64,000 nucleotides of DNA, taken from the NCBI GenBank assembly GCA_051294905.1, contig CM119380.1, positions 14,632,001 through 14,696,000 on the forward strand, in the 5' to 3' direction. The stretch is from Botryllus schlosseri (lineage: Eukaryota). A program made the position numbers and the translations under genes. The notes below the pieces were generated by a model. The model was given only the letters and a program-made list of their open reading frames with translations, did not search any database and was not told the DNA's origin. Positions 1 through 64,000 of the stretch are shown piece after piece. How positions within the stretch are numbered: the first letter of the stretch is position 1; every line of letters begins with the position of its first letter.

Positions 1-92
1 CTGTGAGGTAACAATGACACTGAGTCCATTTCCTTGTTCGGCAAGAGTGTAAAGGAGCCACAGCGACACCTTAGGGCCGTACGGCGGCTACA
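1..92 (-). repeat. Partial LTR (diverged BEL-family variant), cut by window edge
   Basis: Ends ...GCGGCTACA at 92; identical to 15512-15603 (offset 15511). Confidence 0.9.
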
Positions 93-312
93 TGCTTGTA
101 TCGGTGATGTATCAGACTGACAAGAGAGATATTTGATTTTAAGTTTTAAGATAAGTAAAGTTATCTTTAGCATCGGTGAATGAGGCTAGGACCTGTCCGT
201 TATCTGCCTAAATAAACACGTGCCAAGACTCTGATAGGGACAAAATGAGCATGTTTCACAAACAGGGAATTCGATATCACCCAGGCAGGATTGAAAACAT
301 GAGTTGAACATG

Positions 313-501
313 ACTTCAATACTGTGACTTGGACTCGACTCGAGTCATAACACCATGACTCGGACTTGACCCTTTAAACGGTGACTTGGACTCGGACTCG
401 AGTCTGTGATGAATTGAAAATGACTAGACTCGACTCGAGTCAAAACCACAAAAGTATGATTGACTCGTGACTCGGAACCATGTGACTTTGTTACAACCCT
501 G
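313..501. mobile_element. Partial hAT-type MITE (GACTC-rich family) truncating the LINE ORF1
   Basis: Ends TTACAACCCTG (491-501) like the complete copy at 32523-32998; GACTCGAGTC/TTGAC repeats; left boundary approximate; second copy at 15824-16012. Confidence 0.7.
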
Positions 502-1579
502 GTTTTAGGTGAGAATGATTTGCTCGGTTTTTCACCGTAACTTCTTCTTTTGTCTATTGAGGCTCTTTTCCGTTTCTTGCTCTCGACTGGTGTAAATTCG
601 TTTTCCTTTTCTGCTTCTGCTGGATTATCATCAGTAATCCCATTCAAAAAATGTTCTTCTTCGTCTGCAGCTTGCGACAGATTGTCATTGTCTAATTCCG
701 TATCTTCTGACTCCGAATCGCGATTTTCTGACTCATCTTGATCTTCATTAAGGTCTGAGTCTGTACCACTTGTGGATAGATTGAGTTCGTCTATTTTGGT
801 ATATACATCCTGTTTATTCTCATTGTCATTTTCATTTGTTTCATTCCTTTCTGTACTATTTTGCTCCCTCTCAGCTTGAGTACCGGTAGGGTTCTTGCTC
901 TCCTCCGCTCTATTTTTCTCTATAGAGTGGGGAAATCTTTTTTTAATGTTGGACAATCCTTTCTGATATGCCCCGTCGCTAGACATTGGCTACATCTCTG
1001 TGCAGTGCACTTTGCTGCCAAATGATTTCTTTTCCCACATATGTAGCAGTTTCTTTTTTGTTATGTGCGCTTATTTGCCGCCGGAGTGAATGTTTTACAT
1101 GATGCCCCATTTATCTCTATAAACGGCGGCAGCCTTCCCGCCACGTATTCTTCAATGGCCACAGCTCGATAGCCTTTATGAAGGTTTGTACCTCTGTGGT
1201 ACATTTTCATTATGTTCACTACCCTTCCTGCCTCCCAGTATTCTACTGCCCGCGCTACTGCATCGTCTGATGCCTCTGAGGGAACGGCTCTGATATTAAC
1301 CGTCGTTAGCTTCGGCTGCGGGATGCTTATTTTGTATCGTTTCCCCCCGTGGGTGAACTGCGTGCATTCGTTCATTAGTTTGTCTCTTGATTCTTCGTCT
1401 ATGAGAGTTATATTGAAGCAGTTTTGTGCGATCTGGAAAACTGCTTCCATTTGTCCCCGATGCTTTTTTAGTTTTTCATTCTCTTCTATCACCTTCAACA
1501 CTTCTGCGAAGGTGATATCATCGTCGCCGACAAAGTCTACAGACCAGGGTCTGTCTCCATGACTTCTGTTATTATTCAT
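502..1579 (-). pseudogene. Tx1/L1-clade LINE ORF1 (RRM-like region, two CCHC zinc knuckles, acidic tail), disrupted
   Basis: Reading through the TAA at 1061-1063 in the same frame gives QKRNCYICGKRNHLAAKC and CSQCLATGHIRKDC; a frameshift near 930 leads into the acidic tail listed as ORF 345..986. Confidence 0.8.
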
Positions 1580-1889
1580 TATTTATTTTAGCATTCAGAC
1601 TCACGGCCGCTTTATTAAAGATTTGTGTACGGTACATGTACGTACAAGCAACCGTTAGAGATAGGCCTTGACGCACAATCAATCCGAACAATGCACTGAG
1701 CTATATAATAATGGGGTCGATTGTTTTGTCAAACCTTTCCACGGCCAAAGATTTTCTATGTATAGTGAAATCGTCCGAAGTTTTATTTTGATATACGTCT
1801 TATTTTGTTATTTTTCCGATCTGTTTTATCGGAGTTTGACTTGAGAAACTGTAGTTTATATCCCTTGGGAATTCTAGGGACTTACGCCC

Positions 1890-2065
1890 ATTCACGGCAG
1901 GTACAGCGACAGCAACCAATTGGGTACCACAAGTACTGCAGGCCTATTCACGGCAGGTATGGCAATACCAATATACTAGTTACCACAGGTACGTCTAAGG
2001 TACTGTACGCCTTTTCACGGCAGGTATGGCAATATCAATTAACTAGGTACCACAGGTACGGCAAG
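1890..2065. repeat. Degenerate tandem repeat, three units of about 56-67 bp
   Basis: TTCACGGCAGGTA recurs at 1891, 1947 and 2014, each followed by a TACCACA motif; duplicated at +15511. Confidence 0.7.
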
Positions 2066-2175
2066 TTATCTAGTCACGGCTACTAGTCTAGATACCACGT
2101 GTTAAAGTCTCTGTTAGTGTAGGAACGTCGCACAGCCAAAAAATTGTAATCCTATAAAAAGTACGTCCTGTCTAA

Positions 2176-2193
2176 GGGTGGATTGCACAGATG
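2176..2193. repeat. Left TIR of the older Harbinger (Harbinger-2), duplicated copy
   Basis: TAA|GGGTGGATTGCACAGATG; exact reverse complement at 38297-38314 followed by TAA. Confidence 0.75.
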
Positions 2194-2737
2194 TCGCTTT
2201 AAGCGTAGTGCACATTTGCGTAAATCGTACGCGCGTACAGTGCGCATAAAGCATTTCTTTAGTTTCTTTCCTTTCTCTTCTGTTCTCTCGTTTGCTCGTC
2301 GCGTAAAGAGCCTCTTCTCTCTCGTTTCCTTACGCGGCCTTTACGCGGAGAGAGCAATTCGTACGCGCGTATTGTTGACATGCCGAGTTCATTTGTGAGA
2401 ATTCACACACGCAAGGGGTCGCAAGGTATTGATGGTTTGGAGTTCATTTATGAGAATTTAAACTCGCAAGGGATCGCAGGTTTTAAAATATTGAGTATCG
2501 ATCCTGCGCGGGAAAATAGCTATGAAGTCCTGCCGAGTTCAATTGCGATAGTTTGGAAATTCTATTGGTCTTCTGTCGGCTGGCCGTACGGTTTTACCAA
2601 TTGCTACAGGTGTTATAGAAGGACTTCTTCCCAGCTAGTTGACCGCGCGTAGAACGGCTGTTTTTTATGGTTGAGAAGTACTTAATTATTATACTGTGAA
2701 GTGTGAAATGATCATGCTTTTGCAGACGAGTAATATT

Positions 2738-3843
2738 ATGGAGAATGTAGATATTAATGAGAGGCTTATTGAAGAGGTGAGGAGCAGACCATTTCTGTAC
2801 GCAACGTCGATGAATGATCATCACAGCAAAGCAAAGTCGGCTACAGCCTGGAGGGCGATAGCGTTGACATTGGAGGCATCAGGTATGAGATGAGATGAGT
2901 TTTTATGTGCAGTTCATTGCTTGTAACGTGGATGCCTGGATTGCAGAGGATAAGTTGAAAAAAAGATGGAAGTCGATTCGTGATCGGTACGTTAGGTCAA
3001 AGAAAAATCTCCCATCGGGATCAGGAGCGGATGCGTTACCGAGAAAGTGGGCCTTAAGTTCGCTCTTGACTTTTTTGGATCCGTATATCGAAGTTCGCAG
3101 GTTAGCTTCGGTTTATTAGCAATTTTAGCAGTTAATGCACCACAAAAATTGCGATACAATGAAAATGATATGAGTCTAGAAAAGTTATTGCTGTAGTCGA
3201 GATTTATGGAAGATTTGTAGATGTGGCCGTTCCTAAATTTTTATTTGTAGCAGGGCGTTTATTTTTTCTATAATGGGAATTCTAATATGCTATATAATTT
3301 ATTATGTTATTTTCAAATGATAAATTAATTGAATATAAAACTGAATCTACAGTACATCCGGCAACATGGCGGACTGTTCGTTGGAACTGTCCGTAGAGGA
3401 TCCACCGACTTCCTCAGTGCCCGACGAACCAACTACATGTAAGTAGTATACACGGTAACGTTAGTTTGCTGAGCTAAACAATTATCTCTTTTTCTGCAGC
3501 AACACCAGCACGAAAACCGAGGAAAAGGAGAGCAGCAGCGGAGGAAGAGGAGGAGCAATACATTGACATTCAGGCGGTACTGAAAGTCATTAAGGAGGGT
3601 CACAAACGTGTGTAACCAACCGAACTTTAAGGCCCGCCAGGTTTCATATTGTGGCACATGTCGATATTTGCAGGGCAAAGTGGTAACGACGCGTTTGGGG
3701 TTATGGTAGCGAGAGAGTTGGACAAATTTGATGACAACGACCCATTTCTCATGCACATCAAGATCAAGGTGCTCACTGATATTTCCGAAGCCCAACAGAG
3801 GAGAAGAAATTTTCCGACCATCAACCCAAACGCTTTCGGATGA
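2738..3843 (+). CDS. Harbinger DNA-binding protein, MADF (Myb/SANT-like) + BESS, 5 exons, 220 aa
   Basis: Exons 2738-2882, 2947-3100, 3353-3438, 3500-3607, 3674-3843 joined at GT-AG sites give an open 663-nt frame; LIEEVRSRPFLY...W...KKRWKSIRDRY (MADF) and DAFGVMVARELDKF...KIKV (BESS). Confidence 0.85.
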
Positions 3844-5329
3844 TTTTCTATTGCAGCATTGGTGTCTGTATCAGTGGTTCTTTACCATGGGTGGTCGTTA
3901 CCCTTGGTGATACAAAGCAGGATGTGCGACAAGCAGTATGCTCATATTTGTGATCACGTAACAAGTAGGGTTGGTTTTGTACTTGTATCGGGGATGGTTT
4001 AAGTCGCATCGTTATTCAAGTAGAAGCAGCATAGCAATTTTGATGGCATGTCAAACCTGCTTCAAGTAAAAAAGAAATACCGTATCTGAGAAGTACTCTA
4101 CTGCTTCAAAAAAAGTTAAATAGGTTGATGGTTTCCGCAGGTAATCGGATGTGACAGCGGTGCATGGCAAAACATTGTTTGGAAAAGAGAAGTACTTGTG
4201 GCATTTTACGTATTTTGTAACATTTATGACTCCCACTGAACATACAGATGTCATATGTTGCAATAGTGATCAAAACAGGTAAGTATGCAGGTACGGTAAG
4301 TATTGAGTAAAGTAGTTATTATGGAAATAAATTCAGTTTATTGTTAATAAATTTATCTTTCCAAAAATACTGCAAGATTGTGATACATTGAAAAGATAGG
4401 AAATTATGTGCACTGAGTTGAAAGTTATAGAAAATAACTAAGAAAAGCTATAAAATGTGCTGGTGTGTTTCAGGTGAGGTCAGTTTCAGACCCTGGTCGA
4501 GCATTGGCTGCTATTCATTCTATAGAATCTATAGAATGATATTGGATTATGATTAGGATAAGGCTTTATAGAGAATCAGAAAAACTCAAAAGCGTCACGT
4601 AGCACCTAGAGAGGTAGAATAGACCGCAATAACAGCTGAGGGAATTTGGCATTTTCCGGATTGGAAATAGGTTGATGTTCATGTTGTCATTGCAAGTTGT
4701 ACTTCTTTGTTATCTTTTAGGTACACAGAACAGGATGACGCAGCAAGAAGCATTTGTCTGAATGTCAGGAAATGGTCAAAATAAATGGCTGGGAGATCTT
4801 TCATTTTAACCGGGTTTAAACTTTGGTCTCCACGGTGTCTTCTCAAGGCGATAAACACCAACTCCTACAACCAGTTGTGCCCCGGTTTGCACTTGCACAT
4901 CTTGGGTCTCAGACAAATGCAGTAATAAATCTATTGTACAAAAATCTGGTCCTGTGTCTTTCTCTGCCTCTGCTAGTATTTAGAGTCATCATCGCCAACA
5001 AGAGACAAGATTTTAGCAAAATCAATGATTTATCATATATTGCAGGAAGAAGTGTAACAGTGAAATGTTGCCTCAGAATATTAAATCAGATTGCTTATCA
5101 TTGGCTAAGAATTCCAATGTCCAAAGCCTCAGCATTTTCGACAATATGTGATCATCATAGGCAAAGCACTTGGATATGATCAATTGATCATATACCTCAT
5201 TCGCTTATGATTAGAAGCTCTTCAGATTAGAGAACTGCATAACCATAGCACAATCGGCTACAAAATGGTCACGAAGATTCCTAATAATATTTCCAATATC
5301 ATGAGCTAGTATTAACATGCATGAATATA

Positions 5330-5545
5330 TTTATATATATGGAATCTATGTACAGAGGTATCTATAAAAATCAGTAAATAAACATTGATATATTATATAT
5401 ATGAATTTAAGACAACATTGATATATTATAAATATATATTTATGGAACAGAGGTATCTATAAAAATCGTGAAATAAACATTGATATATTATATATATATA
5501 TATGAATGTAAGACAACATTGATATATTATAAATATATATATATG
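5330..5545. repeat. AT-rich minisatellite, two units of about 100 bp
   Basis: ACAGAGGTATCTATAAAAATC and AAGACAACATTGATATATTATAAATATATAT each occur twice, with (TA)n runs. Confidence 0.7.
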
Positions 5546-5562
5546 GATTCGAGACTCAATGC

Positions 5563-6041
5563 TAGGGATGGTGTGAACCTCAGAAAGGTTCAGCTTCGTG
5601 TGAACGCGAACCTTTTTGAAAGATTCTGTGTGAACGCGAATGTGAACCTCATGACGTCATATTGCTAATTCCAACCCTACATTTCAGTGAAGTGATAGCG
5701 TATATTAACATACACGATACCTAGCGATGACTCGGGCCATATAATGCCATTACGCTAAAGTACATATTGACGTTTCAAACGTCGATAAATGTATCAACCG
5801 GGGCAATCAAATGATATAATAATCCCAACAAAATCAATATATTCCGTCGCTTTGCCAACAATTTCAATGGGGAATTGCAAGGGAATGGTCAGACCGGACA
5901 ATGTATATTCAGCGGATGGATATATGGAAAAGGTTCACAGTGCAGAACCTACCAAGATTTGTTTGTGAACGTGAACCTCTAAATTTGCGAGTTTCACACA
6001 CACAGAACGCGAACGTGAACCTCGCGTTCACACCATCTCTA
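5563..6041. mobile_element. hAT-type MITE nested in Harbinger-1
   Basis: TIR TAGGGATGGTGTGAAC / GTTCACACCATCTCTA; perfect 8-bp TSD CTCAATGC (5555-5562, 6042-6049), directly after the transposase stop. Confidence 0.9.
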
Positions 6042-6049
6042 CTCAATGC

Positions 6050-7378
6050 CTACGCAAAATCACCCCGCTGACTACTGAAATAAGAAACAAAATCATCCCT
6101 AATCTTCGTTGCCTCCTCTGTTGGACGTCTTCCCGCTCTTACAAGATTCCGCCAATGCGGTGCGGGTTGCTGTGGGGGTTCATCGCCATCGTTTGCCCCA
6201 AATGCAAGGTGATGTTGATCACCTGAAAGATAATTATGCAGGACAGTAGCTGCTTTTACGATATGGTCAGCATGTACAGGAGTGATTGCCAATGCCCTGC
6301 GAAACATTCTAAACCGGGACGACAAAATGCCAAATGCATTTTCTACAACATTCCTGGCTCGAGACAACCTGAAGTTATAATGCCTCCGCTCTGGGCAATT
6401 TAAATAGGAACCTGGAAACGGCCTCATAATATGCCTCTGCAGTGGGAAAGCTTCATCTGCAACGAAAACATGAGGAATTGGACTTACACACCCAGGCAGG
6501 GGAGCATCTGATGGCAGATCTAGCTGAGCCGATGCTAAACGCTTTCCCAAAGCGGAGTTGCTGAAGCACTTACTATCATTAACCCTTCCATATTGGCCTA
6601 CATCTACTGCAACAAACTTTCTGTCCGCATCAGCAACTGCCATCAGAACTATACTAAAAGTCTTTTTATAATTAAAATACATTGATCCAGAATTTGCAGG
6701 CTTCTGAACGATCACATGTTTACCATCAATACTGCCAATACAATTAGAAAAGTTCCACTTATCTTTGAATTGTGCTGCGTTCTCTATCCATTGTTCTTGT
6801 GTGGGTTCTGGCATGTAATCCGCTGCTAAAGCCTGCCAGATAGCCACACAAGTGTCCCGGATCAACTTGGCCACTGTTGACTTCCCGCACCGATACGAAA
6901 AAGCGATAGTTTGAAACGAATCACCAGTAGCCAGGAACCTAAAATAGTGAAAAATGCTTTTGTACAGGGATTCTCAATTCAAATTTACTGTACACAGATG
7001 CCGTATATAGGCCTATACCACAGTTGTAAATTGATTTCAACAATTTATATTGTAATGATCAAGTGGATATATGATTTACCTGAGAGTGATTGCCAGTCGT
7101 TCATTGGGAGGAATCGGTTTCCTCATCGCTGTCGTCTGCTTCGAAATGAGCGGGCCAACAATTGACAGAAGCTCGTCAAACTTGTCAGGTGTCATGCGGA
7201 AATATTGAAAGAAGGCTGCAGGTCTTTCGTATCTCATTTCCTGTGTTAGCCTGTACTCTCCAAGTTGATCCCTTCTCTGGAGAATGGGGTGAACCCAACA
7301 GGCCCGCCTCTTCTTTTGTTTCTTCTTCCTCCTTTCGTCCTTCTTTAGAGCCAAATAAAGTAAAGCCAGCAGGTCCAT
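6050..7378 (-). CDS. Harbinger (HARBI1-like, DDE_Tnp_4) transposase, 2 exons, 395 aa
   Basis: Exons 7378-7080 and 6938-6050 (GT-AG intron 7079-6939) restore ITLR|FLATGDSF; catalytic motifs IGSIDGKH, VADEAFPL, VENAFG. Confidence 0.92.
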
Positions 7379-7946
7379 TTCCGTTTGGCTGCTTGCCCCA
7401 GCCGAATCATCCTGCCTTCGTACAATACTCATCCTTGTCAACCGAAGTAATTTTCTCCACCACAAAATGCTGTGTCCAGTGCAAATTGCGAACTCAAAAG
7501 AGACCGATTGCTTTTGGTTTCGCGCGAAAGCAGCTTGACGCTCGGCAGCGACAACATGCGGAAACGCGCAAAAATTTATTCTCACTTTTCGTTCAGCGAT
7601 GACGTAATCTCTCGTTTTGGCCAATTTAGTGAGAGAGTGATAATCGTACGCGCGTACGATTTACGCAAATGTGCACTAGGCTTAATACGTAATCGCCGAT
7701 TAAACGTCAGTAATCGGCTGGCTTCCCTTGCACAGATGACGATTAGGCACTAATCGATGAATTTTAATCGGCCAAATGTTATCCGCCGAGCTAGGTGTCT
7801 AGAAAGTTAATCGGCTGTGTGCTTCGCGGCGACTGCTGTCGGGGCTGGCTATAGGTACATTGGTATTTCGTATTGAGATGGTGTTAAGTGGATGTTCTGA
7901 CGTGCAGGTGCGGTATTAGCTGATTATATTGTTCTCTGACACTACT

Positions 7947-8458
7947 TGTAGCCGCAACCCGCAGATCGCGCCACAGGGTGGATTGAAATATCTGGCTGCT
8001 TATATTACCTTTCGGCACAGAGAAAAAGACTCGCTTTGTTGGTGCGTGTTTTCTATTAAAAATGAAATACAATCAGCATTGGCAAGTACGTACTAAGCTA
8101 ATCAAATACAAAGCATCTTACTTGACAATGTGTCTTCCGGGTTTTTTAGTTTATTTTATTTATAGATTTACAGATTTACTTTGACTGTAACGAGATATCA
8201 AGACAGTGAGACAATGAATGGATTAGCCTAACTAGCCCTATTCTAGAAATGCAATAAACCTAACTATTCCTATTCTAATAACTGAACTAATGCCAAAACG
8301 ATCCTACATCTAACGCACGTGCACTAAACAGTGAATTTCACCACGATACGTCAGACCTAGTTACCGCTATGAGGTAACAATGACACAGAGTCCACTTTCT
8401 TGCTCGGCGGGAGTGTGAAGGAGCCACAGCGACACCTTAGGGCCGTACGGCGGCTACA
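7947..8458 (-). repeat. 3' LTR of the truncated BEL copy (512 bp)
   Basis: TGTAGCCGC...GCGGCTACA; preceded by CTACT; differs from 17972-18483 at 8007 (A vs C); polypurine tract adjacent. Confidence 0.95.
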
Positions 8459-8589
8459 TCCTGGCCCCTTGGAAATTCAAAATTTGTTCCGAATTTGGAG
8501 ATTTCCACACATACACACACTCACGCAGCCAGCAGGTTTTTACGAACGAAATGGTAATTAATCAACGATATCAAAACACAACACAAAGG

Positions 8590-10566
8590 TTATTGTCTCT
8601 CCTGGAGCAAGACAATTTTAGTTATGGGGCGGGTATAAATGGACAGTTTAGTCTGAACCGTAACTGACCTAACGAGCCCTGATTTGTCAGGATATGTTTG
8701 AATGATTCGTCCCAGGAGCCACTGGTTGCGTGGCAAATTATCGTCTACGATCATCACGATATCATCTTTTTGGATGTTGCGCACACCTTTATTCCATTTC
8801 TGTCTGGTTTGCAAGAGTGGGAGGTATTCTCTCCTCCATCTTTTCCAAAATAAGTCTGCGAGAAATTGGACTTGTTTCCAACGCCTACGCGAGTAGAGGT
8901 CTTTGGAGTCGAAAACACCAGGAGGTAATTGTGGCTCGCATTTCAGTAGCAAGAGTGTGTTGGGTGTGATAGGAGTCATGTCGAGTGGATCCGTGGACAC
9001 GACAGTGATGGGTTTGTTGTTCATGATAGATTCACATTCACATAACAGTGTTACGAGAGATTCTTCATTGAGTCTTTGTTGATTACAAAGAGAGTTCAGT
9101 ATTTTACGCAGAGTCCGAATCTGCCTTTCGAAGACGCCTCCATGGTGGGAGGCAGCGGGTGTCTGAAACATCCATTTTACATTCTTCTGTAAGAGAGCAT
9201 TGTTTATCTGATTCTGATTCCATGCTTTAATTCCTTCCTTCAGTTCTTTTTCTGAAGAAGTAAAGTTAGTACCATTGTCACTTCGAATTTCCATTACCTG
9301 TCCTCTCCGGGCAACGAATCTTCGGAGAGCGTTGATGAAGGAGCTGGTGTCCAAAGAGTGAGTATGTTCTATGTGAGTCGCACGAGTTACCAGGCATGTG
9401 AATAAAACTCCATACATCTTGACATCGCTTCTGCCTCGGCGTACAAGGAAAGGCCCGAAGCAGTCACAGGCCACATATGTGAATGGGGGTTTATCAGGAA
9501 CGAGGCGATTCTGTGGCAGATCGGCCATTCTTTGTGATTCTGGTGGACGCTGCCTTTTTCGACACGGCACGCAGTCGGCCAGCATTTTTCTGATAAGATT
9601 ACTGGATTTAATGATCCAGTATTTTTGACGAAGTTCCGAGAGCACATATTCTCGGCCACTGTGACCTGTCTTCTCATGAATGTGGCGGAGCAGAAGTGTG
9701 GCAACTGGACTTTGTCGCGGGATGACGATCGGATGTTTAGCGTTGTACCTCAAAGGAGCAGACGAAATCCTGCCACCAACGCGAATCACTTCGTTGTAGA
9801 GGAATGGATGTAGCTTGTGTATAGTGCTACCCTTGGACAGTTGGTCCTTTGTTGATAAGTCGCTGATTTCGCGATGATAGTAGGTTTTTTGCTCGTGTTT
9901 TATAATTTCAGTCTCAGCATTTTCAAGTTCTTCAATACGCAGCGGGCCCACGTTGATGGACTGTTTCTTGGCCTTTGATCTCAAATTGTGTTTATAGCGC
10001 ATTATCCATGCAACGATCCGTTTCAATTTGTACCAGGATGAAGATTGCGATAATACGCGGGTGACAATATCGTCGTTTGGTACCATTACAGAGTATGATT
10101 TTTTGGTTACCTTGATTTCCAGGTCGGTGTTGTTCTCATTTTCGAGGAAGTCAGGTTGTTTGGGCCATACAGATTCTGGCTTCGAGAGGAATTGTGGACC
10201 GTTGGTCCAAGCAGGGCAATTCAGAAATGTTTCGGCAGAAAGGCCTCTCGAGGCGATGTCTGCCGGGTTCAACTTAGATGGTACATACCACCATTGCTTC
10301 AAGTTGGACCCGTCTTTGATTTGATTAACGCGGTTAGCAACGAATGTCTTGAAAGATTTATCGGAGTTAGCAAGGTATCGTAATACCGTTGTACTGTCCG
10401 TCCAGAAATAGGAATGGCTGATTTTTAATCTCAGTTCTTCTCGAAAGAACTTGTCGTTGTTGACTGACAGTGTAGCAGCAGATAGTTCCAACCTTGGTAT
10501 AGTTGATCCACGAAGGGGAACCAAGCGGGATTTGCCATTGAGAATGGCACAGTGTACCTCACCAGC
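8590..10566 (-). pseudogene. 5'-truncated BEL/Pao pol (end of RNase H + integrase) created by the duplication junction
   Basis: Matches 18615-20591 (offset 10025), then switches abruptly to unrelated sequence at 10567. Confidence 0.92.
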
Positions 10567-13500
10567 CATTGTCAAATATCCAATTGTTCAACTCGTATCC
10601 GCCCACGGAACACGTTATGAATGGGAAATTATACTTCCGAAATGCACCAATTCATTGTCTACCAACAATTGCATTTTATCATTCGATCAGATTCAAAGCG
10701 TCATGAGCACTTTGTCTGCACATTGCCGTATTTTCACGAAACGATCCACCTTTATATAATGATTGTCGATGTAGGCAATTACCCGTGTACAAAGCTAATT
10801 TCCACTACGATCGGATAATTATCTGCCAAAACTTCAATTTTGTATTTCCATCGAATAAATTCATGAACTCTACACTTAATGACTTAGTAGACTCGAATCA
10901 TAGCTGTTCAATAAGGAAATAGTCTACTATCCCAGAATACTACTCAAATAGGTTTTTCATACATGCAGACATATACACCGTTATCTCTACTTCTACTTGA
11001 GTATCAACGCTGACTACTTTGACCAGCGTAAAATTTATTTCCTCTATCTAATCAAGATATCCGGGCAAACTAAATAGAATTGAAGATAATAATTGTTGAT
11101 GCGCCTTTATATCGACTTCATGGTCATCAGCAGTGGACAATGTAGGCCTACGAAATATTCTAAAATACTATCAGCAACTGTATCGACATGTAACATGTAT
11201 CGGAAAACAGCTATCATGCACCAAATAATCAGCCTATTACTGGGTGATATCAATACTGTTTCTTCCGCAGTAATAAATTGTTTTTTATCGATCATTTTTG
11301 GACGCTGAGAAGGTAATACTACCTGCGGCACCTTCTCTCGATCGAGGGGCGTTAAGAAAGTCCCCTGTACAATGGGATGATTTGCGTTCGCATTGAGCGA
11401 CACTCTTTCTGTCATTGACCGTGGTGTCGGGTGATTTCCAGATTCCAACTTCGTATCTTCTGTGACTTCGGGCGACGACTGACGGGACCCACACTTCGGA
11501 AGAGGTATCACTGGTTCGACTTTTGCCGGCGTCGGCATTTCGAACAGATTTGAAACTCGGCCTGTAATTTCACTTCTGGCCACTCCAGATTTTGCTTGGC
11601 TCCTTAAGACTGGTTCAAGCGAATCGGCAATATTTTTGGTACTCACTTTCCGGACGGTAGTCAAATAAGTTGTCGCTTGTTTGACGTCTCTTCTGGCTTT
11701 TTTGAATAGTTTTGCCGTCTTGTGTAGAATAGACGTCACCTTTTTCACGAATTTTGCTTGATGCTGGACACGTGCTGTCACCTGACATTCATTAGCCCGA
11801 GTCGTTAGCTGTAGTTGTTGAGTGGTCTTCATCAGTTGGGTGTTTTTGCGAAGGATGCGAATGTCCTCTTTACGTTTTCGTAGCCAAAATAACTTCATGA
11901 TTGATTACCGCTCACCTCCCCACTCTTCAGAAATATGTGAAAGTCCACTCTCTTCTGAAGACGAATATTCGAGAAGCAACAATGATTACCAGGCGCCTTG
12001 AATTACAATTCCGTCGGGTGCCTCCATATGTGTTAGTAGAAAGATCTTGCCTCCAATCTTGTTAGTAGGAAGATCTTGTGTTTTGCCTGGTTCTTTTGCT
12101 TGTAATTCAATTTGGTAAATCACTGTTGCAGGTGGTGAAGTCTTCAAAGTGTCTTGAACTTTCAATGACCTTACGGTCCAGTCTTAGATAGCATACCTGT
12201 ACGTACTTGACCTTGGTACCTTAATACAACCAAATACTCCAATCAGACTTTACATTCAAGTAGTGATGTTACCATAGCAACAATACATTCATAAAATGCA
12301 TCCAACTGTTACTAAAGTTTTCTAAAATCGTGCAATTCAACACATATGCAATTAAGACCATTTTTCAACAGCAATTCCACGTATCCTATACTCTATTTCA
12401 TGTATTCAATTGACCCAGGGCCAAAGCATTCTCGTGAAGGGCTTGTTACATCTTCATATTATCGTTTAAGGCTGATCAAGATTTTTTTGTGTATTTGTAT
12501 ATTCTAGGGTACTTATCTAGTTTTATGACGGTTCTCACAAGCAACTTGTCTTGGTTTTATAACCGTCTAACCTCACTCAAGTGTAGGGGTCCTAGTCGCT
12601 GGGGCGTGGACTAGTTACAACGCATACTAAATAATTCACACAAAATCACACAATTTTCAATATACATTGATCCGAAAAATGCAATAAATACTTACACATA
12701 TATATGTAATCACTTTACTTCTATAGGATTGGGCTTGACTTTATTAACCGTTTTTCTAGGGTGACGCAATATGTGGATATAATATGACGCACAATATATA
12801 ATACACACAGTACATATATCGCCAATTCACCGTGACTCCTTTTCACTGTAAAAGTTCGCAGACACCGAAAATGGCAGAGCCATCATTATAAAGCAACTTA
12901 ATATTTGCATGTATTGTACATAACAATTTCAGATAAGCCGGGAACAGCCACTAGTTTGATCCTTCGCATTAGCCACTAGTCTAATCCTTCGCATTAGCTT
13001 CGGACACCCTTGTTACGCATAACAAGCGTGTCAGCTGTGGATAAACCGTGATTATCCTCCATACGTTATCCTTCGCATTCGCTTCAGACACCTTTGTTAC
13101 GCATAACAAGCGTGTCAGATTTGGGTTGTATGTAGGGTGGTTTTCAATAATCACCTATCGGTAGTTGGTTGACCAACACGATCACCTAATTTTATTAATG
13201 ACCTTCTTCAAGAAGTTATCTGCCTAAGGCCGCCCTATGTACTCTGTCGTAATTATTTTCTGGGTTACAATACTGACATTATTCCCAGAGAACATTAGAT
13301 AATGTTTCCTTATAAGGAATATTGGTGGGTAATCACACCTCTGTTGCTTGACAACGACACATGTGTGATGAAAGGCGTCTTATGGGCCGCCGTGCCAGTT
13401 AGTTTCAACTTCAACGAAAGCTGCACAGAATACATAAACAGCAATTCATAATCTATACGGCTATCGCCAACAGATATATGTCGTCCTCATTTTTAAAGAC

Positions 13501-15603
13501 ATGCATGTTCCTATATTGGTATATTACGGATGTTAAAGCACACAAGAATTTACAGTTCAAACATTAAATTACGCCATACTCTTTTCAATTACCGTGTCTC
13601 ATCTCCAATCTAATCTTTGGAGTGCAAAATAAGTAAATAAAGAAATGCGAAATACAATGCATTACAGGCTTTAGTTACATTAAAATTAGTATTTCACCAT
13701 ATAGCCAAATATACGATTCATAAGCGTTTACAAATTGCGAATAATGATACAGGACGATAGTGGCCACTATTGCTTGACACAAATTGACACTATTGCTTTA
13801 AAAGGATCACATAAAAACATCATAAAACAGAGCCTAATACCTCGGTTCGCAAGCATTATGTTATTTCGATATCTCAGCTCAACGTGGATATTTTCTAACA
13901 AAATTACATTCGAACTTTAATATACAATGCGTCAAGACTGCTTACTACAACTATACACTTTTGGTAAATATTATTTTTGATTAGCCTATATCTAGATACT
14001 CGATCCTTATCCATTATGAGCTCCTAGTACTATAAAGACATATTTCATTCATTTTCGAAATATGCTCAATTTCAAATCTTCCACTTTTTACTACATTCTG
14101 ACACTAGTCAACAACATCTTTACAATTAATACAACTAATCTTGCTCGCATGATGCTTCTACTGGCTAAATACGGTTCATTTGTTATCATTACATTTGCAT
14201 TTTAAGATCCGACTATATACTTCTGATATCCGCTAACACTATCCTATTTCTCGAAAAGGTCTGGAATCACCGTCCTGTTTAGATCCGCGCTAATACAATA
14301 ATGACGGCGACTAACGTATTATCCTATATTTAATGTGTGACGATCAACATCTGGCCATATGTCCAAGCTTCCGGTATTTAAATTCAGCTAACTTCCTCGT
14401 CGCATCACTCGGGTATTTAACTTGGTGATGTATTTTCTAGTTTATGATGTCATCAACCTCAATTTAATTTCAATTTGGGTTTCAACAAATAAAAAGATTC
14501 ATATAAACCTTTTGTGTTGCATCGTTACAGTCCGTAGATTTTGATAATAATCCGTGATATCTCAAAATATACACAACGGTCCGAATATTAGATAGCGCCA
14601 GTTAGCCATAGTTGCTATGCATTCATAAGCGTAACTAAATCCTAGAATTACGGGTCCCTAATTGTGGATCTTTTGGTTATCATAACTGTGATTCCACGGT
14701 TTTTCCCGCTTCTATACCGACTCGTTGTATGTCAGTCTTTATTCTACTTGCGCCACCTTATAGTTCGCCTGCAAACACATTTACATATTTTATATCGGTA
14801 TTTGTGATAAATTACATCGGTATTTGTAATAAATAACATAAATTCACGGGGCTCGATTTTATAGAACTACTAAAGTAGTATTAACACCTTTATTTCCCAT
14901 TTCTGCCTTAAAAGCAGACAGGTTAATGTAATTTCCACCCGGTAAAAAGCAGTGTGCCCATTAATAATTTTCCGTTTATGATACGGCGGATTTTGCCTGA
15001 GCGCCGGGACCGAAATACCGTTGACTTAGGGCAGATCGTGCACAAGCTCCGATGAAGGTGTTCCAACGAACAGATTTGAAGACTGTCAAAAAACTAATGT
15101 AGCCGCAACCCGCAGATCGCGCCACAGGGTGGATTGAAATATCTGGCTGCTTATATTCCCTTTCGGCACAGAGAAAAAGACTCGCTTTGTTGGTGCGTGT
15201 TTTCTATTAAAAATGAAATACAATAAGCATTGGCAAGTACGTACTAAGCTAATCAAATACAAAGCATCTTACTTGACAATGTGTCTTCCGGGTTTTTTAG
15301 TTTATTTTATTTATAGATTTACTTTGGCTGTAACAAAAGATATCAAAACAGTGAGACAATGAATGAATTAACCTAACTAGCCCTATTCTAGCAATGCAAT
15401 AAACCTAACTATTCCTATTCTATTAACTGAACTTGTGCTAAAACGATCCTACCACTAACGCACGTGCACTAAACAGTGAATTGCACCACGATACGTCAGA
15501 CCTAGTTACCGCTGTGAGGTAACAATGACACTGAGTCCATTTCCTTGTTCGGCAAGAGTGTAAAGGAGCCACAGCGACACCTTAGGGCCGTACGGCGGCT
15601 ACA
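10567..15603 (-). mobile_element. Non-autonomous BEL-related LTR derivative (LARD-like): 4.5-kb internal region plus diverged 5' LTR (15098-15603)
   Basis: 506-bp LTR with multiple substitutions and indels versus the young LTRs; the adjacent ~47 nt match the autonomous leader (TTTTTTGACA.TCTTCAAATCTGTTCGTTGGAACACCTTCATC), then no gag/pol similarity. Confidence 0.65.
11107..11898 (-). CDS. Hypothetical basic 263-aa ORF in the LARD-like interior
   Basis: Long open frame only; no recognisable domain. Confidence 0.25.
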   Translation of the reverse strand: MKLFWLRKRKEDIRILRKNTQLMKTTQQLQLTTRANECQVTARVQHQAKFVKKVTSILHKTAKLFKKARRDVKQATTYLTTVRKVSTKNIADSLEPVLRSQAKSGVARSEITGRVSNLFEMPTPAKVEPVIPLPKCGSRQSSPEVTEDTKLESGNHPTPRSMTERVSLNANANHPIVQGTFLTPLDREKVPQVVLPSQRPKMIDKKQFITAEETVLISPSNRLIIWCMIAVFRYMLHVDTVADSILEYFVGLHCPLLMTMKSI

Positions 15604-16012
15604 TGCTTGTATCGGTGATGTATCAGACTGACAAGAGAGATATTTGATTTTAAGTTTTAAGATAAGTAAAGTTATCTTTAGCATCGGTGAATGAGGCTAG
15701 GACCTGTCCGTTATCTGCCTAAATAAACACGTGCCAAGACTCTGATAGGGACAAAATGAGCATGTTTCACAAACAGGGAATTCGATATCACCCAGGCAGG
15801 ATTGAAAACATGAGTTGAACATGACTTCAATACTGTGACTTGGACTCGACTCGAGTCATAACACCATGACTCGGACTTGACCCTTTAAACGGTGACTTGG
15901 ACTCGGACTCGAGTCTGTGATGAATTGAAAATGACTAGACTCGACTCGAGTCAAAACCACAAAAGTATGATTGACTCGTGACTCGGAACCATGTGACTTT
16001 GTTACAACCCTG

Positions 16013-17090
16013 GTTTTAGGTGAGAATGATTTGCTCGGTTTTTCACCGTAACTTCTTCTTTTGTCTATTGAGGCTCTTTTCCGTTTCTTGCTCTCGACTG
16101 GTGTAAATTCGTTTTCCTTTTCTGCTTCTGCTGGATTATCATCAGTAATCCCATTCAAAAAATGTTCTTCTTCGTCTGCAGCTTGCGACAGATTGTCATT
16201 GTCTAATTCCGTATCTTCTGACTCCGAATCGCGATTTTCTGACTCATCTTGATCTTCATTAAGGTCTGAGTCTGTACCACTTGTGGATAGATTGAGTTCG
16301 TCTATTTTGGTATATACATCCTGTTTATTCTCATTGTCATTTTCATTTGTTTCATTCCTTTCTGTACTATTTTGCTCCCTCTCAGCTTGAGTACCGGTAG
16401 GGTTCTTGCTCTCCTCCGCTCTATTTTTCTCTATAGAGTGGGGAAATCTTTTTTTAATGTTGGACAATCCTTTCTGATATGCCCCGTCGCTAGACATTGG
16501 CTACATCTCTGTGCAGTGCACTTTGCTGCCAAATGATTTCTTTTCCCACATATGTAGCAGTTTCTTTTTTGTTATGTGCGCTTATTTGCCGCCGGAGTGA
16601 ATGTTTTACATGATGCCCCATTTATCTCTATAAACGGCGGCAGCCTTCCCGCCACGTATTCTTCAATGGCCACAGCTCGATAGCCTTTATGAAGGTTTGT
16701 ACCTCTGTGGTACATTTTCATTATGTTCACTACCCTTCCTGCCTCCCAGTATTCTACTGCCCGCGCTACTGCATCGTCTGATGCCTCTGAGGGAACGGCT
16801 CTGATATTAACCGTCGTTAGCTTCGGCTGCGGGATGCTTATTTTGTATCGTTTCCCCCCGTGGGTGAACTGCGTGCATTCGTTCATTAGTTTGTCTCTTG
16901 ATTCTTCGTCTATGAGAGTTATATTGAAGCAGTTTTGTGCGATCTGGAAAACTGCTTCCATTTGTCCCCGATGCTTTTTTGGTTTTTCATTCTCTTCTAT
17001 CACCTTCAACACTTCTGCGAAGGTGATATCATCGTCGCCGACAAAGTCTACAGACCAGGGTCTGTCTCCATGACTTCTGTTATTATTCAT
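16013..17090 (-). pseudogene. Duplicate of the LINE ORF1 remnant
   Basis: Copy of 502-1579 at +15511; one L-to-P change. Confidence 0.8.
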
Positions 17091-17971
17091 TATTTATTTT
17101 AGCATTCAGACTCACGGCCGCTTTATTAAAGATTTGTGTACGGTACATGTACGTACAAGCAACCGTTAGAGATAGGCCTTGACGCACAATCAATCCGAAC
17201 AATGCACTGAGCTATATAATAATGGGGTCGATTGTTTTGTCAAACCTTTCCACGGCCAAAGATTTTCTATGTATAGTGAAATCGTCCGAAGTTTTATTTT
17301 GATATACGTCTTATTTTGTTATTTTTCCGATCTGTTTTATCGGAGTTTGACTTGAGAAACTGTAGTTTATATCCCTTGGGAATTCTAGGGACTTACGCCC
17401 ATTCACGGCAGGTACAGCGACAGCAACCAATTGGGTACCACAAGTACTGCAGGCCTATTCACGGCAGGTATGGCAATACCAATATACTAGTTACCACAGG
17501 TACGTCTAAGGTACTGTACGCCTTTTCACGGCAGGTATGGCAATATCAATTAACTAGGTACCACAGGTACGGCAAGTTATCTAGTCACGGCTACTAGTCT
17601 AGATACCACGTGTTAAAGTCTCTGTTAGTGTAGGAACGTCGCACAGCCAAAAAATTGTAATCCTATAAAAAGTACGTCCTGTCTAAGGGTGGATTGCACA
17701 GATGTCGCTATACGTAATCGCCGATTAAACGTCAGTAATCGGCTGGCTTCCCTTGCACAGATGACGATTAGGCACTAATCGATGAATTTTAATCGGCCAA
17801 ATGTTATCCGCCGAGCTAGGTGTCTAGAAAGTTAATCGGCTGTGTGCTTCGCGGCGACTGCTGTCGGGGCTGGCTATAGGTACATTGGTATTTCGTATTG
17901 AGATGGTGTTAAGTGGATGTTCTGACGTGCAGGTGCGGTATTAGCTGATTATATTGTTCTCTGACACTACT

Positions 17972-18483
17972 TGTAGCCGCAACCCGCAGATCGCGCCACA
18001 GGGTGGATTGAAATATCTGGCTGCTTATATTCCCTTTCGGCACAGAGAAAAAGACTCGCTTTGTTGGTGCGTGTTTTCTATTAAAAATGAAATACAATCA
18101 GCATTGGCAAGTACGTACTAAGCTAATCAAATACAAAGCATCTTACTTGACAATGTGTCTTCCGGGTTTTTTAGTTTATTTTATTTATAGATTTACAGAT
18201 TTACTTTGACTGTAACGAGATATCAAGACAGTGAGACAATGAATGGATTAGCCTAACTAGCCCTATTCTAGAAATGCAATAAACCTAACTATTCCTATTC
18301 TAATAACTGAACTAATGCCAAAACGATCCTACATCTAACGCACGTGCACTAAACAGTGAATTTCACCACGATACGTCAGACCTAGTTACCGCTATGAGGT
18401 AACAATGACACAGAGTCCACTTTCTTGCTCGGCGGGAGTGTGAAGGAGCCACAGCGACACCTTAGGGCCGTACGGCGGCTACA
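17972..18483 (-). repeat. 3' LTR of full-length BEL element
   Basis: Reads identical to 24906-25417 by eye. Confidence 0.95.
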
Positions 18484-18614
18484 TCCTGGCCCCTTGGAAA
18501 TTCAAAATTTGTTCCGAATTTGGAGATTTCCACACATACACACACTCACGCAGCCAGCAGGTTTTTACGAACGAAATGGTAATTAATCAACGATATCAAA
18601 ACACAACACAAAGG

Positions 18615-21600
18615 TTATTGTCTCTCCTGGAGCAAGACAATTTTAGTTATGGGGCGGGTATAAATGGACAGTTTAGTCTGAACCGTAACTGACCTAACGA
18701 GCCCTGATTTGTCAGGATATGTTTGAATGATTCGTCCCAGGAGCCACTGGTTGCGTGGCAAATTATCGTCTACGATCATCACGATATCATCTTTTTGGAT
18801 GTTGCGCACACCTTTATTCCATTTCTGTCTGGTTTGCAAGAGTGGGAGGTATTCTCTCCTCCATCTTTTCCAAAATAAGTCTGCGAGAAATTGGACTTGT
18901 TTCCAACGCCTACGCGAGTAGAGGTCTTTGGAGTCGAAAACACCAGGAGGTAATTGTGGCTCGCATTTCAGTAGCAAGAGTGTGTTGGGTGTGATAGGAG
19001 TCATGTCGAGTGGATCCGTGGACACGACAGTGATGGGTTTGTTGTTCATGATAGATTCACATTCACATAACAGTGTTACGAGAGATTCTTCATTGAGTCT
19101 TTGTTGATTACAAAGAGAGTTCAGTATTTTACGCAGAGTCCGAATCTGCCTTTCGAAGACGCCTCCATGGTGGGAGGCAGCGGGTGTCTGAAACATCCAT
19201 TTTACATTCTTCTGTAAGAGAGCATTGTTTATCTGATTCTGATTCCATGCTTTAATTCCTTCCTTCAGTTCTTTTTCTGAAGAAGTAAAGTTAGTACCAT
19301 TGTCACTTCGAATTTCCATTACCTGTCCTCTCCGGGCAACGAATCTTCGGAGAGCGTTGATGAAGGAGCTGGTGTCCAAAGAGTGAGTATGTTCTATGTG
19401 AGTCGCACGAGTTACCAGGCATGTGAATAAAACTCCATACATCTTGACATCGCTTCTGCCTCGGCGTACAAGGAAAGGCCCGAAGCAGTCACAGGCCACA
19501 TATGTGAATGGGGGTTTATCAGGAACGAGGCGATTCTGTGGCAGATCGGCCATTCTTTGTGATTCTGGTGGACGCTGCCTTTTTCGACACGGCACGCAGT
19601 CGGCCAGCATTTTTCTGATAAGATTACTGGATTTAATGATCCAGTATTTTTGACGAAGTTCCGAGAGCACATATTCTCGGCCACTGTGACCTGTCTTCTC
19701 ATGAATGTGGCGGAGCAGAAGTGTGGCAACTGGACTTTGTCGCGGGATGACGATCGGATGTTTAGCGTTGTACCTCAAAGGAGCAGACGAAATCCTGCCA
19801 CCAACGCGAATCACTTCGTTGTAGAGGAATGGATGTAGCTTGTGTATAGTGCTACCCTTGGACAGTTGGTCCTTTGTTGATAAGTCGCTGATTTCGCGAT
19901 GATAGTAGGTTTTTTGCTCGTGTTTTATAATTTCAGTCTCAGCATTTTCAAGTTCTTCAATACGCAGCGGGCCCACGTTGATGGACTGTTTCTTGGCCTT
20001 TGATCTCAAATTGTGTTTATAGCGCATTATCCATGCAACGATCCGTTTCAATTTGTACCAGGATGAAGATTGCGATAATACGCGGGTGACAATATCGTCG
20101 TTTGGTACCATTACAGAGTATGATTTTTTGGTTACCTTGATTTCCAGGTCGGTGTTGTTCTCATTTTCGAGGAAGTCAGGTTGTTTGGGCCATACAGATT
20201 CTGGCTTCGAGAGGAATTGTGGACCGTTGGTCCAAGCAGGGCAATTCAGAAATGTTTCGGCAGAAAGGCCTCTCGAGGCGATGTCTGCCGGGTTCAACTT
20301 AGATGGTACATACCACCATTGCTTCAAGTTGGACCCGTCTTTGATTTGATTAACGCGGTTAGCAACGAATGTCTTGAAAGATTTATCGGAGTTAGCAAGG
20401 TATCGTAATACCGTTGTACTGTCCGTCCAGAAATAGGAATGGCTGATTTTTAATCTCAGTTCTTCTCGAAAGAACTTGTCGTTGTTGACTGACAGTGTAG
20501 CAGCAGATAGTTCCAACCTTGGTATAGTTGATCCACGAAGGGGAACCAAGCGGGATTTGCCATTGAGAATGGCACAGTGTACCTCACCAGCATGATTGGT
20601 AGAGCGTAAGTACGAAACTGCGCCATAGGCCTTCTCTGACGCGTCAGAGAAATGATGCAGCTGGTAGTCGCAAGTTTCCCCGAAATGGGGAGGGACGTAG
20701 CATCTTGGGATGCTGAATTTTTCCAGAAATATCAGTTCCGATAGCCATTTACGCCACAGGATTTCACATTCGGGTGGAACTGGATCGTCCCATTCTTGAT
20801 TGTTTTTACAGAGTGACTGTAAAAGCATTTTCATTGGTAGCATGACGGGTTGAATTATCATCAAGGGGTCGAAGGTTGAATTCAGGACTGACAGGATGCC
20901 CCTACGAGTGATCGGTTTATCTCGAGTCTTGATTTTGAAACACAAGGTATCATTTTCTATATCCCAGATCAGACCCAGAGTCCTCTCAGTGGGAAGTTCG
21001 TCATTGTATAGGTCCAAGCCTTTGAGTTCGGTGGCCCTTTCATTTTCAGGTATTGCTGCGAGAACATTACGGTCGTTACTCGCAAATTTCACTATTTGGA
21101 AACCACCGCGCGCGACTATGTTCTTGACGTCTGTCATGTGAGAAATAGCAGAGTTCGAGTCCATTTTACTGTCAAGGAAGTCGTCGACATAGAATGAATC
21201 ATACACAGCTTGTATTGATTCTGGTGGGAAATCTGTTTTATTGTCCTCGGCCGTTCTTCGCAAAGCGTAATTGGCACAACTTGGTGAACAGACGGTTCCG
21301 AACAGGAACACTGCCATGCGGTAAACTTCTAGAGGTTTTGATGGATCACCATCTTTCCACCATAGGAAGCGGAAGAGGTCCCTGTCTTCTTCACGAACCT
21401 TCACTTGGTGAAACATAGCGCGAACATCTCCTTGGATGGCGACTGGATATCTACGGAATCTGGATAGGACTCCCACTAGGTTGTTTGTCAAATCTGGCCC
21501 CTGTAACAGGGCCTCGTTAAGTGAGACGTCATCATACTTTGCAGAGCAGTCAAATACTACCCTTATTTTTTGCTTTTCAGGGTGATGAACTCCATGATGG

Positions 21601-24600
21601 CACAGAAACCAAGTTCTGCCGATTTCTGTTGTATCCTCAACCTTTTCGGCATACGAGTTTGCAATCATGTCATTTACAAACGCACAGTACTCAGCATGAA
21701 ATTCAGGATTCTTCACGAATTTGCGTGCAAGGCTGGCCATGCGTGATTCGGCCTGTGAGCGGTTACACGGAAATTTAGCGTTGGGGTTTTTGAGTGGTAG
21801 TTTCATCTCATAATGTCCATCAACGTTTAGTTTGATTGATTTTTCTGCAGATTCGAGAAACAGTTTATCATTTTGTGACAGTTCTTGTTTCTCGTTCTTC
21901 GTCGAGTCCACAAAGTCTCGACACAGCTGACATAAGGATTTAGGTGAATTCAATGTAGACTTTGAGAAAAATACCTTTTTTGTTCCGCCAGCCACTTTGG
22001 CCGGGCAGTTTATCATCCAGCCTGCAAACGTTTTGGTTGCATAATAGTCATTTGGACCATGAATTACCTCCAAGGGCTTGTGAAACCTTCTGTTTTCTTT
22101 TCCAATTAATAGTCCAACTTCGGACGCTAGTTTTGGAATGCACACGTCTTGGAATTCCGGAAATTGGTTTACGTCTTCTTGTCTTGGAATGTCAACGTCC
22201 TCAACACCAATACTGTCAGTTGATACTAATGGTGTGAGCGGAGCATATTCTGTGCCATAGAAGTCGGATAACTCAAGATTATCGAATATGTTACCTTTGT
22301 AACCGGATAATCCTGCCAGGGTGCGAAGATCAAATTCTGTTTGACCGCCTTGGAGGCAAAGTTCATTTGCAAGATTTTCACTAATGAAGGAAAGATGACT
22401 TCCGTTGTCAAAGAAAGCGTGTGTAGCAATATAGCAGTTTGTTCCTCGAATTCTGACGCGGACAGGTGCCACGTTGAGTAACACATTTTCTTCAGGTAAT
22501 TTGGCGAATGCATTGAATTTCACAGGTCCTTGAGCCTTTGGAGCGTTTTCTTGGGCGACAGTTGAAGCCGCAGAATTTTGGACGACGGGTTTGTTCTCAT
22601 CGTTTGTGGACACTGGATTCACATGCAGGAGTGTTGTATGTTTTCCATTACAATGTTGATACTTGCATGGTTTTTCTCTGGTACATTTATCAGACCAGTG
22701 TCCGGGTTGCAAGCACGAGAAGCATAGCTTATTATTTTTCACGAAATCTCTTCTGCCAGTAACGTCCATATCACGGAACTCCTGGCACTGATTGAGGAAG
22801 TGTTTTTTCTTACATTTTACGCACGATGAACCACGGTCATCCTTGGCGTCGTTATTACCAGCACGAACTGAAGTTGCAAAGTTTGATTTTGCTTGCCTTA
22901 CAGCAACTGGCTTATTGTTTGTACTACTTTGTTCTCGGGGAGGAACGTTTGACGCTTCACGTACCTTTTTTCGCAGGTAAGCAGATATGTCGCTCACTTT
23001 CACATCGCTCTTCAGTTCATGAAGGATATGGTCCATGACACTAAGCCAGCCTGACCTCCATTGTGAGGGCATTCTGAGTGCGATTTTATCAATTGTCTCC
23101 AGCGAGACGGATTGGTAGTTAATACCTTTGAGAGTATTTACACAGGATATAAGGTCAGCGGAAAGAATCGCCAAGCCATCTTGATCATGCAACTTCACTT
23201 GAGGACCAGAAGATACCGAGTTTAAGCAGGAAGGTCCGATTCGGAACTTTTGGCCATACGTCTCTTGTAATAGTTTCAGGGCTTCTCTGTAGCAGTTATC
23301 AGCATCAAGGTGTAAGCAGCTCTTGACGAGAGTATTTGCTGGTCCTTTGGTGTAACGCATCAAGTAGACCAGTTTTTGTTTTGGTTCAGTAATTTTGTTT
23401 CCAATCGTCGTTTCGAAAATATCCATGAAACTATTGAAATCACTGGGGTTACCAGAAAATATTGGGGGTTCGAAAGGTGGCAAAAGGTTTTGTTGAATTA
23501 CTGGCGGAGCTACAGAATACACAACGTTGGCGGGCGAACGAGAGTCATTTTTTATCGAATTCAAAATCGAACTAGGCACTACTTCTGGGTCAGGTGGCCT
23601 TCTCGCATCGAAAATAGGCTTATGATTCAAAGCAGTGAGCGGAGAAGTTGTAGCTACCATGTTTGTTAGATTTGACATGATGGGACTATTAGACCAAACC
23701 AAGTTAGAAGGTTGAAGATAGGCGTTAGTGCCAGATATCACAGTACTAGGGCTACTTATACTCGTACTGCTGGCGTTCGTTGCACTCACACTACTTGCAT
23801 TCATAGCACCTACACTGCGAATTGGTAAGGAACAATATGAACTTCCAAGGGGTGAGAAAATAGCCGACGTACCTGTTTCTGAGAGATTTGGAGTCACCGA
23901 CGATTCTCGAAGTTGCTGCGGTTCTGGTTTCACCACTGGTGCCAGTGGAACGTCGGCGTTCTCGGATACTGTGACGGAGTTCGAGCTTGATGTTGGTTGA
24001 TGCACAATTTGGGTGCTTTTAGAGCCGTTATAGAGTCCCCGTTCAATCATAATTTCCTCGAATTGAGCTTCTGATTGTAGCTTTTCTCGCTCAGTTCTAT
24101 CGTCAATTTCTTGAAGGTTATTCTTCAGTCTTTGATTCAAAGACCTTCTGCCTTCGAGAGCTTTCTTTTTATGCATTTCGAGTTTTTGTCGTAACTCAAT
24201 TTGATACCTCTTTTCTTCTTCTTGACGCCTCTTTTCCTCTTCTTGACGCCTCTTTGCTTCTTCTTGACGCCTTTTTTCCTCTTCTTCTTGTTGACGTCGT
24301 AATTCCTGGTAGATCTGTTCCTCTTCAGATCTTATCTGATCTTCGAAGGCGTCATTTTCTTGTTGAAAGCGATGCTGGACGTGTTTTTTGTCCATTTCAG
24401 CCTTTTTGTCGCGGTGAACATCCCTTGAGTGTTGTAGACTGAGTATTTGAGAGTTACTCATGTAGCTTGATCCTGTTGCAGTGCTTGAGACGGACGATCG
24501 TGATTTCAGTGATTTGACAAGTGCCGGTAGGGTTTTTGGCTTGTTTGAGCAGTGGCTCGATGACAAGGACGCCCTGCCTTTGGTCGGCAGGCTCCTAAGA

Positions 24601-24842
24601 GTCATAGAATGTGACCTCAGTAACTTTGATTTGTGAATCGTCGACACAGCTGACTTTGACTTTTTGTTTTCTTTTGGTTTGTCAGTGTTCGACATTCTTT
24701 GGATTTGTTCGAGGCCAAAAGAACCACTGCTTGTGCCCGGCTGGGCATTGTTTGATTTTTCATTACGTACCGGTACTGTCGTTTGCTCTTCGGTCTCCAC
24801 TAGCAGCAAGTTTGCGTGAGATGAATCAGCTTCTTCAGCCAT
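18615..24842 (-). CDS. BEL/Pao Gag-Pol polyprotein, 2075 aa
   Basis: Three zinc knuckles (CVKCKKKHFLNQC, CFSCLQPGHWSDKC, CKYQHCNGKHTTLLH), protease FFDNGS, RT FYVDD, RNase H FSDASEKAYG, integrase HHCC + CDCFGP/SDNGTNF/FERQI in PR-RT-RH-IN order. Confidence 0.97.
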   Translation of the reverse strand: MAEEADSSHANLLLVETEEQTTVPVRNEKSNNAQPGTSSGSFGLEQIQRMSNTDKPKENKKSKSAVSTIHKSKLLRSHSMTLRSLPTKGRASLSSSHCSNKPKTLPALVKSLKSRSSVSSTATGSSYMSNSQILSLQHSRDVHRDKKAEMDKKHVQHRFQQENDAFEDQIRSEEEQIYQELRRQQEEEEKRRQEEAKRRQEEEKRRQEEEKRYQIELRQKLEMHKKKALEGRRSLNQRLKNNLQEIDDRTEREKLQSEAQFEEIMIERGLYNGSKSTQIVHQPTSSSNSVTVSENADVPLAPVVKPEPQQLRESSVTPNLSETGTSAIFSPLGSSYCSLPIRSVGAMNASSVSATNASSTSISSPSTVISGTNAYLQPSNLVWSNSPIMSNLTNMVATTSPLTALNHKPIFDARRPPDPEVVPSSILNSIKNDSRSPANVVYSVAPPVIQQNLLPPFEPPIFSGNPSDFNSFMDIFETTIGNKITEPKQKLVYLMRYTKGPANTLVKSCLHLDADNCYREALKLLQETYGQKFRIGPSCLNSVSSGPQVKLHDQDGLAILSADLISCVNTLKGINYQSVSLETIDKIALRMPSQWRSGWLSVMDHILHELKSDVKVSDISAYLRKKVREASNVPPREQSSTNNKPVAVRQAKSNFATSVRAGNNDAKDDRGSSCVKCKKKHFLNQCQEFRDMDVTGRRDFVKNNKLCFSCLQPGHWSDKCTREKPCKYQHCNGKHTTLLHVNPVSTNDENKPVVQNSAASTVAQENAPKAQGPVKFNAFAKLPEENVLLNVAPVRVRIRGTNCYIATHAFFDNGSHLSFISENLANELCLQGGQTEFDLRTLAGLSGYKGNIFDNLELSDFYGTEYAPLTPLVSTDSIGVEDVDIPRQEDVNQFPEFQDVCIPKLASEVGLLIGKENRRFHKPLEVIHGPNDYYATKTFAGWMINCPAKVAGGTKKVFFSKSTLNSPKSLCQLCRDFVDSTKNEKQELSQNDKLFLESAEKSIKLNVDGHYEMKLPLKNPNAKFPCNRSQAESRMASLARKFVKNPEFHAEYCAFVNDMIANSYAEKVEDTTEIGRTWFLCHHGVHHPEKQKIRVVFDCSAKYDDVSLNEALLQGPDLTNNLVGVLSRFRRYPVAIQGDVRAMFHQVKVREEDRDLFRFLWWKDGDPSKPLEVYRMAVFLFGTVCSPSCANYALRRTAEDNKTDFPPESIQAVYDSFYVDDFLDSKMDSNSAISHMTDVKNIVARGGFQIVKFASNDRNVLAAIPENERATELKGLDLYNDELPTERTLGLIWDIENDTLCFKIKTRDKPITRRGILSVLNSTFDPLMIIQPVMLPMKMLLQSLCKNNQEWDDPVPPECEILWRKWLSELIFLEKFSIPRCYVPPHFGETCDYQLHHFSDASEKAYGAVSYLRSTNHAGEVHCAILNGKSRLVPLRGSTIPRLELSAATLSVNNDKFFREELRLKISHSYFWTDSTTVLRYLANSDKSFKTFVANRVNQIKDGSNLKQWWYVPSKLNPADIASRGLSAETFLNCPAWTNGPQFLSKPESVWPKQPDFLENENNTDLEIKVTKKSYSVMVPNDDIVTRVLSQSSSWYKLKRIVAWIMRYKHNLRSKAKKQSINVGPLRIEELENAETEIIKHEQKTYYHREISDLSTKDQLSKGSTIHKLHPFLYNEVIRVGGRISSAPLRYNAKHPIVIPRQSPVATLLLRHIHEKTGHSGREYVLSELRQKYWIIKSSNLIRKMLADCVPCRKRQRPPESQRMADLPQNRLVPDKPPFTYVACDCFGPFLVRRGRSDVKMYGVLFTCLVTRATHIEHTHSLDTSSFINALRRFVARRGQVMEIRSDNGTNFTSSEKELKEGIKAWNQNQINNALLQKNVKWMFQTPAASHHGGVFERQIRTLRKILNSLCNQQRLNEESLVTLLCECESIMNNKPITVVSTDPLDMTPITPNTLLLLKCEPQLPPGVFDSKDLYSRRRWKQVQFLADLFWKRWRREYLPLLQTRQKWNKGVRNIQKDDIVMIVDDNLPRNQWLLGRIIQTYPDKSGLVRSVTVQTKLSIYTRPITKIVLLQERQ

Positions 24843-24905
24843 TTTGGTTTTCTTTCTTGATGAAGGTGTTCCAACGAACAGATTTGAAGATTGTCAAAAA
24901 ACGAA

Positions 24906-25417
24906 TGTAGCCGCAACCCGCAGATCGCGCCACAGGGTGGATTGAAATATCTGGCTGCTTATATTCCCTTTCGGCACAGAGAAAAAGACTCGCTTTGTTG
25001 GTGCGTGTTTTCTATTAAAAATGAAATACAATCAGCATTGGCAAGTACGTACTAAGCTAATCAAATACAAAGCATCTTACTTGACAATGTGTCTTCCGGG
25101 TTTTTTAGTTTATTTTATTTATAGATTTACAGATTTACTTTGACTGTAACGAGATATCAAGACAGTGAGACAATGAATGGATTAGCCTAACTAGCCCTAT
25201 TCTAGAAATGCAATAAACCTAACTATTCCTATTCTAATAACTGAACTAATGCCAAAACGATCCTACATCTAACGCACGTGCACTAAACAGTGAATTTCAC
25301 CACGATACGTCAGACCTAGTTACCGCTATGAGGTAACAATGACACAGAGTCCACTTTCTTGCTCGGCGGGAGTGTGAAGGAGCCACAGCGACACCTTAGG
25401 GCCGTACGGCGGCTACA
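24906..25417 (-). repeat. 5' LTR of full-length BEL element
   Basis: TG...CA ends; 63 nt upstream of the gag ATG. Confidence 0.95.
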
Positions 25418-25548
25418 CTACTACATCAACTGTTGGTGCATATTATAAACGTGGGCCTACCACAGCCGATAGTACCTTATGCTGTGATTACCGGTATGGT
25501 ATTTTTACAGACTGTACAGAATTCGATAGTATACTTTGTCAGCAAAAT

Positions 25549-25835
25549 ATGAGGACGGAAAATTTCAACAGACGAGAAAAGTTTAGAATAATTGAATTAT
25601 TAGAATAATATATTGAAACCATGGAAAACAAAAAGACAGATGGCAAAACAACAAAACAAAAGATGTTGCCTGGGATGTAATCAGTAAGAAAAATTGGCCA
25701 AATCCAGAATGTATGGAAAAGTTTGGAAACAAAAAGCAATAAAGATTCCTACGCATCACGACGCGTCGAACGAGCAAAAGCTGGCGGCGGCCCACCGCCA
25801 CCCTCAGTTGATGACATTTATGGAAAAGATTTTCG
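25549..25835 (+). pseudogene. Decayed Myb/SANT-like (Myb_DNA-bind_5 type) gene of Harbinger-2
   Basis: MRTENFNRREKFRIIELLE*YIETMENKKTDGKTTKQK, frameshift, DVAWDVIS ... RRVERAKAGGGPPPP. Confidence 0.75.
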
Positions 25836-27184
25836 GTAGGTAACATTACAAGCAATTCTTTAAAATTTGCAGTTGGTGATGTATTGTTTCCATCTGTGTT
25901 TATTGTGACTCTCAGCGTGCTTCATATTCGCATTTCAACGCTCGTTTCGAACTGAATAGACAAATTTTGATGACTATGGACAACATGATTTCATTGTCTT
26001 TTTGTAATTCCCAACAAACTAATCATATCCAGAGTCTGCTGCACATTAGCTATACGAAAATGACACATGGGGAACACTGCTCGGCATATTCGACTGTGAA
26101 CCGCTCCTTGATTAATCTGCAATTGTTTTTCATAACACTTGTATATTTATTATCACTTTTCAGACCATATCCCATCTCAAATTGAATGTCTGAAACATCC
26201 GTATGACAACGATACCGTATTGGATCTACAAAAACAACTGTGAGTACATTTAGGACATCAACTTTTTAATATGTTGCAACCAACGGCAGAGAAACTTGCA
26301 TCCTATTTTAATTTGAAACAGTCTGGCTTTGCAATGCTACTGTGCAGGCGCCTGAGCCATATCATTTACCATATTATTGTTAGGCTTGCAACTTGAATTG
26401 GAAATTTGAATTTGAGTCAGGATTTCTCATATATCACATTAAAGAAGTGACTGGAGTCAAATCAATTCATGCCATTCGAAACCGGTAATTTTGACCCGAG
26501 TCAAGTCATGATTTTACTCATTCATCCTTCCTCGCGAGGTTAAGATGAAAAAATAATTTGAAAGTAACTTTTCTAATGTATTTCTAACTAAAATTTTTAT
26601 TCAGATGCATATTCCAAAGACTCAGTTTGCACCTTCATCATCGACGAGGATGTGAGCGCAGAGGCTGGTTCTTTATGTCACAACAGCGATGGTGAGTTGA
26701 GGTACTAATTTGAAATCCATTTGAGTCATGTTAGTACCAACATAGCCACACGAGTACTTCAAATATATAACATTGCGGTTGTTTTGATTGACAATAACAT
26801 TGCTCTATTGAACTATTGAATCGATACCATAGTTTTCTTGAAAATTGCTGCCCTTTTCGTTGTTGATGGCGATGTGACGCTTCTGTCAGTTCCCTCGACA
26901 GACTTCCCCAGTAAACACAGTACAGACCAAAGATGTAGAAAAGCCGAGCCGATATAGTAGATATTAGATCTCGGCAGGTCGTAGAAAGGGGGATTTTGTG
27001 TCGACTCAATTCAATGTCTTTTCTATGTCCTTCAATAATGTAAATATTATGCAGATGCTACAGCCTTTAAACATGGTGAGTAGAATGTAGATCCTACATT
27101 AGAAGAAGATCCTGATATAATAACCTGTTTTCTACCACTGGGCATAACCTGATCACGGCTGCGTACACACACCACATTATCTAC

Positions 27185-28124
27185 CAGTGTTGGGATGACT
27201 CGAGTCATGACTTGACTCGAGTCAGACTCGAGTCAACTTTTTCGTATGACTTGACTTGACTCGAGTCGCTTTGGAAAAATGACTTGACTTGACTTGACTC
27301 GAAGCTTCAAAAATGCGCATTGACTCGTGACTCGGAGCAAAATTTACGAGTCAATTTCAAGTCATCAAGTAAACGGTGTCGAATAAATCACTGTATCTTG
27401 TGTATGTTCGGATTGTTCGAGATACGCCGGTGTCACTTGTGAGTGTAACCAGTCATTCACTGATCGTACGATACCCTGATCCTCGATTGTTAGATCACAA
27501 ATAAAGAGACCGCAAACTAAACAATCACAGCTTACGTTGACGTCGTAGAAGTAGAAGATTACTCTAAATAGCAATGTGTCTCTGTTTCTTAGACGGATCG
27601 ATGCTTACGTTGCGCAGTGCTCACCTTTACCAACCTTTATGTATGATATAAATCAAACAAATATAGTTCGTGCGTTTTTTACTCACGGATATGTAGATGT
27701 AGATTAGGTCCTATATTTTGGCTGATAATAACCGACTGTGGCATGTGACCGTACAGTTACTCACGTATTTTATTAACAGTTCTACGTGTGCGCGAGTGAT
27801 GCAACGTCTTTTCGCATGTATATTTAACTAGATATTCGTTATTTGATTCAAGATAAATGATCATCATTGATCAATTAATCTGTCTTTCACACAGCTAGCA
27901 AAGTGTAATGACTTTGAATCATCACTCATACATCGAAAATTCTATTTGACTTGAATTGTGACTTGACTTGACTCGACTTGACTCGAGTCACCTCCAAAAA
28001 ACGAGTGACTTGACTTGACTCGAGTCACCTTTGAAAATCGATTGACTTGACTTGACTCGAGTCAAAATCTGCAATGACTCGAGATGACTCGTGACTCGAA
28101 GGTAATGACTCGATCCCAACACTG
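27185..28124. mobile_element. hAT-type MITE, 940 bp
   Basis: TIR CAGTGTTGGGAT / ATCCCAACACTG; perfect TSD TTATCTAC; subterminal (TTGAC)n and GACTCGAGTC arrays. Confidence 0.92.
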
Positions 28125-29022
28125 TTATCTACTACATATTAATCACATTTGTGGTAATTTAATTGTAAACGAATTGGCAATAATGCCGTTGTAAAAAATG
28201 AAACGAACAAACGAAGGAATGCCCGAAGAAAGAAACTGAAAACAGTCCGTATCATCAGGTTTCATCTTCTGATGAGCTGGATAAATAACCCTGCGGCCTT
28301 TTCTTTTCAACACCCTGCAGAAATAAAATGACGATTAATAGCTAAGACATTCGTACTGCGAAAATGGCAGAGGTAGCGAGTAACGAATGACTCCTACATT
28401 TTTTTCGCCCATACTTAATAAAATCGATTTGATTATTCAAGATTACTCAAGTTTTCAAGTTTTTTTTTTATTATATTTTTTATTATTATATGACTAGAGA
28501 ACTGACTTCAATCGCCACTTCTACTTGATTATCAAGATCAACGCTGACTACTTCAGCAATCTTTGAAAACAGCCACTAACACAAAATGAATTCTTGACTA
28601 AAATTTCGTCACATTCTGTCAAAAATGATCAATTCAACAATCCAAACGAATCAGTTATTTGGCAGCTAGTTGGAGAGATATATACTCAAGTCTAGAAAGT
28701 GGAATGATACTCTGCCTGGAAAGCTGAAGACCTAACAATATTGTGTACAGAGAACAAAACATTTGAGTGGCGGCACTGGTATAGACATTAACAAATTATT
28801 AGAATTGACAGCAAGATAACCAGCAAGACATTAAAATGAGAATTAGTGCAGTTTCTTAGGCTGTAGTGATACTCAGCCAGTAATTGACCTAGCAGAGAGC
28901 AAAACGTTGTAAAAAAAGCGAGCGAAACCTCCGACAAATGATACGATAAAACATTAGAATCGACAGTCTTACTAGAAGCAGAATAACAATCATGAGGGGT
29001 TAGAGAACAGAAGCCCGGGAAG

Positions 29023-31079
29023 CAGGGCTGTGGAGTCGGAGTCGGAGTCGGTGGAGTCGGAGTCGGAGTCGGGGTAATTTTCGCTTGATGGAGTCGGAGT
29101 CGGAGTCGTGAAAACTATGATAGCTGGAGTCGGAGTCGGTGAGAAAATACTGACTGGAGTCGGAGTCGGAGTTTGTGAGAATGACTATGACTTCGACTCC
29201 GACTCCAACTTCTCTATCATGAAAACATTTGCTTTCAAAGAATTTTCAATAGAATTTTTATGTACCAATAATCACTGTTATTATTAACCATACAGATCAG
29301 GTGCGGCCAGCACGTGGTACGCAGGCCAAATTTGGCACACGATAAGGTTAGGTGTGGCCTGCGAGGTAATTCTCGAAATTATTTATGACATCAGGTACAA
29401 TTGCAAGGCCAACCAAAATTTGATTAGCATGACCGCCGAATTTGATGATGACTAAAACAACAGTTCTGACGCATTGACGTATCCAGGGGTCAGCCACATT
29501 TATTCCAGATCTTTGTATATGACCATGACCATGAAGTAGAATATTTCATAGCAGATTTATTTGACTTGAAATTTTTCTCGGTACTTCGCATGATTCATTG
29601 TCACTAGATTTCTTGCATTCCGTATTGGAGCCCCCTTTTGAAAATTATAAGTACATATTGTTCACAGAATTGAGTCTAACTATATTCGCAATTATGAGAT
29701 ACGGCTTCGCTTGTGCACTCGCAGCGAGATCGTCGACAAAACATTTGCACAAAGTGATAGAGGCATGTTCACTGATACCGTCGATTTTGCTATGTCTAAA
29801 CGTCGAATAATCCTGTCCTTGCCAAATGAGCCCAGTGGTATACAGATGCGACGCCCAATGTATGTTAGCGACATATTTATTGATATAGCTATAGCCTAAT
29901 TCAGTCGTTATCTTGAAAAAAAATTTCGTGCTTCGCGCGACCAGGGCCTGATTGCGCACTGCACAGTTGCATGACATATTGTTATCAATTTTAGAGCGTA
30001 TTAATATAAGTCTTGTTTGCAATGTTACCTAATTCGGTTCGCTCCTATCGACGACTAAAAAAAGGTTATCAACATTCCAGTTGCCGGCGCAATGGTTCGT
30101 AAATCTCAGGTGTCCCTTTCGCTGAAAAAGTTGCCCACCCCTGATATAGATTAAATTAGACATTACTGGCAAATTACAACTCAGTTGCAGAGGGGAAGAA
30201 AATCGCAATATGCGTTTTCGCGATGCAGTCAAAATTGATGAACTTTTTGGAATGATACCATGATACTGTGTGACAAAGAAAATGCATCGGCTGGTTTTGT
30301 AAAATTGTAAAAATGATGTAAATATGACCAAACGGTGTTTCCCACTTGACAAAATTAAAAATATTTGTACTGTAGCTTAGCTGTTTGGGTCGAACAAATG
30401 ATTAAGAAAGACTGCAAGTCCCAATCCTTGAATACTTGATTAAGTACATGTAGACTAGACATAGGCTATGGTCTTTGACTACTTAACTAAATTCCATTTA
30501 TGACCAATGTCTATTATTAGTATAGTAAGAGTGTTTGTGCTTGTAATCAGGATAGTGTGCAATTACAAAATTAGTAAGTTCAGTTTCTTTATTAGTTGCT
30601 GAGTCATACACAAGAGCTACACTTGGATTTTTTATCTACATTTTTATTATACAGGATTGGATATCTGCCATATTTGAATGATTCATACATTTCAGGATAC
30701 TAGAGACTCCATGTTATAAAAACTTGAATAAGGAAGGATATTTAGCAAATCTTTATTTCATGTTAATTGCTTAGTGGATAATTCGAGCTGTGCCACAATG
30801 AAACAATTTAGCATGCCACAGTTAATCATATGTTTGCATATGTTTAATGGTTGTATGATAGTCATTCAATCGACAATGTGGCATATAATTTTCGAAGTAA
30901 ATTGGTAATAATGGTGGAGTCGGAGTCGGGAGTCGGAGTCGGTACGTTTAAAGACCCAGAAGTCGGAGTCGGAGTCGGCACATTTAAAGACTCAGGAGTC
31001 GGAGTCGGAGTCGGTATATTGAAAATGTGTGGAGTCGGAGCCGGAGTCGGTGGTAAAATTTACCGACTCCACAGCCCTG
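29023..31079. mobile_element. hAT-type MITE with (GGAGTC)n subterminal arrays, 2057 bp including a nested insertion
   Basis: TIR CAGGGCTGTGGAGTCGG / CCGACTCCACAGCCCTG; perfect TSD CCGGGAAG. Confidence 0.92.
29298..30143. mobile_element. Nested hAT-type MITE
   Basis: Imperfect TIR CAGGTGCGGCCA vs CAGGGGTGGGCA; TSD ATACAGAT/ATATAGAT (7/8). Confidence 0.6.
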
Positions 31080-32522
31080 CCGGGAAGTGACCATCAGAAA
31101 TTACTGCATACTGGCCGAACAAATCCATGACACTAACAAATGGTCTTTTAATAGTCAATATTGATACCAAATGACACCACCCCTATTTCACCGCAACATT
31201 TAGCAAATACAGCGCTGGAGTCAACCTTATATAAGCGCTAACCAAACGCCCATTAGTTTTCCCACCTACTACTTCGCGCTTCGCGGATGGAAATACGCAT
31301 TAAAGCGAATGGACGCGACTTGTCACACTCTTGGTATTTCTGCTCCCTTTTTCTCTTCCTTCCTCTTGAGGAGAGAAACAGTCGGCCGCGTTTCCGGATC
31401 GTGAATTCCCGGCTTAAGGGTGATTCTTCCTCCAATGGTCAGCACCTTGAAAATTGAGAACAATGTTGTTGCAAAATGCATGACAATTTGAAAGTTACAT
31501 CATTCTAATTATTCCAGTTATGGCCGTGAATCGTTACAAGTGCGGTAACCATAAGAATTATTACTATACTTCAACTACAAAGACAATATATTGTATAAAA
31601 TAATTACCAATTCTTTTACGTTGATCGAGTCCCAAATAGATGAAATATGTCAAAGAATTTGCTAAAAATTTTTGTATAATTTGACAGATTCCGAAATTTC
31701 TCAAAGTGCACCTTTCAAAAATTTGATATCAAGACTCCCAGCATTTTACAATTCGAAGTTGGATGGCTTTACCAGTACAAGCGAACAGTTTGTATCGCAA
31801 TTGACAATTATGTAGAGAACGCTGCGAGACATGTGAGTAGGCCTACCCTAAAACGTTTCTCTGACATGGACATTAGGGCTCTTAAAAATGACTTTTTTTC
31901 TCAAATCGTTCTGGCTACTTGATAAAATTGTTAGGTTACCTAATTCAAGCCTACACACCAAATTTGGTTCAATTCCAAACAGTAGCCGCATTGCTACAGG
32001 AAAAGAAAGTTTTTATTTATTATTTAAAAATAAATAGAAAAAATTGAAAAAATTTCTGTTCACCCCATGAAAGTGTTAGGTTATGCATAGAAACGATGTT
32101 CATCAAATTTGGTTCGATTCAAACAAGTGGAAGCGGAGTTATTGCCATCGAAAAATTTGGATTTGAATAAAATAGTATTTACGGTGGGCACCACTATAAT
32201 AAATAATTGAAGAATTGTGCCACGCTGTCATACTGTTTTACGCAACTGTTATTATACACTGCATTGTTGCTGTGTTCTGGCTCCATTGATGTTATTTCTA
32301 AATTCGACATTAATGCGTCATAATTCTCCATCTGGTTTTGAATTAAACTCTGTTTTGCTTCCTTTATCGTGCCGGTAGCTCTTTAATTGGCAAGCGAAAA
32401 GTTCTTCGGGTTTCAATAACGTTTATCATGAAGGTACTTTTGAAAGCAGTATTAAAATTTTGTACCACCAACCAGTTATTTAATTACTATTTATCTTCAA
32501 AGTAAATGCTCATTGCATGAAG

Positions 32523-32998
32523 CAGGGTTGTAAGACTCGAGTCACGATTTTCTGTTGACTCGACTTGACTCGGGTCATCTTCTCAAAGTACGGAAATGAC
32601 TCGACTCATTGCGCATGACTTGAGACTCAGACGGCCAAGACCGACATTTCATGGTTATTTCAAAGAATAGTACAGCAAATCGCTATTGGGATTTTGTCTA
32701 TCGATACTGGTAAAACTGCTAAAAGTAAGGAAAATTCGTATATTATAAATGCGACCCACTCGATATCACAAAAAAAAATATAAAAAGTTGGTTTAACAAG
32801 ACTTAAATTGGAAACTGAGCAGATAACACAATGACTTAGACTCTGGCCCGAGTCATAATACCATAACTCGGACTTGGACCTCTGCTCGCTGACTTGGACT
32901 CGGACTTGACCCGGTGGTGAATTGAAAATGACTCGAGTCAAAACTATAAAGTGAGATTGACTTGTGACTCGGAGCCTTGTGACTTGGTTACAACCCTG
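32523..32998. mobile_element. hAT-type MITE, 476 bp
   Basis: TIR CAGGGTTGTAA / TTACAACCCTG; perfect TSD GCATGAAG. Confidence 0.92.
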
Positions 32999-33713
32999 GC
33001 ATGAAGCCTCAATAATTACATGAGTGGGGTGACTAGACAAAGAACACAGTCACATTTGCAGCATATCATGAATGTCTCTTACTATATGTGATCTTGTTCA
33101 AATAGAGGTTGATGAAAGCGTATTTCCCATTCTTTCCGACTCTGCAATAACTACACCAGACTGGGAACCTTCTTCAGGATGCTTCTTGCTGAATGACCAA
33201 TATTGTCGCTGTCAACGGTACGAGTGCAAATGTCTGATACGTCAATATAGGAACAGAATTAGTTGACTGTTCATGACCGTCCACGTTCAGAGTTGCATCT
33301 CAAAGATGCTAAAATAAGCCTAAATATAATCCAAGCAATACGATCGTCCACTTTGACTGACTGAATTTCTAAAAATAATAAACATAACACCTAGATAGCT
33401 TCCACATCTTACGTTTATATATACCGTCTGCTATCGGCACAACAAAGTATTTAAAAATAACAAAACAGATTCAACATACCACATATCTTGCAAAGGCTTT
33501 TGCTTTCATTCAATATGTCATCAAACTTCTTTAAATCCTCCTTTGTGGTGAGTGGCTTTTGAATTATTCTAGGATCAATTCCGATATCGTTTTATCATAT
33601 ACAATCTATGGCGGAATAAAAGTTTCGGATAAGTTCTGAAACACACAATTTTCCACACAAAAGTCAATTGCCACACGAAATGCCAAATGCTACGGTCCCA
33701 TTTTACAAGGTAT

Positions 33714-33900
33714 GGCGAGGTAACGTAGTGGTACGTTCCATTATAGCTAAACACCAATGAATTGCGGGTTCGAGCCTGACACGGCGACTCCATAATTCCT
33801 ACCGAAGTGTTGGCCGTTTATCTAGGCTCCTCCTCGCCATCTGATCCGCATAGCCATGTCTTAAAAAGCCTAGGAGTGGGCCATGCTATAAGTGGACAGA
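33714..33900 (+). mobile_element. Possible decayed tRNA-derived SINE
   Basis: A-box-like TAGTGGTA (~33726) and B-box-like GGTTCGAGCC (33767-33776); no convincing cloverleaf; end approximate. Confidence 0.35.
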
Positions 33901-33901
33901 T

Positions 33902-34751
33902 GGTTGCCGATGAACTCGGCACTTGGTGAATTCGGCCCTCGGGAAATTTTGTAATGAAGTGTATTAACAGCTATTAATATGAATTATTAAACTAATAATA
34001 GTAATATCAAGTGATTCGTCAATCTTGTAAGGAGGTCAGGGCATCCGTAGATCATGCAGTCACGGCGTGATTAGATCACGGATTGCATAGCCGCGGGAAA
34101 TAACGCAGCGCTCATATACCGACCACGCGCGGTCTGCTTGGAATCGATGGCGCGAGTGACGGGACTATGTCGTGTAAGTTTTGAGAAGATGGATCTTGGC
34201 GTTGTATGTGAGATCGAAACCGTGGAAGATCAAGCGGCGCTTCTTCGTTTATCGATCACGACAAGCCAGTGTTCCTCATCAACAAATGTTTCGCATGATC
34301 ACGTCAAAATAAATTATTTTTTGCCTTTGGAGAGACGATTCCACTCTGGAGTTAGGGTGTCTCGATAACAGGGTTGACGGATCCCGAGATTACGAGATCT
34401 ACCGCGAGCCACGACACGTTTCAATTTCCTTTTTGATACTGTTCATTCATATTAAATGCATTTCTAATGCGAAGGTGTTCTAGTGCCAATTCCTCCAAGG
34501 GCCGAGTTCACCAAGTGAAGAGCGTCGCGTTATTTCCCGCGATTACGCAATCTGTGATCTAATCACGCATTGACTGTGTGTTCTACGCATGCCCTGACCC
34601 CGTACAACATTGACAACCACGTAAAGTGCCAAGTTCACCGGCAAACATTTCAGTAACCAATCATGGTGACCGGTACCGCTATTCCGGCCGAATTCACCAA
34701 GTGCCGAGTTTGTGCGGCCGAATTCACTAAGTGCCGAGTTCACTGGTAATC
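33902..34751. mobile_element. Foldback-type non-autonomous DNA element with nested inverted arms
   Basis: Outer arms with GAACTCGGCACTT(G/A)GTGAATTCGGCC inverted; candidate TSD GGACAGAT/GGGCAGAT; inner ~100-bp inverted arms ~34010-34113 vs ~34519-34620. Confidence 0.6.
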
Positions 34752-36454
34752 GGGCAGATACGGAATGATAATAATAAGAACCGGCCTGGTGTAAAATGAC
34801 CAGTGTAGTCGAACCACCACCATGAACACCACAAACAAACATCTAACATGGAAAAGAAATTACCTTTACAGCCTATGACAAACACAGTTACCATTGAAAC
34901 CAGCAATTTAGGTCTTATTCGAAAGCAGAATAACAACTGTTTTAGCGGACATATCAAATCAAATGTTGGAAAGTTCATGTAAATTAGCCCAAAATATTAT
35001 CTTACTGTGACCATATTCTATCAATATGGTCTGGCTAGCCAAATTCTCGGGGCCAACATAAATACAAGCTGCGTTTGGTTTCAACGATTAATAATCTTGT
35101 CACTGGATTCGAGGTATAATTGCACTCAAATATCAAATTTTGCTCCATTAATCAACATCAAGTTGAAAATGTCCATTCTTGCACCAACTTTTATAAAATC
35201 ACGAATCGGTGTTCTACAGGTATGTATCTATATTGACTTATATACCTAGAAAATTCAAGCATAAATATTACCGTATGATATGCCGTAGGTATAGGTACCG
35301 GTAATTCAGATGTTTGAAGCGACTTGGACAACTAGATAATTATAGTGGTCTAATTTCACTAAATTAGAGCGAAATGCCAGCAATATAATTGTAATCTAAT
35401 TCGGAAAAAACGGTTTAGCTCTAATTCTAACCTGGAAAAGCTGAAACTTTTCTATAGTTGTCTACACCTGTTTTGCAGAAAGTCAAACAGCTCTAGGCGT
35501 CATATACTACAGGCAATTCGAAATACCCCATAAGCTATATGCTACTGCGTATATACCTTTAACCCGCTACCTCAGTCAGTCACAATTCCTATATATTTAC
35601 GGCATTTACCATACAGAAAGAGCGAACTATGCCTGGGTGCGACCTGTTGCGAGTCAAATCTTTGTCCGGCGCGATGACGTAAAATTTGAATCGCCGAAAT
35701 ATTCTAGAAGTCACGCATCGATAATCATAATCCTGAACGTACAACATCTCACTTATTTAGTTATTCTCTGAATAAAACTATTAGCCATACTCGTTGAACA
35801 TGCGAGATTACCGAAAGAGCGAATATATATATAATGAAGATCATATACATCAGAAGAAAACAAAACTGTTCGACCTTAGAGCAACAACACGAATATACAA
35901 CACCGGTGACATCCTCACGCAATAAAACGAAGGGAGAACATTGTTTTCTAATGGATAGAACGAAGCTACCGCATGAGATCGAACAAAACCGGATAGGAAT
36001 TCATCGTGATTGAATGTTCAGACAAAGTTATCCTTTCTACGTATTTTAGTCATACCCGCGAGAGATAGAAAATTTGCATTATTAGGTTAACTACCGGATA
36101 TAACGAAGCCTAATGCATGAGATGGGACAACACTGAGTATGAATTTATTCTGATTGAATATAACCACAAGACCATCCTACTACGTATTTTAGACATTCCC
36201 TCGACACTTAGAAAATCAGAACCTAATCGAGATGATCCCGGATGATCCTTTTACGGTTTTGTGTTTGCTGGGTGATCGTGATGGAACACCAGATCGGTAA
36301 GTGTTAGCATTAGCATACAATGATGGTGATGCAACGCATTAGCATACAATGATGGTAATGCAGAGAGAGAGAGAGAAAGATATGATATTCTTTCTCGCCT
36401 GCACCATCGAGATGCTTTGGCGACGGAGTTGCGATACGGCCCCATGAGGTCATC

Positions 36455-36627
36455 TAGTCTGCGCCCCCGTTTTTTTTCTCCTCCATGCTATCCGTGATTG
36501 CTGAGTGCCTAGCAGGATAGCTGCGGATACCATTTTTCGAGTCTTTGGTATGACCCGGCCGAGGATCGAACCTACGACCTACCGCTCGAGAAGCCGGACG
36601 CACAACCATTACACTATCTCGCTCGGC
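36455..36627 (-). mobile_element. tRNA-derived SINE
   Basis: Minus strand: A box TAGTGTAATGG, B box GGTTCGATCC, body GGGTCATACCAAAGAC...AAAAATGGTA, A-rich end. Confidence 0.75.
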
Positions 36628-37579
36628 AACCCAAAGTTTATTCATTACTGCATTCAGATATACAAGATGAAACAGAGAACACAAAAAGCTCAACAGCAAT
36701 TGTCTCAAAAAAAGAGCCAGAATTCAGTTTGGAAATACCAGGTGTGTTGAGGAAAAAAATCATATCTTAACTATAATGTTGGTAAGCAAAATGTGGTGTT
36801 CAGGAATGAGCGTCCTGGAAATGGCATGATATCAGAATGAAGTATTTTGAATTACAGATGCATGTCAAAAACCAGAAACGGAAATAAAAACTAGAAATGA
36901 CAAAAGAACTGCATGATTGAGAAAATACAGCAACGAATCGATATAGCACAAAGACCAAACTTGGACAACTAAAATAACTACTGTATCTGTAATTGTATTC
37001 CAATTTGAAAAATTCTGTGTCGCTACTACTATAATAATAGTCGAATTTTGAAAAGCTGATTTTCTAGTTGTCCAATTCTGAATACAGCATACTGTATCTT
37101 GTAATAAAAATAATTGACGACGAATTGAATATGTGGTTATTGATGTTCAAACACAAGATGAAATACTAAAGACATTCAAGAAAAGTGAAGTCGTGCTCGG
37201 TTGTGCCATCACGTTATCGGTGTCGCTAAACCTCCAGGGTATATTCCAATGGATTTGGTCTGTCTTTGACCAATCTGCTAGGCTCTCTAACATCCGGAGG
37301 GTAGCAAGAACATTGAGGTATGGACCGGACTCATTGTTATTCGATATTGCACTATATTAATATAGCTCTCTATAAAACAGGTTGTATTGAATTTTACGGT
37401 TGACCAATTTCTTGATAAACTAGTGAGGTTTGGCTGTCAACTAACAAGGTTACTCAACTGGGTAACAACAGAAAACTTTGCAAAATTGCAACATAAATTC
37501 ATAACTATTTGTACATCACTTGAGCACATGTATGCATATGACTTATTGTATGTTAACATTGTCGCATTGCATGACAGTC

Positions 37580-37960
37580 AGATAGCCTACTTGCAATGGC
37601 TAAAATTTACTTCTACACTCCTGCAGAGCCAATTGGTATTGATAGGGAGAAATCAAAATCTTACACAAATGAGTGTTCTACAGAATCTACACAGACGTTG
37701 TATGAACTCAATTTGTAAATCTTCACAAGCGGCTATCATGACTGATGCACCAATGAACGGAAAGTGAAATTCCATATGAAAATATCTAGTTCCATATATG
37801 CCTGAGTAATTGAGATAAATGTCCGGCAATAAACGAAATTTGTAGTAGAGTTTCTGGCATAGTGATACCGGCATAAGACGATGATTTTGGTACGCTATTC
37901 CTGCAATACCTCTTTTCATAACTTCAAAACGTTTGTTATGACGGGTTCTGACGAGGAAGA
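37580..37960 (-). pseudogene. Probable decayed Harbinger transposase N-terminus (Harbinger-2)
   Basis: Multi-frame fragments FEVMKRGIAGIAYQNHRLMPVSLCQKL..FR, YGISLSVHWCI and ECRSKF(Y)AIA resemble the Harbinger HTH region and pre-catalytic segment; many stops and frameshifts. Confidence 0.4.
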
Positions 37961-39456
37961 TTGGCGTTCATAACCTTACACTATGCAGTGACAACAGTTT
38001 AGTTAGATCTGCTATACGCACACGAATAAACCTCACACCACAACAACTTTACTGACTTCAACTATCATACGTACCTGTGAAGATCGCACATCTCCCTTAT
38101 TACGACACAGTTCATACCGCCACCGACCGAAAACAGCTGATTGCTAACGTACGTCATTTGCGTCGATTTGCGTCAGTAATCCGCGATAAGATAACTCACA
38201 GGCGAATCCGTATCTGTACCACAGAGTCACCAGGTGACCTTGCTCGCTGATTAAATTATCATCGATTAAGGTAATCGGTGATTACTTTTCAATCGGCATC
38301 TGTGCAATCCACCCTAAGGTAGTAATTACAACGTTTGTCACAGCGGCAAAACCACAGCTAATACTATCAATCTTTTAACAACCAAATACTCAGATTTTTT
38401 TAATTTTTTTTCTCTATTTTTTTTATCATGCGTACTATTTTATTCTACTTGGATTTTTGTTCTTTATTTCATTTCTACCGTTTACGGTGGTTTCAATATT
38501 TTTTTGGTATTTCTCGTTATGTGTTGATACCGGTTTCTTTCAAGGTACGTTTAGTCCTGGAGTTTGGACTTGTTGTTCTCCTCGCCATTTGCTCTCTTTT
38601 TTCCTCGCGTTTTGTGTCTATTGTATTAGACTTGCTTGAGCTTTCTTTCCCCCCTCTTTTTCTAGTTTGTTTCTTCGTATTCTCTCGCTAGATGATCTTC
38701 TATTCTTTGGATGGTGGTCATCTGGAGCGGGGTTGGTGGGAGGTATTCCAATCGTTTTCTAATCCTCCTCAAGATTTTTCTCTCGATTTTTTCTTCTCCG
38801 ATTTTTTCTTCTCCAACTGTTTTGTTATCTATGTCCAAGGCAATTTTCTGTTTGATGATTGCTTTTTTGGCTATAGATATCACTATCCATTCCATTTTTG
38901 TCGCTTTTATATTATATTTTATCACATCTTTGTTCAGTTTGATGTCGAGAGTTGTTTCCAGATTTTGTAATATTTTTTTAATATATTTGCAGTCTGAGAG
39001 GATATGGTCTATATTATCATCCCTCGCGTTGCAGAATTTACAGTTGAGATAGAGCGGTTTGTTGTTTTTATCGAGGATCAAATTTCGGCTTTTTTTCGCC
39101 GAATATGTATCCGTCTCGTGCTACTCTGAAGTTTATCATCATCTCATCGTTTTTGATCGTGTTGTGTCCGAAGGATTTTGTTTGTAATATTTTGTTCCAA
39201 TGGATTTTTTCTCCACTCTGTGTTCTCAAGTGGGGCTTATTCTCTTTCATTTTTTTAATGCCTTTGTATATCGAGTTTTGTGTGGCTTCCTGCCATTGTT
39301 TATCGCTCCAGCGGCTGGTTCTCAAGCTTTTTCACTGTGGGAGCCATTTTATGAACCTCAACTCTGTCGGGAGCCGCATGATGGCACGAATAACGTAATT
39401 TATTGAGAATAGAAAAATATCATCAAAAATGGTATCAACGAAATGGTGTACGGCTA

Positions 39457-39570
39457 AAATAGCGACGGCCTTAATAGCGACGGCCAAAACACCGACTGGC
39501 CACAACAGCGACGGCCATAACAGCGACGGCCAAAACCGCGATTGGCTCAAACAGCGACGGCCAAAACAAA
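39457..39570. repeat. ~15-bp tandem repeat (AACAGCGACGGCCA-type), about 7 units
   Basis: AGCGACGGCC at 39461, 39476, 39507, 39522, 39553 plus two variant units. Confidence 0.8.
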
Positions 39571-39740
39571 TACGACAATTTCCCCAGACGACACTGTGAC
39601 AGCGGGCACTCCCCATACGGACAACTTCCGAAACGACGTTACCCAGCCACGTCCCTTCACCGATGGTATACCGAGGTATACCCTTCACCGTTGAAGCCGA
39701 TTGCGGATGATTTACAATTTACATTCTTCCAGATAGTAAA

Positions 39741-39878
39741 TAGATAGTGATCACCACAGATTTAGCGTCACAACATGTTTATTGAGACTTAATCCACAAT
39801 CTTTCTGAGTTCCGAGAGCATGTGAATTGAGTTTGGATGAACAAGGCGTGACGCTAAATCTGTGGTGATCACTATCTA
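39741..39878. mobile_element. 138-bp MITE with perfect 31-bp TIRs, flanked by AAA|TTT (Spy-like)
   Basis: TAGATAGTGATCACCACAGATTTAGCGTCAC and its exact reverse complement at 39848-39878; no TSD. Confidence 0.65.
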
Positions 39879-39887
39879 TTTTGCAAC

Positions 39888-41693
39888 TTAGTGCGAAACT
39901 TGAAATTGAATTTGATTTTTCACAAGTTTGTCATAACGAGGTTTCATCGTGGAGGAAGCTGTGCACAAGAGCTGTTTCAGATGACGATCAGTCAATCGGT
40001 TGCGATATTTGCTTTTGATCCTCACTAATTTGCTGAAAAGGGCTTCACATACATAGGTTGAACCGAACATGCAGGCATTCTTCGATGCGTTAGCTATCAG
40101 GTTGGGGTATTTTTCTTCAGGAACAGCACCCCAAAATTCAAGGAGTCCATTGCTTTGAAACAACAGTCGCAATTCTATATCGGACTGCAAGTCCAGCAGT
40201 TCCATCTGAAAAATATCAGGGGCAGTGGCGGCATCTACTGCCATTGGGTTTGAAAATATATTCATCAGGGGTACGGAATGATGCATTCCCTCTATTCGAC
40301 GTTTAAACCCGTCAATCAAGGTACTAATAACCTGGTCATATGTTTTGAATGATCCATTCTGTCGGTGGTTTGAAAGCGTTACAAAATGTGTCGTAACACC
40401 CTCCTCTAGGTGCTTTCTCCAAAGACACAATTTCTCAATGAAACCAGACACTGTCCCGTACCAGGCGTGACAGAGCTTGTTATTTCCTTGTAAGTTCCGA
40501 TTTAGTGACGACAGGTGTGAGGTAATATCCACCATGAACGCCAAGTCAGCAACCCAGTGTTCGTTTCCCAACTGAGGGATGTCTTTCTTTCCTTCGACAA
40601 ATATTTTAATCTCAGGAAGTAGCGCGTAAAATCTTTTGAGGCATGCAGCTCGGCTTAGCCATCGTACAGCGGTGAACATGATCAAGTCTCCATGGTCAGC
40701 ATCAATATCGGTGAGAAAAGCCTTGAATTTTCGATGGTTAAGTGCGTTTGCTCGAATCCAATTTACGGTCGATATTACTATATCTGTCACATTGGACATC
40801 TTTAATGATTTAGCAACAAGACTTTCCTGGTGCATAATGCAGTGTTGCCAAGTCACAGCGTCAAGATTCTGTTCAGCACGCCATTTGTTGACGAGTCCTT
40901 GAAGACCTAGATTTTTGCCGAGCATTGCTGGGCAGCCATCTGTCGCCAATGAATATAATTTCGATGGGTCTAAATGCGCTTCTTGAAGAGTAGCATGAAA
41001 TTCACGAAACATGTCGGTTCCCTTCGTTGTGCCATGAATAGATCGCAAAGTAAGAAACTCCTCGCAAATCTTGAAATCTGGCATGACTCCCCGGATGAAT
41101 ACAGCTAATTGCTCTATGTCGGTAATGTCGTTAGTGCTGTCAAGAGCAAGCGAGTAGTAAGAAAAATCTTGCGACTTGTGAATAAGTTGCTCATGCAGAT
41201 CTTGGGATATGCAATCGACACGACGCGTTACTGTATCATTGCTAAGCTGCAATTTTTTAGCTTTCTGCTGAATGGCAGGAGAACAATTGTCTTCGGTAAA
41301 CAAAACAATAGCCTGCTTCGTAATTTCGCCATCAGAATATGGCTTCATATTGCTGGCCAATAGATGACTGATCTTATATGATGTTATTGTTACCTCTTCG
41401 GGTTCTTTTTTTTTTAAAAACATTTTTCCTTGTTTGCTACGCTCTGCTTTCAGACATTCTAACTTCCGTTTCCTTGATTCACCTTGATAGACGTCGTATT
41501 TTCCCGCATGTGTTTTATAATGCCTCTTAACGTTGAAAGATTTTACACCGTTTATTATTATAGGGCACAGAAGGCATTTCGCTTTGCCGTTTTCCTCAAT
41601 TTGAAAATACGCCTCTTCCCATTCACTTTGAAAGGCCCGATTTTTTTGCACAAGGGTGCGAGATTTCTTTGCAGGTTGATCTGAACCTGACAT
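39888..41693 (-). CDS. hAT transposase (GTF2IRD2/Buster type), about 601 aa, intact
   Basis: BED-like finger (CLLC...H...H), SLALDSTND, LATDGCPAM, CIMH, VRWLS, STYVCEALFS; likely start MSGSDQP at 41693. Confidence 0.95.
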   Translation of the reverse strand: MSGSDQPAKKSRTLVQKNRAFQSEWEEAYFQIEENGKAKCLLCPIIINGVKSFNVKRHYKTHAGKYDVYQGESRKRKLECLKAERSKQGKMFLKKKEPEEVTITSYKISHLLASNMKPYSDGEITKQAIVLFTEDNCSPAIQQKAKKLQLSNDTVTRRVDCISQDLHEQLIHKSQDFSYYSLALDSTNDITDIEQLAVFIRGVMPDFKICEEFLTLRSIHGTTKGTDMFREFHATLQEAHLDPSKLYSLATDGCPAMLGKNLGLQGLVNKWRAEQNLDAVTWQHCIMHQESLVAKSLKMSNVTDIVISTVNWIRANALNHRKFKAFLTDIDADHGDLIMFTAVRWLSRAACLKRFYALLPEIKIFVEGKKDIPQLGNEHWVADLAFMVDITSHLSSLNRNLQGNNKLCHAWYGTVSGFIEKLCLWRKHLEEGVTTHFVTLSNHRQNGSFKTYDQVISTLIDGFKRRIEGMHHSVPLMNIFSNPMAVDAATAPDIFQMELLDLQSDIELRLLFQSNGLLEFWGAVPEEKYPNLIANASKNACMFGSTYVCEALFSKLVRIKSKYRNRLTDRHLKQLLCTASSTMKPRYDKLVKNQIQFQVSH

Positions 41694-43308
41694 TATCATT
41701 GAACCAAAGTCTCCGATATTTTCTAACGCTATCAAGATCAAAGCAAAGAGTAAGAAAATAAAGTACCTGCAGTTACCCCAAACGTTGATTGTCTTATTGA
41801 CCGAGTCTCTTGTCACCCGTATTCTAATATGAGCCGCCGTCTCGAGCGAAATAAACTTCGCCCGTCTCATTACAGACACCTGATTAGGCTTAGGTCAGAC
41901 GGTCAGAGCCTTCAGTAAAGCAGTAAAGGTTCGGATTTAAAGCCTACCGAAATTACTATCGGTAATGTTACGTCACAACCCGTACAACTTGTATTACGTA
42001 GGATTCTATTGTGATCAGGGAATGACCTTCGCGTCAGTAAACGTGAACATAAACGTACATTTGTTGTGTTGAAGGCGCGATTTATTTATGATCATGAATA
42101 ATTAGAATTTCCGTAGAAGCATCAATGATTTCACATCGTTAGTGAGAGCCGCACGGAGAGCAGTCGAGAGCCGCATGCGGCTCGGAGAGCCGCGGTTGAG
42201 AATCACTGCTCCAGCCCATTATCTGCGTTATTTCAAGGTTTTCGATCCACCTTTTTGGGGTAGAGAATTTGTGTAGTTCGGAATTCTTGTATAGTTTGGG
42301 ATTGACTTTTTTGATCTTTGTTCCCAGTTCATAGATTGCATGCCTATGCCAAATTTCGGTCGGGCATTCGATCTTTTTTAGAGTCGCAATTTTTTCTATA
42401 TCGCATGCTTTTGCGAGGGACTCAATGTCGGGTATTCCGAAGCCCCCGTTTTCTTTTTCTGCGATCATTGATTTTCTGGCAATTGCCTCCATCTTTTCTG
42501 GTGACCATAGAAAGCCGAAGTACATTCTTTCTAGTTCTTTTCGGTCTTCTTTCGGGAGTGGAATGACTCTGGCGTTGTAGACGATTTTTGTCGTCGCCAT
42601 CGAGTTCAAGATTGCTTTCTTGCCTGCCCAAGTTAGCTCTCGATTTTTGTAAGCATTTAGGGTGCGTTTTACTTTCATCTTGTTTTCATCCCAGGTTTTG
42701 TGTATCTGGTTTGTCCCGAAATATTGACCTAGGATTTTTATTGTTGGGTGTTTTAGGTTTTCGTATTGGTCGATATTATATCCTCGTGTTCGATTGATTT
42801 GTAAAATCTCAGTTTTTTCTGGGTTAAGTTTTTGGCCAGTTGCTTTTTCGAATTTTTGGAACTCTCTGAATATGTGTTTGATATCCTCCCCTTTTCTTAG
42901 GAAGCAGGTGATATCATCCGCATATTGTTGTAGATTTATTTGTTCTTTCCCTATTTGGAATGGTCTGATTTTTCCATCTGCTTCAATTTGCCTTGCCAGA
43001 GGGTCGTTGCTTATGGAAAATAGTACCATACTTAGAGGGCAGCCTTGCCTAATGCCTCTCTCGAGTTTTATGGCTTTGGTCAGTGCTCCGTTTACCGCGA
43101 TCTTGGTGCTTGCAGTGTCGTATATGTTCTTTACTACGGAAATGTAGTGTTCTTGAATTTCGTATTTCCGCAGGATTTTGTAAAGGTATTTGTGGTGTAT
43201 TCGATCAAAAGCCTTTTCTTGGTCGAGGTTGACGATAATCAGTTCTTTTTTTCGTTCCTTGGCATATTCAATGGCGGCTCGTGTGTTTCGTAGGATATCA
43301 GTAATTTG

Positions 43309-43489
43309 AGTAGTATATAACAGCACGTTCTCATGCGGACCAATTAAATCGCAGCATTTGATCACGTGACTACTTTTGAATTTCAAATCAAACAGAGAAA
43401 AGCGCGCGAAAGAGTTATATCAATAGTGCTTCAATAGGGACAATGGGTGACAATATATGTCAATAACGGGCGTGACCGTCATTGTATTG
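43309..43489 (+). repeat. Left TIR of the Polinton
   Basis: 180/181 identical to the reverse complement of 62368-62548; looser similarity continues about 35 bp further. Confidence 0.96.
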
Positions 43490-43658
43490 ACAATGATTGT
43501 GTCAGCTGATTGTATAATGGGTGTTAATGGGTGTGGCTTAGGAGAGCGAACCGTGACAGCATAATGGGGTGTGTGCTAGCGAACGTTACGGTATTGTGCA
43601 ATGGTTAATACCATAGACAAGTCCAAAGCTAGTGATATTACACCATACACAGCTTTGA

Positions 43659-43868
43659 TCACGTACCAAATTTGTAATTATATATTTTTTTAGCATCACT
43701 ACAAATCATTCTTATTCCTATATACAGTCCAATTATTCCTATACAGCCATCCCATCGCAAGCTCCATCCCAGTTCCTCTCCCAGTGCTTGTCCAAATGTT
43801 CGAAGTATATTTTCGCTCGTTCTGGTGTTACACCCTCCATTGTTCAGGATTTGCAGTCTTCTGCCCAT
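43659..43868 (-). CDS. Possible small membrane protein, 69 aa
   Basis: ATG-initiated with a hydrophobic stretch GCIGIIGLYIGIRMIC; no other support. Confidence 0.25.
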   Translation of the reverse strand: MGRRLQILNNGGCNTRTSENILRTFGQALGEELGWSLRWDGCIGIIGLYIGIRMICSDAKKIYNYKFGT

Positions 43869-44195
43869 CTCGCCTAGCGTTCGTTGCTGTTGTTTTGATT
43901 AACGCGTCAAAGTGGGTACTTAGACCCACTCCAATCACGTGACTACTTTTGAATTTCAAATCAAACAGAGAAAAGCGCACGAAAGAGTTGTGTGTCCGTT
44001 ATTGCACAATGGGTAATAACCTAGCGATATTGCACCATACATAGCTTTGATCACGTGACAAGTTTGCAATCATATATATGTTTATTCCGCGATGGTGTGA
44101 TCATCATTGTATTGACAATGATTGTAGAAGAAGTTTAGGGGACTATTTAAGTCACAAATTTGATGCTAAGCCATTCAATACGAAATTGAGCGACG

Positions 44196-44522
44196 ATGGG
44201 AAGAATAGTGATTAACGATGTCAAATTCGAATCTCCAACAAATATTACAATGGACCAAACTTCAAAGAGTATAATAGTAACGGGTGTAGCGACGATAAAA
44301 TTTGAGCAGCAGTTCATGATAAAACGCCGTGAAGGATATACGTGGGTGATCATACGTGGCGAAGACAACGAAAAAAAATCAATGAAGATTCATGAGGAAG
44401 ATGTCCGCATAAATGGAAAGTGTATTACTATCAAACAAGGAACCGCCGTGGAATTAAACAGCCTATTCATGAAAAATTGTTACAGATTAGAAATGAGCGA
44501 CGCATCTCATCTCATACATTAA
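44196..44522 (+). CDS. Hypothetical Polinton protein, 108 aa, beta-rich
   Basis: ATG in good context, TATA-like TATTTAAG about 50 nt upstream. Confidence 0.6.
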   Translation: MGRIVINDVKFESPTNITMDQTSKSIIVTGVATIKFEQQFMIKRREGYTWVIIRGEDNEKKSMKIHEEDVRINGKCITIKQGTAVELNSLFMKNCYRLEMSDASHLIH

Positions 44523-44686
44523 TATATTTTTTGTTGTAGATTTGAAATGCGCTACGCATGTCATTTCATACATTAATCATATCATTCATTATTCTGTAAC
44601 CTATTTCTATTTACATGTATAATTAGATTGAATTATAATTTATTTGAAAGCAAGTGCGACAGTTCGAATACTATCATTCGATAGAC

Positions 44687-45166
44687 ATGCGTGCTTTGAA
44701 GCGTTTGATATATGAACAAGCAAAATTTAAGCAGAATGCTTACGAAGGGATCCGAGCAGGACCATTCGATGAAAAGAATATGTATAGTTGGTGGGCAACG
44801 ATCCAAGGACCAAACGGAACGCCCTACGAAGGTGGTGTGTTCAGATTATCAATCGAATATTCTACCGAGTATCCATTCAAGCCTCCTAAAATGCGATTTG
44901 AAACACGGATATTCCATCCTAACGTAAGCTGTAAAGGTACCATATGTGTCGATATTTTACAGAAGGAATGGTCACCAGCGATGACAACGTCCACTCTACT
45001 GATATCAATACGTTCATTGCTCGCTTCACCAAACCCTTATGATCCGATGGATCAAGAGAGTGCGGAAATGTATTTAAAAAATAAGGAACGTTATTTCCAA
45101 CTAGCTACTCAATATACCCGTAGACATGCAATGGAAGATACGCAAGTCACCCAGCAAGAAAAATAG
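44687..45166 (+). CDS. E2 ubiquitin-conjugating enzyme (UBE2D-like), 159 aa
   Basis: GP.GTPYEGGVF, YPFKPPK, FHPNV, catalytic ICVDIL, WSPA motifs; intronless; AATAAA at about 45229. Confidence 0.95.
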   Translation: MRALKRLIYEQAKFKQNAYEGIRAGPFDEKNMYSWWATIQGPNGTPYEGGVFRLSIEYSTEYPFKPPKMRFETRIFHPNVSCKGTICVDILQKEWSPAMTTSTLLISIRSLLASPNPYDPMDQESAEMYLKNKERYFQLATQYTRRHAMEDTQVTQQEK

Positions 45167-45275
45167 TGTTGTTTTAATCCACCGCGAGTAGCGTGGAATT
45201 GCATTATACATTCCGTATTGTTCTTGTAATAAATAATAAAAATCAACGTCTGGTTGCGTTGTTATTCGTCTGAAT

Positions 45276-45346
45276 GGGGACTTAGCTCAATGGTAGAGTA
45301 TCTGTCTTGCAAATAGAAGATACGGGTTCAATTCCCGTAGTCTCCA
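45276..45346 (+). tRNA. tRNA-Ala (anticodon TGC), 71 nt
   Basis: GGGGACT TA GCTC AATGGTA GAGT A TCTGT CTTGCAA ATAGA AGAT ACGGG TTCAATT CCCGT AGTCTCC A: all four stems pair, G3:U70, A73, A/B boxes, TTTT at 45351-45354. Confidence 0.92.
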
Positions 45347-45430
45347 CGACTTTTCTATTGATGCTGTATCTGACTAGAACACGAATGAGGAGCCGTAGTT
45401 GTTTTGCGATTTTATTACAGACATATCAAA

Positions 45431-45772
45431 CTAATAACAAGCATCATAAAATCGCGCGTTGTGTAACGCTTCGAATACGATTATATTTTTTACAACGATC
45501 GCATTCCCTTTAAATTCTATAAGAATAGGACAGGTACGCGGTAAACAGTAATGTTTGTCTTTGCAGACAGTGATTGTCGGAGATTCAATCTTACCGTAGT
45601 GAGGAACATGCAGTTTCTTCACTACGATCTTATTGGTACGATACATTATTTCACATGAGAAAGGAATAGTGATAGATCTCACTTTCGGTAATACAATCGT
45701 TTTTTCATAATACCTACGATCTCCATTACTACTCAAGCGTAGGGGACCAATACAAATGCGAGCCATAGTCAT
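45431..45772 (-). CDS. Hypothetical Polinton protein, about 111-113 aa, beta-rich
   Basis: TATA-like sequence upstream (~45810), AATAAA just past the stop. Confidence 0.6.
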   Translation of the reverse strand: MTMARICIGPLRLSSNGDRRYYEKTIVLPKVRSITIPFSCEIMYRTNKIVVKKLHVPHYGKIESPTITVCKDKHYCLPRTCPILIEFKGNAIVVKNIIVFEALHNARFYDACY

Positions 45773-45857
45773 GATTTACGTTCACATTCTTCTCCACAGC
45801 AAAATAGCGTATATAATAAGAATTCCAGAAATAACAGCGCGGTTGCAACGATAGTTA

Positions 45858-46598
45858 TTATTTCGATTTCTTCCATTGAGATTTTATCCAACTGAAACTT
45901 CTTTTTCGAATGAGATGATCGTGTTCATCCAATTTGAAGCTTGATGATATCGAACACTTTTGTCTCTTATCTAGTTGTCGCAATTTACACATAAGATCGA
46001 AGAATTTGATTTCGTCGTTTTCACGTATGACGGTTCTGAAATTCTTTGCAAAAGCACTACCGTCTTCAAAACACCAACTGATTTGATCGTCACTAACTGC
46101 ACTTATGAGAACAGTTTTGGATTTTACGTCTCGTTTGCGTTTGAGTGCTTGCGAAGCAGCGTCTTCTCGTAAATGAAATTTCAAATCGGCAGAGTTACCA
46201 CTATAACACTGCGCAAACATGAGTAGGTTTTTTGTATCTTTACGAAAGCTTTTTAATAGCTCACACATATCATCATCGAGTAGATGCCTATCATAAAATA
46301 CAAATCCGGAATCGCGAGCTTCAGGATCATTTTCTTTTGTGTTATTTGGACATGAAAAGCCGTGACCGACGAAATATATGAAGTTTATCTTGGCGCTACT
46401 ATCGGCCATCGTTTGAAGCTCTCTGGAAAAATTTCCAAGAGTGGCTTGCTCTTCACGCAACACTTTGATATCTTCAGTCTTGAATTTGAATTTCTGTACT
46501 AAGATATCTGTCATAATCTGAATGTCTTGTAACGTTCCTTCATTTTCGACATGGTGCGGCTTTCCGCGATAACACATCGATACTATAAGCGCATTCAT
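45858..46598 (-). CDS. Metacaspase-like cysteine protease (peptidase C14 / caspase-hemoglobinase fold), 246 aa
   Basis: NALIVSMCY...GTLQDIQIM...F.F..EDIKVL...ATLGNF...FIYFVGHG (His) ... MFAQCYSG (Cys) ... VLISAVSDDQIS...GSAF follows metacaspase order; TATATAA about 35 nt upstream of ATG 46598. Confidence 0.85.
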   Translation of the reverse strand: MNALIVSMCYRGKPHHVENEGTLQDIQIMTDILVQKFKFKTEDIKVLREEQATLGNFSRELQTMADSSAKINFIYFVGHGFSCPNNTKENDPEARDSGFVFYDRHLLDDDMCELLKSFRKDTKNLLMFAQCYSGNSADLKFHLREDAASQALKRKRDVKSKTVLISAVSDDQISWCFEDGSAFAKNFRTVIRENDEIKFFDLMCKLRQLDKRQKCSISSSFKLDEHDHLIRKRSFSWIKSQWKKSK

Positions 46599-46662
46599 GA
46601 TGACACTGACTAGATCCCGAGCAATAACCACTTATATACTCCGATGAATACACACGAATTTA

Positions 46663-46980
46663 TTAAAAGCGATTTCTCAAAAATTCCCATAATTTTAGTT
46701 TACGAAAAACGACAAGTTCACCGCGGTTACGACGAATAATTCTATGCTTCGACAACACATCTATATACATACAATTTTTAGGAAAACGCACTGGTATCCA
46801 ATCAGACCCGCGGAAAATTGTAACTTCGTTATCATGCGGGTAAATGCGTATGTGAAACGGCTCGAAAGAAATTCTATGAATACGATTTGCATTCATGACA
46901 ATAATTTTTCCTTGGACTTTCATGTAGGCCTTCTCATCATCTCCAAAGTATTCTATGATGGTGAAACTAGTTGCTCCCAT
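46663..46980 (-). CDS. Hypothetical Polinton protein, 105 aa
   Basis: Tightly packed between protease and metacaspase, same strand. Confidence 0.55.
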   Translation of the reverse strand: MGATSFTIIEYFGDDEKAYMKVQGKIIVMNANRIHRISFEPFHIRIYPHDNEVTIFRGSDWIPVRFPKNCMYIDVLSKHRIIRRNRGELVVFRKLKLWEFLRNRF

Positions 46981-47414
46981 TTCAAGATTCTAACGAAGTC
47001 CACTACGATATCGTCGTTCTCTTTTCGATCATCACCGAAGTGATCCAAATACTGTAGTGTGCTCATACCAGTAGAGCGTTTGACGATATATGCAATTGCA
47101 TGAGCTCCACAAGCGTCTGACCTTTCATGCTGTAATGGTTTTATTGAGCTAGTATAATTTTCGGGATCAAGGAAACTCGCAATCTCAATCCTGAATGGAG
47201 TGATACCCAGACTATCGTGAAAATGGGTTTCATATTGATCAGCATATATGCAAACCCAGTGACTACCTTCCTTGTGACTTTCATCATAATTGATCACAAT
47301 TGAATAAGGAGGTTTTGGGCGCTGAGGGAGTTGATCAATAGGGAAATTCCCTAGATAGTGTTGTTTCGTAGCATGGTAACTATACAATATTTCATCTATT
47401 TCTTGTCCGTTCAT
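46953..47414 (-). CDS. Adenain-like maturation cysteine protease, 153 aa
   Basis: GSHWV (His), HDSLG (Asp), LQ...SDACG (Gln, Cys); start overlaps the capsid stop as ATGA. Confidence 0.93.
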   Translation of the reverse strand: MNGQEIDEILYSYHATKQHYLGNFPIDQLPQRPKPPYSIVINYDESHKEGSHWVCIYADQYETHFHDSLGITPFRIEIASFLDPENYTSSIKPLQHERSDACGAHAIAYIVKRSTGMSTLQYLDHFGDDRKENDDIVVDFVRILKWEQLVSPS

Positions 47415-48688
47415 ATCACGGTCACCGTGCGAGCTTGGCTTATTTCCAGTATTTTTTGAAATTCCATAAAGCACAGCAGTGTCGTTTCGCTCTCAACACC
47501 TGCCGCAGGAAAGGTGATTCGAAGACTGATCGTTCCACTTTTCTGCAGCTCGAAGCAGTCATCTAAATCGTCACCTCGCAAATTATATGCTAGAAGCGTG
47601 TATCCATTTGCGAACTCGGAAGGGGAAATCAAGCCTTTTTGTCGTTCGATGGCACCCATAGATTGAATGAGATTTAGGTAGGCCTCGGAATAATGATTGT
47701 TTTCAAAATCAAGTTCGTAGCCACCTTCCGGCATAAGGAAACCATTTACTTTCAATTCAACCCGATTCATTTTATTATGAATAAAATTATATGGGTTCTT
47801 ATCGAGTGCTCCTTGGAATGCCTCAGTTTTCACCATGGCTATAATCAAACGTGTCGGCAGGGTTCCCGAATACAGATTACCAATATCGATTTGAGTGGTG
47901 TTAGCCGCAAAAGTTCGAGTCAGCAGCTTCATGTCCATAAAGGGATACCTAGCCGGTGCGTCTACCATCAAGGCAGATTTTACATCTTCTGTTACCCGCA
48001 CTCCACATAGGTGCAATTCTTTTTTGATGATTTTGAAATTGCTGGTAGCGGCTCCAAACAGAAAGAAACTTTTCGGATTCAATGTCAATTCGAACTCTAA
48101 CGGAACCTCGTCCAAAATATAGCGGTCTTGCAAACACAACCCGTGATGTATTTTACCGCGAATTTCAACGACTTTGCTCCCGGCATACGGCAAACTTCTC
48201 GCCTTATGACCTTTGTTAACCGCATCATTGCCTAGGCCCGAATCATCCAATTGCTTCTCTGTGTCTTTGACCCATCCTTGTGTAAGAAGCGTTGTCTCTT
48301 GCACGTCGTGAGGTGTGAACAGATAGTGTAAGTAGGCCGAATAACATTGTAGCTTCACGTCTTGTTTCAGGGTATGGTTCCCGACTTTGATGTGAAGTTG
48401 AGAAATTAGAGAATCAAGAATGTTATTCACAACTCCAATGCTGTCCGTGGCAGCTAGATCCGCATCGCCTTTCAATAGTTTCAAGCGAAATAAAAAATAG
48501 GATTCGCTTAAATCAATAAAATCGTCACATCCTTCATAGCGGTAAATAATTACGCTTGCGTTGTCCGACACAGGCGGAATCTTAATGATCCGTTTCTTCT
48601 CCACGCTTGTTTGGGTAGGTGGGAGTTGAAAAAGATCCAAGCTAGGATGTACGCCTTCGGCAGATTTCGCGTGAATTAGCTCCGTCAT
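47411..48688 (-). CDS. Major capsid protein (double jelly roll), 425 aa
   Basis: Polinton-type start LDLFQLPPTQTS, P+LIIAMV...F.G....NP+NF.H, C-terminal GT+SL...F; position in the morphogenesis block. Confidence 0.9.
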   Translation of the reverse strand: MTELIHAKSAEGVHPSLDLFQLPPTQTSVEKKRIIKIPPVSDNASVIIYRYEGCDDFIDLSESYFLFRLKLLKGDADLAATDSIGVVNNILDSLISQLHIKVGNHTLKQDVKLQCYSAYLHYLFTPHDVQETTLLTQGWVKDTEKQLDDSGLGNDAVNKGHKARSLPYAGSKVVEIRGKIHHGLCLQDRYILDEVPLEFELTLNPKSFFLFGAATSNFKIIKKELHLCGVRVTEDVKSALMVDAPARYPFMDMKLLTRTFAANTTQIDIGNLYSGTLPTRLIIAMVKTEAFQGALDKNPYNFIHNKMNRVELKVNGFLMPEGGYELDFENNHYSEAYLNLIQSMGAIERQKGLISPSEFANGYTLLAYNLRGDDLDDCFELQKSGTISLRITFPAAGVESETTLLCFMEFQKILEISQARTVTVI

Positions 48689-48738
48689 CTTTCGCGAGTC
48701 TGCTAGCTAATGAAAAAATAAAGTAGGGAGAGTCCTAT

Positions 48739-49107
48739 TTAATCGAAAATGTCCCGACGGCGCTTTTTCCGTTTCGTGGTCTTTTTTCTAGGTGCCTTTC
48801 TCTTGCCTAGGAAGTTGTCAAGAGCTTTGCTAGCTGCTTGTTTACCTCTTATTTTGAAGCTTTCACCGACGTTTTGCCCACGCAATACGTCAGAAGCTAC
48901 TTCTGCTCCTGTATGGAGTAGCTGTTTGCCGAGAGCTTTCGCCCCTTTTGATATCAATGGTACAACACTTCGTCCCAAACTACGAAAGAGATTTCCTAAA
49001 CCGTGTCCTCTTTGCACTCGTCCTCGAAAATAGTTTATGCCATTACCACTTTGCACACGATAGTATTGTTGAAAGGCATCGCGATCACAACAGTAATGTG
49101 CTCTCAT
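48739..49107 (-). CDS. Conserved Polinton virion protein with QxGxG motifs, amphipathic helix and basic tail, about 122 aa
   Basis: QSGNG and QRGHG followed by LGNLFRSLGRSVVPLISKGAKALG; C-terminal RKKTTKRKKRRR. Confidence 0.75.
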   Translation of the reverse strand: MRAHYCCDRDAFQQYYRVQSGNGINYFRGRVQRGHGLGNLFRSLGRSVVPLISKGAKALGKQLLHTGAEVASDVLRGQNVGESFKIRGKQAASKALDNFLGKRKAPRKKTTKRKKRRRDIFD

Positions 49108-49834
49108 GATGACGTAAAGCAAGTGTGATATCAATCATGGACCCCTTCAGATTTATAGCCGTACCTTTATCGTCTTTGATACTAATCTGAATTCGACGAG
49201 CGTCTTCCGTAATCATAGGGAAAAAGTATATTTTTTCGAATATATGATGTTGATATTCATTGACACTACTCGTAATGGGGATGTTTCGTAATAGCGGAGC
49301 TTTCGTGTCCCCGACTGATTGCGGTCGAATGAGATCGGTATAAATTAATAAATTGGTGATAGGCGTAATGGAATCCCTCAGAGTGATCTCTGAAGTTAAA
49401 TAATTCCCTCCTAGCAGCTTTTTCTTCCTAAGCTTTCCATACACGAAAACCGGATTTCTGACTCTGGTTGGATTCTTCAGGAAATTAGGAAACGCACCCG
49501 ATTTGTAAGGTGGAATGACTAACATACCAGTAGAACTTCCTAGCTGGTTAATATATACTTGGTCCTGCGTGCGATTGATTCTATCAATCAAACTTTTGAA
49601 GTCATAATAATTACCCTTGGGGTAATAATAATGATTTTTACTTCCCACTTGAATCAGAGGCGATGTTTTCTCATCCTGAAATTGCCATAACAGAGCGTCG
49701 AAAGCAGGTAAAGTAGGTTGGAACTCGTTGCGAATCGAGAACTCCGCTAGGCCCAGTTCGTATTTTCCTGCAATCGGTCGTGCTAGCTCGAGAACAAAAT
49801 CTGATTCCAAACTGCTAATGTGAATGTATTTCAT
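49085..49834 (-). CDS. Minor capsid (penton-like) protein 2, 249 aa
   Basis: C-terminal LLIYTDLIRPQSVGDTKAPLLRNI...ISIKDDKG motif typical of Polinton pentons. Confidence 0.8.
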   Translation of the reverse strand: MKYIHISSLESDFVLELARPIAGKYELGLAEFSIRNEFQPTLPAFDALLWQFQDEKTSPLIQVGSKNHYYYPKGNYYDFKSLIDRINRTQDQVYINQLGSSTGMLVIPPYKSGAFPNFLKNPTRVRNPVFVYGKLRKKKLLGGNYLTSEITLRDSITPITNLLIYTDLIRPQSVGDTKAPLLRNIPITSSVNEYQHHIFEKIYFFPMITEDARRIQISIKDDKGTAINLKGSMIDITLALRHHESTLLL

Positions 49835-50661
49835 AGTGCGATACCGCGCTTTCGGAATTGAAGTACAGCGCTCGATGGAGCGCTTCGAAACGGAATTTCA
49901 CCCCCTTTGTGATCCAGCAAGGAAATTTTTACCCGTTCCAATCTATTTATACTTAGCGGAAGAAAGAAAGGTTTTACGTAATATTTTGAAAACACCTTCT
50001 TATCTCCTTCGACTTTTACAACTCGTAATAAACGCTGTAGTGAACCGCTAGACTCTTGGGGTTCAATGATGTCGCAATGAACGTATACGAAATCGATTTT
50101 CGACAAGGGTCGTACATCAAAATTGAGATGTATTGTCTTGTCAGTAAAAAAGTATGCGGATAGCTCTGCTCTATTCTTCGGCAATATGAAACGTAGGAGC
50201 GTAAGGGTAACTACCGCCAATTCTAGATGCTCAAGTGTCCCAGTATAATCGTACTCTCTGGTGTCGATTCGATATCGCGTATCCTCTCCCGGTCTTGCAC
50301 TAGCTGCAATGTTTTTGTGTGGAATCGAAACCGTCAGGCTATCACTTTCAGGAAAACACTTGACTTTCACATCGGGATTAATGCTCTCCAACGATTTAAA
50401 CATGTCATATACAGATTCATATTCACCAATTTTGAACTTCAATCTTCTTGTGACTTCACTGGGACCCATAATGTCGAAACCGTAGTAGCTATTTGTGATT
50501 GGGATCCGTTCGTTAAAATCGGTTGGGAAGCCAATCTCAGTCAACGCGACTTCGCTTCTTTCTACATTTCTGGGGGTGTCTAGTTCGTTGGTGTAAACCG
50601 CAGCTGTATTTTGTGGAAACCTGTCCATGGAGGCATTGGAAAATAACGTAATATAACTCAT
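49831..50661 (-). CDS. Minor capsid (penton) protein 1, 276 aa
   Basis: YITLFSNASMDRFPQNT...EVALTEIGFP start and VYVHCDIIEP...LLRVV...ISLLDHKG end. Confidence 0.85.
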   Translation of the reverse strand: MSYITLFSNASMDRFPQNTAAVYTNELDTPRNVERSEVALTEIGFPTDFNERIPITNSYYGFDIMGPSEVTRRLKFKIGEYESVYDMFKSLESINPDVKVKCFPESDSLTVSIPHKNIAASARPGEDTRYRIDTREYDYTGTLEHLELAVVTLTLLRFILPKNRAELSAYFFTDKTIHLNFDVRPLSKIDFVYVHCDIIEPQESSGSLQRLLRVVKVEGDKKVFSKYYVKPFFLPLSINRLERVKISLLDHKGGEIPFRSAPSSAVLQFRKRGIAL

Positions 50662-50870
50662 AGTTTGGGTATCTTTGGAGCCGGTAACATATATCCCACA
50701 CACGATGATAACAGCGACACCCAAAGCTCTTTGTTGTCTTGCACGACACTCAAATTATACAGCGAAAAACTCACGATGAGCAGTATAATTATAACTTGAG
50801 CAATGAATTGATAAAAGTTACGGTTCGACGATATCTTTTTGATCGACCCAGGTATTGAATTCCGGTCCAT
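50658..50870 (-). CDS. Small two-helix membrane protein, 70 aa
   Basis: FIAQVIIILLIVSFSLYNL and ELWVSLLSSCVGYMLPAP; stop overlaps the penton start (ATGA). Confidence 0.7.
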   Translation of the reverse strand: MDRNSIPGSIKKISSNRNFYQFIAQVIIILLIVSFSLYNLSVVQDNKELWVSLLSSCVGYMLPAPKIPKL

Positions 50871-51822
50871 AATTCAACCACTTCACTAAAAACTGACTGC
50901 GTTTACCACGCCGTCGTCTCTTTATAATCTTTTCGACTTGCCATTTTTGCGGTTCAGTAACGGGTTGAATTTCTTGTCTGTAAAATTGTCCGTCAATTAT
51001 TTCGTTATTGTAATCACGTAAGCGATACGTTGGCGGATCTCCTTTCATGGCTTTGACAATGTAAAATATCTCGGGTTGCCAGTTGGGTCGACTAGACTTC
51101 TCAAACAGATTGCGAATTTTCGAGATGCGTACAGGGGTCCCGACCGCTAAAGTGGGTAGTTTGGAGTCGCGAAATCCATACATTTTTTGCCAAATGCTTT
51201 CTTGATTATGTCTATTAACTTCACTAGGAGGGATCCCTAACGAGCGGTGTCTGGTGTGATTGTACGAATAGACCATATCATCTAGCACATCGATATAATT
51301 GCTGGTGTTATTTTTCGTGAAATAGCGGTAGAAGATTTGACGGAAACTACGGATAGCCCTTTCCGCAATCGAAGATTTCAATTCGCTTTTCGTGTAAAAG
51401 TACCGCACCTTGTTTTTTCTGAGAAAATTCTGAAAAGCTCGACTCGAGTATTCTGTACCTCTGTCTGTCTGTAGCACTAATGGAAGGCTCTCTTTGAAAA
51501 CTTTTTTGAAAGCAGATATCATGTTGTCACTCGATTTATTTTTAATCGGAATCATCCACACATACTTGGAGAAAACATCAATAATAAGAACGATATATCT
51601 AAATCCACGATTGTATTTTGAAATAGACTGTACGTCGATTAAATCGCTTTGAAACTGCGCTCCGATCCCTGACACAACAACTTGACGACGTTTAAATCTT
51701 TTTCGAATGGGAAAGTGATAGGTATAACTATCTTGTCCCTTCAACCACTCGCTGTCTTTCTGTAGGTAAGCACCCCTATAAGAATTGGGTTTTTTGGGAT
51801 CGAAGTAGTCTAGTTTGTCCAT
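50818..51822 (-). CDS. Retroviral-like (rve) integrase with C-terminal chromodomain, 334 aa
   Basis: QSDLIDV, LQTDRGTEY, SIAERAIR (DDE); WQVEKIIKRR...FLVKWLNYGPEFNTWV (chromo). Confidence 0.96.
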   Translation of the reverse strand: MDKLDYFDPKKPNSYRGAYLQKDSEWLKGQDSYTYHFPIRKRFKRRQVVVSGIGAQFQSDLIDVQSISKYNRGFRYIVLIIDVFSKYVWMIPIKNKSSDNMISAFKKVFKESLPLVLQTDRGTEYSSRAFQNFLRKNKVRYFYTKSELKSSIAERAIRSFRQIFYRYFTKNNTSNYIDVLDDMVYSYNHTRHRSLGIPPSEVNRHNQESIWQKMYGFRDSKLPTLAVGTPVRISKIRNLFEKSSRPNWQPEIFYIVKAMKGDPPTYRLRDYNNEIIDGQFYRQEIQPVTEPQKWQVEKIIKRRRRGKRSQFLVKWLNYGPEFNTWVDQKDIVEP

Positions 51823-52274
51823 AGCTTCCCAAAGTAGCGTTGATTGGGCTTTTGTTGACGTGGAGTATCGAGTTCTTTCCAGTTAAGCGGAGGTTTGAGG
51901 TCGACCTTTTTCTTTGCTTTTTTCTTGGGTTTTTTCTTCTTTGGAGTATCTCCCTCCTGTTTAGTAACGCTCCAATTAAACGCGTGCGGGGGCCCCGGCG
52001 TCGCGTTTGTGTCATCAGATGGTGGCGCGCGCGCTGCGTCTGCTTTAATGACGGGCGGCGACGCGTTTTTATCGTCAAGTGACGAAGCGTTTGCGAGCGC
52101 TTTTATCGTCGCGTCATTCTTTCTTAGGTTTCTCAAGACATTGATACCGTGTTTGTAAAGCGCTAGTTTTTGCACGCGAGTCAAATCCGAGTCTCTGATT
52201 TTGGCAATATGTTTGTCAAATTTCCTTTCGTATCCATCTTTTGTTAGTAGCGGTGGAAAATAGAGCTCACGCAT
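51810..52274 (-). CDS. Basic hypothetical Polinton protein, 154 aa
   Basis: Packed between core genes; Lys-rich tail ending PPLNWKEL. Confidence 0.65.
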   Translation of the reverse strand: MRELYFPPLLTKDGYERKFDKHIAKIRDSDLTRVQKLALYKHGINVLRNLRKNDATIKALANASSLDDKNASPPVIKADAARAPPSDDTNATPGPPHAFNWSVTKQEGDTPKKKKPKKKAKKKVDLKPPLNWKELDTPRQQKPNQRYFGKLWTN

Positions 52275-52680
52275 TTCTCGTCAGTCCGCCCAAGAGGCTT
52301 CCCAGTATCGGAATAGCGGCACTCAAAATGGCTAGGAACGGAATAACGTTAGATACAGTATTGAATCAAAGTTACACGTATTTACCCGAAAGAAAGCCAC
52401 CTCTTTGCAAAACTTTGCGCCTGCCTTTTTGAGTTTTGCAACACAGGACCTTCCGTATACTGGCTTTGTGTTTTTTCAATTTAGATTTTCTTGCGTTAGA
52501 AATAGGTACATCGCCCGCCACCAGGTTTCGAAGACACTCGCACACACTAGCGACAAATTCCTTATGCTTCAATAACTGAATACGTTCGGGGTTTTTAGCC
52601 CTCCGTAAAGTTTTCAATTTGGTAAGATGATCTTTTAAACGTTTTTTCAAAATGAGTCTTCGCGCGTCCTTAGCCATCAC
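52267..52680 (-). CDS. Conserved Polinton virion protein, spliced (exons 52680-52386, 52331-52267), 119 aa
   Basis: SVCECLRNLVAGDVP...LQRGGFL; GTAAAT donor, CTAAC branch and TTCCTAG acceptor give ...GGFLSAILSAAIPILGSLLGGLTRNA. Confidence 0.8.
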
Positions 52681-52712
52681 GAATGATGATTATCGTTCGA
52701 GCAGCGCGCTAT

Positions 52713-53333
52713 TTATTCCAAATACACAGTCATGCGTTCGTCCGGAAATATGTTGGTACGAAGTCGATACTTTTCCGGTGTCTCTTGGGTTAAATCAATG
52801 GCAATATATGAATAAGGTTCGCGAGTTGCTCTTTTGTATGCTTCTGTAAGCATAGTAGGATTGTCCGGGAACATTTGCCGTGAAAGGTAACGTATTTGTG
52901 AAACGTCACGTGGATTTTTAAACACCACAATATAGCTAGCGCTGAGAGTGACGTCACGAAAACCACCGCCTCGGTGAAATATGTTCTGGACTAATAGGAT
53001 TACTGAGACATTATTATGATGGGAATGACGTATGAATAGGTCCCTCGCTTGTTGTGCTTCCGTCATCATGTCGTCTAGTATTATCAGAGTGTGTCCATTA
53101 CCACCCTGCTGTAAATGTTCTAACTCGCCTAGACCTTGGTGGAATTTCACACCCTTCATTTTATCGTATAACGGCTGATAATTATTGTACAGCCAAATAA
53201 TCTTCCTTGGATAAGGCGCGATGATCTTCTTGGCATTTTGCACAAGGCGATAGGCAAAACATGTCTTACCGCAGCTCGAAGGTCCAGCTATGATCATCCT
53301 GAACGGAGAATTTAAGACACGTGCACGCTCCAT
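52713..53333 (-). CDS. A32/FtsK-like genome packaging ATPase, 206 aa
   Basis: Walker A GPSSCGKT, Walker B IILDDM, HSHHNNVSVILLVQN, FKNPRD. Confidence 0.95.
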   Translation of the reverse strand: MERARVLNSPFRMIIAGPSSCGKTCFAYRLVQNAKKIIAPYPRKIIWLYNNYQPLYDKMKGVKFHQGLGELEHLQQGGNGHTLIILDDMMTEAQQARDLFIRHSHHNNVSVILLVQNIFHRGGGFRDVTLSASYIVVFKNPRDVSQIRYLSRQMFPDNPTMLTEAYKRATREPYSYIAIDLTQETPEKYRLRTNIFPDERMTVYLE

Positions 53334-53360
53334 TTTTATTACAAAACAGACAACATTTTA

Positions 53361-56300
53361 TTACAAAGCAAGCGGTACAGTATGAATCCCATCACTCAAT
53401 ACAATTCTTTTATAGTAACCGTATGATAGAGCGGAACGATATTGATGATATGTATATATATCTCCCTGAAAGCAACGGAATCCGGAGTTATACCCTCCTG
53501 ATATAGAACGGTTTTGCAATACACCTTTGAAATCTTTGAAAGTTTTGCGGGCCGTTTTACTCAAACCTTTCGATGAATATTTATCTGTATCACCCGAGCA
53601 ATAGTAGGTTTTTGAATTGAGGCCAACAAACCCCCGTCCACTCCATTCTACTTTAAACAAACCCGGTGTTCGCTTAGAGTAATTATGAGCAGCGACACAG
53701 CACGGTTCATCGATTTTGAATGCGACCGGGTCCCTCTCGAAGTCTGTTTTATGCTTAACGCACGCCTGCTGAACCAACCACTGATCATGAACTTCAAAGA
53801 ACTCTTTACGCTTTGAAGGTATGATCAATGAGTAGATAGAATCAGCTGATATCGCTAAATAACAGCTGTCGGTGTCAAGTTCAAGATGAAATTGATCACA
53901 ATCGTTTATGTAGACGTGGAGGAAGTCATACATGAACGACAACATCCGTTGCTTACTGTGATTAAATATGAAGAAGCCTACGATGACGGGTTGATCAAGT
54001 TGAGTCGTATCGGGCCGTGAGGTTACTTCAATTAAGTCCGAATCAATTTCATCAGCGTCGATAAAATTCGGTTTTTTGATGAGCGCTTGAACTTCTTCGC
54101 AAGTCACATATTTGTGATTTTTATATTTGGCTGGATTTTGTATAGTGGTTCCGAAAGCACTATTTCCAAGATTCTTGAAGGTTAATGCCTGCATTTCAAG
54201 TGCATGGTCTCTAGGAATAACGTCACCTTTACGCCGTAGCGTAGTTACGCGATCTACGAAGTTGCGAAATAGTCTTTTAGGTTCATATTCCAAACATTGA
54301 TAAACACGTGTGACCACCATTCCGTGACGCAAGTACCAACTCAACAAGTCGGTAGTAACCAATTGCTTTTCGATGAAATAACTGGACGCGAGCGCTTTTT
54401 TTGGAAACTTGACTTTGTTTTCCCTTGCGTATTGAGCCATATGCGGACCGATATCACATTCATTAATTTCGATGTGCTTAAAGAAAGGCGGTAACTCTTC
54501 AAACTTAGATTTCAAATGATCTGGGCAGTGCGCGTCGCATTCTATCGCACCGAAAAAGCGATTGTTAACGACTCGATCGAGTATTTGTTCTTGCGATAGT
54601 AAATATTCTTTTGTCACATTCCTTTGTAAATGTGCAACGAGGCGCGCAATGTCTGGATCGCGCTTCATTGCTTTCCATTCACATTCGCGCACTCGAATGA
54701 CCTGATATCCTAGGCGTTCAAAATAGGCGGTGGTTTCTTCGGTTTTAATGCGTCGATTATGATTAATATTTTGATTATTAGATATACAAGGACACGAGTG
54801 CCACCAACATCCGTCCATGTTGAATATTAACTTCCGCTCCGCTGAGTATCCATCTACGCTAATTCTACGGGCTCCCAGTTTCACTTGCGGACCGTTCCAA
54901 GCGTGACGAATCGGAATACCGCGAACAATGCTTTGATAAGTTAACCACTCGAGTTCGATCATGGACGGATAAGTCTGTTTTCTATGAAATTTCTGTTTCA
55001 CTTCATCATACAGCCAACGGGTGACATATCCAGTTGGCATATTGAGATCAATGGCGTGCAAATATAATGCGTTGCTGTCATACCCTACTATAGATTTCAC
55101 GTCTTTGGCTGCGTCTCCATACTTCAAAATGCGAATTTTGGTCTCGTCTGCCATTGCATACCGGTTTGTAATTTGTGCCAATCCACCGATTAAGTTATTA
55201 GTTACAGTGTGATGGAGATCGGCATTGGCTTTATTGAATAAAGCGATTTCCCACCTTTCATCGAACATAAGTCGATTAGCTATACTCGGTAAGCTGACGT
55301 GATTTTTGAACATGTCAATCCCCAGTTTTTTATAAAAGTCGAAGTGGTTATTTACCGCGACGAGAAAGCCGACCACATCACATTCATTGTAGTATTTTAA
55401 AAAATCCCTCATTGTTTTCATATCGAGACGCTTCCAAGTATCGACGCATTCTTGGTATTGTTCAGCTGTAATATTATGCCCGCGAAGACTACTATAAAAG
55501 CTATCGTGTGGCGGTAGCGATGTTTCTTTCAATTTATCAATATGCGTCATATATTCGTATGGAAAGAAAAATTTATTGTTTACTCCATCACCGTACACTT
55601 TCAAATACGCATCCAGGCTATATCCCGGAGCGAGGAATAGAGATATATCTAGAAATTTCAATTTATTTGTGGAGATAGTGAGGTAACTGCTGTTTCGCTT
55701 CAATACAAAAAAGCCGCTCTCCTCTCGCAAAAGAGCAATCAAATATTTTTTACACAGATTTAAATCGTAGCGAGCCGAGTTGAATCCGATTACGGGTATT
55801 TGATCTAACCACGTTTCAAAGCGATGATACAACAACTCCAGGTACGATCGCGTTTTAATCGGATCAATCACTTTACGTTCTTCAATCAAGTCGCGAAGAG
55901 CGGTCAACTCGGTGTCATATATAGCACGCATTTGCGAAGACGCAATTTCTTGAATTTCATGAAGCTTATCGACCATTTCTTTAATTAGATCACGCGGGTT
56001 GCCATTGGAAATAAATGTAGTTGTTTCGTTCGTGACATTATCACACAGTGAGACCGAGAGCGGGACATGTTTACTGGTAAATTTTACTTTGGCTGTATCG
56101 GGCTTGAGATTTTCTTTTACTAAGAGACTCTCAAAGTCAAAGCAAATTCTGAATTTGTAAAAACGTTTTTCTTTACTAACAAATATACCTTCATTTTCCA
56201 AATCTTCAAACACCGTCGCTTTAGGACGATAAACACCAGAACCGTAGCGATACCTTTTCTCAGAATTACAATGATTTTTAATATGTCGTTTTAAACTACT

Positions 56301-57227
56301 TTTCAAGGTAAAGAATGTTTTACACGAATCACACATAAAAGTAGACGTATAATTCTCTATATTCAAAATTAAAGAACAGTGATTTTCGAGCATGTGAATA
56401 TGAATTGTGAGTCCAGACGCATTGGAAGTACGACGCAAGACCGTGGTTTGTTCACGTTTCTCGTAAAGCAATATTCTAACGTTAAAACACGCTTCCACTT
56501 TCGATAGTTGGTCGAGGGATATACCATTGGCAACTGAAATTCCGTAACGATTTTCAAATTGCGTAGTCAATTGAGAAACATGACTTTCGTCACGTTTTTT
56601 AATTAATCTAAATGAGACGCATCGAAACAGACAAAGATTATCTGTATATGGTACACCTTCACGATTACGAATAAAAGCACTGATATATCTACATTTGGAT
56701 AATCTTTCCATTTCTTCTGAGACAACGCCCCCGCTAAGTAAAGGTCTTTCCATTTCATACAGGAATAAAGTAATGTGTAGCACCTCCGAACAAACAAATT
56801 TTGTATCCGGTCTGACTCGATTCGCATAATCGTAACCGGCCGATAAATCAATTGCATTTCTAAACGAATCAAAATCTTCACGCGATATGATAGTTCTTGG
56901 GACATCGAGGACAGCTTGCGATGATTGGGGGTGAAAATACGTATATCGCTCAGACTCGCGATTATATAGTAGATACCCAAAGCCATAATTTATTTTAAAT
57001 TGTCTAAATCGTTGCGGGTATATACTTGCGATACGCGCGTGAATGTCTGCGGGGTCTCGTTCAATCATCCGAATATTGACTATATGTCGCACGCGATTTC
57101 TCGAAGTCCACGTTGAGTCAATGATCGAATCGTAGTGCTCTTCAATTACTTCGACGGCGGCATCTTCAAAGCCCAAGGATTCATCGACGATCCAATCTCG
57201 ATCCAAATATCGCCTGCGTAGAGTCAT
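53361..57227 (-). CDS. Protein-primed family B DNA polymerase (pPolB), 1288 aa
   Basis: Exo I FDFES, Exo II GFNSARYD, Exo III YNECDV, Pol YDSNALY, KNLGNSAFG, LDTDS; C2H2 finger and VSR-like insert. Confidence 0.97.
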   Translation of the reverse strand: MTLRRRYLDRDWIVDESLGFEDAAVEVIEEHYDSIIDSTWTSRNRVRHIVNIRMIERDPADIHARIASIYPQRFRQFKINYGFGYLLYNRESERYTYFHPQSSQAVLDVPRTIISREDFDSFRNAIDLSAGYDYANRVRPDTKFVCSEVLHITLFLYEMERPLLSGGVVSEEMERLSKCRYISAFIRNREGVPYTDNLCLFRCVSFRLIKKRDESHVSQLTTQFENRYGISVANGISLDQLSKVEACFNVRILLYEKREQTTVLRRTSNASGLTIHIHMLENHCSLILNIENYTSTFMCDSCKTFFTLKSSLKRHIKNHCNSEKRYRYGSGVYRPKATVFEDLENEGIFVSKEKRFYKFRICFDFESLLVKENLKPDTAKVKFTSKHVPLSVSLCDNVTNETTTFISNGNPRDLIKEMVDKLHEIQEIASSQMRAIYDTELTALRDLIEERKVIDPIKTRSYLELLYHRFETWLDQIPVIGFNSARYDLNLCKKYLIALLREESGFFVLKRNSSYLTISTNKLKFLDISLFLAPGYSLDAYLKVYGDGVNNKFFFPYEYMTHIDKLKETSLPPHDSFYSSLRGHNITAEQYQECVDTWKRLDMKTMRDFLKYYNECDVVGFLVAVNNHFDFYKKLGIDMFKNHVSLPSIANRLMFDERWEIALFNKANADLHHTVTNNLIGGLAQITNRYAMADETKIRILKYGDAAKDVKSIVGYDSNALYLHAIDLNMPTGYVTRWLYDEVKQKFHRKQTYPSMIELEWLTYQSIVRGIPIRHAWNGPQVKLGARRISVDGYSAERKLIFNMDGCWWHSCPCISNNQNINHNRRIKTEETTAYFERLGYQVIRVRECEWKAMKRDPDIARLVAHLQRNVTKEYLLSQEQILDRVVNNRFFGAIECDAHCPDHLKSKFEELPPFFKHIEINECDIGPHMAQYARENKVKFPKKALASSYFIEKQLVTTDLLSWYLRHGMVVTRVYQCLEYEPKRLFRNFVDRVTTLRRKGDVIPRDHALEMQALTFKNLGNSAFGTTIQNPAKYKNHKYVTCEEVQALIKKPNFIDADEIDSDLIEVTSRPDTTQLDQPVIVGFFIFNHSKQRMLSFMYDFLHVYINDCDQFHLELDTDSCYLAISADSIYSLIIPSKRKEFFEVHDQWLVQQACVKHKTDFERDPVAFKIDEPCCVAAHNYSKRTPGLFKVEWSGRGFVGLNSKTYYCSGDTDKYSSKGLSKTARKTFKDFKGVLQNRSISGGYNSGFRCFQGDIYTYHQYRSALSYGYYKRIVLSDGIHTVPLAL

Positions 57228-57409
57228 TTATGCTATCTGTAAAAACATAGAACATTAGAAATTGAGAAGCTTATTTCAATCACAGTTTTGCTTACCGTTT
57301 GCGCTTGTATGATACGGTATCCAGTCGTAAAGTCGTGTGTCAACAAAGTATTGAAAAAATATTACCTATATTTACTCTATATCTGTAAAACAAAGCACAA
57401 TTTCACTTA

Positions 57410-57820
57410 CTAGAAAACGAAATTATATCTCAAGCGCAATTTAGATTGGTTTAGACCGTACAGAAACATGAACTTAATTCTGTCCAATCTAGCAATCTCA
57501 GTATCACGAATATTCGAGTCTGTTTTATCGTCACACAACAGTTTTTCGATATCTTTGATCACGTTTTTTGCAATGACAAGAAAATTTTTTGTCCAGTCTT
57601 GTTCGAATCCTTCCATCGAAATAAGGCGGTTCCACATCGCTTGCATTTTCAAATGATCGTCCATCATGTGTTCGAAGTAAGAACCAATATCTTGACGAGG
57701 ACGCTTTCGTGAAGGTTCTTGTGGATCCAGTAGACTTTGATAGAAGGCCGACATATCGCTAATTTGTGTCATGTCTCTCTGAGTGGTGGATGCAGCTATA
57801 TCGGCTAAGTTATCATTCAT
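57410..57820 (-). CDS. Hypothetical Polinton protein, about 136 aa, possibly spliced
   Basis: Open frame preceded by a strong acceptor (TTTTGTTTGCAG at 57830); a GTAAGT donor overlaps its stop. Confidence 0.55.
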   Translation of the reverse strand: MNDNLADIAASTTQRDMTQISDMSAFYQSLLDPQEPSRKRPRQDIGSYFEHMMDDHLKMQAMWNRLISMEGFEQDWTKNFLVIAKNVIKDIEKLLCDDKTDSNIRDTEIARLDRIKFMFLYGLNQSKLRLRYNFVF

Positions 57821-57981
57821 AATGTTAAGCTGCAAACAAAATTCGAATTAGTGACAATCGTTCATGCAAAAAAATATATACATCAGCCAAGTTTTTCAGT
57901 CATAATGTCAAGGTGCAAACAAAATTCGAATTGGTAACAATCGTTCATGCAAATAACAATCGTACAAGCAAAACATATTAT

Positions 57982-59580
57982 TCAAAGACTATCATTATAA
58001 GCTGCATTTTTTCTGGTTCTGAAGCTAGATGCTCTAAGATACAGTTCTTCAGCCAAGGGATCATTCTCAACACAGCCATTAACTCCTTTAATACAAGTTT
58101 TAGTTCTCTCTATTAAATCGAACAGAACATCACGACGGGCATGTTTGTTGAAACTGACCAGAGAAGGTGAGTAAATACCCCTTCCAAATTTTACGATGAC
58201 CGTTTTAGCCCTGAACGATATAGGATGTTTGACAGTCATCAAGTCAGAGCCATTTTGTTTATCACAAAGCATGAAGCAGCAAGATGGATTAATAATCCCG
58301 TATTCACATTGCACTGCTGTACGATTTATAGTCAGAATTGTTTCCTGTAAAGCAGTATTTTCAAAGAAAAGCGTTCCGCAGTTCGGAAACACAGAAATAC
58401 ATTTTGTAGCATCATAATATTTGAAAGCTTTCAAATTTTCCAAACTCGACAGCAAATAATTTGCTGTTTCACTACCGAAAAGCATTTCGTGCAATACTTC
58501 CTTTCCAGAATGGCAATGCCCTTCCAGAAAGAAGTGTGGAGCAAGTAATTTTTCATGAGTCAAGCTTTCACCGACAGCTACTATCAGAGCGGCACGAAGA
58601 AAATTGAGACTCCGTTTCAACCCGCCATATTGTATTTCAACAATATTTTCTTCCAGATATCTATACATGACTGTTCCATCATGTATTTCTGTCATCTCTC
58701 TTAATCCAACTAGCCAACGCATGAATAAGCGATTCTTCTCATCATACTCCTGTTCTGCTTTGGTAGTGTCATGTATATGTCTTTGCATTGGCCTAAGGAC
58801 CGGAGGATCATGCTGGATCCAATATCTAGGAAAGATCCTTATTGACGATTGATCTGGCGATGATGGTATATTCGGCTTTGGTATAGAGCCAACATTAGAG
58901 TCGGAAAAACCACTTGAGATATGAGTGGAATCGGCGACAAGCTCACTGAAAGTAGGTTGCTCTGTAACTTGCGATGTGCTCTTCTCTATACGTCGCAGTA
59001 GGATTTGCTTCGCGATCTCATTGCTATCACGAGAAATTTCACCTAGCGGCTCGCTACTTTCGGCAATCGCCTCCGCACCAAGAGACAAATCCATTTCCGT
59101 GTCGGGATTGCCTACTGCTTGTCCCGAAGCTTGATGATTGACAGAAGGGGACGGATCGCTAGTCACGTTCTCAACGTCATAAACGGGTTGTTCACCTACT
59201 GGTGTTGATTGACTCAGAGGTATCAATTGATCCTTAAGTTGGGTCTCGTTGCTAATTAGCTCGATGTCATTAGCCTGTTGTTTTGATGGGGATGAATCAG
59301 TTTGGAATGCGGGACATATCTGACGTATGACAACGCGTTCGCGAAATTCTTCTTCGCTCAAAGATTTCAGAAGAACTTCTTTAGCAGATGGGATCTTCGT
59401 TATGGGTCTAAAGTATCGATCCATAGCGACGAGTTCCTCATCATCTTTATCCATTTGATCACATTTCATATGATTCGGAATTTCTACACTCAATGCATGG
59501 TCACTGCTTTCTCGGGTTGATTGGTTGCTTGGCAACTGCTGACTATCATCACCCATAATTACTTCAACTTGCAAAGACAT
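57982..59580 (-). CDS. 532-aa protein: disordered acidic N-half plus degenerate SF3-helicase-like C-half
   Basis: FFLEGHCHSGKE resembles a Walker A; downstream spacing matches SF3 motifs B, B' and C, but catalytic residues are altered. Confidence 0.55.
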   Translation of the reverse strand: MSLQVEVIMGDDSQQLPSNQSTRESSDHALSVEIPNHMKCDQMDKDDEELVAMDRYFRPITKIPSAKEVLLKSLSEEEFRERVVIRQICPAFQTDSSPSKQQANDIELISNETQLKDQLIPLSQSTPVGEQPVYDVENVTSDPSPSVNHQASGQAVGNPDTEMDLSLGAEAIAESSEPLGEISRDSNEIAKQILLRRIEKSTSQVTEQPTFSELVADSTHISSGFSDSNVGSIPKPNIPSSPDQSSIRIFPRYWIQHDPPVLRPMQRHIHDTTKAEQEYDEKNRLFMRWLVGLREMTEIHDGTVMYRYLEENIVEIQYGGLKRSLNFLRAALIVAVGESLTHEKLLAPHFFLEGHCHSGKEVLHEMLFGSETANYLLSSLENLKAFKYYDATKCISVFPNCGTLFFENTALQETILTINRTAVQCEYGIINPSCCFMLCDKQNGSDLMTVKHPISFRAKTVIVKFGRGIYSPSLVSFNKHARRDVLFDLIERTKTCIKGVNGCVENDPLAEELYLRASSFRTRKNAAYNDSL

Positions 59581-59944
59581 CTCGAATACTTTTCACTGAT
59601 TCGCTCAGATTTAGTGATAACTCATTTCACATTCGGCTAATCTTATACGAAAATGCTTCGCGCCAGAATCACATAAGAAAAATGTTCGCTCACTAACGGA
59701 CAAACATTAACCGTTAGGATTTGAAATTGTTGATAGATAGTAACAGCCCGTTCGAACAAAAGACATTCCCAACCGTCGTTTTCGCTTTGTTGGTAGAGCA
59801 AACAATGCATTGAGTGTTTGAAAAGCAATGAATAGTAGACGGTAAAACGAACCTCTATCAAATTTCTTAAAACAAAGTAAACTCAGATTGAACTCTAAAA
59901 TAAATGGAAGTGCGCGAAAGTAACGTTCGTTACAATTCATACCA

Positions 59945-60201
59945 ATACTTTCAACGAATTTTTTAACCAACAACATATTCAAACTCTGGAATGTCATAAA
60001 TTTAAATCAAAGTACGACCAATCATTTCAAAGTTGGAAATCTACCAATCAGAATACAGTATCGTGTTCTAGACCGATACTTTCAATGTATTTTTAACCAA
60101 CAACATATTCGAACTTTGGAATGTTGTAAATTTAAATCAAACGACCACCAAGCATTTCAAAGTTGAAAAATCTTCCAATCAGAATACAGCATCGCATTCT
60201 A
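59945..60201. promoter_or_regulatory. Tandem 126-bp duplication with CCAAT boxes in the divergent-promoter region
   Basis: 59945-60070 ~ 60076-60201; CCAATCAGAATACAG in both; TATAAAA at 60208-60214 ahead of the BIR gene. Confidence 0.6.
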
Positions 60202-60256
60202 CACAGCTATAAAAGCTCCCATTCTTATAAATATTTCAGTTCTTCAATATAACGAG

Positions 60257-60610
60257 ATGGTGTCTATTAAGCCGTTAGGTGCACATCAGGCAATGAAGAA
60301 TGAAGTCGGTGATATCGTTTATGAAATTTGTAATCGAAATGCGAAGCAGAACGAAGCTGTGTTTTTCAATATGAATTTTGAACGTAGATTACGTTCGTTC
60401 GAACCTTACAAAGAAAATTTCAACAGTAGTGCCTATCAATTAGCAGAATGTGGATATTTTCATCTCGGCTTCGAAAATTTAGCCAAATGCTATATGTGTG
60501 GAAAACTATTCGAAAATCTCTGTCATTGTGATAATGTATGGGTTGAGCATGAACAAGTGAATAGTCGTTGTGCTTTACTAAGTAAAAGAAATGACAAGAC
60601 TCATTCTTAA
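60257..60610 (+). CDS. Single-BIR inhibitor-of-apoptosis-like protein, 117 aa
   Basis: RRLRSF...LAECGY...exact Cx2Cx16Hx6C zinc motif (CYMC...EH...RC); no RING. Confidence 0.9.
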   Translation: MVSIKPLGAHQAMKNEVGDIVYEICNRNAKQNEAVFFNMNFERRLRSFEPYKENFNSSAYQLAECGYFHLGFENLAKCYMCGKLFENLCHCDNVWVEHEQVNSRCALLSKRNDKTHS

Positions 60611-60691
60611 TCTATTTTCTCGTGTGAGGATTCATGTTTTCACTGAATAATAATAACTATGTTGTGTTTTCTATATTAATTTAGAATCAAT

Positions 60692-61276
60692 ATGAGCATC
60701 GCAATAAGAGGTGATAGTAGAATTGTTGGTGGTCCAACAATGAAAAAAGAGTTATATGTTTTTAATAACATATCGAAGCTACGACTTGAAAGCATAAATG
60801 ATGATGTAATTGATCATCATCAATTGCGCTTACATCGTACTTCGGGTGCCATTCAACGATACAAAGCCGTCTTCACACACAAAGGGGGTCTCGTCGCGAC
60901 CTATACTCGTGATGGTGTTGAATGTTTCCAGCAGATTAACCCAGCAGACGAATTTACAATTTATTCTCCAAGTATGTTAGATTGTAAATATCTAATGAAA
61001 TTCTGTACTAATAAACTATATCTTTATATAGGTAACGTGGTACAGGATCCTGACCGTGGTCCGCTATCGTTCATTCTGCAGGAAACATCTCGCTTCATCG
61101 CAGAATCGGGACAAATCCAATCGAAAGATCATCCTCAAGCGAACTTCGCGACTAATGGCATGAATGCGGCGCCGCAAAACGCCTATTATGGAATGAATGC
61201 TGGCGTAGCGCCGCCACCGCCACCTCAATACGGACATCGCCCTGCTGGGTGGATGCAAAATTCTCAGCAATTTTAA
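60692..61276 (+). CDS. Hypothetical 194-aa protein with Pro/Gln-rich tail containing PPxY
   Basis: C-terminal APPPPPQYGHRP; AATAAA at about 61305. Confidence 0.65.
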   Translation: MSIAIRGDSRIVGGPTMKKELYVFNNISKLRLESINDDVIDHHQLRLHRTSGAIQRYKAVFTHKGGLVATYTRDGVECFQQINPADEFTIYSPSMLDCKYLMKFCTNKLYLYIGNVVQDPDRGPLSFILQETSRFIAESGQIQSKDHPQANFATNGMNAAPQNAYYGMNAGVAPPPPPQYGHRPAGWMQNSQQF

Positions 61277-61508
61277 ATTACTGGTTGAATATGTGTTAAT
61301 GGAAAATAAAATGGTAAATTCCTATTTGGTCTGAATAATAAATCTCATCCTACATTTGTGTCTCTCTCTCTATTCTTAAAGCTTTGGTGTTAGAAAAAAT
61401 TGTGTCAGAATCACGAAGCTAGTAGCTCTATATCAGAACGAGACGGTAACGAGTATGCACTGAAAGCACAACCTAACAAAGTCGAGACAAGACAATACAA
61501 ATCACCAT

Positions 61509-61706
61509 TCAATAGTTTATTTCGGTATGCGTACAGTTAGTCAAAGAATATGCTCCGATATAACGTAAAATCAATTTCATTGCTTCTTGGTCAGTAGCTA
61601 AGCAGTCCTCTTCGTGATATTTCACGCTGAAAGGGTATAACAATTCGGGAGCATCCGTTGATTTCCAATTTAGCATCAGCAAGAATAGTATGAATATTAG
61701 CTTCAT
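61509..61706 (-). CDS. Small putative secreted protein, 65 aa
   Basis: Signal-peptide-like MKLIFILFLLMLNW, two Cys, NCT sequon. Confidence 0.6.
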   Translation of the reverse strand: MKLIFILFLLMLNWKSTDAPELLYPFSVKYHEEDCLATDQEAMKLILRYIGAYSLTNCTHTEINY

Positions 61707-61870
61707 TGCCCGAAGACTTTACAGATAGCAGCTTTAAGATCGTTGCAAGCTTCTGCAATCTCGGAATCTCTTTTTTTCTTGTATATATTGATACAGCAAT
61801 AGCTTTTAATGCAAGAGCATAATATCACGTAGAACGCGATATCGGAGTCTTCACTCAGAAGTATATCCAT
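61703..61870 (-). CDS. Small Cys-rich putative membrane protein, 55 aa (below ORF-track cut-off)
   Basis: MDILLSEDSDIAFYVILCSCIKSYCCINIYKKKRD...; TATTTAAA upstream; its TGA overlaps the next ATG (ATGA). Confidence 0.55.
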   Translation of the reverse strand: MDILLSEDSDIAFYVILCSCIKSYCCINIYKKKRDSEIAEACNDLKAAICKVFGQ

Positions 61871-62007
61871 TTCTCATGTCCCACTCACTCGTAGTGGTGT
61901 TTAAATAACTACTTTTGGCGCGTTAATTCCCAACGGTAAACTCATTGAGGCATTCAAATCTGGTAACGGTAAATCAAATGGACTGTTCTCATTTTTTTCT
62001 GGTCGAG

Positions 62008-62271
62008 CTAATTCCGTGTGGTAGTACAATCATACATACAACTATTAGACAATTCATCGAGTCTCTCAATTGTAGCACATCGACCATTTTTACGAACCCA
62101 TATTTGTATCATTTGATAACATTGTTCAGTTAAGTTCTTGGGATCCGCGTATTCACAATCAGCAATTTCTAAGTCTGTTAACTTAAGTTGATCTCTAGCA
62201 AATCTTTTCCAAGTCTTGTAATGAACCCTATCTATAATGTCGTATACATCAGAAGCTGTAATCCCCGACAT
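62008..62271 (-). CDS. Stand-alone death domain protein, 87 aa
   Basis: WKRFARDQLKLTDLEI...DPKNLTEQCYQMIQIWVRKNGRCATIERL matches the death-domain helix pattern. Confidence 0.85.
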   Translation of the reverse strand: MSGITASDVYDIIDRVHYKTWKRFARDQLKLTDLEIADCEYADPKNLTEQCYQMIQIWVRKNGRCATIERLDELSNSCMYDCTTTRN

Positions 62272-62367
62272 CTTCCAATTGCAATCCTTGATTTCTTTGA
62301 TGGTATAATCTCATAAGCGACATACATATATATCGTTGTGATACACCTATTATGCGATCAGCTGACG

Positions 62368-62548
62368 CAATACAATGACGGTCACGCTCGTTATTGACAT
62401 ATATTGTCACCCATTGTCCCTATTGAAGCACTATTGATATAACTCTTTCGCGCGCTTTTCTCTGTTTGATTTGAAATTCAAAAGTAGTCACGTGATCAAA
62501 TGCTGCGATTTAATTGGTCCGCATGAGAACGTGCTGTTATATACTACT
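62368..62548 (-). repeat. Right TIR of the Polinton
   Basis: Reverse complement of 43309-43489 with one mismatch. Confidence 0.96.
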
Positions 62549-64000
62549 AATTTGTCTGTTTTTTATCGCACATTTTTGGGATGTGTTTATCAGGTTTGGT
62601 AATATCAATTTTAGTCTGTTTGCCAGGATGCCTGTTAGTATTTTGTAATCAGTGTTTAGTAGGGTCATTGGCCGCCAATTTTTGAGACACTTTGGATCTC
62701 CTTTCTTGTAGATAATAGTGGTTATACCGCATTTCCATGTGTCGCAAAGACCGCCAAAGATGTATGCGTTGTTGATGACCTCGTGAAGATCTTTTTTGAT
62801 CATACCCCAGAAGGAAGAGTAAAACTCTTTTGACAGGCCATCCGAGCCCGGAGTCTTATCGCTTTCCATTTCTTTTAAGACTTCTTGCAGTTCACTCTCC
62901 TCAATCTGGGTGTCGAGGTTATCTTTCTCTTCCTGGGATAGTCTTAGGCCGTTTAGGACACTTAGATATTTATCTTGTATCCGCGTATCCTCTTGTTTTG
63001 ATCTGGACCACAAAGCCTTATAGAAGTTTTCTATCTCGTGCATTGTTTCATCTGCACCCATGGTCTCTCTGCCGGAGTCTATTCTGATGCTCTCGAGGCT
63101 GTTTTTCTCTTTTCTTTTTTTCAACTTCTGATAAAAATATTTTGTCGGCTTCTCGTTCTGTTCGAGGTCTTTTATTTTATGCATTTTGCATTGGTGCATG
63201 ACTCTTTCGTCTTCTATTCTTTTTAGCTCTCTGATTTCTTTTGAGGCGACGTTGATGTTGTCTGTAGCGTTGTTACTGCTAGCGGTGTCGTGTTGGAGCT
63301 GCCTTATCTTTTCTTGCAGATCTTTAATTTTATTATAATCAGCGTTTTTCTTTTCGCGCTCGTATTTTTGCAGATGGATTTTGATTGCGTTTTTGGTGGT
63401 GTCCCACCATTGATAAACGTCATCATGCGTGTGTTTCTTTTTTTGACATTTTTTTAAATAGTTTTTCTATCTCTGTATGTAGAGTTTCATCTTCGTACAG
63501 GCGGGCGTTGTTCTTCCATACGCCGTATCCCCATCGCTTCTTTGTTGGCTCTTGTAGTCTAGTTTTTGTTAGGAATATATGATCCGATATCGTATTTAGT
63601 TTATAGGTACAGGTTTTGACATGAGCAAGGTACCTTTCTGAGGCATATATTCTATCTATCCTTCGTGATTGGTGGGCTTTCATTATTGTATATAGTTTTT
63701 TTGTTGGGTTACGCCATCGCCAAATATCTCTGATTTTGTATATGTCTGTGAATGTTTTCCAGTTTTTTGCTGCTGGGGTTAACTTGAAGTTTTTAACATT
63801 TTTCGAATCCAGTCTATCTTTCACCATGTTAAAGTCACCGCATATTATTGCACACTAACATACACTAACTAACATACGGAGGCTAGTTATCTATAATTGA
63901 ACAGTTTAAGATTCCGTCATTTCGTCTGAGATGTTCCAAGCAAAGGAAGAACACCTTTATTGTCACACCCCGTTAGAGTGGTAAACCCTTTAAAAAAGTA

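Follow-up and report, generated by a model that had tools for sequence, protein, structure and literature searches.

The 64,000-nucleotide stretch of Botryllus schlosseri DNA analyzed here (the window) contains a LINE split by a 19,240-bp element, which raises the question of whether this insertion is a complete and recent Polinton and what distinguishes it from other Polintons. The reading we favor, with a probability of about 0.7, is that the element is a very young and complete integrated copy from a multi-copy Polinton family with open core genes, which likely spread as self-replicating and at times packaged linear DNA and whose cargo likely manipulates host cell death.

The sequence-only reading had claimed a perfect AATTTG target-site duplication (TSD), TIRs identical at 180 of 181 positions, (AGT)2 termini and restoration of the LINE reading frame on removal of the element, and all of these are borne out (Table 1). 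AATTTG is present on both sides, the sole TIR mismatch is at TIR position 161, AGTAGT starts both ends, and the LINE flanks, tested without joining them, are in one codon phase through the TSD. In the LINE paralog L052, AATTTG occurs just once at the position of the insertion, which marks an empty site, and no large insertion is found at this site in 18 further aligned paralogs (64-74% identity). The TSD is not due to chance, because among the family's 11 pairable end-pairs, 10 show an exact 6-bp TSD, and no two of these TSDs are the same. The LINE itself has a frame break at ~63423-63466, is cut at ~63870 and ends at ~42208; its interpretation as an intact gene knocked out by the Polinton was rejected, as it was already broken and truncated. 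The observations show that the Polinton inserted cleanly (6 bp) into an already damaged LINE. TIR similarity runs on to approximately position 216 at lower identity and with a 10-base gap, and a CCAAT-like box at approximately base 32 of the left TIR recurs in the ends of siblings and other families.

Table 1. Positions in the window of the Polinton, its open reading frames (ORFs) and the target LINE
Feature	Position	Strand	Remarks
Target LINE, 3' part of reverse transcriptase ORF, truncated	42208..43302	-	PF00078
Left TSD	43303..43308		AATTTG
Left TIR	43309..43489	+	AGTAGT start
108-aa ORF, no family	44196..44522	+	89% identical in family 2, at opposite end
E2 ubiquitin-conjugating enzyme, UBE2D-like	44687..45166	+	PF00179, E 4e-47; PDB matches; HPN motif and catalytic Cys
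113-aa ORF, no family	45431..45772	-	Homolog in family 3
Metacaspase-like C14 protease, 246 aa	45858..46598	-	His79 and Cys131 present
105-aa ORF, no family	46663..46980	-	Conserved in families 2 and 3
Putative maturation protease	46953..47414	-	His, Asp, Gln, Cys motifs; adjoins MCP
MCP, double jelly-roll, 425 aa	47411..48688	-	Predicted fold
Basic 122-aa ORF, likely core protein	48739..49107	-	Judged by composition and position
Putative minor capsid protein 1	49085..49834	-	Judged by position; paralog of adjoining ORF
Putative minor capsid protein 2	49831..50661	-	Paralog of minor capsid ORF 1
rve integrase with chromodomain	50818..51822	-	PF00665, PF00385; D-D-E motifs
154-aa ORF, no family	51810..52274	-	Conserved across families
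Basic 101-aa ORF	52372..52677	-	Conserved across families
A32-type packaging ATPase	52713..53333	-	PF04665; Walker A and B present
pPolB, 1288 aa	53361..57227	-	Exonuclease and polymerase motifs; relatives 33-54% identical
136-aa ORF, no family	57410..57820	-	
532-aa ORF	57982..59580	-	C-terminal part resembles SF3-helicase-like DUF5906 proteins
Single-BIR (IAP-type) protein	60257..60610	+	PF00653, E 1e-10; zinc ligands present
194-aa ORF, no family	60692..61276	+	Conserved across families
69-codon open frame	61509..61718	-	In 10/10 siblings, stop in one
Death-domain-only ORF, 87 aa	62008..62271	-	PF00531, E 8e-11; FADD matches
Right TIR	62368..62548	-	
Right TSD	62549..62554		AATTTG
Target LINE, 5' part	62555..63870	-	Own frame break near 63423-63466

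Apparent perfection could also arise as an assembly artefact, e.g., from a collapsed or chimeric repeat, since 99%-identical multi-copy repeats are prone to mis-assembly and no contig from other samples spans the whole stretch. This is nevertheless highly improbable: the unique TSD matches the empty paralog, the private sites of this copy (24, see below) have a silent bias, and run X5, which is independent, shows the short-TIR right junction. Presence or absence was assessed by mapping eight runs to 42350-62340, a stretch that ends before the right TIR and right flank, and no contig resolving the left junction was found among the eight. In run X8, 42820-43278 is covered by nothing but a flank contig with 13 listed differences, six of which are common to L052. 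Run X5, presumed to be RNA, resembles DNA in its even coverage of the TIR and spacers.

The element is a Polinton/Maverick (Polintoviricetes), with pPolB, an rve integrase, characteristic TIRs, TSD and length, a double jelly-roll MCP, an ATPase and a protease. Its 181-bp TIR, 6-bp TSD and 19,240-bp length lie within the ranges given for Polintons (TIRs of 100-1500 bp, TSDs of 5-8 bp and lengths of 13-25 kb) in the accessible text of PMC10748475. As previously claimed, the core ORFs are free of stops (pPolB, 1288 aa; integrase, 334 aa; ATPase, 206 aa; protease, 153 aa; MCP, 425 aa; and the pair of putative minor capsid ORFs, of 249 and 276 aa). Catalytic motifs are also present. The integrase matches PF00665 above the cut-off. 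pPolB has 404 relatives at an E value of ≤1e-50, with PF03175 in most of the best 120 of these 404, and itself has no direct PF03175 match in the Pfam search; an insertion within it weakly matches four related Pfam families (E 0.055-0.15) and a PHROG endonuclease (E 0.003). The putative maturation protease weakly matches ASFV pS273R (E 0.024). The MCP model (pLDDT 76.7) has the Sputnik MCP as its best fold match (E 3e-18; TM 0.67), and the protein is predicted to be of the double jelly-roll type. The putative minor capsid ORFs have no Pfam or PHROG match, and are paralogous, conserved and at the expected place. The basic 122-aa ORF is 72-91% identical in families 2-4. The 532-aa ORF has no Pfam match, and its similarity to DUF5906 proteins (Atlas score of 0.93; 176 shared features) is a lead only; the 194-aa ORF has no usable match in Atlas. 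A 96-aa ORF (59707-59997) was rejected as a gene, being broken in nine of 10 siblings. By analogy with established Polinton and adenovirus biology, the element would replicate by protein-primed strand displacement from its AGTAGT ends, the rve integrase would insert it with a 6-bp stagger, and the ATPase would package its DNA into double jelly-roll capsids.

The claim of a very recent and complete insertion is supported by the TSD, TIRs, open core ORFs and number of private changes. Only 24 of 18,988 sites are private to this copy, and private coding changes comprise 13 silent and five replacement changes, against an expectation of approximately 3.7 replacement sites per silent site (binomial P of 5e-6 to 1e-3, by assumed expectation). 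Most of these changes therefore arose under selection before insertion, and on these two counts we regard the copy as very young and as derived from a lineage under selection. The TIR mismatch was rejected as an age clock: the left and right TIRs of sibling C13 differ in the same way, so the mismatch was inherited. A search for hidden inactivation found no residues unique to the window copy in pPolB, integrase, ATPase, protease or MCP in comparison with 10 siblings. Variants in MCP shared among copies are mostly silent (28 silent, 12 replacement), and MCP dN and dS between families are 0.10 and 1.5. At the level of sequence comparison, core and cargo genes show purifying selection.

The family comprises about 14 near-identical copies in the B. 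schlosseri genome, with 0.8-5.3% divergence and different TSDs, which show that it moved recently. The earlier treatment of this locus as exceptional did not hold: it is one of many in a genome with at least 150 Polintons, and the accessible part of PMC8097293 already describes intact Mavericks. The seven core genes are unbroken in four of nine fully fetched siblings, and copies exhibit recombination-like mosaicism. In sibling C22, 2.8 kb of the left end is replaced by an inverted copy of the right 838 bp; the arms are identical at 837 of 838 positions, position 161 of the TIR shows the right-end allele at both ends, and the exact TSD is retained. Before inserting, C22 used its right end as the source of a new left end. 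It lacks E2 and has half a metacaspase. The genome also harbors palindromic satellites whose ends are Polinton ends.

An alternative, which we consider unlikely, is that the element is a germ line transposon only, with capsid and cargo genes as idle leftovers of an earlier viral phase. The RNA evidence consists of 55 reads from 3% of one run, an ordinary host RNA library. In support of the favored reading, their strand flips with gene direction (plus for E2; minus for the 136-aa ORF and the integrase-ATPase block), about half fall in bins of the 136-aa ORF, and 21 are ≥99% identical to the window copy, reads not being assignable to a single copy. The absence of all 55 from the capsid block, protease and metacaspase fits a transposon, as a weak test on 3% of one run, and no RNA run with the element is listed among the indexed runs. 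Depth in DNA run X8 is ~1,200 on the element versus 51 on the flank contig, which fits integrated copy number without an excess of free DNA, contig depth being a poor measure. A transposon would also accommodate the MCP or minor capsid ORF broken in three of the nine siblings, all three retaining TSDs (C3, C9 and C4), and the insertion of C22 with its reduced cargo. However, the sibling breaks fit decay after insertion, and shared and private variants in MCP, protease and ATPase are mostly silent, which argues for selection on virion genes during recent spread.

What sets this copy apart is mainly its cell death cargo, which the sequence-only reading had missed; the insertion alone is ordinary. 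The metacaspase-like protein has a His-Cys dyad and a predicted C14 fold, and is nearer to metacaspases than to either caspases or paracaspases. All six PDB sequence matches with an E value of <0.01 are metacaspases or a bacterial relative, and the best folds are plant, fungal and trypanosome metacaspases (TM 0.73-0.76, versus 0.53-0.61 for MALT1 and caspases). It shares the fold and dyad with these proteins and giant-virus homologs and differs in its 246-aa length without a prodomain. Metacaspases perform calcium-dependent cleavage after Arg/Lys, and their S1 pocket is acidic and includes an Asp two residues before the catalytic Cys, with a role in this specificity. The Asp is present in 15 of 15 viral metacaspase rows in which the motif was read but is replaced by Ala in both Polinton families, and the protein is therefore named metacaspase-like. 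The gene lies in the capsid gene block, is conserved across two Polinton families (dN of 0.25 versus family 2, dS saturated) and is absent from two related families. All 16 genome matches are copies of family 1 or 2, and no host metacaspase was found in this search, which may miss an intron-split copy. Collection relatives are 38-87% identical and on contigs of <3 kb, and none of 474 candidate metagenome contigs carries a metacaspase alignment. No published description of a Polinton metacaspase was found among the papers covered by the search; Repbase, bioRxiv supplements and the bulk of subscription papers may describe such cargo.

The cargo is also relevant to a distinctly unlikely scenario in which the element parasitizes a large DNA virus of the host and depends on it as a helper, having taken the metacaspase from such a virus, and uses its cargo against or alongside it. 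Viral loci with metacaspases number 34, and many of them carry the names of giant-virus MAGs; the available portions of published work describe them in marine Nucleocytoviricota (PMC10583209) and link Polinton-like viruses to entomopoxviruses (PMC11296320). However, identity to viral matches is only 21-31%, and the element's transcripts are found in an ordinary host RNA library. In a quick, unfinished tree (71 rows, omitting matches P0061 onward and rows of <170 residues), Polinton proteins group with unnamed collection proteins in a clade that includes none of the 16 viral rows, and a giant virus as metacaspase donor is unsupported.

On the favored reading of a young, self-replicating Polinton, the metacaspase, BIR, E2 and death-domain genes likely act on host cell death. 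The death-domain-only protein shares 59% identity with a death-domain caspase of the host, and its nearest non-Polinton matches lie in a cluster of intronless death-domain caspase ORFs on C8; it may serve as a decoy for host death-domain caspases. Death domains form oligomers. Viral death-fold decoys include vFLIP, poxvirus pyrin-only and CARD-only proteins. Like these, the Polinton ORF consists of a single death-fold domain that is akin to a signaling domain of the host and is borne by a DNA virus, but this predicted decoy, unlike those named, matches death-domain caspases. BIR and E2 may damp apoptosis, and the metacaspase could act late, as an accessory protease whose substrate pocket is shifted.

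The element is also present in runs under four other organism labels (B, C, D and E), with 98-99% identical capsid-block contigs, and two of these runs also contain flank-like LINE sequence. Its presence may reflect cross-species transfer or close kin, mislabeling or carried-over host DNA. A broader and doubtful proposal is that of a living marine animal virus lineage that brought a protease class foreign to animals, as an altered-pocket metacaspase, into animal cells, joins it with a captured death-domain decoy, BIR and E2 to time host cell death, still crosses host species and acts as a helper feeding genome-sized palindromic satellites; the near identity under other labels would follow from such movement between hosts. 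No viral contigs with a relative of the MCP were found.

Intact vertebrate Mavericks (12.7-24.6 kb, several per genome) similarly have open core ORFs, TIRs, 6-bp TSDs and purifying selection on capsid genes, in the accessible text of Barreat and Katzourakis 2021 (PMC8097293). As described there, they differ from the window element, in which the core genes all share a strand, the putative minor capsid proteins are a pair of paralogs and the cell death cargo includes a metacaspase. Adintoviruses are also animal Polintons with a protease, capsid module and integrase, and carry IAP and Bcl-2 homologs as accessory genes (Starrett et al. 2021, PMC8502044, available text); caspase, metacaspase, death domain and ubiquitin-conjugating have zero occurrences in the searched portion of its supplement. 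Jeong et al. 2023 (PMC10748475, in part) describe VSR-bearing pPolB2 Polintons from marine molluscs and one marine nematode, which resemble the window element in their marine hosts and may share with it an inserted Vsr-like endonuclease domain (putative here, from weak matches), whereas many relatives of the window pPolB carry PF03175.

The end-copying in C22 before integration may be a footprint of the proposed replication mode. If the cargo works, it would equip an animal DNA virus with a protease of a class, the metacaspases, that animals are reported to have lost and that paracaspases displaced there (PMC3417536, accessible text), as well as with a death-domain decoy against one family of host caspases. 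Native Maverick particles had not been observed as of 2021, according to the available part of PMC8097293, and because the family is young and many-copied, B. schlosseri is a good place to seek native Polinton particles.

The target site duplication (TSD) AATTTG, the AGTAGT start of each end and the terminal inverted repeats (TIRs) identical at 180/181 bases, all claimed by the sequence-only reading, were found at the ends of the 19,240-bp Polinton. Removal of the element had also been said to restore the reading frame of the surrounding LINE. The LINE flanks, translated one by one, share a codon phase across the TSD, and in L052, the closest LINE paralog, just one AATTTG stands at the insertion site, but the LINE itself is damaged (frame break at ~63423-63466, cut at ~63870, alignment to L052 stopping at 42208). 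Disruption of a LINE gene by the Polinton was therefore rejected, and the restored frame is evidence of clean insertion rather than of gene knockout. Mobile elements are packed into the window: it has long direct repeats, and a hAT-type transposase ORF adjoins the truncated LINE.

Features of the element, its window and related loci (G000, genome searched; L numbers, sequence stretches)
Feature	Position	Strand	Description
Polinton	43309-62548		TSD at 43303-43308 and 62549-62554
pPolB (polymerase)	53361-57227	minus	open; basis, sequence relatives
ATPase		minus	open; A32-type
Integrase		minus	open; rve with chromodomain
Putative minor capsid proteins		minus	open; two paralogs
Core-like ORF		minus	open; basic
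Major capsid protein (MCP)		minus	open; predicted model fits double jelly-roll capsids, best match Sputnik
Small protease		minus	open; His/Asp/Gln/Cys motifs
C14 protease (metacaspase)	45858-46598	minus
Death-domain-only ORF	62008-62271	minus	87 aa
Internal TIR copy	43934-43989		56 TIR bases
Short direct repeats	43626-43692 with 44018-44084; 59960-60169		within element
hAT-type transposase ORF	39888-41870		open, 660 codons
Long direct repeats	1-2200/15512-17700; 7685-8462/17710-18487/24906-25421
Sibling C22	G000 C22:307517-324716 (L031, L032)		family 1
Family 2	G000 C11:4.68-4.70 Mb, C2:31.12-31.15 Mb (L079-L084)		metacaspase, multiple BIR genes (one of 404 aa), death domain
Palindromic elements	G000 C3:10093517-10108373 (L071, L072); C13 (L086, L087); L126-L139
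C8 cluster	G000 C8:2.35-2.40 Mb (L078, L085)		tandem, intronless ORFs of 520-570 codons

The core genes contain no stops, as had been claimed. Class features were drawn from passages of PMC10748475, PMC11161782 and PMC8097293, the last reporting 134 intact Mavericks with the same hallmarks in 17 vertebrate species. Weak matches suggest a Vsr-like insertion within pPolB, which recalls a marine subgroup with such an insertion in passages of PMC10748475. CpG observed/expected is 1.53 in pPolB, 1.29 in the whole element and 0.98 in window 1-39000.

A TIR search of the 495.5-Mb genome gave 43 matches. From 30 of the loci retrieved, 11 end-pairs could be formed; 10 have an exact 6-bp TSD, each different, the exception being the C5 pair. 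Metacaspase and ATPase searches each found 14 copies >90% identical. Ten siblings (family 1 copies, named by contig; nine covered in full, C5 in part) diverge from the element by 0.84-5.28% over aligned sites, and the differences are spread unequally over each copy, a pattern suggestive of recombination between them. The seven core genes are unbroken in four of the nine siblings covered in full; the breaks affect MCP (C3 and C9), pPolB (C2), pPolB and a minor capsid ORF (C4) or several genes (C11). Changes private to the element number 24 in 18,988 sites covered by ≥6 siblings (13 silent, 5 replacement, 6 non-coding, no stop). Neutral decay is expected to give ~3.7 replacements per silent change, and the older C11 copy has 138 replacement to 79 silent changes versus 5 to 13 in the element (Fisher P 0.005). 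The silent excess implies that selection was acting when most private changes arose, prior to insertion; later decay would have touched no more than a few sites per ten thousand. The single TIR mismatch is also present in sibling C13. A search for hidden inactivating substitutions found none, with no window-only residue in pPolB, integrase, ATPase, protease or MCP. With so few private sites, open core genes and an exact TSD, the view of the insertion as very recent and complete holds: the element is a genuine Polinton of known class, complete and very young. At least four identity classes among the 150 of 227 ATPase candidates scored indicate that Polintons are abundant in this genome.

Fifty-five RNA reads, from 3% of one host-species single-cell RNA run, map to the element and follow gene direction (plus at E2; minus at the 136-aa ORF and the integrase-ATPase-polymerase end block). 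A few lie at the death domain and none over 45685-50353, which at this sampling has little bearing on late genes. The reads show low transcription of family 1 as a whole and are not specific to this copy. In DNA run X8, depth is ~1,200-fold on the element and 51 on a flank contig, a ratio of about 23 that is consistent with integrated copies. A near-identical element, with at least half of the sampled element words, is present in runs X6, X9, X11, X14 and X15 (one a marine metagenome, the rest labeled as four other organisms); the four labeled runs have long contigs with ~98-99% identity in the capsid block. Its presence may reflect transfer, kinship or carried-over DNA. The element is likely to replicate by protein priming and to integrate through its rve integrase, and a putative virion phase is likely maintained by selection.

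Sibling C22 lacks a counterpart of window 43309-46130; the missing left 2.8 kb is replaced by an inverted copy of the right 838 bp (837 identical), so that both ends carry the right-end allele and the death-domain gene is duplicated. Its TSD is exact. The simplest reading is that template switching during strand-displacement replication, prior to integration, would have produced this end, possibly a first step towards palindromic elements. TIRs are ~380-416 bp in four other siblings. The shorter right end is common to the element, C13 and C22 and was thus no bar to three insertions of this sub-lineage. The internal TIR copy and two short direct repeats are possibly promoter modules. Comparison of TIR bases 30-60 at the window 43309 end and the L071, L079, L086, L123 and L140 ends located a CCAAT box near base 32, often followed by a CACGT box, kept across families and satellites, while bases 7-30 vary; these boxes are candidate host-factor sites of the origin.

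Outside family 1, family 2 and the host C8 cluster there are 89 further death-domain matches, 62 of which pair up in inverted orientation (31 pairs, spaced 4.9-23 kb). Thirteen palindromic elements with long inverted arms were examined (six from inverted pairs, seven from a terminus search). Their arms are 99.0-100% identical, none matches the core proteins, and the seven sized are 14.3-16.7 kb. Ends were seen in nine, with an exact 6-bp TSD in eight of the 13 and a 5-of-6 match in one. Such coreless, near-fully palindromic elements of 12-17 kb, with AGTAGT ends and 6-bp TSDs, sometimes carry a death-domain ORF and Bcl-2; one has Bcl-2 together with a death domain nearly identical to that of family 3. 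They are closer in likeness to families 3 and 4 than to family 1 and are evidence that Polintons have been active here recently.

In PDB, the C14 protease matches by sequence at E <0.01 metacaspases of plants and yeast and the bacterial protein GSU0716; no caspase of an animal appears up to E 1. Its predicted model (pLDDT 86.9) gives TM scores of 0.73-0.76 to metacaspases and 0.53-0.61 to MALT1 or caspases. His79 and Cys131 are invariant across 12 aligned relatives, and all of the close clade has another residue in place of the Asp two positions before the catalytic Cys. The 16 genome matches comprise 14 family 1 copies and two in family 2 (~66-67%; dN 0.25, dS saturated), where the gene occupies the same place, after the protease gene. 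One copy each of families 3 and 4 gave no match to it, and it is therefore an accessory gene. Passages of PMC3417536 describe metacaspases as displaced in animals, and passages of PMC10583209 report metacaspases from marine giant viruses. Relatives on viral contigs are 21-31% identical and, in a preliminary tree, do not group with the Polinton protein. No Polinton metacaspase was found in the open literature, including passages of PMC11131425, PMC11071296, PMC11161782 and the PMC8502044 supplement.

The nearest non-Polinton matches to the element's death domain (best 59%) are long ORFs without introns that form a cluster on C8; both ORFs checked combine a death domain with a caspase and have Gln-x-Cys-Cys-Gly at the catalytic site. 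The single BIR and the UBE2D-like E2 of the element have intact motifs and are conserved in family 3. IAP and Bcl-2 are known adintovirus cargo (passages of PMC8502044). The cargo genes of the element likely tune host cell death. What is new here relative to the known Polinton class is the metacaspase-like protease and the putative death-domain decoy.

What the first reader, a model, noticed from the sequence alone, without database searches (positions are those of the whole stretch)
43309..62548. Polinton carrying a cell-death/ubiquitin control kit in both terminal arms
Seen: a contiguous minus-strand core (46953-57227) is flanked on the left by E2 enzyme, tRNA and metacaspase-like protease, and on the right by single-BIR protein, PPxY protein, secreted peptide and death domain, most with their own TATA/polyA signals. 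Known: IAPs, death-fold decoys and E2 enzymes are typical of much larger DNA viruses (baculoviruses, asfarviruses, poxviruses, herpesviruses), and adenoviruses keep host-modulating genes near the genome ends. Inference: this 19-kb element is an infectious animal virus with a compact apoptosis/innate-signalling module; I do not know of this combination in Polintons.
Basis: partly seen in the sequence, partly recalled or inferred. Interest (0 to 1): 0.9.

Follow-up and report, generated by a model that had tools for sequence, protein, structure and literature searches.

The report
Intact Polinton with cell-death gene cargo
A complete, very recently inserted 19-kb virus-like Polinton in an animal (probably sea-squirt) genome carries intact accessory genes for a ubiquitin E2 enzyme, a metacaspase-like protease, a one-domain IAP and a death domain that looks copied from the front end of a host caspase; part of this kit (the IAP) is already known from such elements, and I found no report of the rest.

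Summary
Window 43309-62548 is a 19,240-bp Polinton/Maverick. It has 181-nt terminal inverted repeats with one mismatch, AG...CT termini and a perfect 6-bp target duplication, and it sits inside a LINE reverse-transcriptase ORF. All core genes are open and full length.

Four cargo domains pass Pfam thresholds with key residues present:
- a UBE2D-like E2
- a metacaspase-like C14 peptidase
- a single-BIR protein
- an 87-aa death domain

A canonical tRNA-Ala(UGC) gene is also present.

New points:
- The death domain is 51% identical, from Met1, to the N-terminal prodomain of death-domain caspases. The named ones are from the ascidian Styela clava. This suggests a prodomain-only decoy.
- The C14 gene belongs to the minus-strand block and keeps its position in two sister lineages (87% and 64% identity).
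- BIR and its neighbours recur in a sister fragment with dN/dS of 0.1-0.4.

Corrections:
- The PPxY motif is not conserved in the sister.
- TATA and poly(A) signals are only partly present.
- Relatives with 36% PolB identity lack the kit.
- IAP and Bcl2 homologues in adintoviruses are already published.

Infectivity and anti-death function are inferred, not shown. I rate it a new variant of a known kind, of moderate to high interest.

The parts
43303..43308 (.). left target-site duplication AATTTG
   Evidence: identical to 62549-62554
43309..43489 (.). left terminal inverted repeat, starts AGTAGT
   Evidence: 181 nt, 99%; 1 mismatch
43361..44125 (.). subterminal direct repeats; parts of the TIR and adjacent DNA recur about 570-625 bp inward
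44196..44522 (+). 108-aa ORF, gene status doubtful; its 3' end overlaps a 47-nt x2 repeat upstream of the E2 gene
   Evidence: (no family)
44654..45166 (+). ubiquitin-conjugating enzyme E2 of the UBE2D/UbcH5 class (first ATG at 44687); HPN motif and catalytic Cys present
   Evidence: Pfam UQ_con 5e-47; PDB UBE2D2 2e-45, end-to-end, about 49% identical
45276..45347 (+). tRNA-Ala(UGC) gene with G3:U70 pair and a T4 run just downstream
   Evidence: ARAGORN; Rfam tRNA 73.4 bits, E 1e-14; sequence
45431..45772 (-). 113-aa ORF of unknown function, last gene of the minus-strand block; AATAAA 15 nt after its stop
   Evidence: ORFs of 111-115 aa at the same place in sister contigs
45858..46631 (-). metacaspase-like clan CD peptidase (Peptidase_C14), catalytic His90 and Cys142 invariant in 4 relatives
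   Evidence: Pfam 1.4e-12; PDB metacaspase-4/-9 2e-7; relatives at 87/64/50% identity; alignment A1; same gene order in sisters
46663..46980 (-). 105-aa ORF of unknown function between protease and C14
   Evidence: ORFs of 89-104 aa at the same place in sister contigs
46953..47474 (-). adenain-like maturation protease
   Evidence: tblastn to genes of L001/L002 that carry a faint Peptidase_C5 hit
47411..48688 (-). major capsid protein (double jelly roll)
   Evidence: 29% identity, E 5e-56, to the syntenic gene of L001/L002; weak Pfam DJR-like hit
48739..49134 (-). 131-aa basic protein conserved in relatives
   Evidence: 41-45% identity to L001/L002
49085..49834 (-). penton-like minor capsid protein, copy 1
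49831..50724 (-). penton-like minor capsid protein, copy 2 (paralogue)
50818..51822 (-). retroviral-type integrase with C-terminal chromodomain
   Evidence: Pfam rve 4e-12, Chromo 4e-11
51810..52274 (-). 154-aa ORF of unknown function, not found in L001/L002
52372..52680 (-). 102-aa ORF conserved in one relative
52713..53333 (-). A32/FtsK-type genome-packaging ATPase
   Evidence: Pfam Pox_A32 2.5e-10; 42% identity to relatives
53361..57227 (-). protein-primed family B DNA polymerase with an N-terminal Cys/His domain, a C2H2 finger and an internal Vsr-like endonuclease domain
   Evidence: 139 homologues, best E 2e-250, most carrying PF03175
57410..57835 (-). 141-aa ORF of unknown function, conserved in the sister fragment
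   Evidence: 81% identity in L004, dN/dS 0.13
57982..59580 (-). 532-aa ORF of unknown function, conserved in the sister fragment; no LxCxE motif
   Evidence: (dN/dS 0.17-0.38)
59941..60209 (.). 131-nt tandem duplication with CCAAT motifs in the divergent intergenic region upstream of the BIR gene
60257..60610 (+). single-BIR IAP-like protein without RING; zinc ligands CX2CX16HX6C present; TATAAA at -49 and -31
   Evidence: Pfam BIR 1.3e-10; PDB NAIP/XIAP/DIAP1 BIRs; sister P0124 74% identical, dN/dS 0.21
60692..61276 (+). 194-aa protein of unknown fold with a C-terminal PPQY motif that the sister copy lacks; AATAAA 29 and 61 nt after its stop
61509..61706 (-). 65-aa ORF with a hydrophobic N-terminus (possible signal peptide); weakly supported
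   Evidence: partial ORF at the matching place and strand in a sister contig
62008..62271 (-). 87-aa death-domain-only protein, most similar to the N-terminal prodomain of death-domain caspases
   Evidence: Pfam Death 6e-11; PDB FADD DD 9e-7; stand-alone relative P0125 60% identical, dN/dS 0.37
62368..62548 (.). right terminal inverted repeat, ends ACTACT
62549..62554 (.). right target-site duplication AATTTG
42139..43308 (-). host LINE reverse-transcriptase ORF, 3' part, cut by the insertion
   Evidence: Pfam RVT_1 4e-26, profile positions 49-203
62549..63199 (-). host LINE reverse-transcriptase ORF, 5' part
   Evidence: Pfam RVT_1, profile positions 3-50

Best explanation
Window 43309-62548 is an intact, very recently integrated Polinton/Maverick of the adintovirus type. 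It lies in a transposon-rich region of an animal genome, probably an ascidian. This identification is shown.

Layout of the element:
- One long minus-strand block (45431-59580) holds the replication, integration and virion genes.
- That block also holds a lineage-specific metacaspase-like protease.
- The outer arms hold small, separately oriented genes. On the left are a UBE2D-like E2 and a tRNA-Ala gene. On the right are a BIR-only IAP-like protein, a 194-aa protein of unknown function, a small possibly secreted ORF and a death-domain-only protein.

Inferred mechanism: the accessory genes keep the infected or carrier cell alive and quiet.
- The death-domain-only protein is a copy of the recruitment prodomain of the host's death-domain caspases. 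It would occupy the death-domain platform (FADD-like adaptor or receptor) and so keep the real caspase from being recruited. DED-only vFLIPs and CARD-only proteins act on their caspases in this way.
- The BIR-only protein would bind processed caspases or IAP antagonists.
- The E2 would feed host RING or HECT ligases (IAP, TRAF, Nedd4 types) and so redirect ubiquitination.
- The role of the metacaspase-like protease is the least clear. It may cleave host factors, or viral proteins at basic residues.
For: Shown:
- TIRs, TSD and termini.
- Insertion into an otherwise open LINE RT ORF.
- All core genes are open and the same length as in relatives.
- Four cargo domains lie above Pfam thresholds.
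- The E2 aligns end to end with UBE2D2 and keeps HPN and Cys.
- The C14 His and Cys are invariant in 4 relatives.
- The BIR zinc ligands are intact.
- The death domain is 51% identical to residues 1-72 of the 529-aa death-domain caspase P0126. That protein comes from the same run series as the sister elements.
- The next best matches are Styela clava death-domain caspases.
- Death-domain caspases are recruited by FADD homologues in Hydra (bioRxiv 10.1101/2019.12.13.875351).

Conservation:
- The C14 gene has the same gene order in sisters at 87% and 64% identity.
- The BIR gene and its neighbours recur in the sister fragment L004, with dN/dS of 0.13-0.38.
- The stand-alone death-domain relative has dN/dS of 0.37.
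- Elements with 36% PolB identity lack all four cargo genes, so the kit is a lineage-specific acquisition.
Against: - There is no expression, protein or functional evidence.
- Conservation of the E2 and tRNA genes in sisters could not be tested.
- The death-domain relative P0125 lies on about 1-kb metagenome contigs with no Polinton gene beside it.
- The sister copy of the 194-aa gene has one frameshift (or an assembly error) and lacks the PPxY motif.
- BIR domains are not known to act on metacaspases.
- dN/dS comes from single pairs with dS near saturation.
- Both structure models were too poor to use.
- The host is inferred only from the nearest death-domain relatives.
Confidence: 0.6

Rival explanations
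1. The cargo targets innate immune signalling rather than cell death. A death-domain-only protein would block MyD88/IRAK- or IMD/FADD-type death-domain assemblies. A UBE2D-type E2 together with a BIR protein would disturb the IAP/TRAF-dependent ubiquitin chains that activate NF-kB. A metacaspase/paracaspase-like, basic-residue protease would cleave signalling regulators.
For: The death domain also matches FADD, TNFR1 and RIPK1 death domains. The E2 is of the UbcH5 class. From established knowledge, that class serves IAP and TRAF RING ligases. The C14 protein is nearer to metacaspases than to caspases.
Against: The best death-domain matches by far are caspase prodomains (60 bits against about 32 bits for FADD). 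No TIR, kinase or TRAF domain is present in the element.
Confidence: 0.2
2. The kit is a selfish kill-and-rescue pair. The metacaspase-like protease would be a latent killer and the BIR or death-domain proteins the element's own antidotes, so that cells or progeny that lose the element suffer. This would resemble the toxin-antidote cargo reported for nematode Mavericks.
For: A protease of the caspase fold and two classical death inhibitors travel together. The protease is conserved in three diverged lineages. Polintons are known vectors of cargo genes in nematodes (Widen et al. 2023, as cited in PMC11131425).
Against: BIR domains are not known to inhibit metacaspases. The genes lie at opposite ends and in different transcription units. 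There is no evidence of any drive or incompatibility.
Confidence: 0.1
3. The element is a purely endogenous transposon, and the arm genes are passenger captures of host genes with no role for the element.
For: Only an integrated copy is seen. No relative was found in viral-contig or JGI metagenome collections. Elements with 36% PolB identity carry different cargo.
Against: The cargo ORFs are intact and keep their catalytic or ligand residues. The E2 is only about 49% identical to the very conserved UBE2D, so it is not a fresh capture. dN/dS is below 0.4 between lineages that differ by 20-25% in DNA. The C14 position is conserved in sisters.
Confidence: 0.1

Closest known systems
Adintoviruses / animal Polintons-Mavericks (Starrett et al. 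2021, PMC8502044)
   Same: Same core: protein-primed PolB, rve integrase, A32-type ATPase, double-jelly-roll MCP, penton-like protein, adenain-like protease, TIRs, and an animal host. Accessory anti-apoptotic homologues (IAP, Bcl2) are already reported for this group.
   Different: This element adds a UBE2D-like E2, a metacaspase-like peptidase, a death-domain-only protein and a tRNA gene. The main text of that paper mentions none of these, and I found them in no other paper. No LxCxE 'Oncoid' motif was found. No PLA2 or gasdermin hit reached E <= 0.1 in the Pfam scans. The nearest PolB in the databases is only 36-38% identical.
vFLIPs (DED-only) and CARD-only proteins: caspase-prodomain decoys (comparison from my own knowledge)
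   Same: A short protein that consists only of the death-fold recruitment domain of an initiator caspase. Here it is 51% identical to the caspase's own N-terminus, starting at Met1.
   Different: The domain is a death domain proper, matching the death-domain caspases of invertebrates, not a DED or CARD. No binding or inhibition has been shown.
African swine fever virus accessory set: single-BIR IAP-like protein plus its own E2 (from my own knowledge; not recovered as a hit here)
   Same: A DNA virus that carries both a one-BIR, RING-less IAP homologue and a ubiquitin-conjugating enzyme.
   Different: That virus is a large nucleocytoplasmic virus of about 170-190 kb. No sequence relationship was seen in my searches. 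The E2 relatives found in viral contigs were giant-virus MAGs at 44-48% identity, one short 36-residue fragment aside.
Burro giant LTR retrotransposons of planarians (PMC6431247)
   Same: A mobile element whose extra domains include BIR, a BCL2-like domain and ubiquitination-linked domains. The authors read this as meddling with host apoptosis and ubiquitin systems.
   Different: It is a retroelement, and the domains sit inside a giant polyprotein rather than in separate small genes of a DNA virus-like element.

Membership tests
Polinton/Maverick | Terminal inverted repeats with 5'-AG...CT-3' ends and a 6-bp target-site duplication | tested here: met
Polinton/Maverick | Protein-primed family B DNA polymerase together with a retroviral-type (rve) integrase | tested here: met
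   PolB homologues with PF03175, E 2e-250; rve plus Chromo. The window's own PolB gives no Pfam hit at E <= 0.001 for the whole protein; scans of its two parts up to E 5 gave no PolB family either, only weak zinc-finger and MTES_1575 hits.
Polinton/Maverick | Virion module: double-jelly-roll MCP, penton-like protein, A32/FtsK ATPase, adenain-like protease | tested here: met
   The MCP and protease are assigned by homology and synteny to relatives; their own Pfam hits are weak or absent.
Adintoviridae (proposed) | N-terminal OTU-like domain on PolB | tested here: inconclusive
   An invariant D-x-L-C-x-F-R-C signature and a His are present in 18 relatives, but there is no significant OTU hit in Pfam or PDB.
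Adintoviridae (proposed) | Class-specific virion accessory genes (PLA2X or GasderminX/cupiennin) and LxCxE 'Oncoid' genes | tested here: not met
   No PLA2 or gasdermin family appeared in the Pfam scans at E <= 0.1. No LxCxE motif was found in any ORF. More sensitive profile methods were not available.
Ubiquitin-conjugating enzyme E2, UBE2D class | UBC fold with HPN motif and catalytic cysteine | tested here: met
IAP / BIR proteins | BIR domain with CX2CX16HX6C zinc ligands | tested here: met
IAP / BIR proteins | C-terminal RING E3 domain (classical viral and cellular IAPs) | tested here: not met
   The protein has 117 aa and only the BIR domain.
Metacaspase / clan CD family C14 | Caspase-haemoglobinase domain with a His-Cys dyad | tested here: met
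   Pfam 1.4e-12; His and Cys align to metacaspase-4 and -9; both are invariant in A1.
Metacaspase / clan CD family C14 | Cleavage after Arg/Lys; fold confirmed by structure | not testable with these tools
   The AlphaFold model has pLDDT 43 and is unusable.
Death domain superfamily | Death (DD) subfamily domain | tested here: met
   Pfam 6e-11; matches to FADD, TNFR1 and RIPK1 death domains; matches to caspase prodomains.
Caspase-prodomain decoy (vFLIP-like logic) | Binds the adaptor and blocks caspase recruitment | not testable with these tools
   This rests on inference from sequence only.

The most novel reading that the evidence does not exclude
A Polinton-class animal virus has copied the death-domain prodomain of its host's death-domain caspases into a stand-alone decoy. 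It combines this with its own E2, a BIR-only inhibitor and a metacaspase-like protease. That would be a compact, previously undescribed cell-death control module in a 19-kb DNA virus-like element, and the first death-domain-type analogue of vFLIPs.
Probability: 0.4. Interest if true: 0.75.

Novelty: new variant of a known kind. Interest (0 to 1): 0.6.

Why it matters
Polintons and adintoviruses are thought to be ancient relatives of adenoviruses and of the large DNA viruses. How much host-control machinery such small elements carry is poorly known.

This copy shows that a 19-kb element can hold four separate death and ubiquitin genes. At least some of them are kept under purifying selection across diverged lineages.

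The death-domain gene gives a clear, datable example of a virus-like element copying a caspase recruitment domain. It also points to death-domain caspases, a little-studied invertebrate branch of the caspase family, as a target worth defending against.

The metacaspase-like gene is unusual for an animal-associated element.

Tried and rejected
- Exact look-up of the window MCP found nothing on record.
- The closest PolB relatives are only 36% identical, so no full sister copy could be fetched.
- Most sister contigs in Logan came without DNA, so dN/dS for the C14 gene at 87% and 64% identity could not be computed. Against the 50% relative L003, dS was saturated.
- Scans of IMG/VR and JGI metagenomes with the MCP, PolB, C14 and death-domain queries gave nothing close. 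They returned only giant-virus E2s and one 23%-identical giant-virus metacaspase-like gene.
- The death-domain hit P0130 turned out to be an exon of a cellular death-domain/NB-ARC gene, not a viral gene.
- AlphaFold models of the 194-aa protein (pLDDT 37) and the C14 protein (pLDDT 43) were too poor for a fold search, so none was run.
- PDB sequence searches for the 532-aa and 194-aa proteins were empty.
- The idea that the C14 gene and the death-domain gene are the two halves of one captured death-domain caspase is rejected. The C14 protein shows no similarity to the caspase domain of P0126.
- The idea that the tRNA serves a skewed codon usage has only weak support (GCG 24% against 14%).

- One search printed tblastn ranges in two frames for one sister gene.

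Full report
**1. The observation**

An inverted-repeat search finds arms at 43309-43489 and 62368-62548. They are 181 nt long with a single mismatch. The element begins AGTAGT and ends ACTACT. It is flanked on both sides by AATTTG, at 43303-43308 and 62549-62554. These are the classical Polinton/Maverick hallmarks: AG...CT ends and a 6-bp target duplication.

The element is 19,240 bp long, 39.8% G+C like its surroundings, and has no N. It interrupts a minus-strand LINE reverse-transcriptase ORF. The two RVT_1 pieces lie directly left and right of it. The rest of the window is nested animal transposons: two BEL/Pao copies, a hAT, a Harbinger DDE gene and the LINE. No second copy or fragment of the Polinton is present in the window.

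**2. Core genes**

On the minus strand lie the following genes:
- PolB (53361-57227). It has 139 homologues, the best at E 2e-250 and 36% identity, most carrying PF03175.
- An A32-type ATPase.
- An rve integrase with a chromodomain.
- A major capsid protein, 29% identical (E 5e-56) to the syntenic gene of two related elements, L001 and L002.
- Two paralogous penton-like genes where those relatives have one.
- A 131-aa basic protein.
- An adenain-like protease.

All of these are uninterrupted ORFs with the same lengths as in the relatives. I count no broken gene in this element.

**3. Cargo genes**

Four cargo domains pass Pfam's curated thresholds:

| Domain | Pfam E-value | Coordinates |
|---|---|---|
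| UQ_con | 5e-47 | 44654-45166+ |
| Peptidase_C14 | 1.4e-12 | 45858-46631- |
| BIR | 1.3e-10 | 60257-60610+ |
| Death | 6e-11 | 62008-62271- |

- **E2.** It aligns end to end with human UBE2D2 at about 49% identity. It keeps the HPN motif and the catalytic cysteine. It is about equally distant from human, worm and yeast UBE2D-class enzymes. That family is very conserved, which I state from established knowledge. This argues against a fresh host capture.
- **C14 protein.** It matches plant metacaspases-4 and -9 and a bacterial homologue rather than animal caspases. The catalytic His and Cys are aligned.
- **BIR protein.** It has 117 aa and no RING. Its CX2CX16HX6C ligands are intact. It is nearest to the NAIP, XIAP and DIAP1 BIRs.
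- **tRNA-Ala(UGC).** It is canonical: 73.4 bits in Rfam, a G3:U70 pair and a T4 run just downstream.

**4. The death domain**

An exhaustive HMMER search of 1.84 billion representatives gives only 38 hits.
- The best hit is an 83-aa stand-alone death domain, P0125, 60% identical. It lies on two small ENA metagenome contigs.
- The next hits are N-terminal death domains of 480-570-aa proteins that also carry a Peptidase_C14 domain. These are death-domain caspases.
- The named ones are from the ascidian Styela clava.
- The closest, P0126, comes from run SRR25569784. That is the same run series that holds the sister elements.
- The window protein is 51% identical to P0126 from Met1 to residue 72. 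It scores about 60 bits there, against about 32 bits for FADD.

I therefore read the gene as a prodomain-only copy of a host death-domain caspase. Death-domain caspases are known in Hydra and are recruited by FADD homologues (bioRxiv 10.1101/2019.12.13.875351). The element's own C14 protein is unrelated to the caspase domain of P0126, so the two genes were acquired separately. The likely host, an ascidian, is an inference from these matches only.

**5. Sister lineages**

- **C14.** This protein has just three relatives among 5.8 billion proteins, at 87%, 64% and 50% identity, all in Logan assemblies. In the two closest, the contigs show the order MCP end, protease, a small ORF, C14, then an ORF of about 111 aa. 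That is exactly the window's order. The His and Cys are invariant in all four sequences. So the C14 gene is a stable part of the minus-strand block in this lineage, not an arm gene.
- **BIR.** This protein has one relative, P0124, at 74% identity. Its contig L004 is a 4-kb sister fragment with the same layout: the 141-aa and 532-aa genes on one strand, and BIR plus the 194-aa gene on the other. It is 75-80% identical in DNA.
- **dN/dS between the window and its relatives** (L004 for the first four genes, the contig of P0125 for the death domain):

| Gene | dN/dS |
|---|---|
| 141-aa gene | 0.13 |
| 532-aa gene | 0.17-0.38 |
| BIR | 0.21 |
| 194-aa gene, N-terminal part | dN 0.19 with dS saturated |
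| Death domain vs P0125 | 0.37 |

- **194-aa gene.** The sister's copy has one frameshift (or an assembly error). It has no PPxY at the aligned place.
- **Distant relatives.** The elements with 36% PolB identity (L001, L002) have none of the four cargo genes. They carry an RPA-like gene instead.
- **Not tested.** Conservation of the E2 and tRNA genes in sisters could not be tested.

**6. Signals**

TATA-like hexamers lie upstream of the BIR, death-domain, 65-aa and 113-aa genes. AATAAA lies downstream of the E2, 194-aa, 113-aa and PolB genes. The background is about 0.25 hexamers per 200 nt. This is suggestive only.

Tandem duplications lie upstream of the two plus-strand cargo units. One is 47 nt x2 before the E2 gene. 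The other is 131 nt x2, with CCAAT motifs, before the BIR gene.

**7. Comparison with what is known**

- Starrett et al. [quoted passage not shown] They also report gasdermin-like genes (PMC8502044).
- Apoptosis and ubiquitin domains are also described in planarian Burro retroelements (PMC6431247).
- Full-text searches found no paper that links Polintons with a caspase-family, E2 or death-domain gene. The supplementary figures of the adintovirus paper were not available, so prior sightings there cannot be excluded.
- The stony-coral polintovirus survey mentions none of these domains.

**8. Verdict**

The physical finding is confirmed, and it is a genuine, intact, recently integrated Polinton.
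- The cargo genes are real genes.
- Where it could be tested, they are under purifying selection.
- The specific combination, and especially the caspase-prodomain death domain and the metacaspase-like protease, appears unreported.
- The general idea of anti-apoptotic cargo in adintoviruses is known.
- Infectivity and function remain inference.

I rate it a new variant of a known kind, with interest 0.6.

**9. Slips**

- One search printed alignment ranges in two frames for one sister gene. They are not repeated here.

Noticed in passing
window 53361-57227 (-), inside PolB: The PolB family of this element carries an internal Vsr-like endonuclease domain. The family profile matches E. coli Vsr structures at E 2e-4, and Gly/Asp/Cys/His/Glu columns are invariant in all 18 relatives. 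PolB also has a C2H2 finger and an N-terminal Cys/His signature that looks OTU-like by eye but gave no significant hit.
   Followed up: partly
window 49085-49834 and 49831-50724 (-): There are two adjacent, weakly similar (E 2e-5) penton-like genes. Both match the single penton-like gene of the related elements L001 and L002, so this looks like a lineage-specific duplication.
   Followed up: partly
window 43361-44125; 44477-44577; 59941-60209: Parts of the left TIR recur about 570-625 bp inward as subterminal repeats. Tandem duplications lie upstream of the E2 gene (47 nt x2) and the BIR gene (131 nt x2, with CCAAT motifs). They may be regulatory repeats.
   Followed up: no
window 1-43308: The flank is nested transposons. 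It holds two BEL/Pao LTR retrotransposons (LTR copies near 7947-8462, 15098-15607, 17972-18487 and 24906-25421; a 2075-aa polyprotein ORF at 18615-24842). The window's first 300 bases recur exactly 15,511 bp on, and ORFs of equal length recur at the same spacing, which suggests a larger segmental duplication. There is also a hAT ORF at 39888-41879, with a 71-nt-arm palindrome at 39738-39881, and a Harbinger DDE gene at 6050-6874.
   Followed up: partly
Logan contig of P0126 (run SRR25569784; no DNA held): A 7.3-kb contig carries two uninterrupted caspase-family ORFs on opposite strands: a 529-aa death-domain caspase and a 522-aa C14 protein. It is unclear whether this is RNA, an intron-less gene pair, or cargo of another element.
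   Followed up: no
window 45276-45347 and all element ORFs: The element uses GCG for 24% of Ala codons, against 14% in neighbouring transposon ORFs. The element's tRNA-Ala(UGC) could read GCA and GCG. The effect is small and untested.
   Followed up: partly
run SRR25569784 (Logan): Contigs from one run carry C14 genes of two lineages, 87% and 64% identical to the window's. So several diverged lineages of this element family coexist in one sample.
   Followed up: no

What the first reader, a model, noticed from the sequence alone, without database searches (positions are those of the whole stretch)
45276..45346. Intact tRNA-Ala(UGC) gene inside the Polinton
Seen: full cloverleaf with the Ala identity pair G3:U70, A73, internal A/B boxes, no encoded CCA and a TTTT terminator 4 nt downstream, lying between two convergent polyA signals. 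Its anticodon stem (TCTGT/ATAGA) differs from the usual animal cytosolic tRNA-Ala yet still pairs, which argues for selection rather than a SINE. Known: tRNA genes occur in phages and giant viruses; adenovirus VA RNAs and MHV68 tRNA-like RNAs are Pol III products. Inference: a translation supplement, a counter to host anticodon nucleases, or a VA-like decoy; I know no Polinton precedent.
Basis: partly seen in the sequence, partly recalled or inferred. Interest (0 to 1): 0.85.

Follow-up and report, generated by a model that had tools for sequence, protein, structure and literature searches.

The report
Conserved tRNA-Ala gene inside a Polinton
A complete alanine tRNA gene sits inside a young, intact virus-like Polinton transposon and is kept in the same spot in a diverged relative. 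It therefore looks like selected cargo of one Polinton lineage, similar to the tRNA genes already reported in virophages and Polinton-like viruses.

Summary
Window 45276-45346 (+) is a canonical 71-nt tRNA-Ala(UGC) (Rfam 73.4 bits, E 3.5e-14; ARAGORN). It has G3:U70, A73, no encoded CCA, A and B boxes, and TTTT starting 5 nt after A73. It lies between convergent AATAAA signals.

It sits 1,967 bp inside a 19,240-bp Polinton (43309-62548). That element has 181-nt TIRs (99% match), a 6-bp duplication AATTTG, pPolB, an A32-type ATPase, an rve+chromo integrase, a capsid candidate and an adenain-like protease. It also carries a UbcH5-like E2 and a metacaspase-like peptidase.

One related element (Logan contig L003) carries a tRNA-Ala(UGC) at the same junction, with homologous flanks:
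- The two tRNAs are 65/72 identical, against about 72% at neutral proxies (p=0.002).
- Four of five stem changes keep a standard pair.
- The anticodon loop and the alanine identity elements are unchanged.

Relatives with pPolB 37-55% identical have no tRNA; the 55% one is cut short of the junction. It is not a SINE, a pseudogene or a VA-like RNA.

The best reading is a working, Pol III-transcribed decoding tRNA acquired once by this sub-lineage. Why alanine is unresolved, because the codon evidence is weak. tRNA genes are already reported in virophages, Polinton-like viruses and MELD viruses. I found no report for animal Polintons. Interest is moderate.

The parts
45276..45346 (+). tRNA-Ala(UGC) gene, 71 nt, with G3:U70, A73 and no encoded CCA
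   Evidence: ARAGORN; Rfam RF00005 73.4 bits, E 3.5e-14; cloverleaf as minimum-free-energy fold; homologous copy at L003 675-745 (-), 68.3 bits
45283..45293 (+). A-box-like internal Pol III promoter element (TAGCTCAATGG)
   Evidence: Read from the sequence. The match to the consensus is from general knowledge and was not tested functionally.
45325..45335 (+). B-box-like internal Pol III promoter element (GGTTCAATTCC; GGTTCGAATCC in L003)
45351..45354 (+). TTTT run starting 5 nt after A73, a candidate Pol III terminator
   Evidence: It is not conserved in L003, which has TTT there and its first T4 138 nt downstream.
45228..45240 (+). Two overlapping AATAAA signals downstream of the E2 gene, 35-42 nt before the tRNA
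   Evidence: a comparable AATAAA lies 45 nt before the tRNA in L003 (L003 791-796, - strand)
45411..45416 (-). AATAAA signal of the convergent 113-aa gene
   Evidence: equivalent signal at L003 607
44687..45166 (+). Cargo gene: ubiquitin-conjugating enzyme E2, UbcH5/UBE2D-like, upstream of the tRNA on the same strand
   Evidence: Pfam UQ_con 5.3e-47; best solved-structure matches are UBE2D2/D3 at 1.9e-45; the HPN motif and the catalytic Cys context are visible in the translation
45431..45772 (-). Conserved 113-aa gene of unknown function, convergent with the tRNA
   Evidence: Homolog P0124 is 69% identical, E 7.6e-35; a 111-aa gene lies in the same position after the caspase-like gene on Logan contigs
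45858..46631 (-). Cargo gene: C14 peptidase, metacaspase-like
   Evidence: Pfam Peptidase_C14 1.4e-12; solved-structure matches to metacaspase-4 and -9 at 2e-7; homologs P0121-P0123 at 87, 64 and 50% identity
43309..62548 (-). Whole Polinton/Maverick element, 19,240 bp. Core genes are on the - strand. It is inserted into a reverse-transcriptase ORF.
   Evidence: TIRs; AATTTG at 43303-43308 and 62549-62554; the flanking RVT_1 pieces match profile positions 3-50 and 49-203
43309..43489 (.). Left terminal inverted repeat (181 nt)
   Evidence: 99% complementary to the right arm
62368..62548 (.). Right terminal inverted repeat (181 nt)
53361..57227 (-). Protein-primed family-B DNA polymerase (pPolB), 1288 aa
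   Evidence: Exonuclease and polymerase motifs visible in the translation; 814 homologs, many with PF03175 precomputed
52713..53333 (-). A32/FtsK-type packaging ATPase
   Evidence: Pfam Pox_A32 2.5e-10
50818..51822 (-). Retroviral-type integrase with a C-terminal chromodomain
   Evidence: Pfam rve 4.3e-12 and Chromo 3.7e-11
47411..48688 (-). Major capsid protein candidate (double jelly roll)
   Evidence: Weak Pfam DJR-like_dom hit, E 0.03; 48% identical to the syntenic L001 gene and 26% (E 1e-40) to the Tara element gene
46953..47474 (-). Adenain-like cysteine protease candidate
   Evidence: 30% identity (E 9e-15) to the syntenic L004 gene, which has a faint Peptidase_C5 hit on record

Best explanation
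This is a working elongator tRNA-Ala(UGC) gene carried as cargo by one sub-lineage of animal-type Polintons, the lineage that also carries a metacaspase-like peptidase and a UbcH5-like E2. The proposed mechanism runs in four steps:
1. Host RNA polymerase III reads it from the internal A and B boxes and, in this copy, stops at the TTTT run that starts 5 nt after A73.
2. Host enzymes trim the ends and add CCA.
3. Alanyl-tRNA synthetase charges it through G3:U70 and A73.
4. It decodes GCA and, by wobble, GCG while the element's genes are expressed.

Shown here: the gene's intactness, its place inside the element, one ancestral acquisition, and conservation above the neutral level. Inferred: transcription, charging, and the benefit. 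The benefit I favour is extra supply for GCA/GCG codons. GCG is about twice as frequent in the element as in the resident transposons around it.
For: Intact canonical tRNA:
- 73.4 bits, all 21 pairs standard, identity set G3:U70 and A73, no CCA, A and B boxes, TTTT.

Inside a young intact element:
- 99% TIRs and a 6-bp duplication.

A second, diverged element (L003) has tRNA-Ala(UGC) at the same junction:
- It lies downstream of and convergent with the 109/113-aa gene. The 3' trailer is homologous, starting CGAC then TTT. This points to one acquisition rather than two captures.

Conservation:
- 65/72 identical, against 10/40 differences at 4-fold sites and 20/77 and 14/42 in the two spacers. 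Fisher p=0.002.
- Of 5 stem substitutions, 4 keep a standard pair. 41/42 stem cells pair, against 40-53% for slid registers.
- The anticodon loop, acceptor stem and T stem are invariant.

Not a repeat:
- The B-box 14-mer has no other match in the window.
- The tRNA's 3' 29-mer has no match in IMG/VR or JGI metagenomes.

Codons:
- GCG is 24.7% of Ala codons in the element against 13.5% in neighbouring transposon ORFs, p=0.0016.

Precedent:
- tRNA genes occur in virophages and Polinton-like viruses, where codon supply is the favoured reading (PMC6905037, PMC12220804).
Against: - Only two copies could be read, and there is no double-sided compensatory change.
- The L003 copy has a G-A mismatch at the top of the anticodon stem. 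It has only TTT after the gene, and its first T4 is 138 nt downstream.
- The cognate set GCA+GCG is not significantly enriched (50.6% vs 43.5%, p=0.11). The GCG excess goes with a general CpG excess (CpG obs/exp 1.29 vs about 1.0), and CCG is raised as well.
- The comparison set was resident transposons, not host genes. The host tRNA pool is unknown.
- No expression or charging data exist.
- Relatives with pPolB 37-55% identical have no tRNA, so the gene is dispensable for the family at large.
Confidence: 0.6

Rival explanations
1. Passive hitchhiker. A host tRNA-Ala gene was picked up once with the accessory arm, is still intact, and gives the element no benefit. Its conservation reflects limited time, or copying from host tRNA genes.
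For: The codon-supply argument is weak. More distant relatives have no tRNA. The L003 copy has lost the nearby T4 run and has one mismatched pair. Gene order next to the tRNA differs between the two elements, so the arm is fluid.
Against: The tRNA is about 2.8 times less diverged than 4-fold sites and spacers in the same two elements, p=0.002. Stem changes are biased towards keeping pairs. The identity elements and the anticodon are untouched.
Confidence: 0.2
2. The DNA matters more than the RNA. A TFIIIC/TFIIIB-bound tRNA gene acts as a barrier or roadblock between two convergent Pol II units about 265 bp apart, limiting read-through, transcriptional interference and antisense or double-stranded RNA.
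For: In both elements the gene lies exactly between convergent AATAAA signals, 35-45 nt after the signal of the same-strand gene. This holds although that upstream gene differs: E2 in the window, a P0126-type gene in L003. A and B boxes are kept, and the B box is closer to the consensus in L003. Barrier and roadblock activity of tRNA genes is known from yeast and mammals; this is general knowledge and was not tested here.
Against: A barrier needs only the A and B boxes. Here the acceptor stem, G3:U70, A73, the anticodon loop and the pairing of all four stems are also kept. Relatives with the same convergent layout manage without a tRNA.
Confidence: 0.1
3. The RNA serves in a non-decoding role. 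It could be a source of 5' halves with the GGGG end that repress host translation, or a spare or decoy substrate against a host tRNA-cleaving defence.
For: The 5' GGGG and the intact anticodon loop are conserved. The gene sits next to two host-manipulation-type genes, the E2 and the C14 peptidase. Phage tRNAs that offset anticodon nucleases are known; this is general knowledge.
Against: GGGG and the loop are required for an ordinary tRNA-Ala anyway, so they do not discriminate. No invertebrate nuclease that targets tRNA-Ala is known to me. Nothing in the sequence is specific to this reading.
Confidence: 0.06
4. It is a SINE head, a tRNA pseudogene, a VA-like Pol III decoy or a chance match.
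For: None beyond its location in a transposon-rich region.
Against: E 3.5e-14 and full-length. There is no room for a SINE body or tail: 64 nt to the next poly(A) signal and 84 nt to the next stop. There is no second copy in the window, and the gene is syntenic in a relative. Rfam reports only tRNA and no VA family. At 71 nt it is far shorter than a VA RNA.
Confidence: 0.02

Closest known systems
tRNA genes of virophages and Polinton-like viruses (Paez-Espino et al. 2019, PMC6905037; cryptophyte PLV study 2025, PMC12220804)
   Same: A single canonical tRNA gene is carried inside a 15-40 kb capsid-encoding element of the Polinton/virophage assemblage. It is lineage-specific rather than universal, and its origin is untraceable by similarity. 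Codon supply is the favoured but unproven role.
   Different: Those elements come from protists and metagenomes. The isotypes reported are mostly Met, Gln, His, Leu and Arg, not Ala. This one is in a classical pPolB + rve-integrase Polinton with TIRs and a 6-bp duplication, in a genome with BEL/Pao retrotransposons (animal-type). It sits in an arm with an E2 and a C14 peptidase.
Adintoviruses / animal Polintons-Mavericks (Starrett et al. 2021, PMC8502044)
   Same: The gene set and order match: pPolB, packaging ATPase, integrase, capsid genes, adenain-like protease, and a variable set of host-derived accessory genes aimed at cell-death pathways. That paper lists Bcl2, IAP and gasdermin homologs.
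   Different: That paper flags tRNA genes only in 'MELD viruses with other replicases' (Fig. 6 legend), not in the pPolB/integrase adintoviruses. The word 'caspase' does not occur in its text, and its two 'ubiquitin' mentions concern OTU and UCH hydrolases, not an E2.
tRNA genes of bacteriophages and giant viruses
   Same: Virus-borne tRNAs are kept under selection. The roles proposed are codon supply or replacing tRNAs depleted by host defence.
   Different: This one depends on the Pol III internal promoter and on host CCA addition. It is a single gene, not an array. Its best phage matches are at most 80% identical and of another isotype.
Adenovirus VA RNAs and gammaherpesvirus tRNA-like Pol III transcripts
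   Same: Pol III-type internal promoter inside a DNA virus genome.
   Different: Those RNAs are not canonical chargeable tRNAs. This gene keeps the full cloverleaf and the alanine identity set, and Rfam assigns it to tRNA only.

Membership tests
Canonical nuclear-type elongator tRNA-Ala gene | Cloverleaf scoring above the tRNA family threshold | tested here: met
   Rfam 73.4 bits against a gathering score of 29, all pairs standard; ARAGORN
Canonical nuclear-type elongator tRNA-Ala gene | Alanine identity set: G3:U70 wobble pair and A73 | tested here: met
   Read from the Rfam alignment; both elements keep them
Canonical nuclear-type elongator tRNA-Ala gene | No encoded CCA; internal A and B boxes; T run of 4 or more just downstream | tested here: met
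   Window: CGAC then TTTT at 45351-45354, with both boxes present. In L003 the T4 run is not met; it has TTT and its first T4 at +138.
Canonical nuclear-type elongator tRNA-Ala gene | Transcribed, CCA-added and aminoacylated | not testable with these tools
   No expression data are reachable
Canonical nuclear-type elongator tRNA-Ala gene | Similarity to the host's own cytosolic tRNA-Ala genes; eukaryote-mode tRNAscan-SE isotype score | not testable with these tools
   No host genome, eukaryotic tRNA set or tRNAscan-SE is available. The 5' 23-mer is absent from 185,579 prokaryote genomes.
Virus- or Polinton-borne tRNA cargo | Gene lies within the element's boundaries | tested here: met
   1,967 bp inside the left TIR; TIRs and the AATTTG duplication define the ends
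Virus- or Polinton-borne tRNA cargo | Shared by related elements at the same position | tested here: met
   L003 has it at the same junction, in the same relative orientation, with a homologous trailer. Only one relative could be read; three further Logan contigs had no DNA available.
Virus- or Polinton-borne tRNA cargo | Evolves under constraint relative to neutral sites | tested here: met
   7/72 against 44/159 differences, p=0.002; 4 of 5 stem changes keep a pair
Virus- or Polinton-borne tRNA cargo | Matches a codon the element uses more than its host does | tested here: inconclusive
   GCG is up (p=0.0016) but GCA+GCG is not (p=0.11). The comparison set was resident transposons, not host genes.
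Polinton/Maverick | Terminal inverted repeats and a 6-bp target-site duplication | tested here: met
   181-nt TIRs at 99%; AATTTG on both flanks
Polinton/Maverick | Protein-primed PolB and retroviral-type integrase | tested here: met
   pPolB motifs and PF03175-bearing homologs; rve 4.3e-12
Polinton/Maverick | Packaging ATPase, adenain-like protease, double-jelly-roll capsid protein | tested here: met
   ATPase: Pox_A32 2.5e-10. The protease and capsid protein rest on weaker evidence: syntenic homologs and faint or weak Pfam hits.
tRNA-derived SINE | tRNA-like head followed by an unrelated body and tail, flanked by duplications, in dispersed copies | tested here: not met
   No space for a body or tail; single copy in the window; 0 hits for the 3' 29-mer in two collections; syntenic in a relative
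VA-RNA-like Pol III decoy | About 160-nt imperfect hairpin RNA that is not a chargeable tRNA | tested here: not met
   71-nt canonical cloverleaf; Rfam reports tRNA only

The most novel reading that the evidence does not exclude
This would be the first tRNA gene shown to be under selection in an animal pPolB/integrase Polinton. It forms one cassette with a metacaspase-like peptidase and a UbcH5-like E2. It may work twice: as a charged tRNA-Ala during the element's expression, and as a Pol III-factor-bound barrier that keeps the two convergent cargo genes from reading into each other.
Probability: 0.15. Interest if true: 0.7.

Novelty: new member of a known kind. Interest (0 to 1): 0.5.

Why it matters
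Polintons are the main large DNA virus-like elements of animal genomes, and their accessory genes show how they deal with the host cell. A conserved, apparently functional tRNA gene would extend a habit known from phages, giant viruses, virophages and protist Polinton-like viruses to an animal-type Polinton. It would also mean the element draws on host Pol III as well as Pol II. Its diagnostic bases give a simple expression marker for this element lineage. The neighbouring E2 and metacaspase-like genes point to interference with ubiquitin and cell-death pathways.

Tried and rejected
Searches that found nothing:
- The exact 41-mer and a degenerate 29-mer of the tRNA in IMG/VR and JGI metagenomes gave 0 hits.
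- The 5' 23-mer gave 0 hits in IMG/VR and in 185,579 prokaryote genomes. It gave 13 metagenome loci, all phage-like tRNA arrays of various isotypes that share only the generic 5' half. They say nothing about origin.
- blastn against phages gave at most 80% identity, to tRNAs of another isotype.
- The window's proteins are not in the 15-billion-protein collection, so the host genome could not be identified or mined.
- The 532-aa ORF (57982-59580) has no homolog and no family or structure hit.
- Relatives of the caspase-like gene and of pPolB were sought in IMG/VR; none was found.
- A literature search for the run accessions found nothing.

Searches blocked:
- The closest caspase-gene relatives (87% and 64% identical) lie on Logan contigs whose DNA the tool could not deliver. 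Only one extra copy of the junction could be read.

Ideas rejected:
- SINE head: no body, tail or dispersal.
- VA-like decoy: wrong size and shape.
- tRNA as integration target: the element's ends lie in a reverse-transcriptase ORF, 2 kb from the tRNA.
- Animal mitochondrial origin: the D and T loops are canonical.

Not done: comparison with the usual animal cytosolic tRNA-Ala, for lack of a reference from any tool.

Full report
**1. The observation**

ARAGORN finds exactly one tRNA in the 64-kb window, tRNA-Ala with anticodon tgc at 45276-45347 on the + strand. Rfam's tRNA model matches 45276-45346 over its full length at 73.4 bits (gathering score 29, E 3.5e-14), with no non-standard pair. 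It is the only Rfam family found in the window.

The following can be read from that alignment and from the sequence:
- The acceptor stem has G3:U70, and the discriminator is A73.
- The D stem is GCTC/GAGT. The anticodon stem is TCTGT/ATAGA with one G-U pair. The loop is CTTGCAA.
- The variable region is 4 nt, the T stem is ACGGG/CCCGT and the T loop is TTCAATT.
- The usual tertiary partners are present: U8 and A14, A15 with U48, G18 and G19 facing the T loop.
- The bases after A73 are CGAC, so CCA is not encoded. TTTT follows at 45351-45354.
- An A-box-like TAGCTCAATGG lies at 45283-45293 and a B-box-like GGTTCAATTCC at 45325-45335.
- AATAAA occurs on the + strand at 45228 and 45235, after the stop of the upstream gene at 45166. 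It occurs on the - strand at 45411-45416, after the stop of the convergent gene at 45431.

The one claim I could not check is that the anticodon stem differs from the usual animal tRNA-Ala, because no tool here supplies an animal tRNA reference.

**2. The surroundings**

The gene lies inside a complete Polinton.
- Inverted repeats of 181 nt, 99% complementary, lie at 43309-43489 and 62368-62548.
- Both ends start AGTAGTATATAAC and are flanked by AATTTG, at 43303-43308 and 62549-62554. This is the 6-bp duplication typical of Polintons.
- The element (43309-62548, 19,240 bp) interrupts a reverse-transcriptase ORF. Its two pieces match Pfam RVT_1 positions 3-50 and 49-203.

The core genes, all on the - strand, are:
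- a 1288-aa protein-primed PolB, with motifs visible and 814 homologs, many carrying PF03175;
- an A32-type ATPase and an rve integrase with a chromodomain;
- a capsid candidate (weak DJR hit; conserved in relatives);
- an adenain-like protease candidate.

I saw no broken core gene.

The left arm holds accessory genes:
- a 108-aa ORF;
- a UbcH5/UBE2D-like E2 at 44687-45166 on +;
- the tRNA;
- a conserved 113-aa gene on the - strand;
- a metacaspase-like C14 peptidase.

The rest of the window is other transposons: BEL/Pao, hAT and PIF/Harbinger. BEL/Pao elements and the named pPolB relatives from the gastropods Pomacea and Littorina point to an invertebrate animal host. The species could not be identified, because none of the window's proteins is in the protein collection.

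**3. Relatives**

The 113-aa gene next to the tRNA has one representative homolog, P0124 (69% identity). P0124 lies on Logan contig L003.

L003 reads, in order: caspase-like C-terminus, the 109-aa gene, a tRNA-Ala(tgc) on the opposite strand at 674-745 (ARAGORN; Rfam 68.3 bits), a 113-aa gene, and the E2 C-terminus. The tRNA is therefore at the same junction and in the same relative orientation.

Its 3' trailer is recognisably homologous, starting CGAC then TTT and continuing alike, while its 5' leader has diverged. This means one ancestral acquisition rather than two captures.

Gene order beside the tRNA differs. The extra L003 gene (P0126) is 31% identical to the window's 108-aa ORF, which lies on the other side of the E2.

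More distant elements with the same core synteny have no tRNA by ARAGORN or Rfam:
- L001 (pPolB 55% identical), which is cut off before the junction;
- L004 (39%);
- a roughly 16-kb element recurring in Tara Oceans metagenomes, L018-L026 (37%).

The tRNA thus belongs to the sub-lineage that carries the caspase-like and E2 arm.

**4. Selection**

The two tRNAs are identical at 65 of 72 positions.

In the same pair of elements:
- 4-fold degenerate sites differ at 10 of 40;
- the two spacers flanking the tRNA differ at 20 of 77 and 14 of 42 aligned positions, besides indels.

Seven of 72 against 44 of 159 gives Fisher p=0.002. Against the 4-fold sites alone, p=0.052.

The seven differences are distributed as follows:
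- two are in the D stem;
- three are in the anticodon stem;
- two are in the T loop, at positions that vary among tRNAs.

Of the five stem changes, four keep a standard pair (G-U to G-C, C-G to U-G, U-A to U-G). One produces G-A at the top of the anticodon stem in L003. Forty-one of 42 stem cells pair, against 40-53% when the partner is slid.

There is no double-sided compensatory change, and with two sequences the shuffle control carries no information. The acceptor stem, T stem, anticodon loop, G3:U70 and A73 are invariant.

**5. What it is not**

- It is not a SINE head. Only 64 nt separate the gene from the next poly(A) signal and 84 nt from the next stop. There is no tail and no second copy in this transposon-rich window. 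The 3' 29-mer has no hit in IMG/VR or JGI metagenomes, and the position is syntenic in a relative.
- It is not VA-like: it is 71 nt, a canonical cloverleaf, and a tRNA-only Rfam hit.
- It is not an integration target, since the element's ends are elsewhere.
- It is not an animal mitochondrial type, since the D and T loops are canonical.
- Its origin is untraceable here. The 5' 23-mer is absent from 185,579 prokaryote genomes and from IMG/VR. The 13 metagenome matches are phage-like tRNA arrays of several isotypes, unrelated beyond that generic 5' half. Phage matches are at most 80% identical and of another isotype.

**6. How it most likely works**

The features that are kept are those a decoding tRNA needs: all four stems, the tertiary positions, the anticodon and the AlaRS identity set. 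They go beyond what a Pol III promoter alone needs.

I therefore favour a Pol III-transcribed, host-processed, AlaRS-charged tRNA that reads GCA and GCG (confidence 0.6 that it is a working tRNA).

The purpose is less clear. GCG makes up 24.7% of alanine codons in the element against 13.5% in the neighbouring transposon ORFs (p=0.0016). However, GCA+GCG together are 50.6% against 43.5% (p=0.11). CCG is raised too, and the element as a whole has a CpG excess (obs/exp 1.29 against about 1.0). Codon supply is plausible but not shown, and the comparison set is not host genes.

Cautions:
- L003 lacks a nearby T4 run; its first is 138 nt downstream.
- L003 has one mismatched pair.
- No expression data were reachable.

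**7. Rivals**

- *Neutral hitchhiker (0.2).* It fits the weak codon case and the patchy distribution. It does not fit the excess conservation.
- *DNA-level role as a Pol III-factor barrier between convergent Pol II units (0.1 as the sole role).* It fits the constant placement 35-45 nt after the same-strand AATAAA in both elements, despite a different upstream gene. It does not explain why the parts irrelevant to the promoter are kept. It could be an added role.
- *Fragment or anti-nuclease roles (0.06).* Nothing specific speaks for them.
- *SINE, pseudogene, VA-like RNA or chance (0.02).*

**8. Comparison with what is known**

tRNA genes have been reported in 18 high-quality virophage genomes and 12 further virophage sequences (PMC6905037). 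A scan of 8300 Polinton-like virus and virophage genomes gave 558 tRNA hits (PMC12220804). They are also flagged in MELD viruses with other replicases in the adintovirus paper (PMC8502044, Fig. 6 legend).

My searches of the held library ('Polinton' with 'tRNA gene', 'adintovirus' with 'tRNA', and 'Maverick/Polinton/tRNA/cargo') turned up no report of a tRNA gene in an animal pPolB/integrase Polinton. The library is incomplete, so this is not proof of absence.

The finding is therefore a new member of a known kind, not a new kind.

**9. Verdict**

Interest is moderate (0.5): a real, conserved, probably functional tRNA in an animal-type Polinton, next to unusual E2 and metacaspase-like cargo, with function still to be shown by descriptive expression and distribution data.

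**10. Slip**

In my reasoning I twice began to write a vertebrate tRNA-Ala sequence from memory.

Noticed in passing
window 44687-45166 (+) and 45858-46631 (-): The Polinton carries a UbcH5/UBE2D-like E2 (HPN motif and catalytic Cys context present) and a metacaspase-like C14 peptidase (His-Gly and Cys-x-Ser-Gly motifs present). They flank the tRNA. This looks like a ubiquitin and cell-death cassette, and the adintovirus paper I read does not list these two genes.
   Followed up: partly
window 43303-43308, 62549-62554, 42139-43386 and 62537-63199: The Polinton is inserted in a reverse-transcriptase ORF of another retroelement. Its two pieces continue each other in the Pfam profile (positions 3-50 and 49-203). 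The 99% identical TIRs and the perfect AATTTG duplication indicate a recent insertion.
   Followed up: yes
window 43361-43500 vs 43934-44125; also 43626-43692 vs 44018-44084: Parts of the left TIR and the subterminal region are repeated about 570-625 bp further in, at 84-98% identity. A 47-nt unit is also duplicated just after the 108-aa ORF (44477-44577). These may be repeated promoter or origin modules.
   Followed up: partly
window 43309-62548 vs flanks: CpG observed/expected is 1.29 inside the Polinton against about 1.0 in the rest of the window. The host DNA here is not CpG-depleted, and the element has a composition of its own.
   Followed up: partly
window 7947-8462, 15098-15607, 17972-18487, 24906-25421; ORF 18615-24842: Four copies of a roughly 520-nt repeat (LTRs) bracket two BEL/Pao retrotransposons. 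One has an uninterrupted 2075-aa polyprotein ORF. The other has its coding region in pieces. In addition, 1-300 and 341-431 recur at 15512-15811 and 15852-15942 (100% identity, 15,511 bp apart), and the 213-aa and 172-aa ORFs at 345-1579 recur at 15856-17090.
   Followed up: no
L018-L026 (ENA/Logan, Tara Oceans and other marine metagenomes): A roughly 16-kb element with the same core gene order encodes an identical 1369-aa pPolB on 21 contigs from many marine samples. That is consistent with a circulating virus or a widespread planktonic host. It has no tRNA, and it encodes one PC4-like protein (two in L021).
   Followed up: partly
window 57982-59580 (-): This 532-aa ORF lies inside the Polinton, upstream of pPolB. 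It has no homolog in 5.8 billion proteins and no Pfam or solved-structure hit. A nearby 80-nt repeat lies at 59960-60169.
   Followed up: partly
window 53361-57227 (-), residues about 297-319 and about 800-860: The pPolB carries a weak C2H2 zinc-finger match (E 0.026; relatives have PF00096 on record). It also has a Cys/His-rich insertion between the exonuclease and polymerase parts that is conserved across relatives (invariant C807, H810, C849 in A4).
   Followed up: no
window 39738-39881 and 39888-41879 (-); 6050-6874 (-): A hAT-type transposase ORF lies next to a 71-nt near-perfect palindrome, and there is a PIF/Harbinger DDE transposase ORF. The whole window is a transposon nest with no evident host gene.
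   Followed up: no

Follow-up and report, generated by a model that had tools for sequence, protein, structure and literature searches.

A metacaspase-family protease gene with an altered S1 pocket in an animal Maverick/Polinton element

MALT1 is an animal Arg-specific C14 protease of Death-domain-based immune signalling, and the animal caspases (C14A) have a basic S1 pocket for Asp. Metacaspases, which are described as found outside metazoans, are divided into type I, with an N-terminal prodomain, type II, with a long p20-p10 linker, and type III, in which p10 precedes p20 (PMC3734836). Animal caspases have a dimeric six-stranded core; metacaspases are monomers with two extra strands that give an eight-stranded sheet, and this larger sheet obstructs the surface through which caspases dimerise (PMC4357240). 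In MCA2 of Trypanosoma brucei (TbMCA2), the allosteric Ca2+ site consists of Asp173, Asp189, Asp190, and Asp220, and the S1 pocket of Cys92, Asp95, Ser156, and Asp211 (PMC4357240). Virus-encoded metacaspases are known from giant viruses of protists, and their role in infection is undescribed (PMC10583209). A short earlier note on the locus analysed here proposed a metacaspase-like protease in an animal endogenous virus, and stated that such proteases lie outside the metazoan repertoire, which agrees with the description cited above.

The window, that is, the whole 64,000-nucleotide stretch of DNA that was analysed, contains a Maverick/Polinton that appears to be intact and recently inserted (Table 1). 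The insertion split a LINE reverse-transcriptase ORF, and every recognisable gene of the element is an uninterrupted ORF with no stops or frameshifts. The polymerase ORF matched nothing in Pfam, whether searched whole or split in two, and no PDB sequence, so its assignment as a PolB depends on homology to an ORF on contig L008 and is weaker than that of the integrase; it is perhaps a member of a divergent class of PolB that has been described before (PMC8502044). No Pfam match was obtained for the candidate maturation protease, which occupies the same position in the contigs of relatives, and no PDB sequence match for the candidate capsid ORF. Elsewhere in the window, outside the element, BEL/Pao retrotransposons and hAT and PIF/Harbinger transposases were found. 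BEL/Pao elements are, to our knowledge, restricted to animals, which gives good support for an animal host. With TIRs and a TSD bounding the element and BEL/Pao in the surrounding genome, the setting proposed in the earlier note, an animal endogenous virus-like element, was borne out.

Table 1. Features of the Maverick/Polinton and its flanks, in window coordinates
Feature	Position	Strand	Basis or remark
LINE reverse-transcriptase ORF, 3' half	42139..43386	-	RVT_1 4.3e-26; ORF enters TIR by chance
TSD AATTTG, left copy	43303..43308	.	
Maverick/Polinton, whole element, 19,240 bp	43309..62548	-	TIRs, TSD, gene content
Left TIR, 181 nt	43309..43489	.	99% complementary to right TIR
E2 ubiquitin-conjugating enzyme	44654..45166	+	UQ_con E 5.3e-47; first ATG 44687
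tRNA-Ala (TGC), within element	45276..45347	+	
113-aa ORF directly downstream of metacaspase	45431..45772	-	111-115-aa ORF at this place in P0001 and P0002 contigs
Metacaspase-like (Peptidase_C14) gene	45858..46598	-	246 aa, uninterrupted, from first ATG
Codon of catalytic Cys131 (in FAQCYSG, residues 128-134)	46206..46208	-	Cys in 60/60 relatives
Codon of catalytic His79 (in YFVGHG, residues 75-80)	46362..46364	-	His in 60/60 relatives
TATA-like motif, ~40 nt upstream of metacaspase ATG	46632..46638	-	Sequence reading alone
105-aa ORF directly upstream of metacaspase	46663..46980	-	89-104-aa ORF at this place in P0001 and P0002 contigs
Candidate maturation cysteine protease, 153 aa	46953..47414	-	Weak ASFV S273R match, E 0.024
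Candidate major capsid protein, 425 aa	47411..48688	-	DJR-like_dom E 0.03, below cut-off
Integrase, retroviral type, with chromodomain	50818..51822	-	rve 4.3e-12, Chromo 3.7e-11
A32-like packaging ATPase	52713..53333	-	Pox_A32 2.5e-10
Divergent polymerase (candidate pPolB), 1288 aa	53361..57227	-	28% identity, E 1e-14, to PF03175 (DNA_pol_B_2) ORF of L008
Single-BIR protein	60257..60610	+	BIR 1.3e-10
Stand-alone Death-domain protein, 87 aa	62008..62271	-	Death 6.1e-11
Right TIR	62368..62548	.	
LINE reverse-transcriptase ORF, 5' half	62537..63199	-	RVT_1 7.9e-5
TSD AATTTG, right copy	62549..62554	.	6 bp, perfect

The product of the metacaspase-like gene matched Peptidase_C14 (PF00656) in Pfam with an E-value of 1.4e-12 and 48.2 bits (cut-off 21.4), and the match of its motifs is far above chance. 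It is a single-domain protein, with no Death or Ig domain found by Pfam in the same chain. In phmmer searches against PDB, the protein matched Arabidopsis metacaspase-4 (1.9e-7) and metacaspase-9 (3.1e-7), Geobacter GSU0716, and yeast metacaspase-1. The one match in NCBIfam was of caspase type and fell below threshold, PHROGs contributed nothing useful, and an exact look-up of this ORF and of the capsid ORF returned no record. An alignment of the protein and its relatives (A2, 60 sequences, of which 53 were counted as the outgroup) was used as a family profile against PDB and recovered only metacaspases and GSU0716, with yeast Yca1 best at 2e-73; no caspase or paracaspase in PDB was matched at E ≤ 1e-3, and GSU0716 was a weaker match in both the phmmer and the profile search. 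The His-Cys dyad that had been read from YFVGHG and FAQCYSG, in metacaspase order, lies at the positions given in Table 1, and both catalytic residues, His79 and Cys131, are invariant throughout A2.

An AlphaFold2 model computed on A2 was of high confidence (pLDDT 93.6, pTM 0.90) and begins at the first beta-strand, with no N-terminal prodomain. A p20-like part is followed in the same chain, after a short linker, by a p10-like part that aligns with the p10 of Yca1 and TbMCA2, and two short strands (141-143 and 149-151) lie between the strands at 123-129 and 161-166. When the model was searched against PDB with Foldseek, the first 29 places were taken by metacaspases and GSU0716, with E-values as low as 1.1e-14 and TMq of 0.64-0.75 (0.73-0.75 for AtMC9 and the type I metacaspases); below these came MALT1 (4e-8, TMq 0.52-0.56), legumain, and caspase-7 (1.6e-7, TMq 0.59), the whole of this later group spanning 0.52-0.60. 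This comparison with metacaspase, caspase, and paracaspase structures had been set beforehand as the point at which the assignment might be refuted, and neither a grouping with caspases nor a missing fold was seen. Among viral structures in BFVD, giant-virus metacaspases ranked at the top (E 4.9e-18 to 1e-14, TMq 0.76-0.87), led by Fadolivirus (4.9e-18, TMq 0.87) and followed by Clandestinovirus, Heterosigma akashiwo virus 01, and Pyramimonas orientalis virus; no polinton-like virus or adintovirus names were among the top matches, and an ascovirus caspase appeared as a weak structural match at rank 25. The protein fits none of metacaspase types I, II, and III, and its model resembles the core of a type I enzyme that lacks the prodomain.

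Residues described for TbMCA2 were transferred to the window protein by profile alignment, with an offset of 20 in the chain numbering. All four Ca2+-site aspartates are kept, as Asp96, Asp108, Asp109, and Asp138 in place of Asp173, Asp189, Asp190, and Asp220, and they are retained in nearly all clade members. Only one of the four S1 residues is kept: Cys92, Asp95, Ser156, and Asp211 correspond to Thr22, Asp25, Val77, and Ala129, respectively, at positions where the outgroup has Cys in 48/53, Asp in 53/53, Ser in 51/53, and Asp in 53/53. Two substitutions remarked on in the earlier note are thus part of a larger change. The N-terminal GCxND motif reads GTLQD (residues 21-25), with Thr in place of the Cys and the Asp kept, and the Asp of the D-x-C motif, two residues before the catalytic Cys and without exception in the outgroup, is Ala129. 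The alteration extends beyond what had been claimed, to three of the four pocket positions and to an acid in loop L5 that is Asp or Glu in 48/53 outgroup sequences and Cys, Val, or Ser in the window clade; a Trp precedes this altered position in six of nine core-clade members. By fold, dyad, and Ca2+ site, the product is a member of the metacaspase family, and, since it lacks the acidic S1 pocket, it is a variant within that family.

Because only one acidic residue remains in the S1 pocket, the P1 preference of the protease may differ from, or be narrower than, the usual Arg/Lys. The gingipain RgpB achieves Arg specificity with a single Asp on its counterpart of helix alpha1 and a Trp lid on the corresponding loop (PMC4357240), and by analogy with this single Asp and Trp lid the preference may perhaps be unchanged. 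The replacements in the pocket might also have weakened or abolished substrate binding.

Relatives of the protein were sought in very large sequence collections and proved to be few. A word-based search of 5.8 billion proteins recovered only four close relatives, at 87-50% identity, and a profile search of 1.84 billion representatives gave 4,623 matches at E ≤ 1e-3 with just six at E ≤ 1e-30, which points to a small, tight clade inside a large metacaspase family. The gene is thus rare, with some ten clusters in collections that total roughly 15 billion proteins; among the best 20 matches of the clade profile, none came from NCBI or UniRef and only two carried a source name ("hypothetical protein"). 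Pattern scans of IMG/VR (A1, A3, P0015) and of JGI metagenome contigs (A1) yielded no relatives. Two of the relatives, P0001 (87% identity) and P0002 (63%), come from short read-archive contigs on which the end of the capsid gene, a protease of ~150 aa, an ORF of ~90-105 aa, the C14 gene, and an ORF of ~111-115 aa follow one another in the same order as in the window. A more distant one, P0015 (27%), is encoded on L008 next to homologues of the window integrase (36-45%, in two pieces) and polymerase, and L008 is, as judged from these genes, a second, distant polinton-like element.

In a neighbour-joining tree built from environmental sequences only, the window clade together with P0007 received 100/100 bootstrap support, and a 10-member clade that includes P0015 received 89/100. 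The copy represented by P0015 retains the canonical Ser and both Asp of the S1 pocket. Among the near matches, P0010 and P0022 lie on AT-rich contigs, such contigs carrying giant-virus-type genes (TFIIS, Rpb6, YqaJ, AP endonuclease), and the other near matches are long proteins from marine-protist transcriptomes. The simplest reading of this pattern is that a polinton-like lineage took a metacaspase from the protist/giant-virus gene pool and that changes to the pocket would have come afterwards, in the branch to which the window protein belongs.

Four genes of the element, encoding the metacaspase, the E2 enzyme, the BIR protein, and the Death-domain protein, belong to families that act in animal cell-death or innate-immune signalling. 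The reading that we favour, with a probability of roughly 0.6, is that the metacaspase gene encodes a compact, prodomain-less protease that serves the animal Maverick as an accessory gene, is active and Ca2+-regulated, and acts on host death or immune proteins, as the earlier note had suggested among its possibilities. The gene is taken to belong to the element because it lies inside the TIR and TSD bounds, because synteny around it is shared with P0001 and P0002, and because P0015 is found beside homologues of the integrase and pPolB. Under this reading, the metacaspase would be produced during expression of the element, from a promoter that the element itself supplies; it would be catalytically active and regulated by Ca2+, as the intact dyad and Ca2+ aspartates suggest; and it would cut host cell-death or innate-immune signalling proteins in concert with the BIR, Death-domain, and E2 proteins that the element encodes. 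A host-directed role is favoured since Death, BIR, and E2 genes are present in the same element and a separate candidate maturation protease exists. A functional tie among the four genes is plausible from their co-residence in this one element, the contigs of relatives being short.

More tentatively, this animal Maverick lineage may carry a small module for the takeover of host death and immune pathways, made up of Death, BIR, E2, and protease genes, in which the protease is a metacaspase derived from protists or giant viruses with an S1 pocket rebuilt for animal targets, one acid having been kept and the L5 Trp gained. We regard this fuller proposal as possible, though it is not the outcome that we would expect. 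If true, it would provide the first metacaspase known to work in animal cells, possibly one that mimics or competes with the paracaspase or the caspases.

Other accounts of the gene are taken here in descending order of probability. The protease might work on the element's own proteins, in virion maturation or in the processing of replication proteins; the gene lies directly downstream of the capsid-protease block, with conserved small ORFs on both sides, and for giant algal viruses the cleavage of viral proteins by a host metacaspase has been proposed (PMC10583209). However, a candidate protease for maturation is already encoded by the element, the gene is as rare as described above, and metacaspase and polinton did not occur together in the literature searched; these three observations indicate that the metacaspase is not part of the core morphogenetic module, and we consider a role in processing element proteins unlikely. 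Another possibility is that the protease is an effector of cell death or cell remodelling that promotes release or spread, in the manner of the ascovirus caspase, which has a part in the modified apoptosis that serves viral transmission (PMC10583209), with the BIR protein holding host caspases in check. The weak structural match to the ascovirus caspase and the presence of BIR and Death-domain genes in the same element are consistent with such an effector; however, the direction of an effect on cell death cannot be read from sequence, and the proposal overlaps with the favoured host-directed role, the two being distinguished solely by the sign of the effect. It appears improbable as a separate explanation.

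The idea that the protein is a non-catalytic decoy or dominant-negative, which binds without cutting, had been raised in the earlier note and is disfavoured here. The loss of three of four S1 residues and of the L5 acid could be taken in its favour, and pseudo-orthocaspases do exist in bacteria, but the known pseudo-variants lose the His-Cys dyad and keep the acidic pocket (PMC6426788), whereas the window protein does the reverse, with a dyad conserved in all 60 sequences. Moreover, the caspase dimer interface is unavailable to metacaspases, which are monomers (PMC4357240), and a metacaspase partner is not to be expected in the host; a decoy is accordingly very improbable.

It is similarly very doubtful that the gene is a neutral, decaying passenger of one element lineage. 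The narrow distribution and a single in-frame stop in the relative L010 would agree with decay, but the open frame, the motifs, and the synteny persist as identity among relatives falls from 87% to 39%. Over this range the relatives also have the derived pocket residues in common, which argues for a conserved new state and not for decay. Pairs with L010 were set aside on account of its in-frame stop. Synonymous sites were saturated in all usable pairs, and differences are therefore given as pN and pS, not as dN/dS: the window metacaspase gave pN 0.35 and pS 0.87 against L001, and pN 0.39 and pS 0.79 against L009, so that non-synonymous differences per site are less than half of the synonymous ones in both pairs and well below a pS that is saturated.

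Finally, capture of a host caspase or paracaspase, which might be imagined from the animal host and the other animal-type domains of the element (Death, BIR), was tested and has next to no probability, given that the family profile matched no such protein in PDB at E ≤ 1e-3, that MALT1 and caspase-7 fell at least six orders of magnitude below the metacaspases in Foldseek (TMq 0.52-0.60 against 0.73-0.75), and that the window protein has the metacaspase Ca2+-site aspartates. In this respect the family profile, the predicted fold, and the PDB and Foldseek rankings all agree with the original reading of the gene as a metacaspase and not an animal caspase or MALT1.

With a metacaspase gene in an animal Maverick, both the type of carrier and the host kingdom are new for this protease family, and no report of such an element was found: a survey of adintoviruses makes no mention of caspase, metacaspase, apoptosis, or BIR, and the literature search recovered no text that joins metacaspase with polinton and no relevant report on polinton and caspase. 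The gene enlarges the accessory repertoire of Mavericks and adintoviruses by one class, and through it a cell-death protease joins the genes that polinton-like elements and giant viruses exchange. With its conserved catalytic centre and rebuilt specificity pocket, the protein also offers a defined object for the study of how viral metacaspases act.

Compared with described proteases, the window protein shares with the type I metacaspases (yeast Yca1, Candida glabrata MCA1, T. brucei MCA2) the fold, the p20-p10 order, the short linker, and the Ca2+ aspartates; unlike them, it has no prodomain and keeps only Asp25 of the S1 pocket. Metacaspases 4 and 9 of Arabidopsis (type II) are its best single-sequence matches in PDB and its top Foldseek matches, with target coverage of 0.47-0.60; however, the long linker with an autoinhibitory motif and the extra helical domain of type II (PMC10235996) are absent. 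Bacterial orthocaspases, which are p20-only, were rejected as an identity: a p10-like part is present, the gene resides in a eukaryotic element, and GSU0716 is the weaker match. Identity as an animal caspase was rejected as well, with no caspase match to the profile, a TMq of 0.59 for caspase-7, and FAQCYSG as the context of Cys131. MALT1 belongs to the same superfamily and operates in the kind of signalling environment into which the window protein would be introduced, but its Death and Ig domains are fused to the protease, whereas the window chain has neither.

The element itself resembles the Mavericks/Polintons and adintoviruses of animals: it has a pPolB, an integrase of the rve type, an A32-like ATPase, candidate genes for the protease and the capsid protein, TIRs, and a 6-bp TSD. 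The giant-virus (Nucleocytoviricota) metacaspases, which are likewise encoded by viruses, are the best structural matches of the window protein, although identity to the top three is 17-18%. They belong to large-genome viruses that infect protists, whereas the window gene is carried by an integrating animal element of 19 kb, and where the window clade has lost acidic S1 residues to replacement, the outgroup sequences retain them.

The metacaspase gene shares its Maverick with genes for a stand-alone Death-domain protein, a single-BIR protein, and an E2 ubiquitin-conjugating enzyme; together, the four look like an accessory set for cell-death/immune signalling. The element also contains a tRNA gene, with the E2 gene on one side and, on the other, the ORF that lies just downstream of the metacaspase.

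Features of the metacaspase-bearing Maverick and of other mobile elements in the window
Feature	Position	Strand	Evidence or remark
PIF/Harbinger-type DDE_Tnp_4 ORF	6050-6874	-	
Second BEL/Pao ORF, partial	8590-10575		
BEL/Pao LTR retrotransposon	17710-25421		intact 2075-aa polyprotein, 18615-24842
hAT-family transposase ORF, 663 aa	39888-41879	-	
E2 ubiquitin-conjugating enzyme	44654-45166	+	5.3e-47; in Maverick
tRNA-Ala (TGC)	45276-45347	+	Rfam 73.4 bits; ARAGORN; in Maverick
Putative polymerase ORF, 1288 aa	53361-57227	-	in Maverick
Single-BIR protein	60257-60610	+	BIR 1.3e-10; in Maverick
Stand-alone Death-domain protein	62008-62271	-	Death 6.1e-11; in Maverick

The Maverick splits a LINE reverse-transcriptase ORF (parts at 42139-43386 and 62537-63199) and is flanked by a perfect 6-bp duplication (43303-43308 and 62549-62554). 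The insertion into the LINE looks recent, because the terminal inverted repeats are 99% identical. Among the other mobile elements, the intact BEL/Pao polyprotein is bounded on both sides by identical repeats, additional copies of which lie at 7685-8462 and 15098-15607, and the hAT transposase ORF is preceded by a 71-nt near-palindrome (39738-39881). Segments 1-1579 and 15512-17090 repeat a same-sized ORF pair (213 and 172 aa, neither with a Pfam match) at a spacing of 15,511 bases, the first 300 bases of each (1-300 and 15512-15811) being 100% identical.

Metacaspases also occur on other contigs. In the 4.5-kb metagenomic contig L008 (ENA ERZ28548067), metacaspase P0015, which has a canonical pocket, adjoins homologs of a polinton-type integrase, matched in two pieces, and of pPolB; L008 is a second, distant polinton-like element carrying a metacaspase gene. 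On contigs L005-L007 (Logan SRR312143xx-SRR312144xx), metacaspase P0027 adjoins a compact set of genes for lysine biosynthesis (AA_kinase, DHDPS, a fusion of DapB with an aminotransferase, and Semialdhyde_dh), as well as a weak UQ_con ORF.

The putative polymerase of the Maverick, assigned through homology to the PF03175-bearing ORF of L008, had no Pfam PolB match; it gave a weak C2H2 zinc-finger match (E 0.0077) and, in its middle, a weak endonuclease-like match (phrog_13076, E 0.003). Divergent PolB proteins that form a class of their own and bear an OTU-like domain at the N terminus have been described (PMC8502044).

Follow-up and report, generated by a model that had tools for sequence, protein, structure and literature searches.

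The locus raises the question of whether a small basic protein ends at its first in-frame stop codon or is completed by a second exon that ORF calling does not see. In the window, i.e. the whole stretch of 64,000 nucleotides of Botryllus schlosseri contig CM119380.1 that was analysed, the gene lies on the minus strand with its ATG at 52677; if left unspliced, its ORF ends in ...QRGGFLSGKYV*. The original prediction placed an intron just behind this QRGG, and both the intron (52385-52332) and all its coordinates were borne out: GTAAAT begins at 52385, CTAAC occupies 52352-52348 and CCTAG ends at 52332. The predicted spliced product has 118 aa, and the intron interrupts its gene four codons past the cut site; the tail after QRGG would count 24 residues, of which exon 1 supplies 3, exon 2 supplies 20 and the junction codon one. 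The overall reading that we propose, with a probability of roughly 60%, is a once-gained, routinely spliced intron in a GasderminX core precursor, whose tail the protease of the element itself would cut off at QRGG. The parts of the gene are the following:

52682..52715, minus strand: predicted core promoter; TAAATA and, after 24-26 nt, CATT, which lies a few bases 5' of the ATG; shares bases with an AATAAA and with the stop codon of the ATPase gene
52386..52677, minus strand: exon 1 of the predicted GasderminX-family gene; 97 codons plus 1 nt; basic helical domain with 30 K/R versus 6 D/E
52396..52407, minus strand: QRGG, predicted maturation-protease site, presumably cut after GG
52332..52385, minus strand: predicted intron; 54 nt, phase 1, GT-AG; CTAAC at 52352-52348; in-frame TAA at 52374-52372
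52267..52331, minus strand: predicted exon 2; 2 nt plus 20 codons plus TGA; most of the pX-like amphipathic tail

The TAAATA...CATT layout was found in 5/5 intron-bearing lineages and, by the same pattern test, in 0/3 intronless loci. We take it for a TATA box and an initiator by their consensus, and it is probably the promoter of the GasderminX-family gene itself. Six TATA-like motifs with CATT/CAGT at similar spacing were noticed in all (52715, 48741, 46638, 44149, 61030 (-), 44073 (+)), several of them directly upstream of ORFs, in a count made without shuffle control. Downstream of exon 2, six ORFs with overlapping stops and starts follow one another at 52274-49085 on the minus strand; since no such promoter-like motif lies between them, the question arises how the downstream genes get translated.

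To place the predicted tail among its relatives, homologs of exon 1 were collected. The single-sequence search returned 1 protein and a profile search was needed; the profile, built from exon 1 only (4 sequences), retrieved 917 proteins at E<=1e-3. Among the best 149 of these 917 homologs, 139 have a parseable GG motif (the 10/149 without one were left out), and in 135/139 it is followed by a tail of at least 15 aa, with a median of 23. Nearly all these homologs thus continue past xGG, typically as F-L-x-x-L-L-x-P, and do not end at the unspliced stop, which agrees with the original prediction. Indeed, the best match of the exon-1 profile has a 24-aa tail that aligns without gaps with the predicted spliced tail. 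At the DNA level, a contiguous gene was observed at 7/12 other loci of this genome, 5/12 being broken by a stop or frameshift (loci L065-L069 of intronless families) and 0/12 having an intron. Metagenome contigs provided 3 loci, of which one is a real intronless homolog (L074) and the other two are 17-residue matches, while 0/100 candidate stretches from viral contigs were confirmed as homologs. DNA-level contiguity was seen for the 7 own-genome loci and the one metagenome contig, most other homologs being known as proteins. Intronless families are at least as numerous in the same genome, with 131/150 scored matches at other places, 12 of them translated. The intronless relatives encode the tail directly; on our reading, the intron does not create the peptide. 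In a tree of the N-domain, the copies with the intron cluster together (SH-aLRT 86), and their closest neighbours are two intronless proteins in sister position (92). This tree was made by a quick method from 83 rows and 89 columns, the intron clade being unstarred; it omitted L026 and 53/122 members of the homolog alignment, from which 27/149 sequences had been left out by eye as truncated, frameshifted or long. A single intron gain appears to be the simplest reading of these relationships.

The most direct evidence on the nature of the insert comes from its copies. Searching the own genome at the DNA level yielded 27 matches, which fall into three groups; a further group of 46, with at least 72% identity to the third, came from a protein search, and 16 of these 46 were examined. 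The intron occupies the same position in 42/43 copies examined, from five diverged lineages; the exception, L090, is without exon 2. Among the 42 copies, GT is present in 41/42 (one has AT), a TAG acceptor in 42/42 and CTAA within the last 30 nt in 42/42, and the lengths are 51 nt (6 copies), 52 (3), 53 (1), 54 (31) and 67 (1). Since 5/42 of these lengths are not multiples of three, stop read-through is ruled out as a general mechanism. Two damaged copies were also observed, L017 without the GT donor and L013 with a 13-nt duplication within the intron.

The two sides of the acceptor evolve in distinct ways. Between members of three family pairs, the intron interior is 29, 18 and 38% identical, with no codon-position pattern. 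Over the first 14 codons of exon 2, synonymous to non-synonymous codons in three family pairs are 9:1, 10:2 and 9:1, and differences at codon positions 1/2/3 amount to 1/0/10, 4/0/11 and 3/0/8. By these substitution patterns, exon 2 is under purifying selection and the intron interior is scrambled. The tails that unspliced read-through would add are 3-12 aa long and vary between lineages, only the first residue or two being common. Furthermore, a profile of 131 homolog tails (the first 3 residues of each dropped, and 8/139 tails outside 15-35 aa left out) ranks exon 2 first of the 3617 six-frame segments of the window, at E 1.2e-4, the next one reaching 0.95.

We also considered that the insert might be no intron at all, being a neutral insertion or a stop codon that is read through, with the downstream frame a relic. 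No spliced read was observed and the window's own insert, with 54 nt, is divisible by three, as this explanation would have it, but the GT, branch and AG motifs persist as the interior diverges, 5/42 lengths are out of frame and exon 2 is under apparent purifying selection; we rejected it as hardly credible. As for transcripts, the junction 52386/52331 is absent from three contig sets whose RNA nature is guessed, which may be DNA and whose contigs drop rare variants; two of them span the intron sequence and one holds its 3' part, all unspliced. Five raw RNA runs had zero reads on the gene and hence gave no test of splicing. Collectively, the copies indicate that the insert is very likely a spliceosomal (U2-type) intron, spliced by the host.

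Seven measured introns of host chaperonin genes are 57-74 nt long, so that this intron size class is used in the host, and the 54-nt intron of the element lies at or below the short end of the measured host introns. Beside the intron-rich chaperonin paralogs, four full-length chaperonin (PF00118) matches without introns were noticed on large contigs, at C7:10230688, C9:19924282, C9:21391512 and C6:21422887. At the donor, G at +5 occurs in 0/42 copies (five related lineages) versus 6/8 host short introns (one read by eye). Since the +5 position is non-consensus and the intron is at the short end of the host range, splicing may be inefficient. The intron of the GasderminX-family gene is the only one seen among the core genes of the element. 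A host-wide intron-inserting element is an unlikely source, because the other core genes align almost gap-free between three intron-bearing lineages; other Polinton families in the same genome are without the intron.

These features could suggest a regulated switch, in which retention in silent tissues would leave a tail-less basic DNA-binding protein and splicing in a particle-making phase would give the full precursor. The non-consensus donor (+5 A) recurs in all five lineages despite the scrambled interior, the intron is the sole one seen in core genes and sits right behind the cut site, and the three contig sets are unspliced. There is also a precedent in the P-element intron IVS3, as described in the text of PMC7776569: there, too, a mobile element depends for its full product on the host removing an intron that contains an in-frame stop, but its regulation has been experimentally shown and controls a transposase, whereas the Botryllus gene encodes a predicted virion protein. 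On the other hand, the branch motif is strong in 42/42 copies, the read-through tails are unconserved, +5 A may be simple inheritance in an AT-rich intron and the unspliced contigs may be DNA. Moreover, since intronless families are at least as numerous in the same genome, no switch is needed. We consider such regulation improbable. Its strongest form, namely that one Polinton clade uses a deliberately weak intron as a latency switch on an entry peptide, in P-element style and in a virion protein of a DNA virus that integrates, seems just as doubtful; if true, the intron would be a direct RNA marker of when Mavericks form particles. Constitutive splicing is instead the probable course: the host would remove the 54-nt intron routinely, yielding the predicted 118-aa virion core precursor, and the intron would persist because lost splicing would remove an essential piece, the tail.

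The gene sits in a 19.2-kb endogenous Polinton/Maverick of adintovirus type. The arms of its terminal inverted repeats are 181 nt each and 99% complementary, and AATTTG flanks both. Its features, besides the gene itself, are:

43309..43489: left terminal inverted repeat; starts AGTAGT, with the 6-bp target duplication AATTTG just before it, at 43303-43308
44687-45166 (plus strand), 46598-45858 (minus), 60257-60610 (plus) and 62271-62008 (minus): intronless accessory ORFs inside the terminal inverted repeats
46953..47414, minus strand: cysteine protease of adenain/pS273R type; weak ASFV pS273R match, E 0.024; His52, Asp67, Gln95, Cys102
47411..48688, minus strand: probable double-jelly-roll major capsid protein; weak Pfam PF21738 match, E 0.03, plus gene order
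48739..49107, minus strand: Cupiennin-like ORF; an amphipathic helix and a basic tail follow its two QxGxG sites; named from the gene order in PMC8502044, with no search match
50818..51822, minus strand: rve integrase with chromodomain; Pfam PF00665 and PF00385, above cut-off
51810..52274, minus strand: 154-aa ORF; its ATG (52274) overlaps the exon-2 stop (ATGCGTGA), an overlap kept in most related copies
52713..53333, minus strand: A32-like packaging ATPase; Pfam PF04665, E 2.5e-10, above cut-off
53361..57227, minus strand: probable protein-primed DNA polymerase B, 1288 aa; polymerase motifs plus gene order
62368..62548: right terminal inverted repeat; the same 6-bp duplication AATTTG just after it, at 62549-62554

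The 1288-aa ORF (53361..57227), for which no PolB match was found in Pfam or PDB, is presumably pPolB, as we judge from polymerase motifs plus its position; a weak C2H2 zinc-finger match was noticed at its residues 297-319 (about 56340-56270, minus strand). LINE-like pieces flank the element at 42139-43029, 62537-63199 and 63423-63827 (minus strand), which we take, by likeness, for ORFs of a LINE-type reverse transcriptase/endonuclease; likewise, we assume a hAT-type transposase in the 660-aa ORF at 39888-41870 (minus strand). Two adjacent minus-strand ORFs, 50661-49831 and 49834-49085 (276 and 249 aa), gave no family match; they are probably paralogs, since they have a C-terminal region in common (24-27% identity cross-family). 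The accessory genes, all intronless, encode a ubiquitin-conjugating E2, a caspase-family peptidase C14, a BIR domain and a death domain; each was matched in at least one sister lineage, and the set looks like a cell-death/ubiquitin toolkit. The protease frame stays open 5' of its ATG (47492-47414, minus strand), beneath the end of the capsid gene, and this extension aligns in three other families; it is comparable to the capsid-protease frameshift fusion suggested in the text of 10.1101/2024.03.25.586562. With this gene content, the element at 43309-62548 is a Polinton/Maverick whose virion module is the one named Beta in the text of PMC8502044 (Cupiennin plus GasderminX).

The family of the interrupted gene was approached through structure. 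For the AlphaFold model of its nearest intronless homolog, P0002 (mean pLDDT 88; exon-1 profile E 1.4e-17), the sole BFVD match of Foldseek at E<=0.001 is GasderminX of the Terrapene box turtle adintovirus (A0A5H3CT60), with E 3.4e-5, TM 0.68/0.73 and 30% identity. By this modelled fold, the gene belongs to the adintovirus GasderminX family. The GasderminX described by Starrett et al. in the text of PMC8502044 has the same fold, size, pX-like C-terminal tail and Cupiennin-like/protease/ATPase/integrase company, the difference being that the Botryllus tail is split by an intron. As to gasdermins themselves, a comparison with the gasdermin C-terminal domain fold gave a best Z of 6.3 for a helical model, within the background range, and no gasdermin entry stood among the 50 best rows of a wide fold search, though the fold itself may still apply. 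Sequence searches of PDB, whether with the two alignments or with the Cupiennin-like ORF, returned no significant match, and all ESM Atlas matches for exon 1 were under 0.9. GasderminX-type proteins have been proposed as virion core proteins (PMC8502044 and bioRxiv 10.1101/341131), and adomavirus LO6 was found in virions, apparently cleaved, according to the text of the latter. In the present precursor, the basic N-domain is likely to bind the packaged DNA.

The tail points to a particular adenovirus counterpart. Adeno_PX (PF05829) is the leading Pfam family among the 122 homologs, matching 42/122 at E<=10 (best 1.6e-4) and within the tail, every other family appearing in at most 5 homologs. 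Its curated cut-off of 25 bits was unreached, the best of 18 proteins scanned singly giving 22 bits, and exon 2 of the window alone (20 aa) had no Adeno_PX match. It seems, from these sequence matches, that the tail works like a counterpart of adenovirus protein X (pX), in likeness and below family membership. The precursor of pX (mu) has a similar plan, with a basic DNA-binding part, a Gly-Gly protease site and a conserved hydrophobic C-terminal peptide, but it is ~80 aa long, is cut twice and has an Arg-rich peptide in its middle (text of PMC7998265 and PMC8156859), whereas the Botryllus protein has a 94-aa helical domain and one visible site with Gln at P4. Homology with protein VI, the analogy proposed in the original prediction, was not supported: the 25 families listed for the homologs include no pVI family, and Adeno_PX leads instead. 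Like the tail, pVI exposes an amphipathic helix upon a protease cut (text of PMC8156859), but this helix lies at the N-terminus and remains attached to a long protein, whereas the Botryllus tail is C-terminal. We infer that the Cupiennin-like ORF (49107-48739) would be a better pVI analogue than the tail.

Cleavage behind QRGG had been attributed to an adenain-type enzyme. The conserved Gly-Gly stood, as did a protease ORF with His/Asp/Gln/Cys; the adenain specificity did not. Across the 139 homologs, Q occupies P4 in 135, G occupies P2 in 139 and G occupies P1 in 134, while the adenain consensus in the text of PMC7998265 is (M/L)XGG-X, with Met/Leu at P4. Gln at P4, here and in 135/139 homologs, does not fit this consensus, so that cleavage would need a specificity other than adenain's. 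The Cupiennin-like ORF has two QxGxG sites, both also found in an intronless family, and among 16 ORFs scanned, Q-x-G-G/Q-x-G-x-G is otherwise confined to the ATPase and a single accessory ORF. We infer that the Polinton protease would read Q-x-G-G and Q-x-G-x-G, that the ORF at 46953..47414 would be the processing enzyme of the element and that the Cupiennin-like ORF is a likely second substrate. Cleavage after QxGG during particle maturation is quite probable; in the model of the nearest intronless homolog, a single helix (86-118) runs across the GG site. The protease cut would free the 24-residue amphipathic tail.

What could this peptide do? Over the first 18 residues of exon 2, the hydrophobic moment is 0.48 with a peak at 100 degrees, a level reached by 0.44% of 5000 shuffles. 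The homologs agree: 127 tails show a 90-100 degree periodicity and have a median charge of +1, and 98% of them contain a proline somewhere in positions 3-12. The 24-aa amphipathic peptide first predicted from the window is thus borne out by the exon layout, the homolog tails and the hydrophobic moment. Its pattern fits a membrane-inserting helix, and could also fit a hydrophobic docking peptide. The second option corresponds to an assembly tether: with the same gene structure and cleavage, the capsid would hold the DNA-binding core protein by its tail, docked in a hydrophobic pocket, the maturation cut would free the core, and membrane lysis would be left to the Cupiennin-like protein. The Botryllus tail is indeed very hydrophobic, with a net charge of about +1, and the Cupiennin-like helix after QRGH exceeds it in both moment (0.56) and charge (+2). 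Furthermore, cleaved adenovirus pVI and pVII peptides occupy the hexon cavity (text of PMC8156859), reviews give pX a DNA-condensing role and, in the text available, no lytic one (PMC7998265, PMC8156859), and the C-terminal piece of adenovirus pX is linked to E2 protein accumulation, with no membrane role given there (PMC7998265). Against the tether speak the clear 90-100 degree periodicity of the 127 homolog tails and two points in the text of PMC8502044, namely that alpha adintoviruses carry the same pX-like tail joined to a phospholipase A2 domain and that a likeness to melittin is reported. We regard the tether as rather unlikely. That the freed, Pro-kinked helix and the Cupiennin-like helix jointly act on the endosomal membrane during entry remains our tentative preference, at slightly below even odds.

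Part of this picture is in print. The prediction of a hidden, new peptide has to be revised, since the pX-like C-terminus of GasderminX, its melittin likeness and its proposed membrane activity are already in the text of PMC8502044; the surprise is limited because the peptide and the membrane-active idea are published. The tail and its proposed membrane activity are therefore described, and the intron appears to be undescribed. The main text of PMC8502044 and the covered part of its supplement do not mention splicing, the sole "intron" of the main text concerning another virus. Similarly, the available text of 10.1101/2024.03.25.586562, PMC12517501, 10.1101/2025.02.07.637071, PMC10748475 and PMC11296320 has nothing on a GasderminX intron, and no description was found in the literature so covered, although Repbase/GenBank annotations or supplements could hold a spliced version. 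For Mavericks of vertebrates and nematodes, core genes without introns have been described, introns being restricted to cargo of host origin (text of PMC8097293; 10.1101/2022.07.12.499685), in line with the original 2006 statement of "no introns" in Polintons as relayed by PMC8097293. The Botryllus element has the same terminal inverted repeats, 6-bp target duplication and core gene set as these Mavericks, but differs from them by a conserved intron in a core gene. Introner-derived introns are known from dinoflagellate Polinton-like elements, according to the text of PMC11957031.

For this genome, the finding provides a corrected annotation for 72 matches or more (26 + 46), in which ORF calling cuts off the conserved tail, just as it had been predicted that six-frame annotation would miss it. 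For the family, the Q-x-G-G/Q-x-G-x-G pattern gives a concrete predicted specificity for the Polinton protease. An animal Polinton core virion gene can, on the present evidence, carry a conserved intron, although such genes have been described as intronless. Finally, purifying selection on exon 2 in five lineages would be indirect evidence both of expression through the host nucleus and of a need for the tail, and it bears on the question of whether Mavericks make particles.
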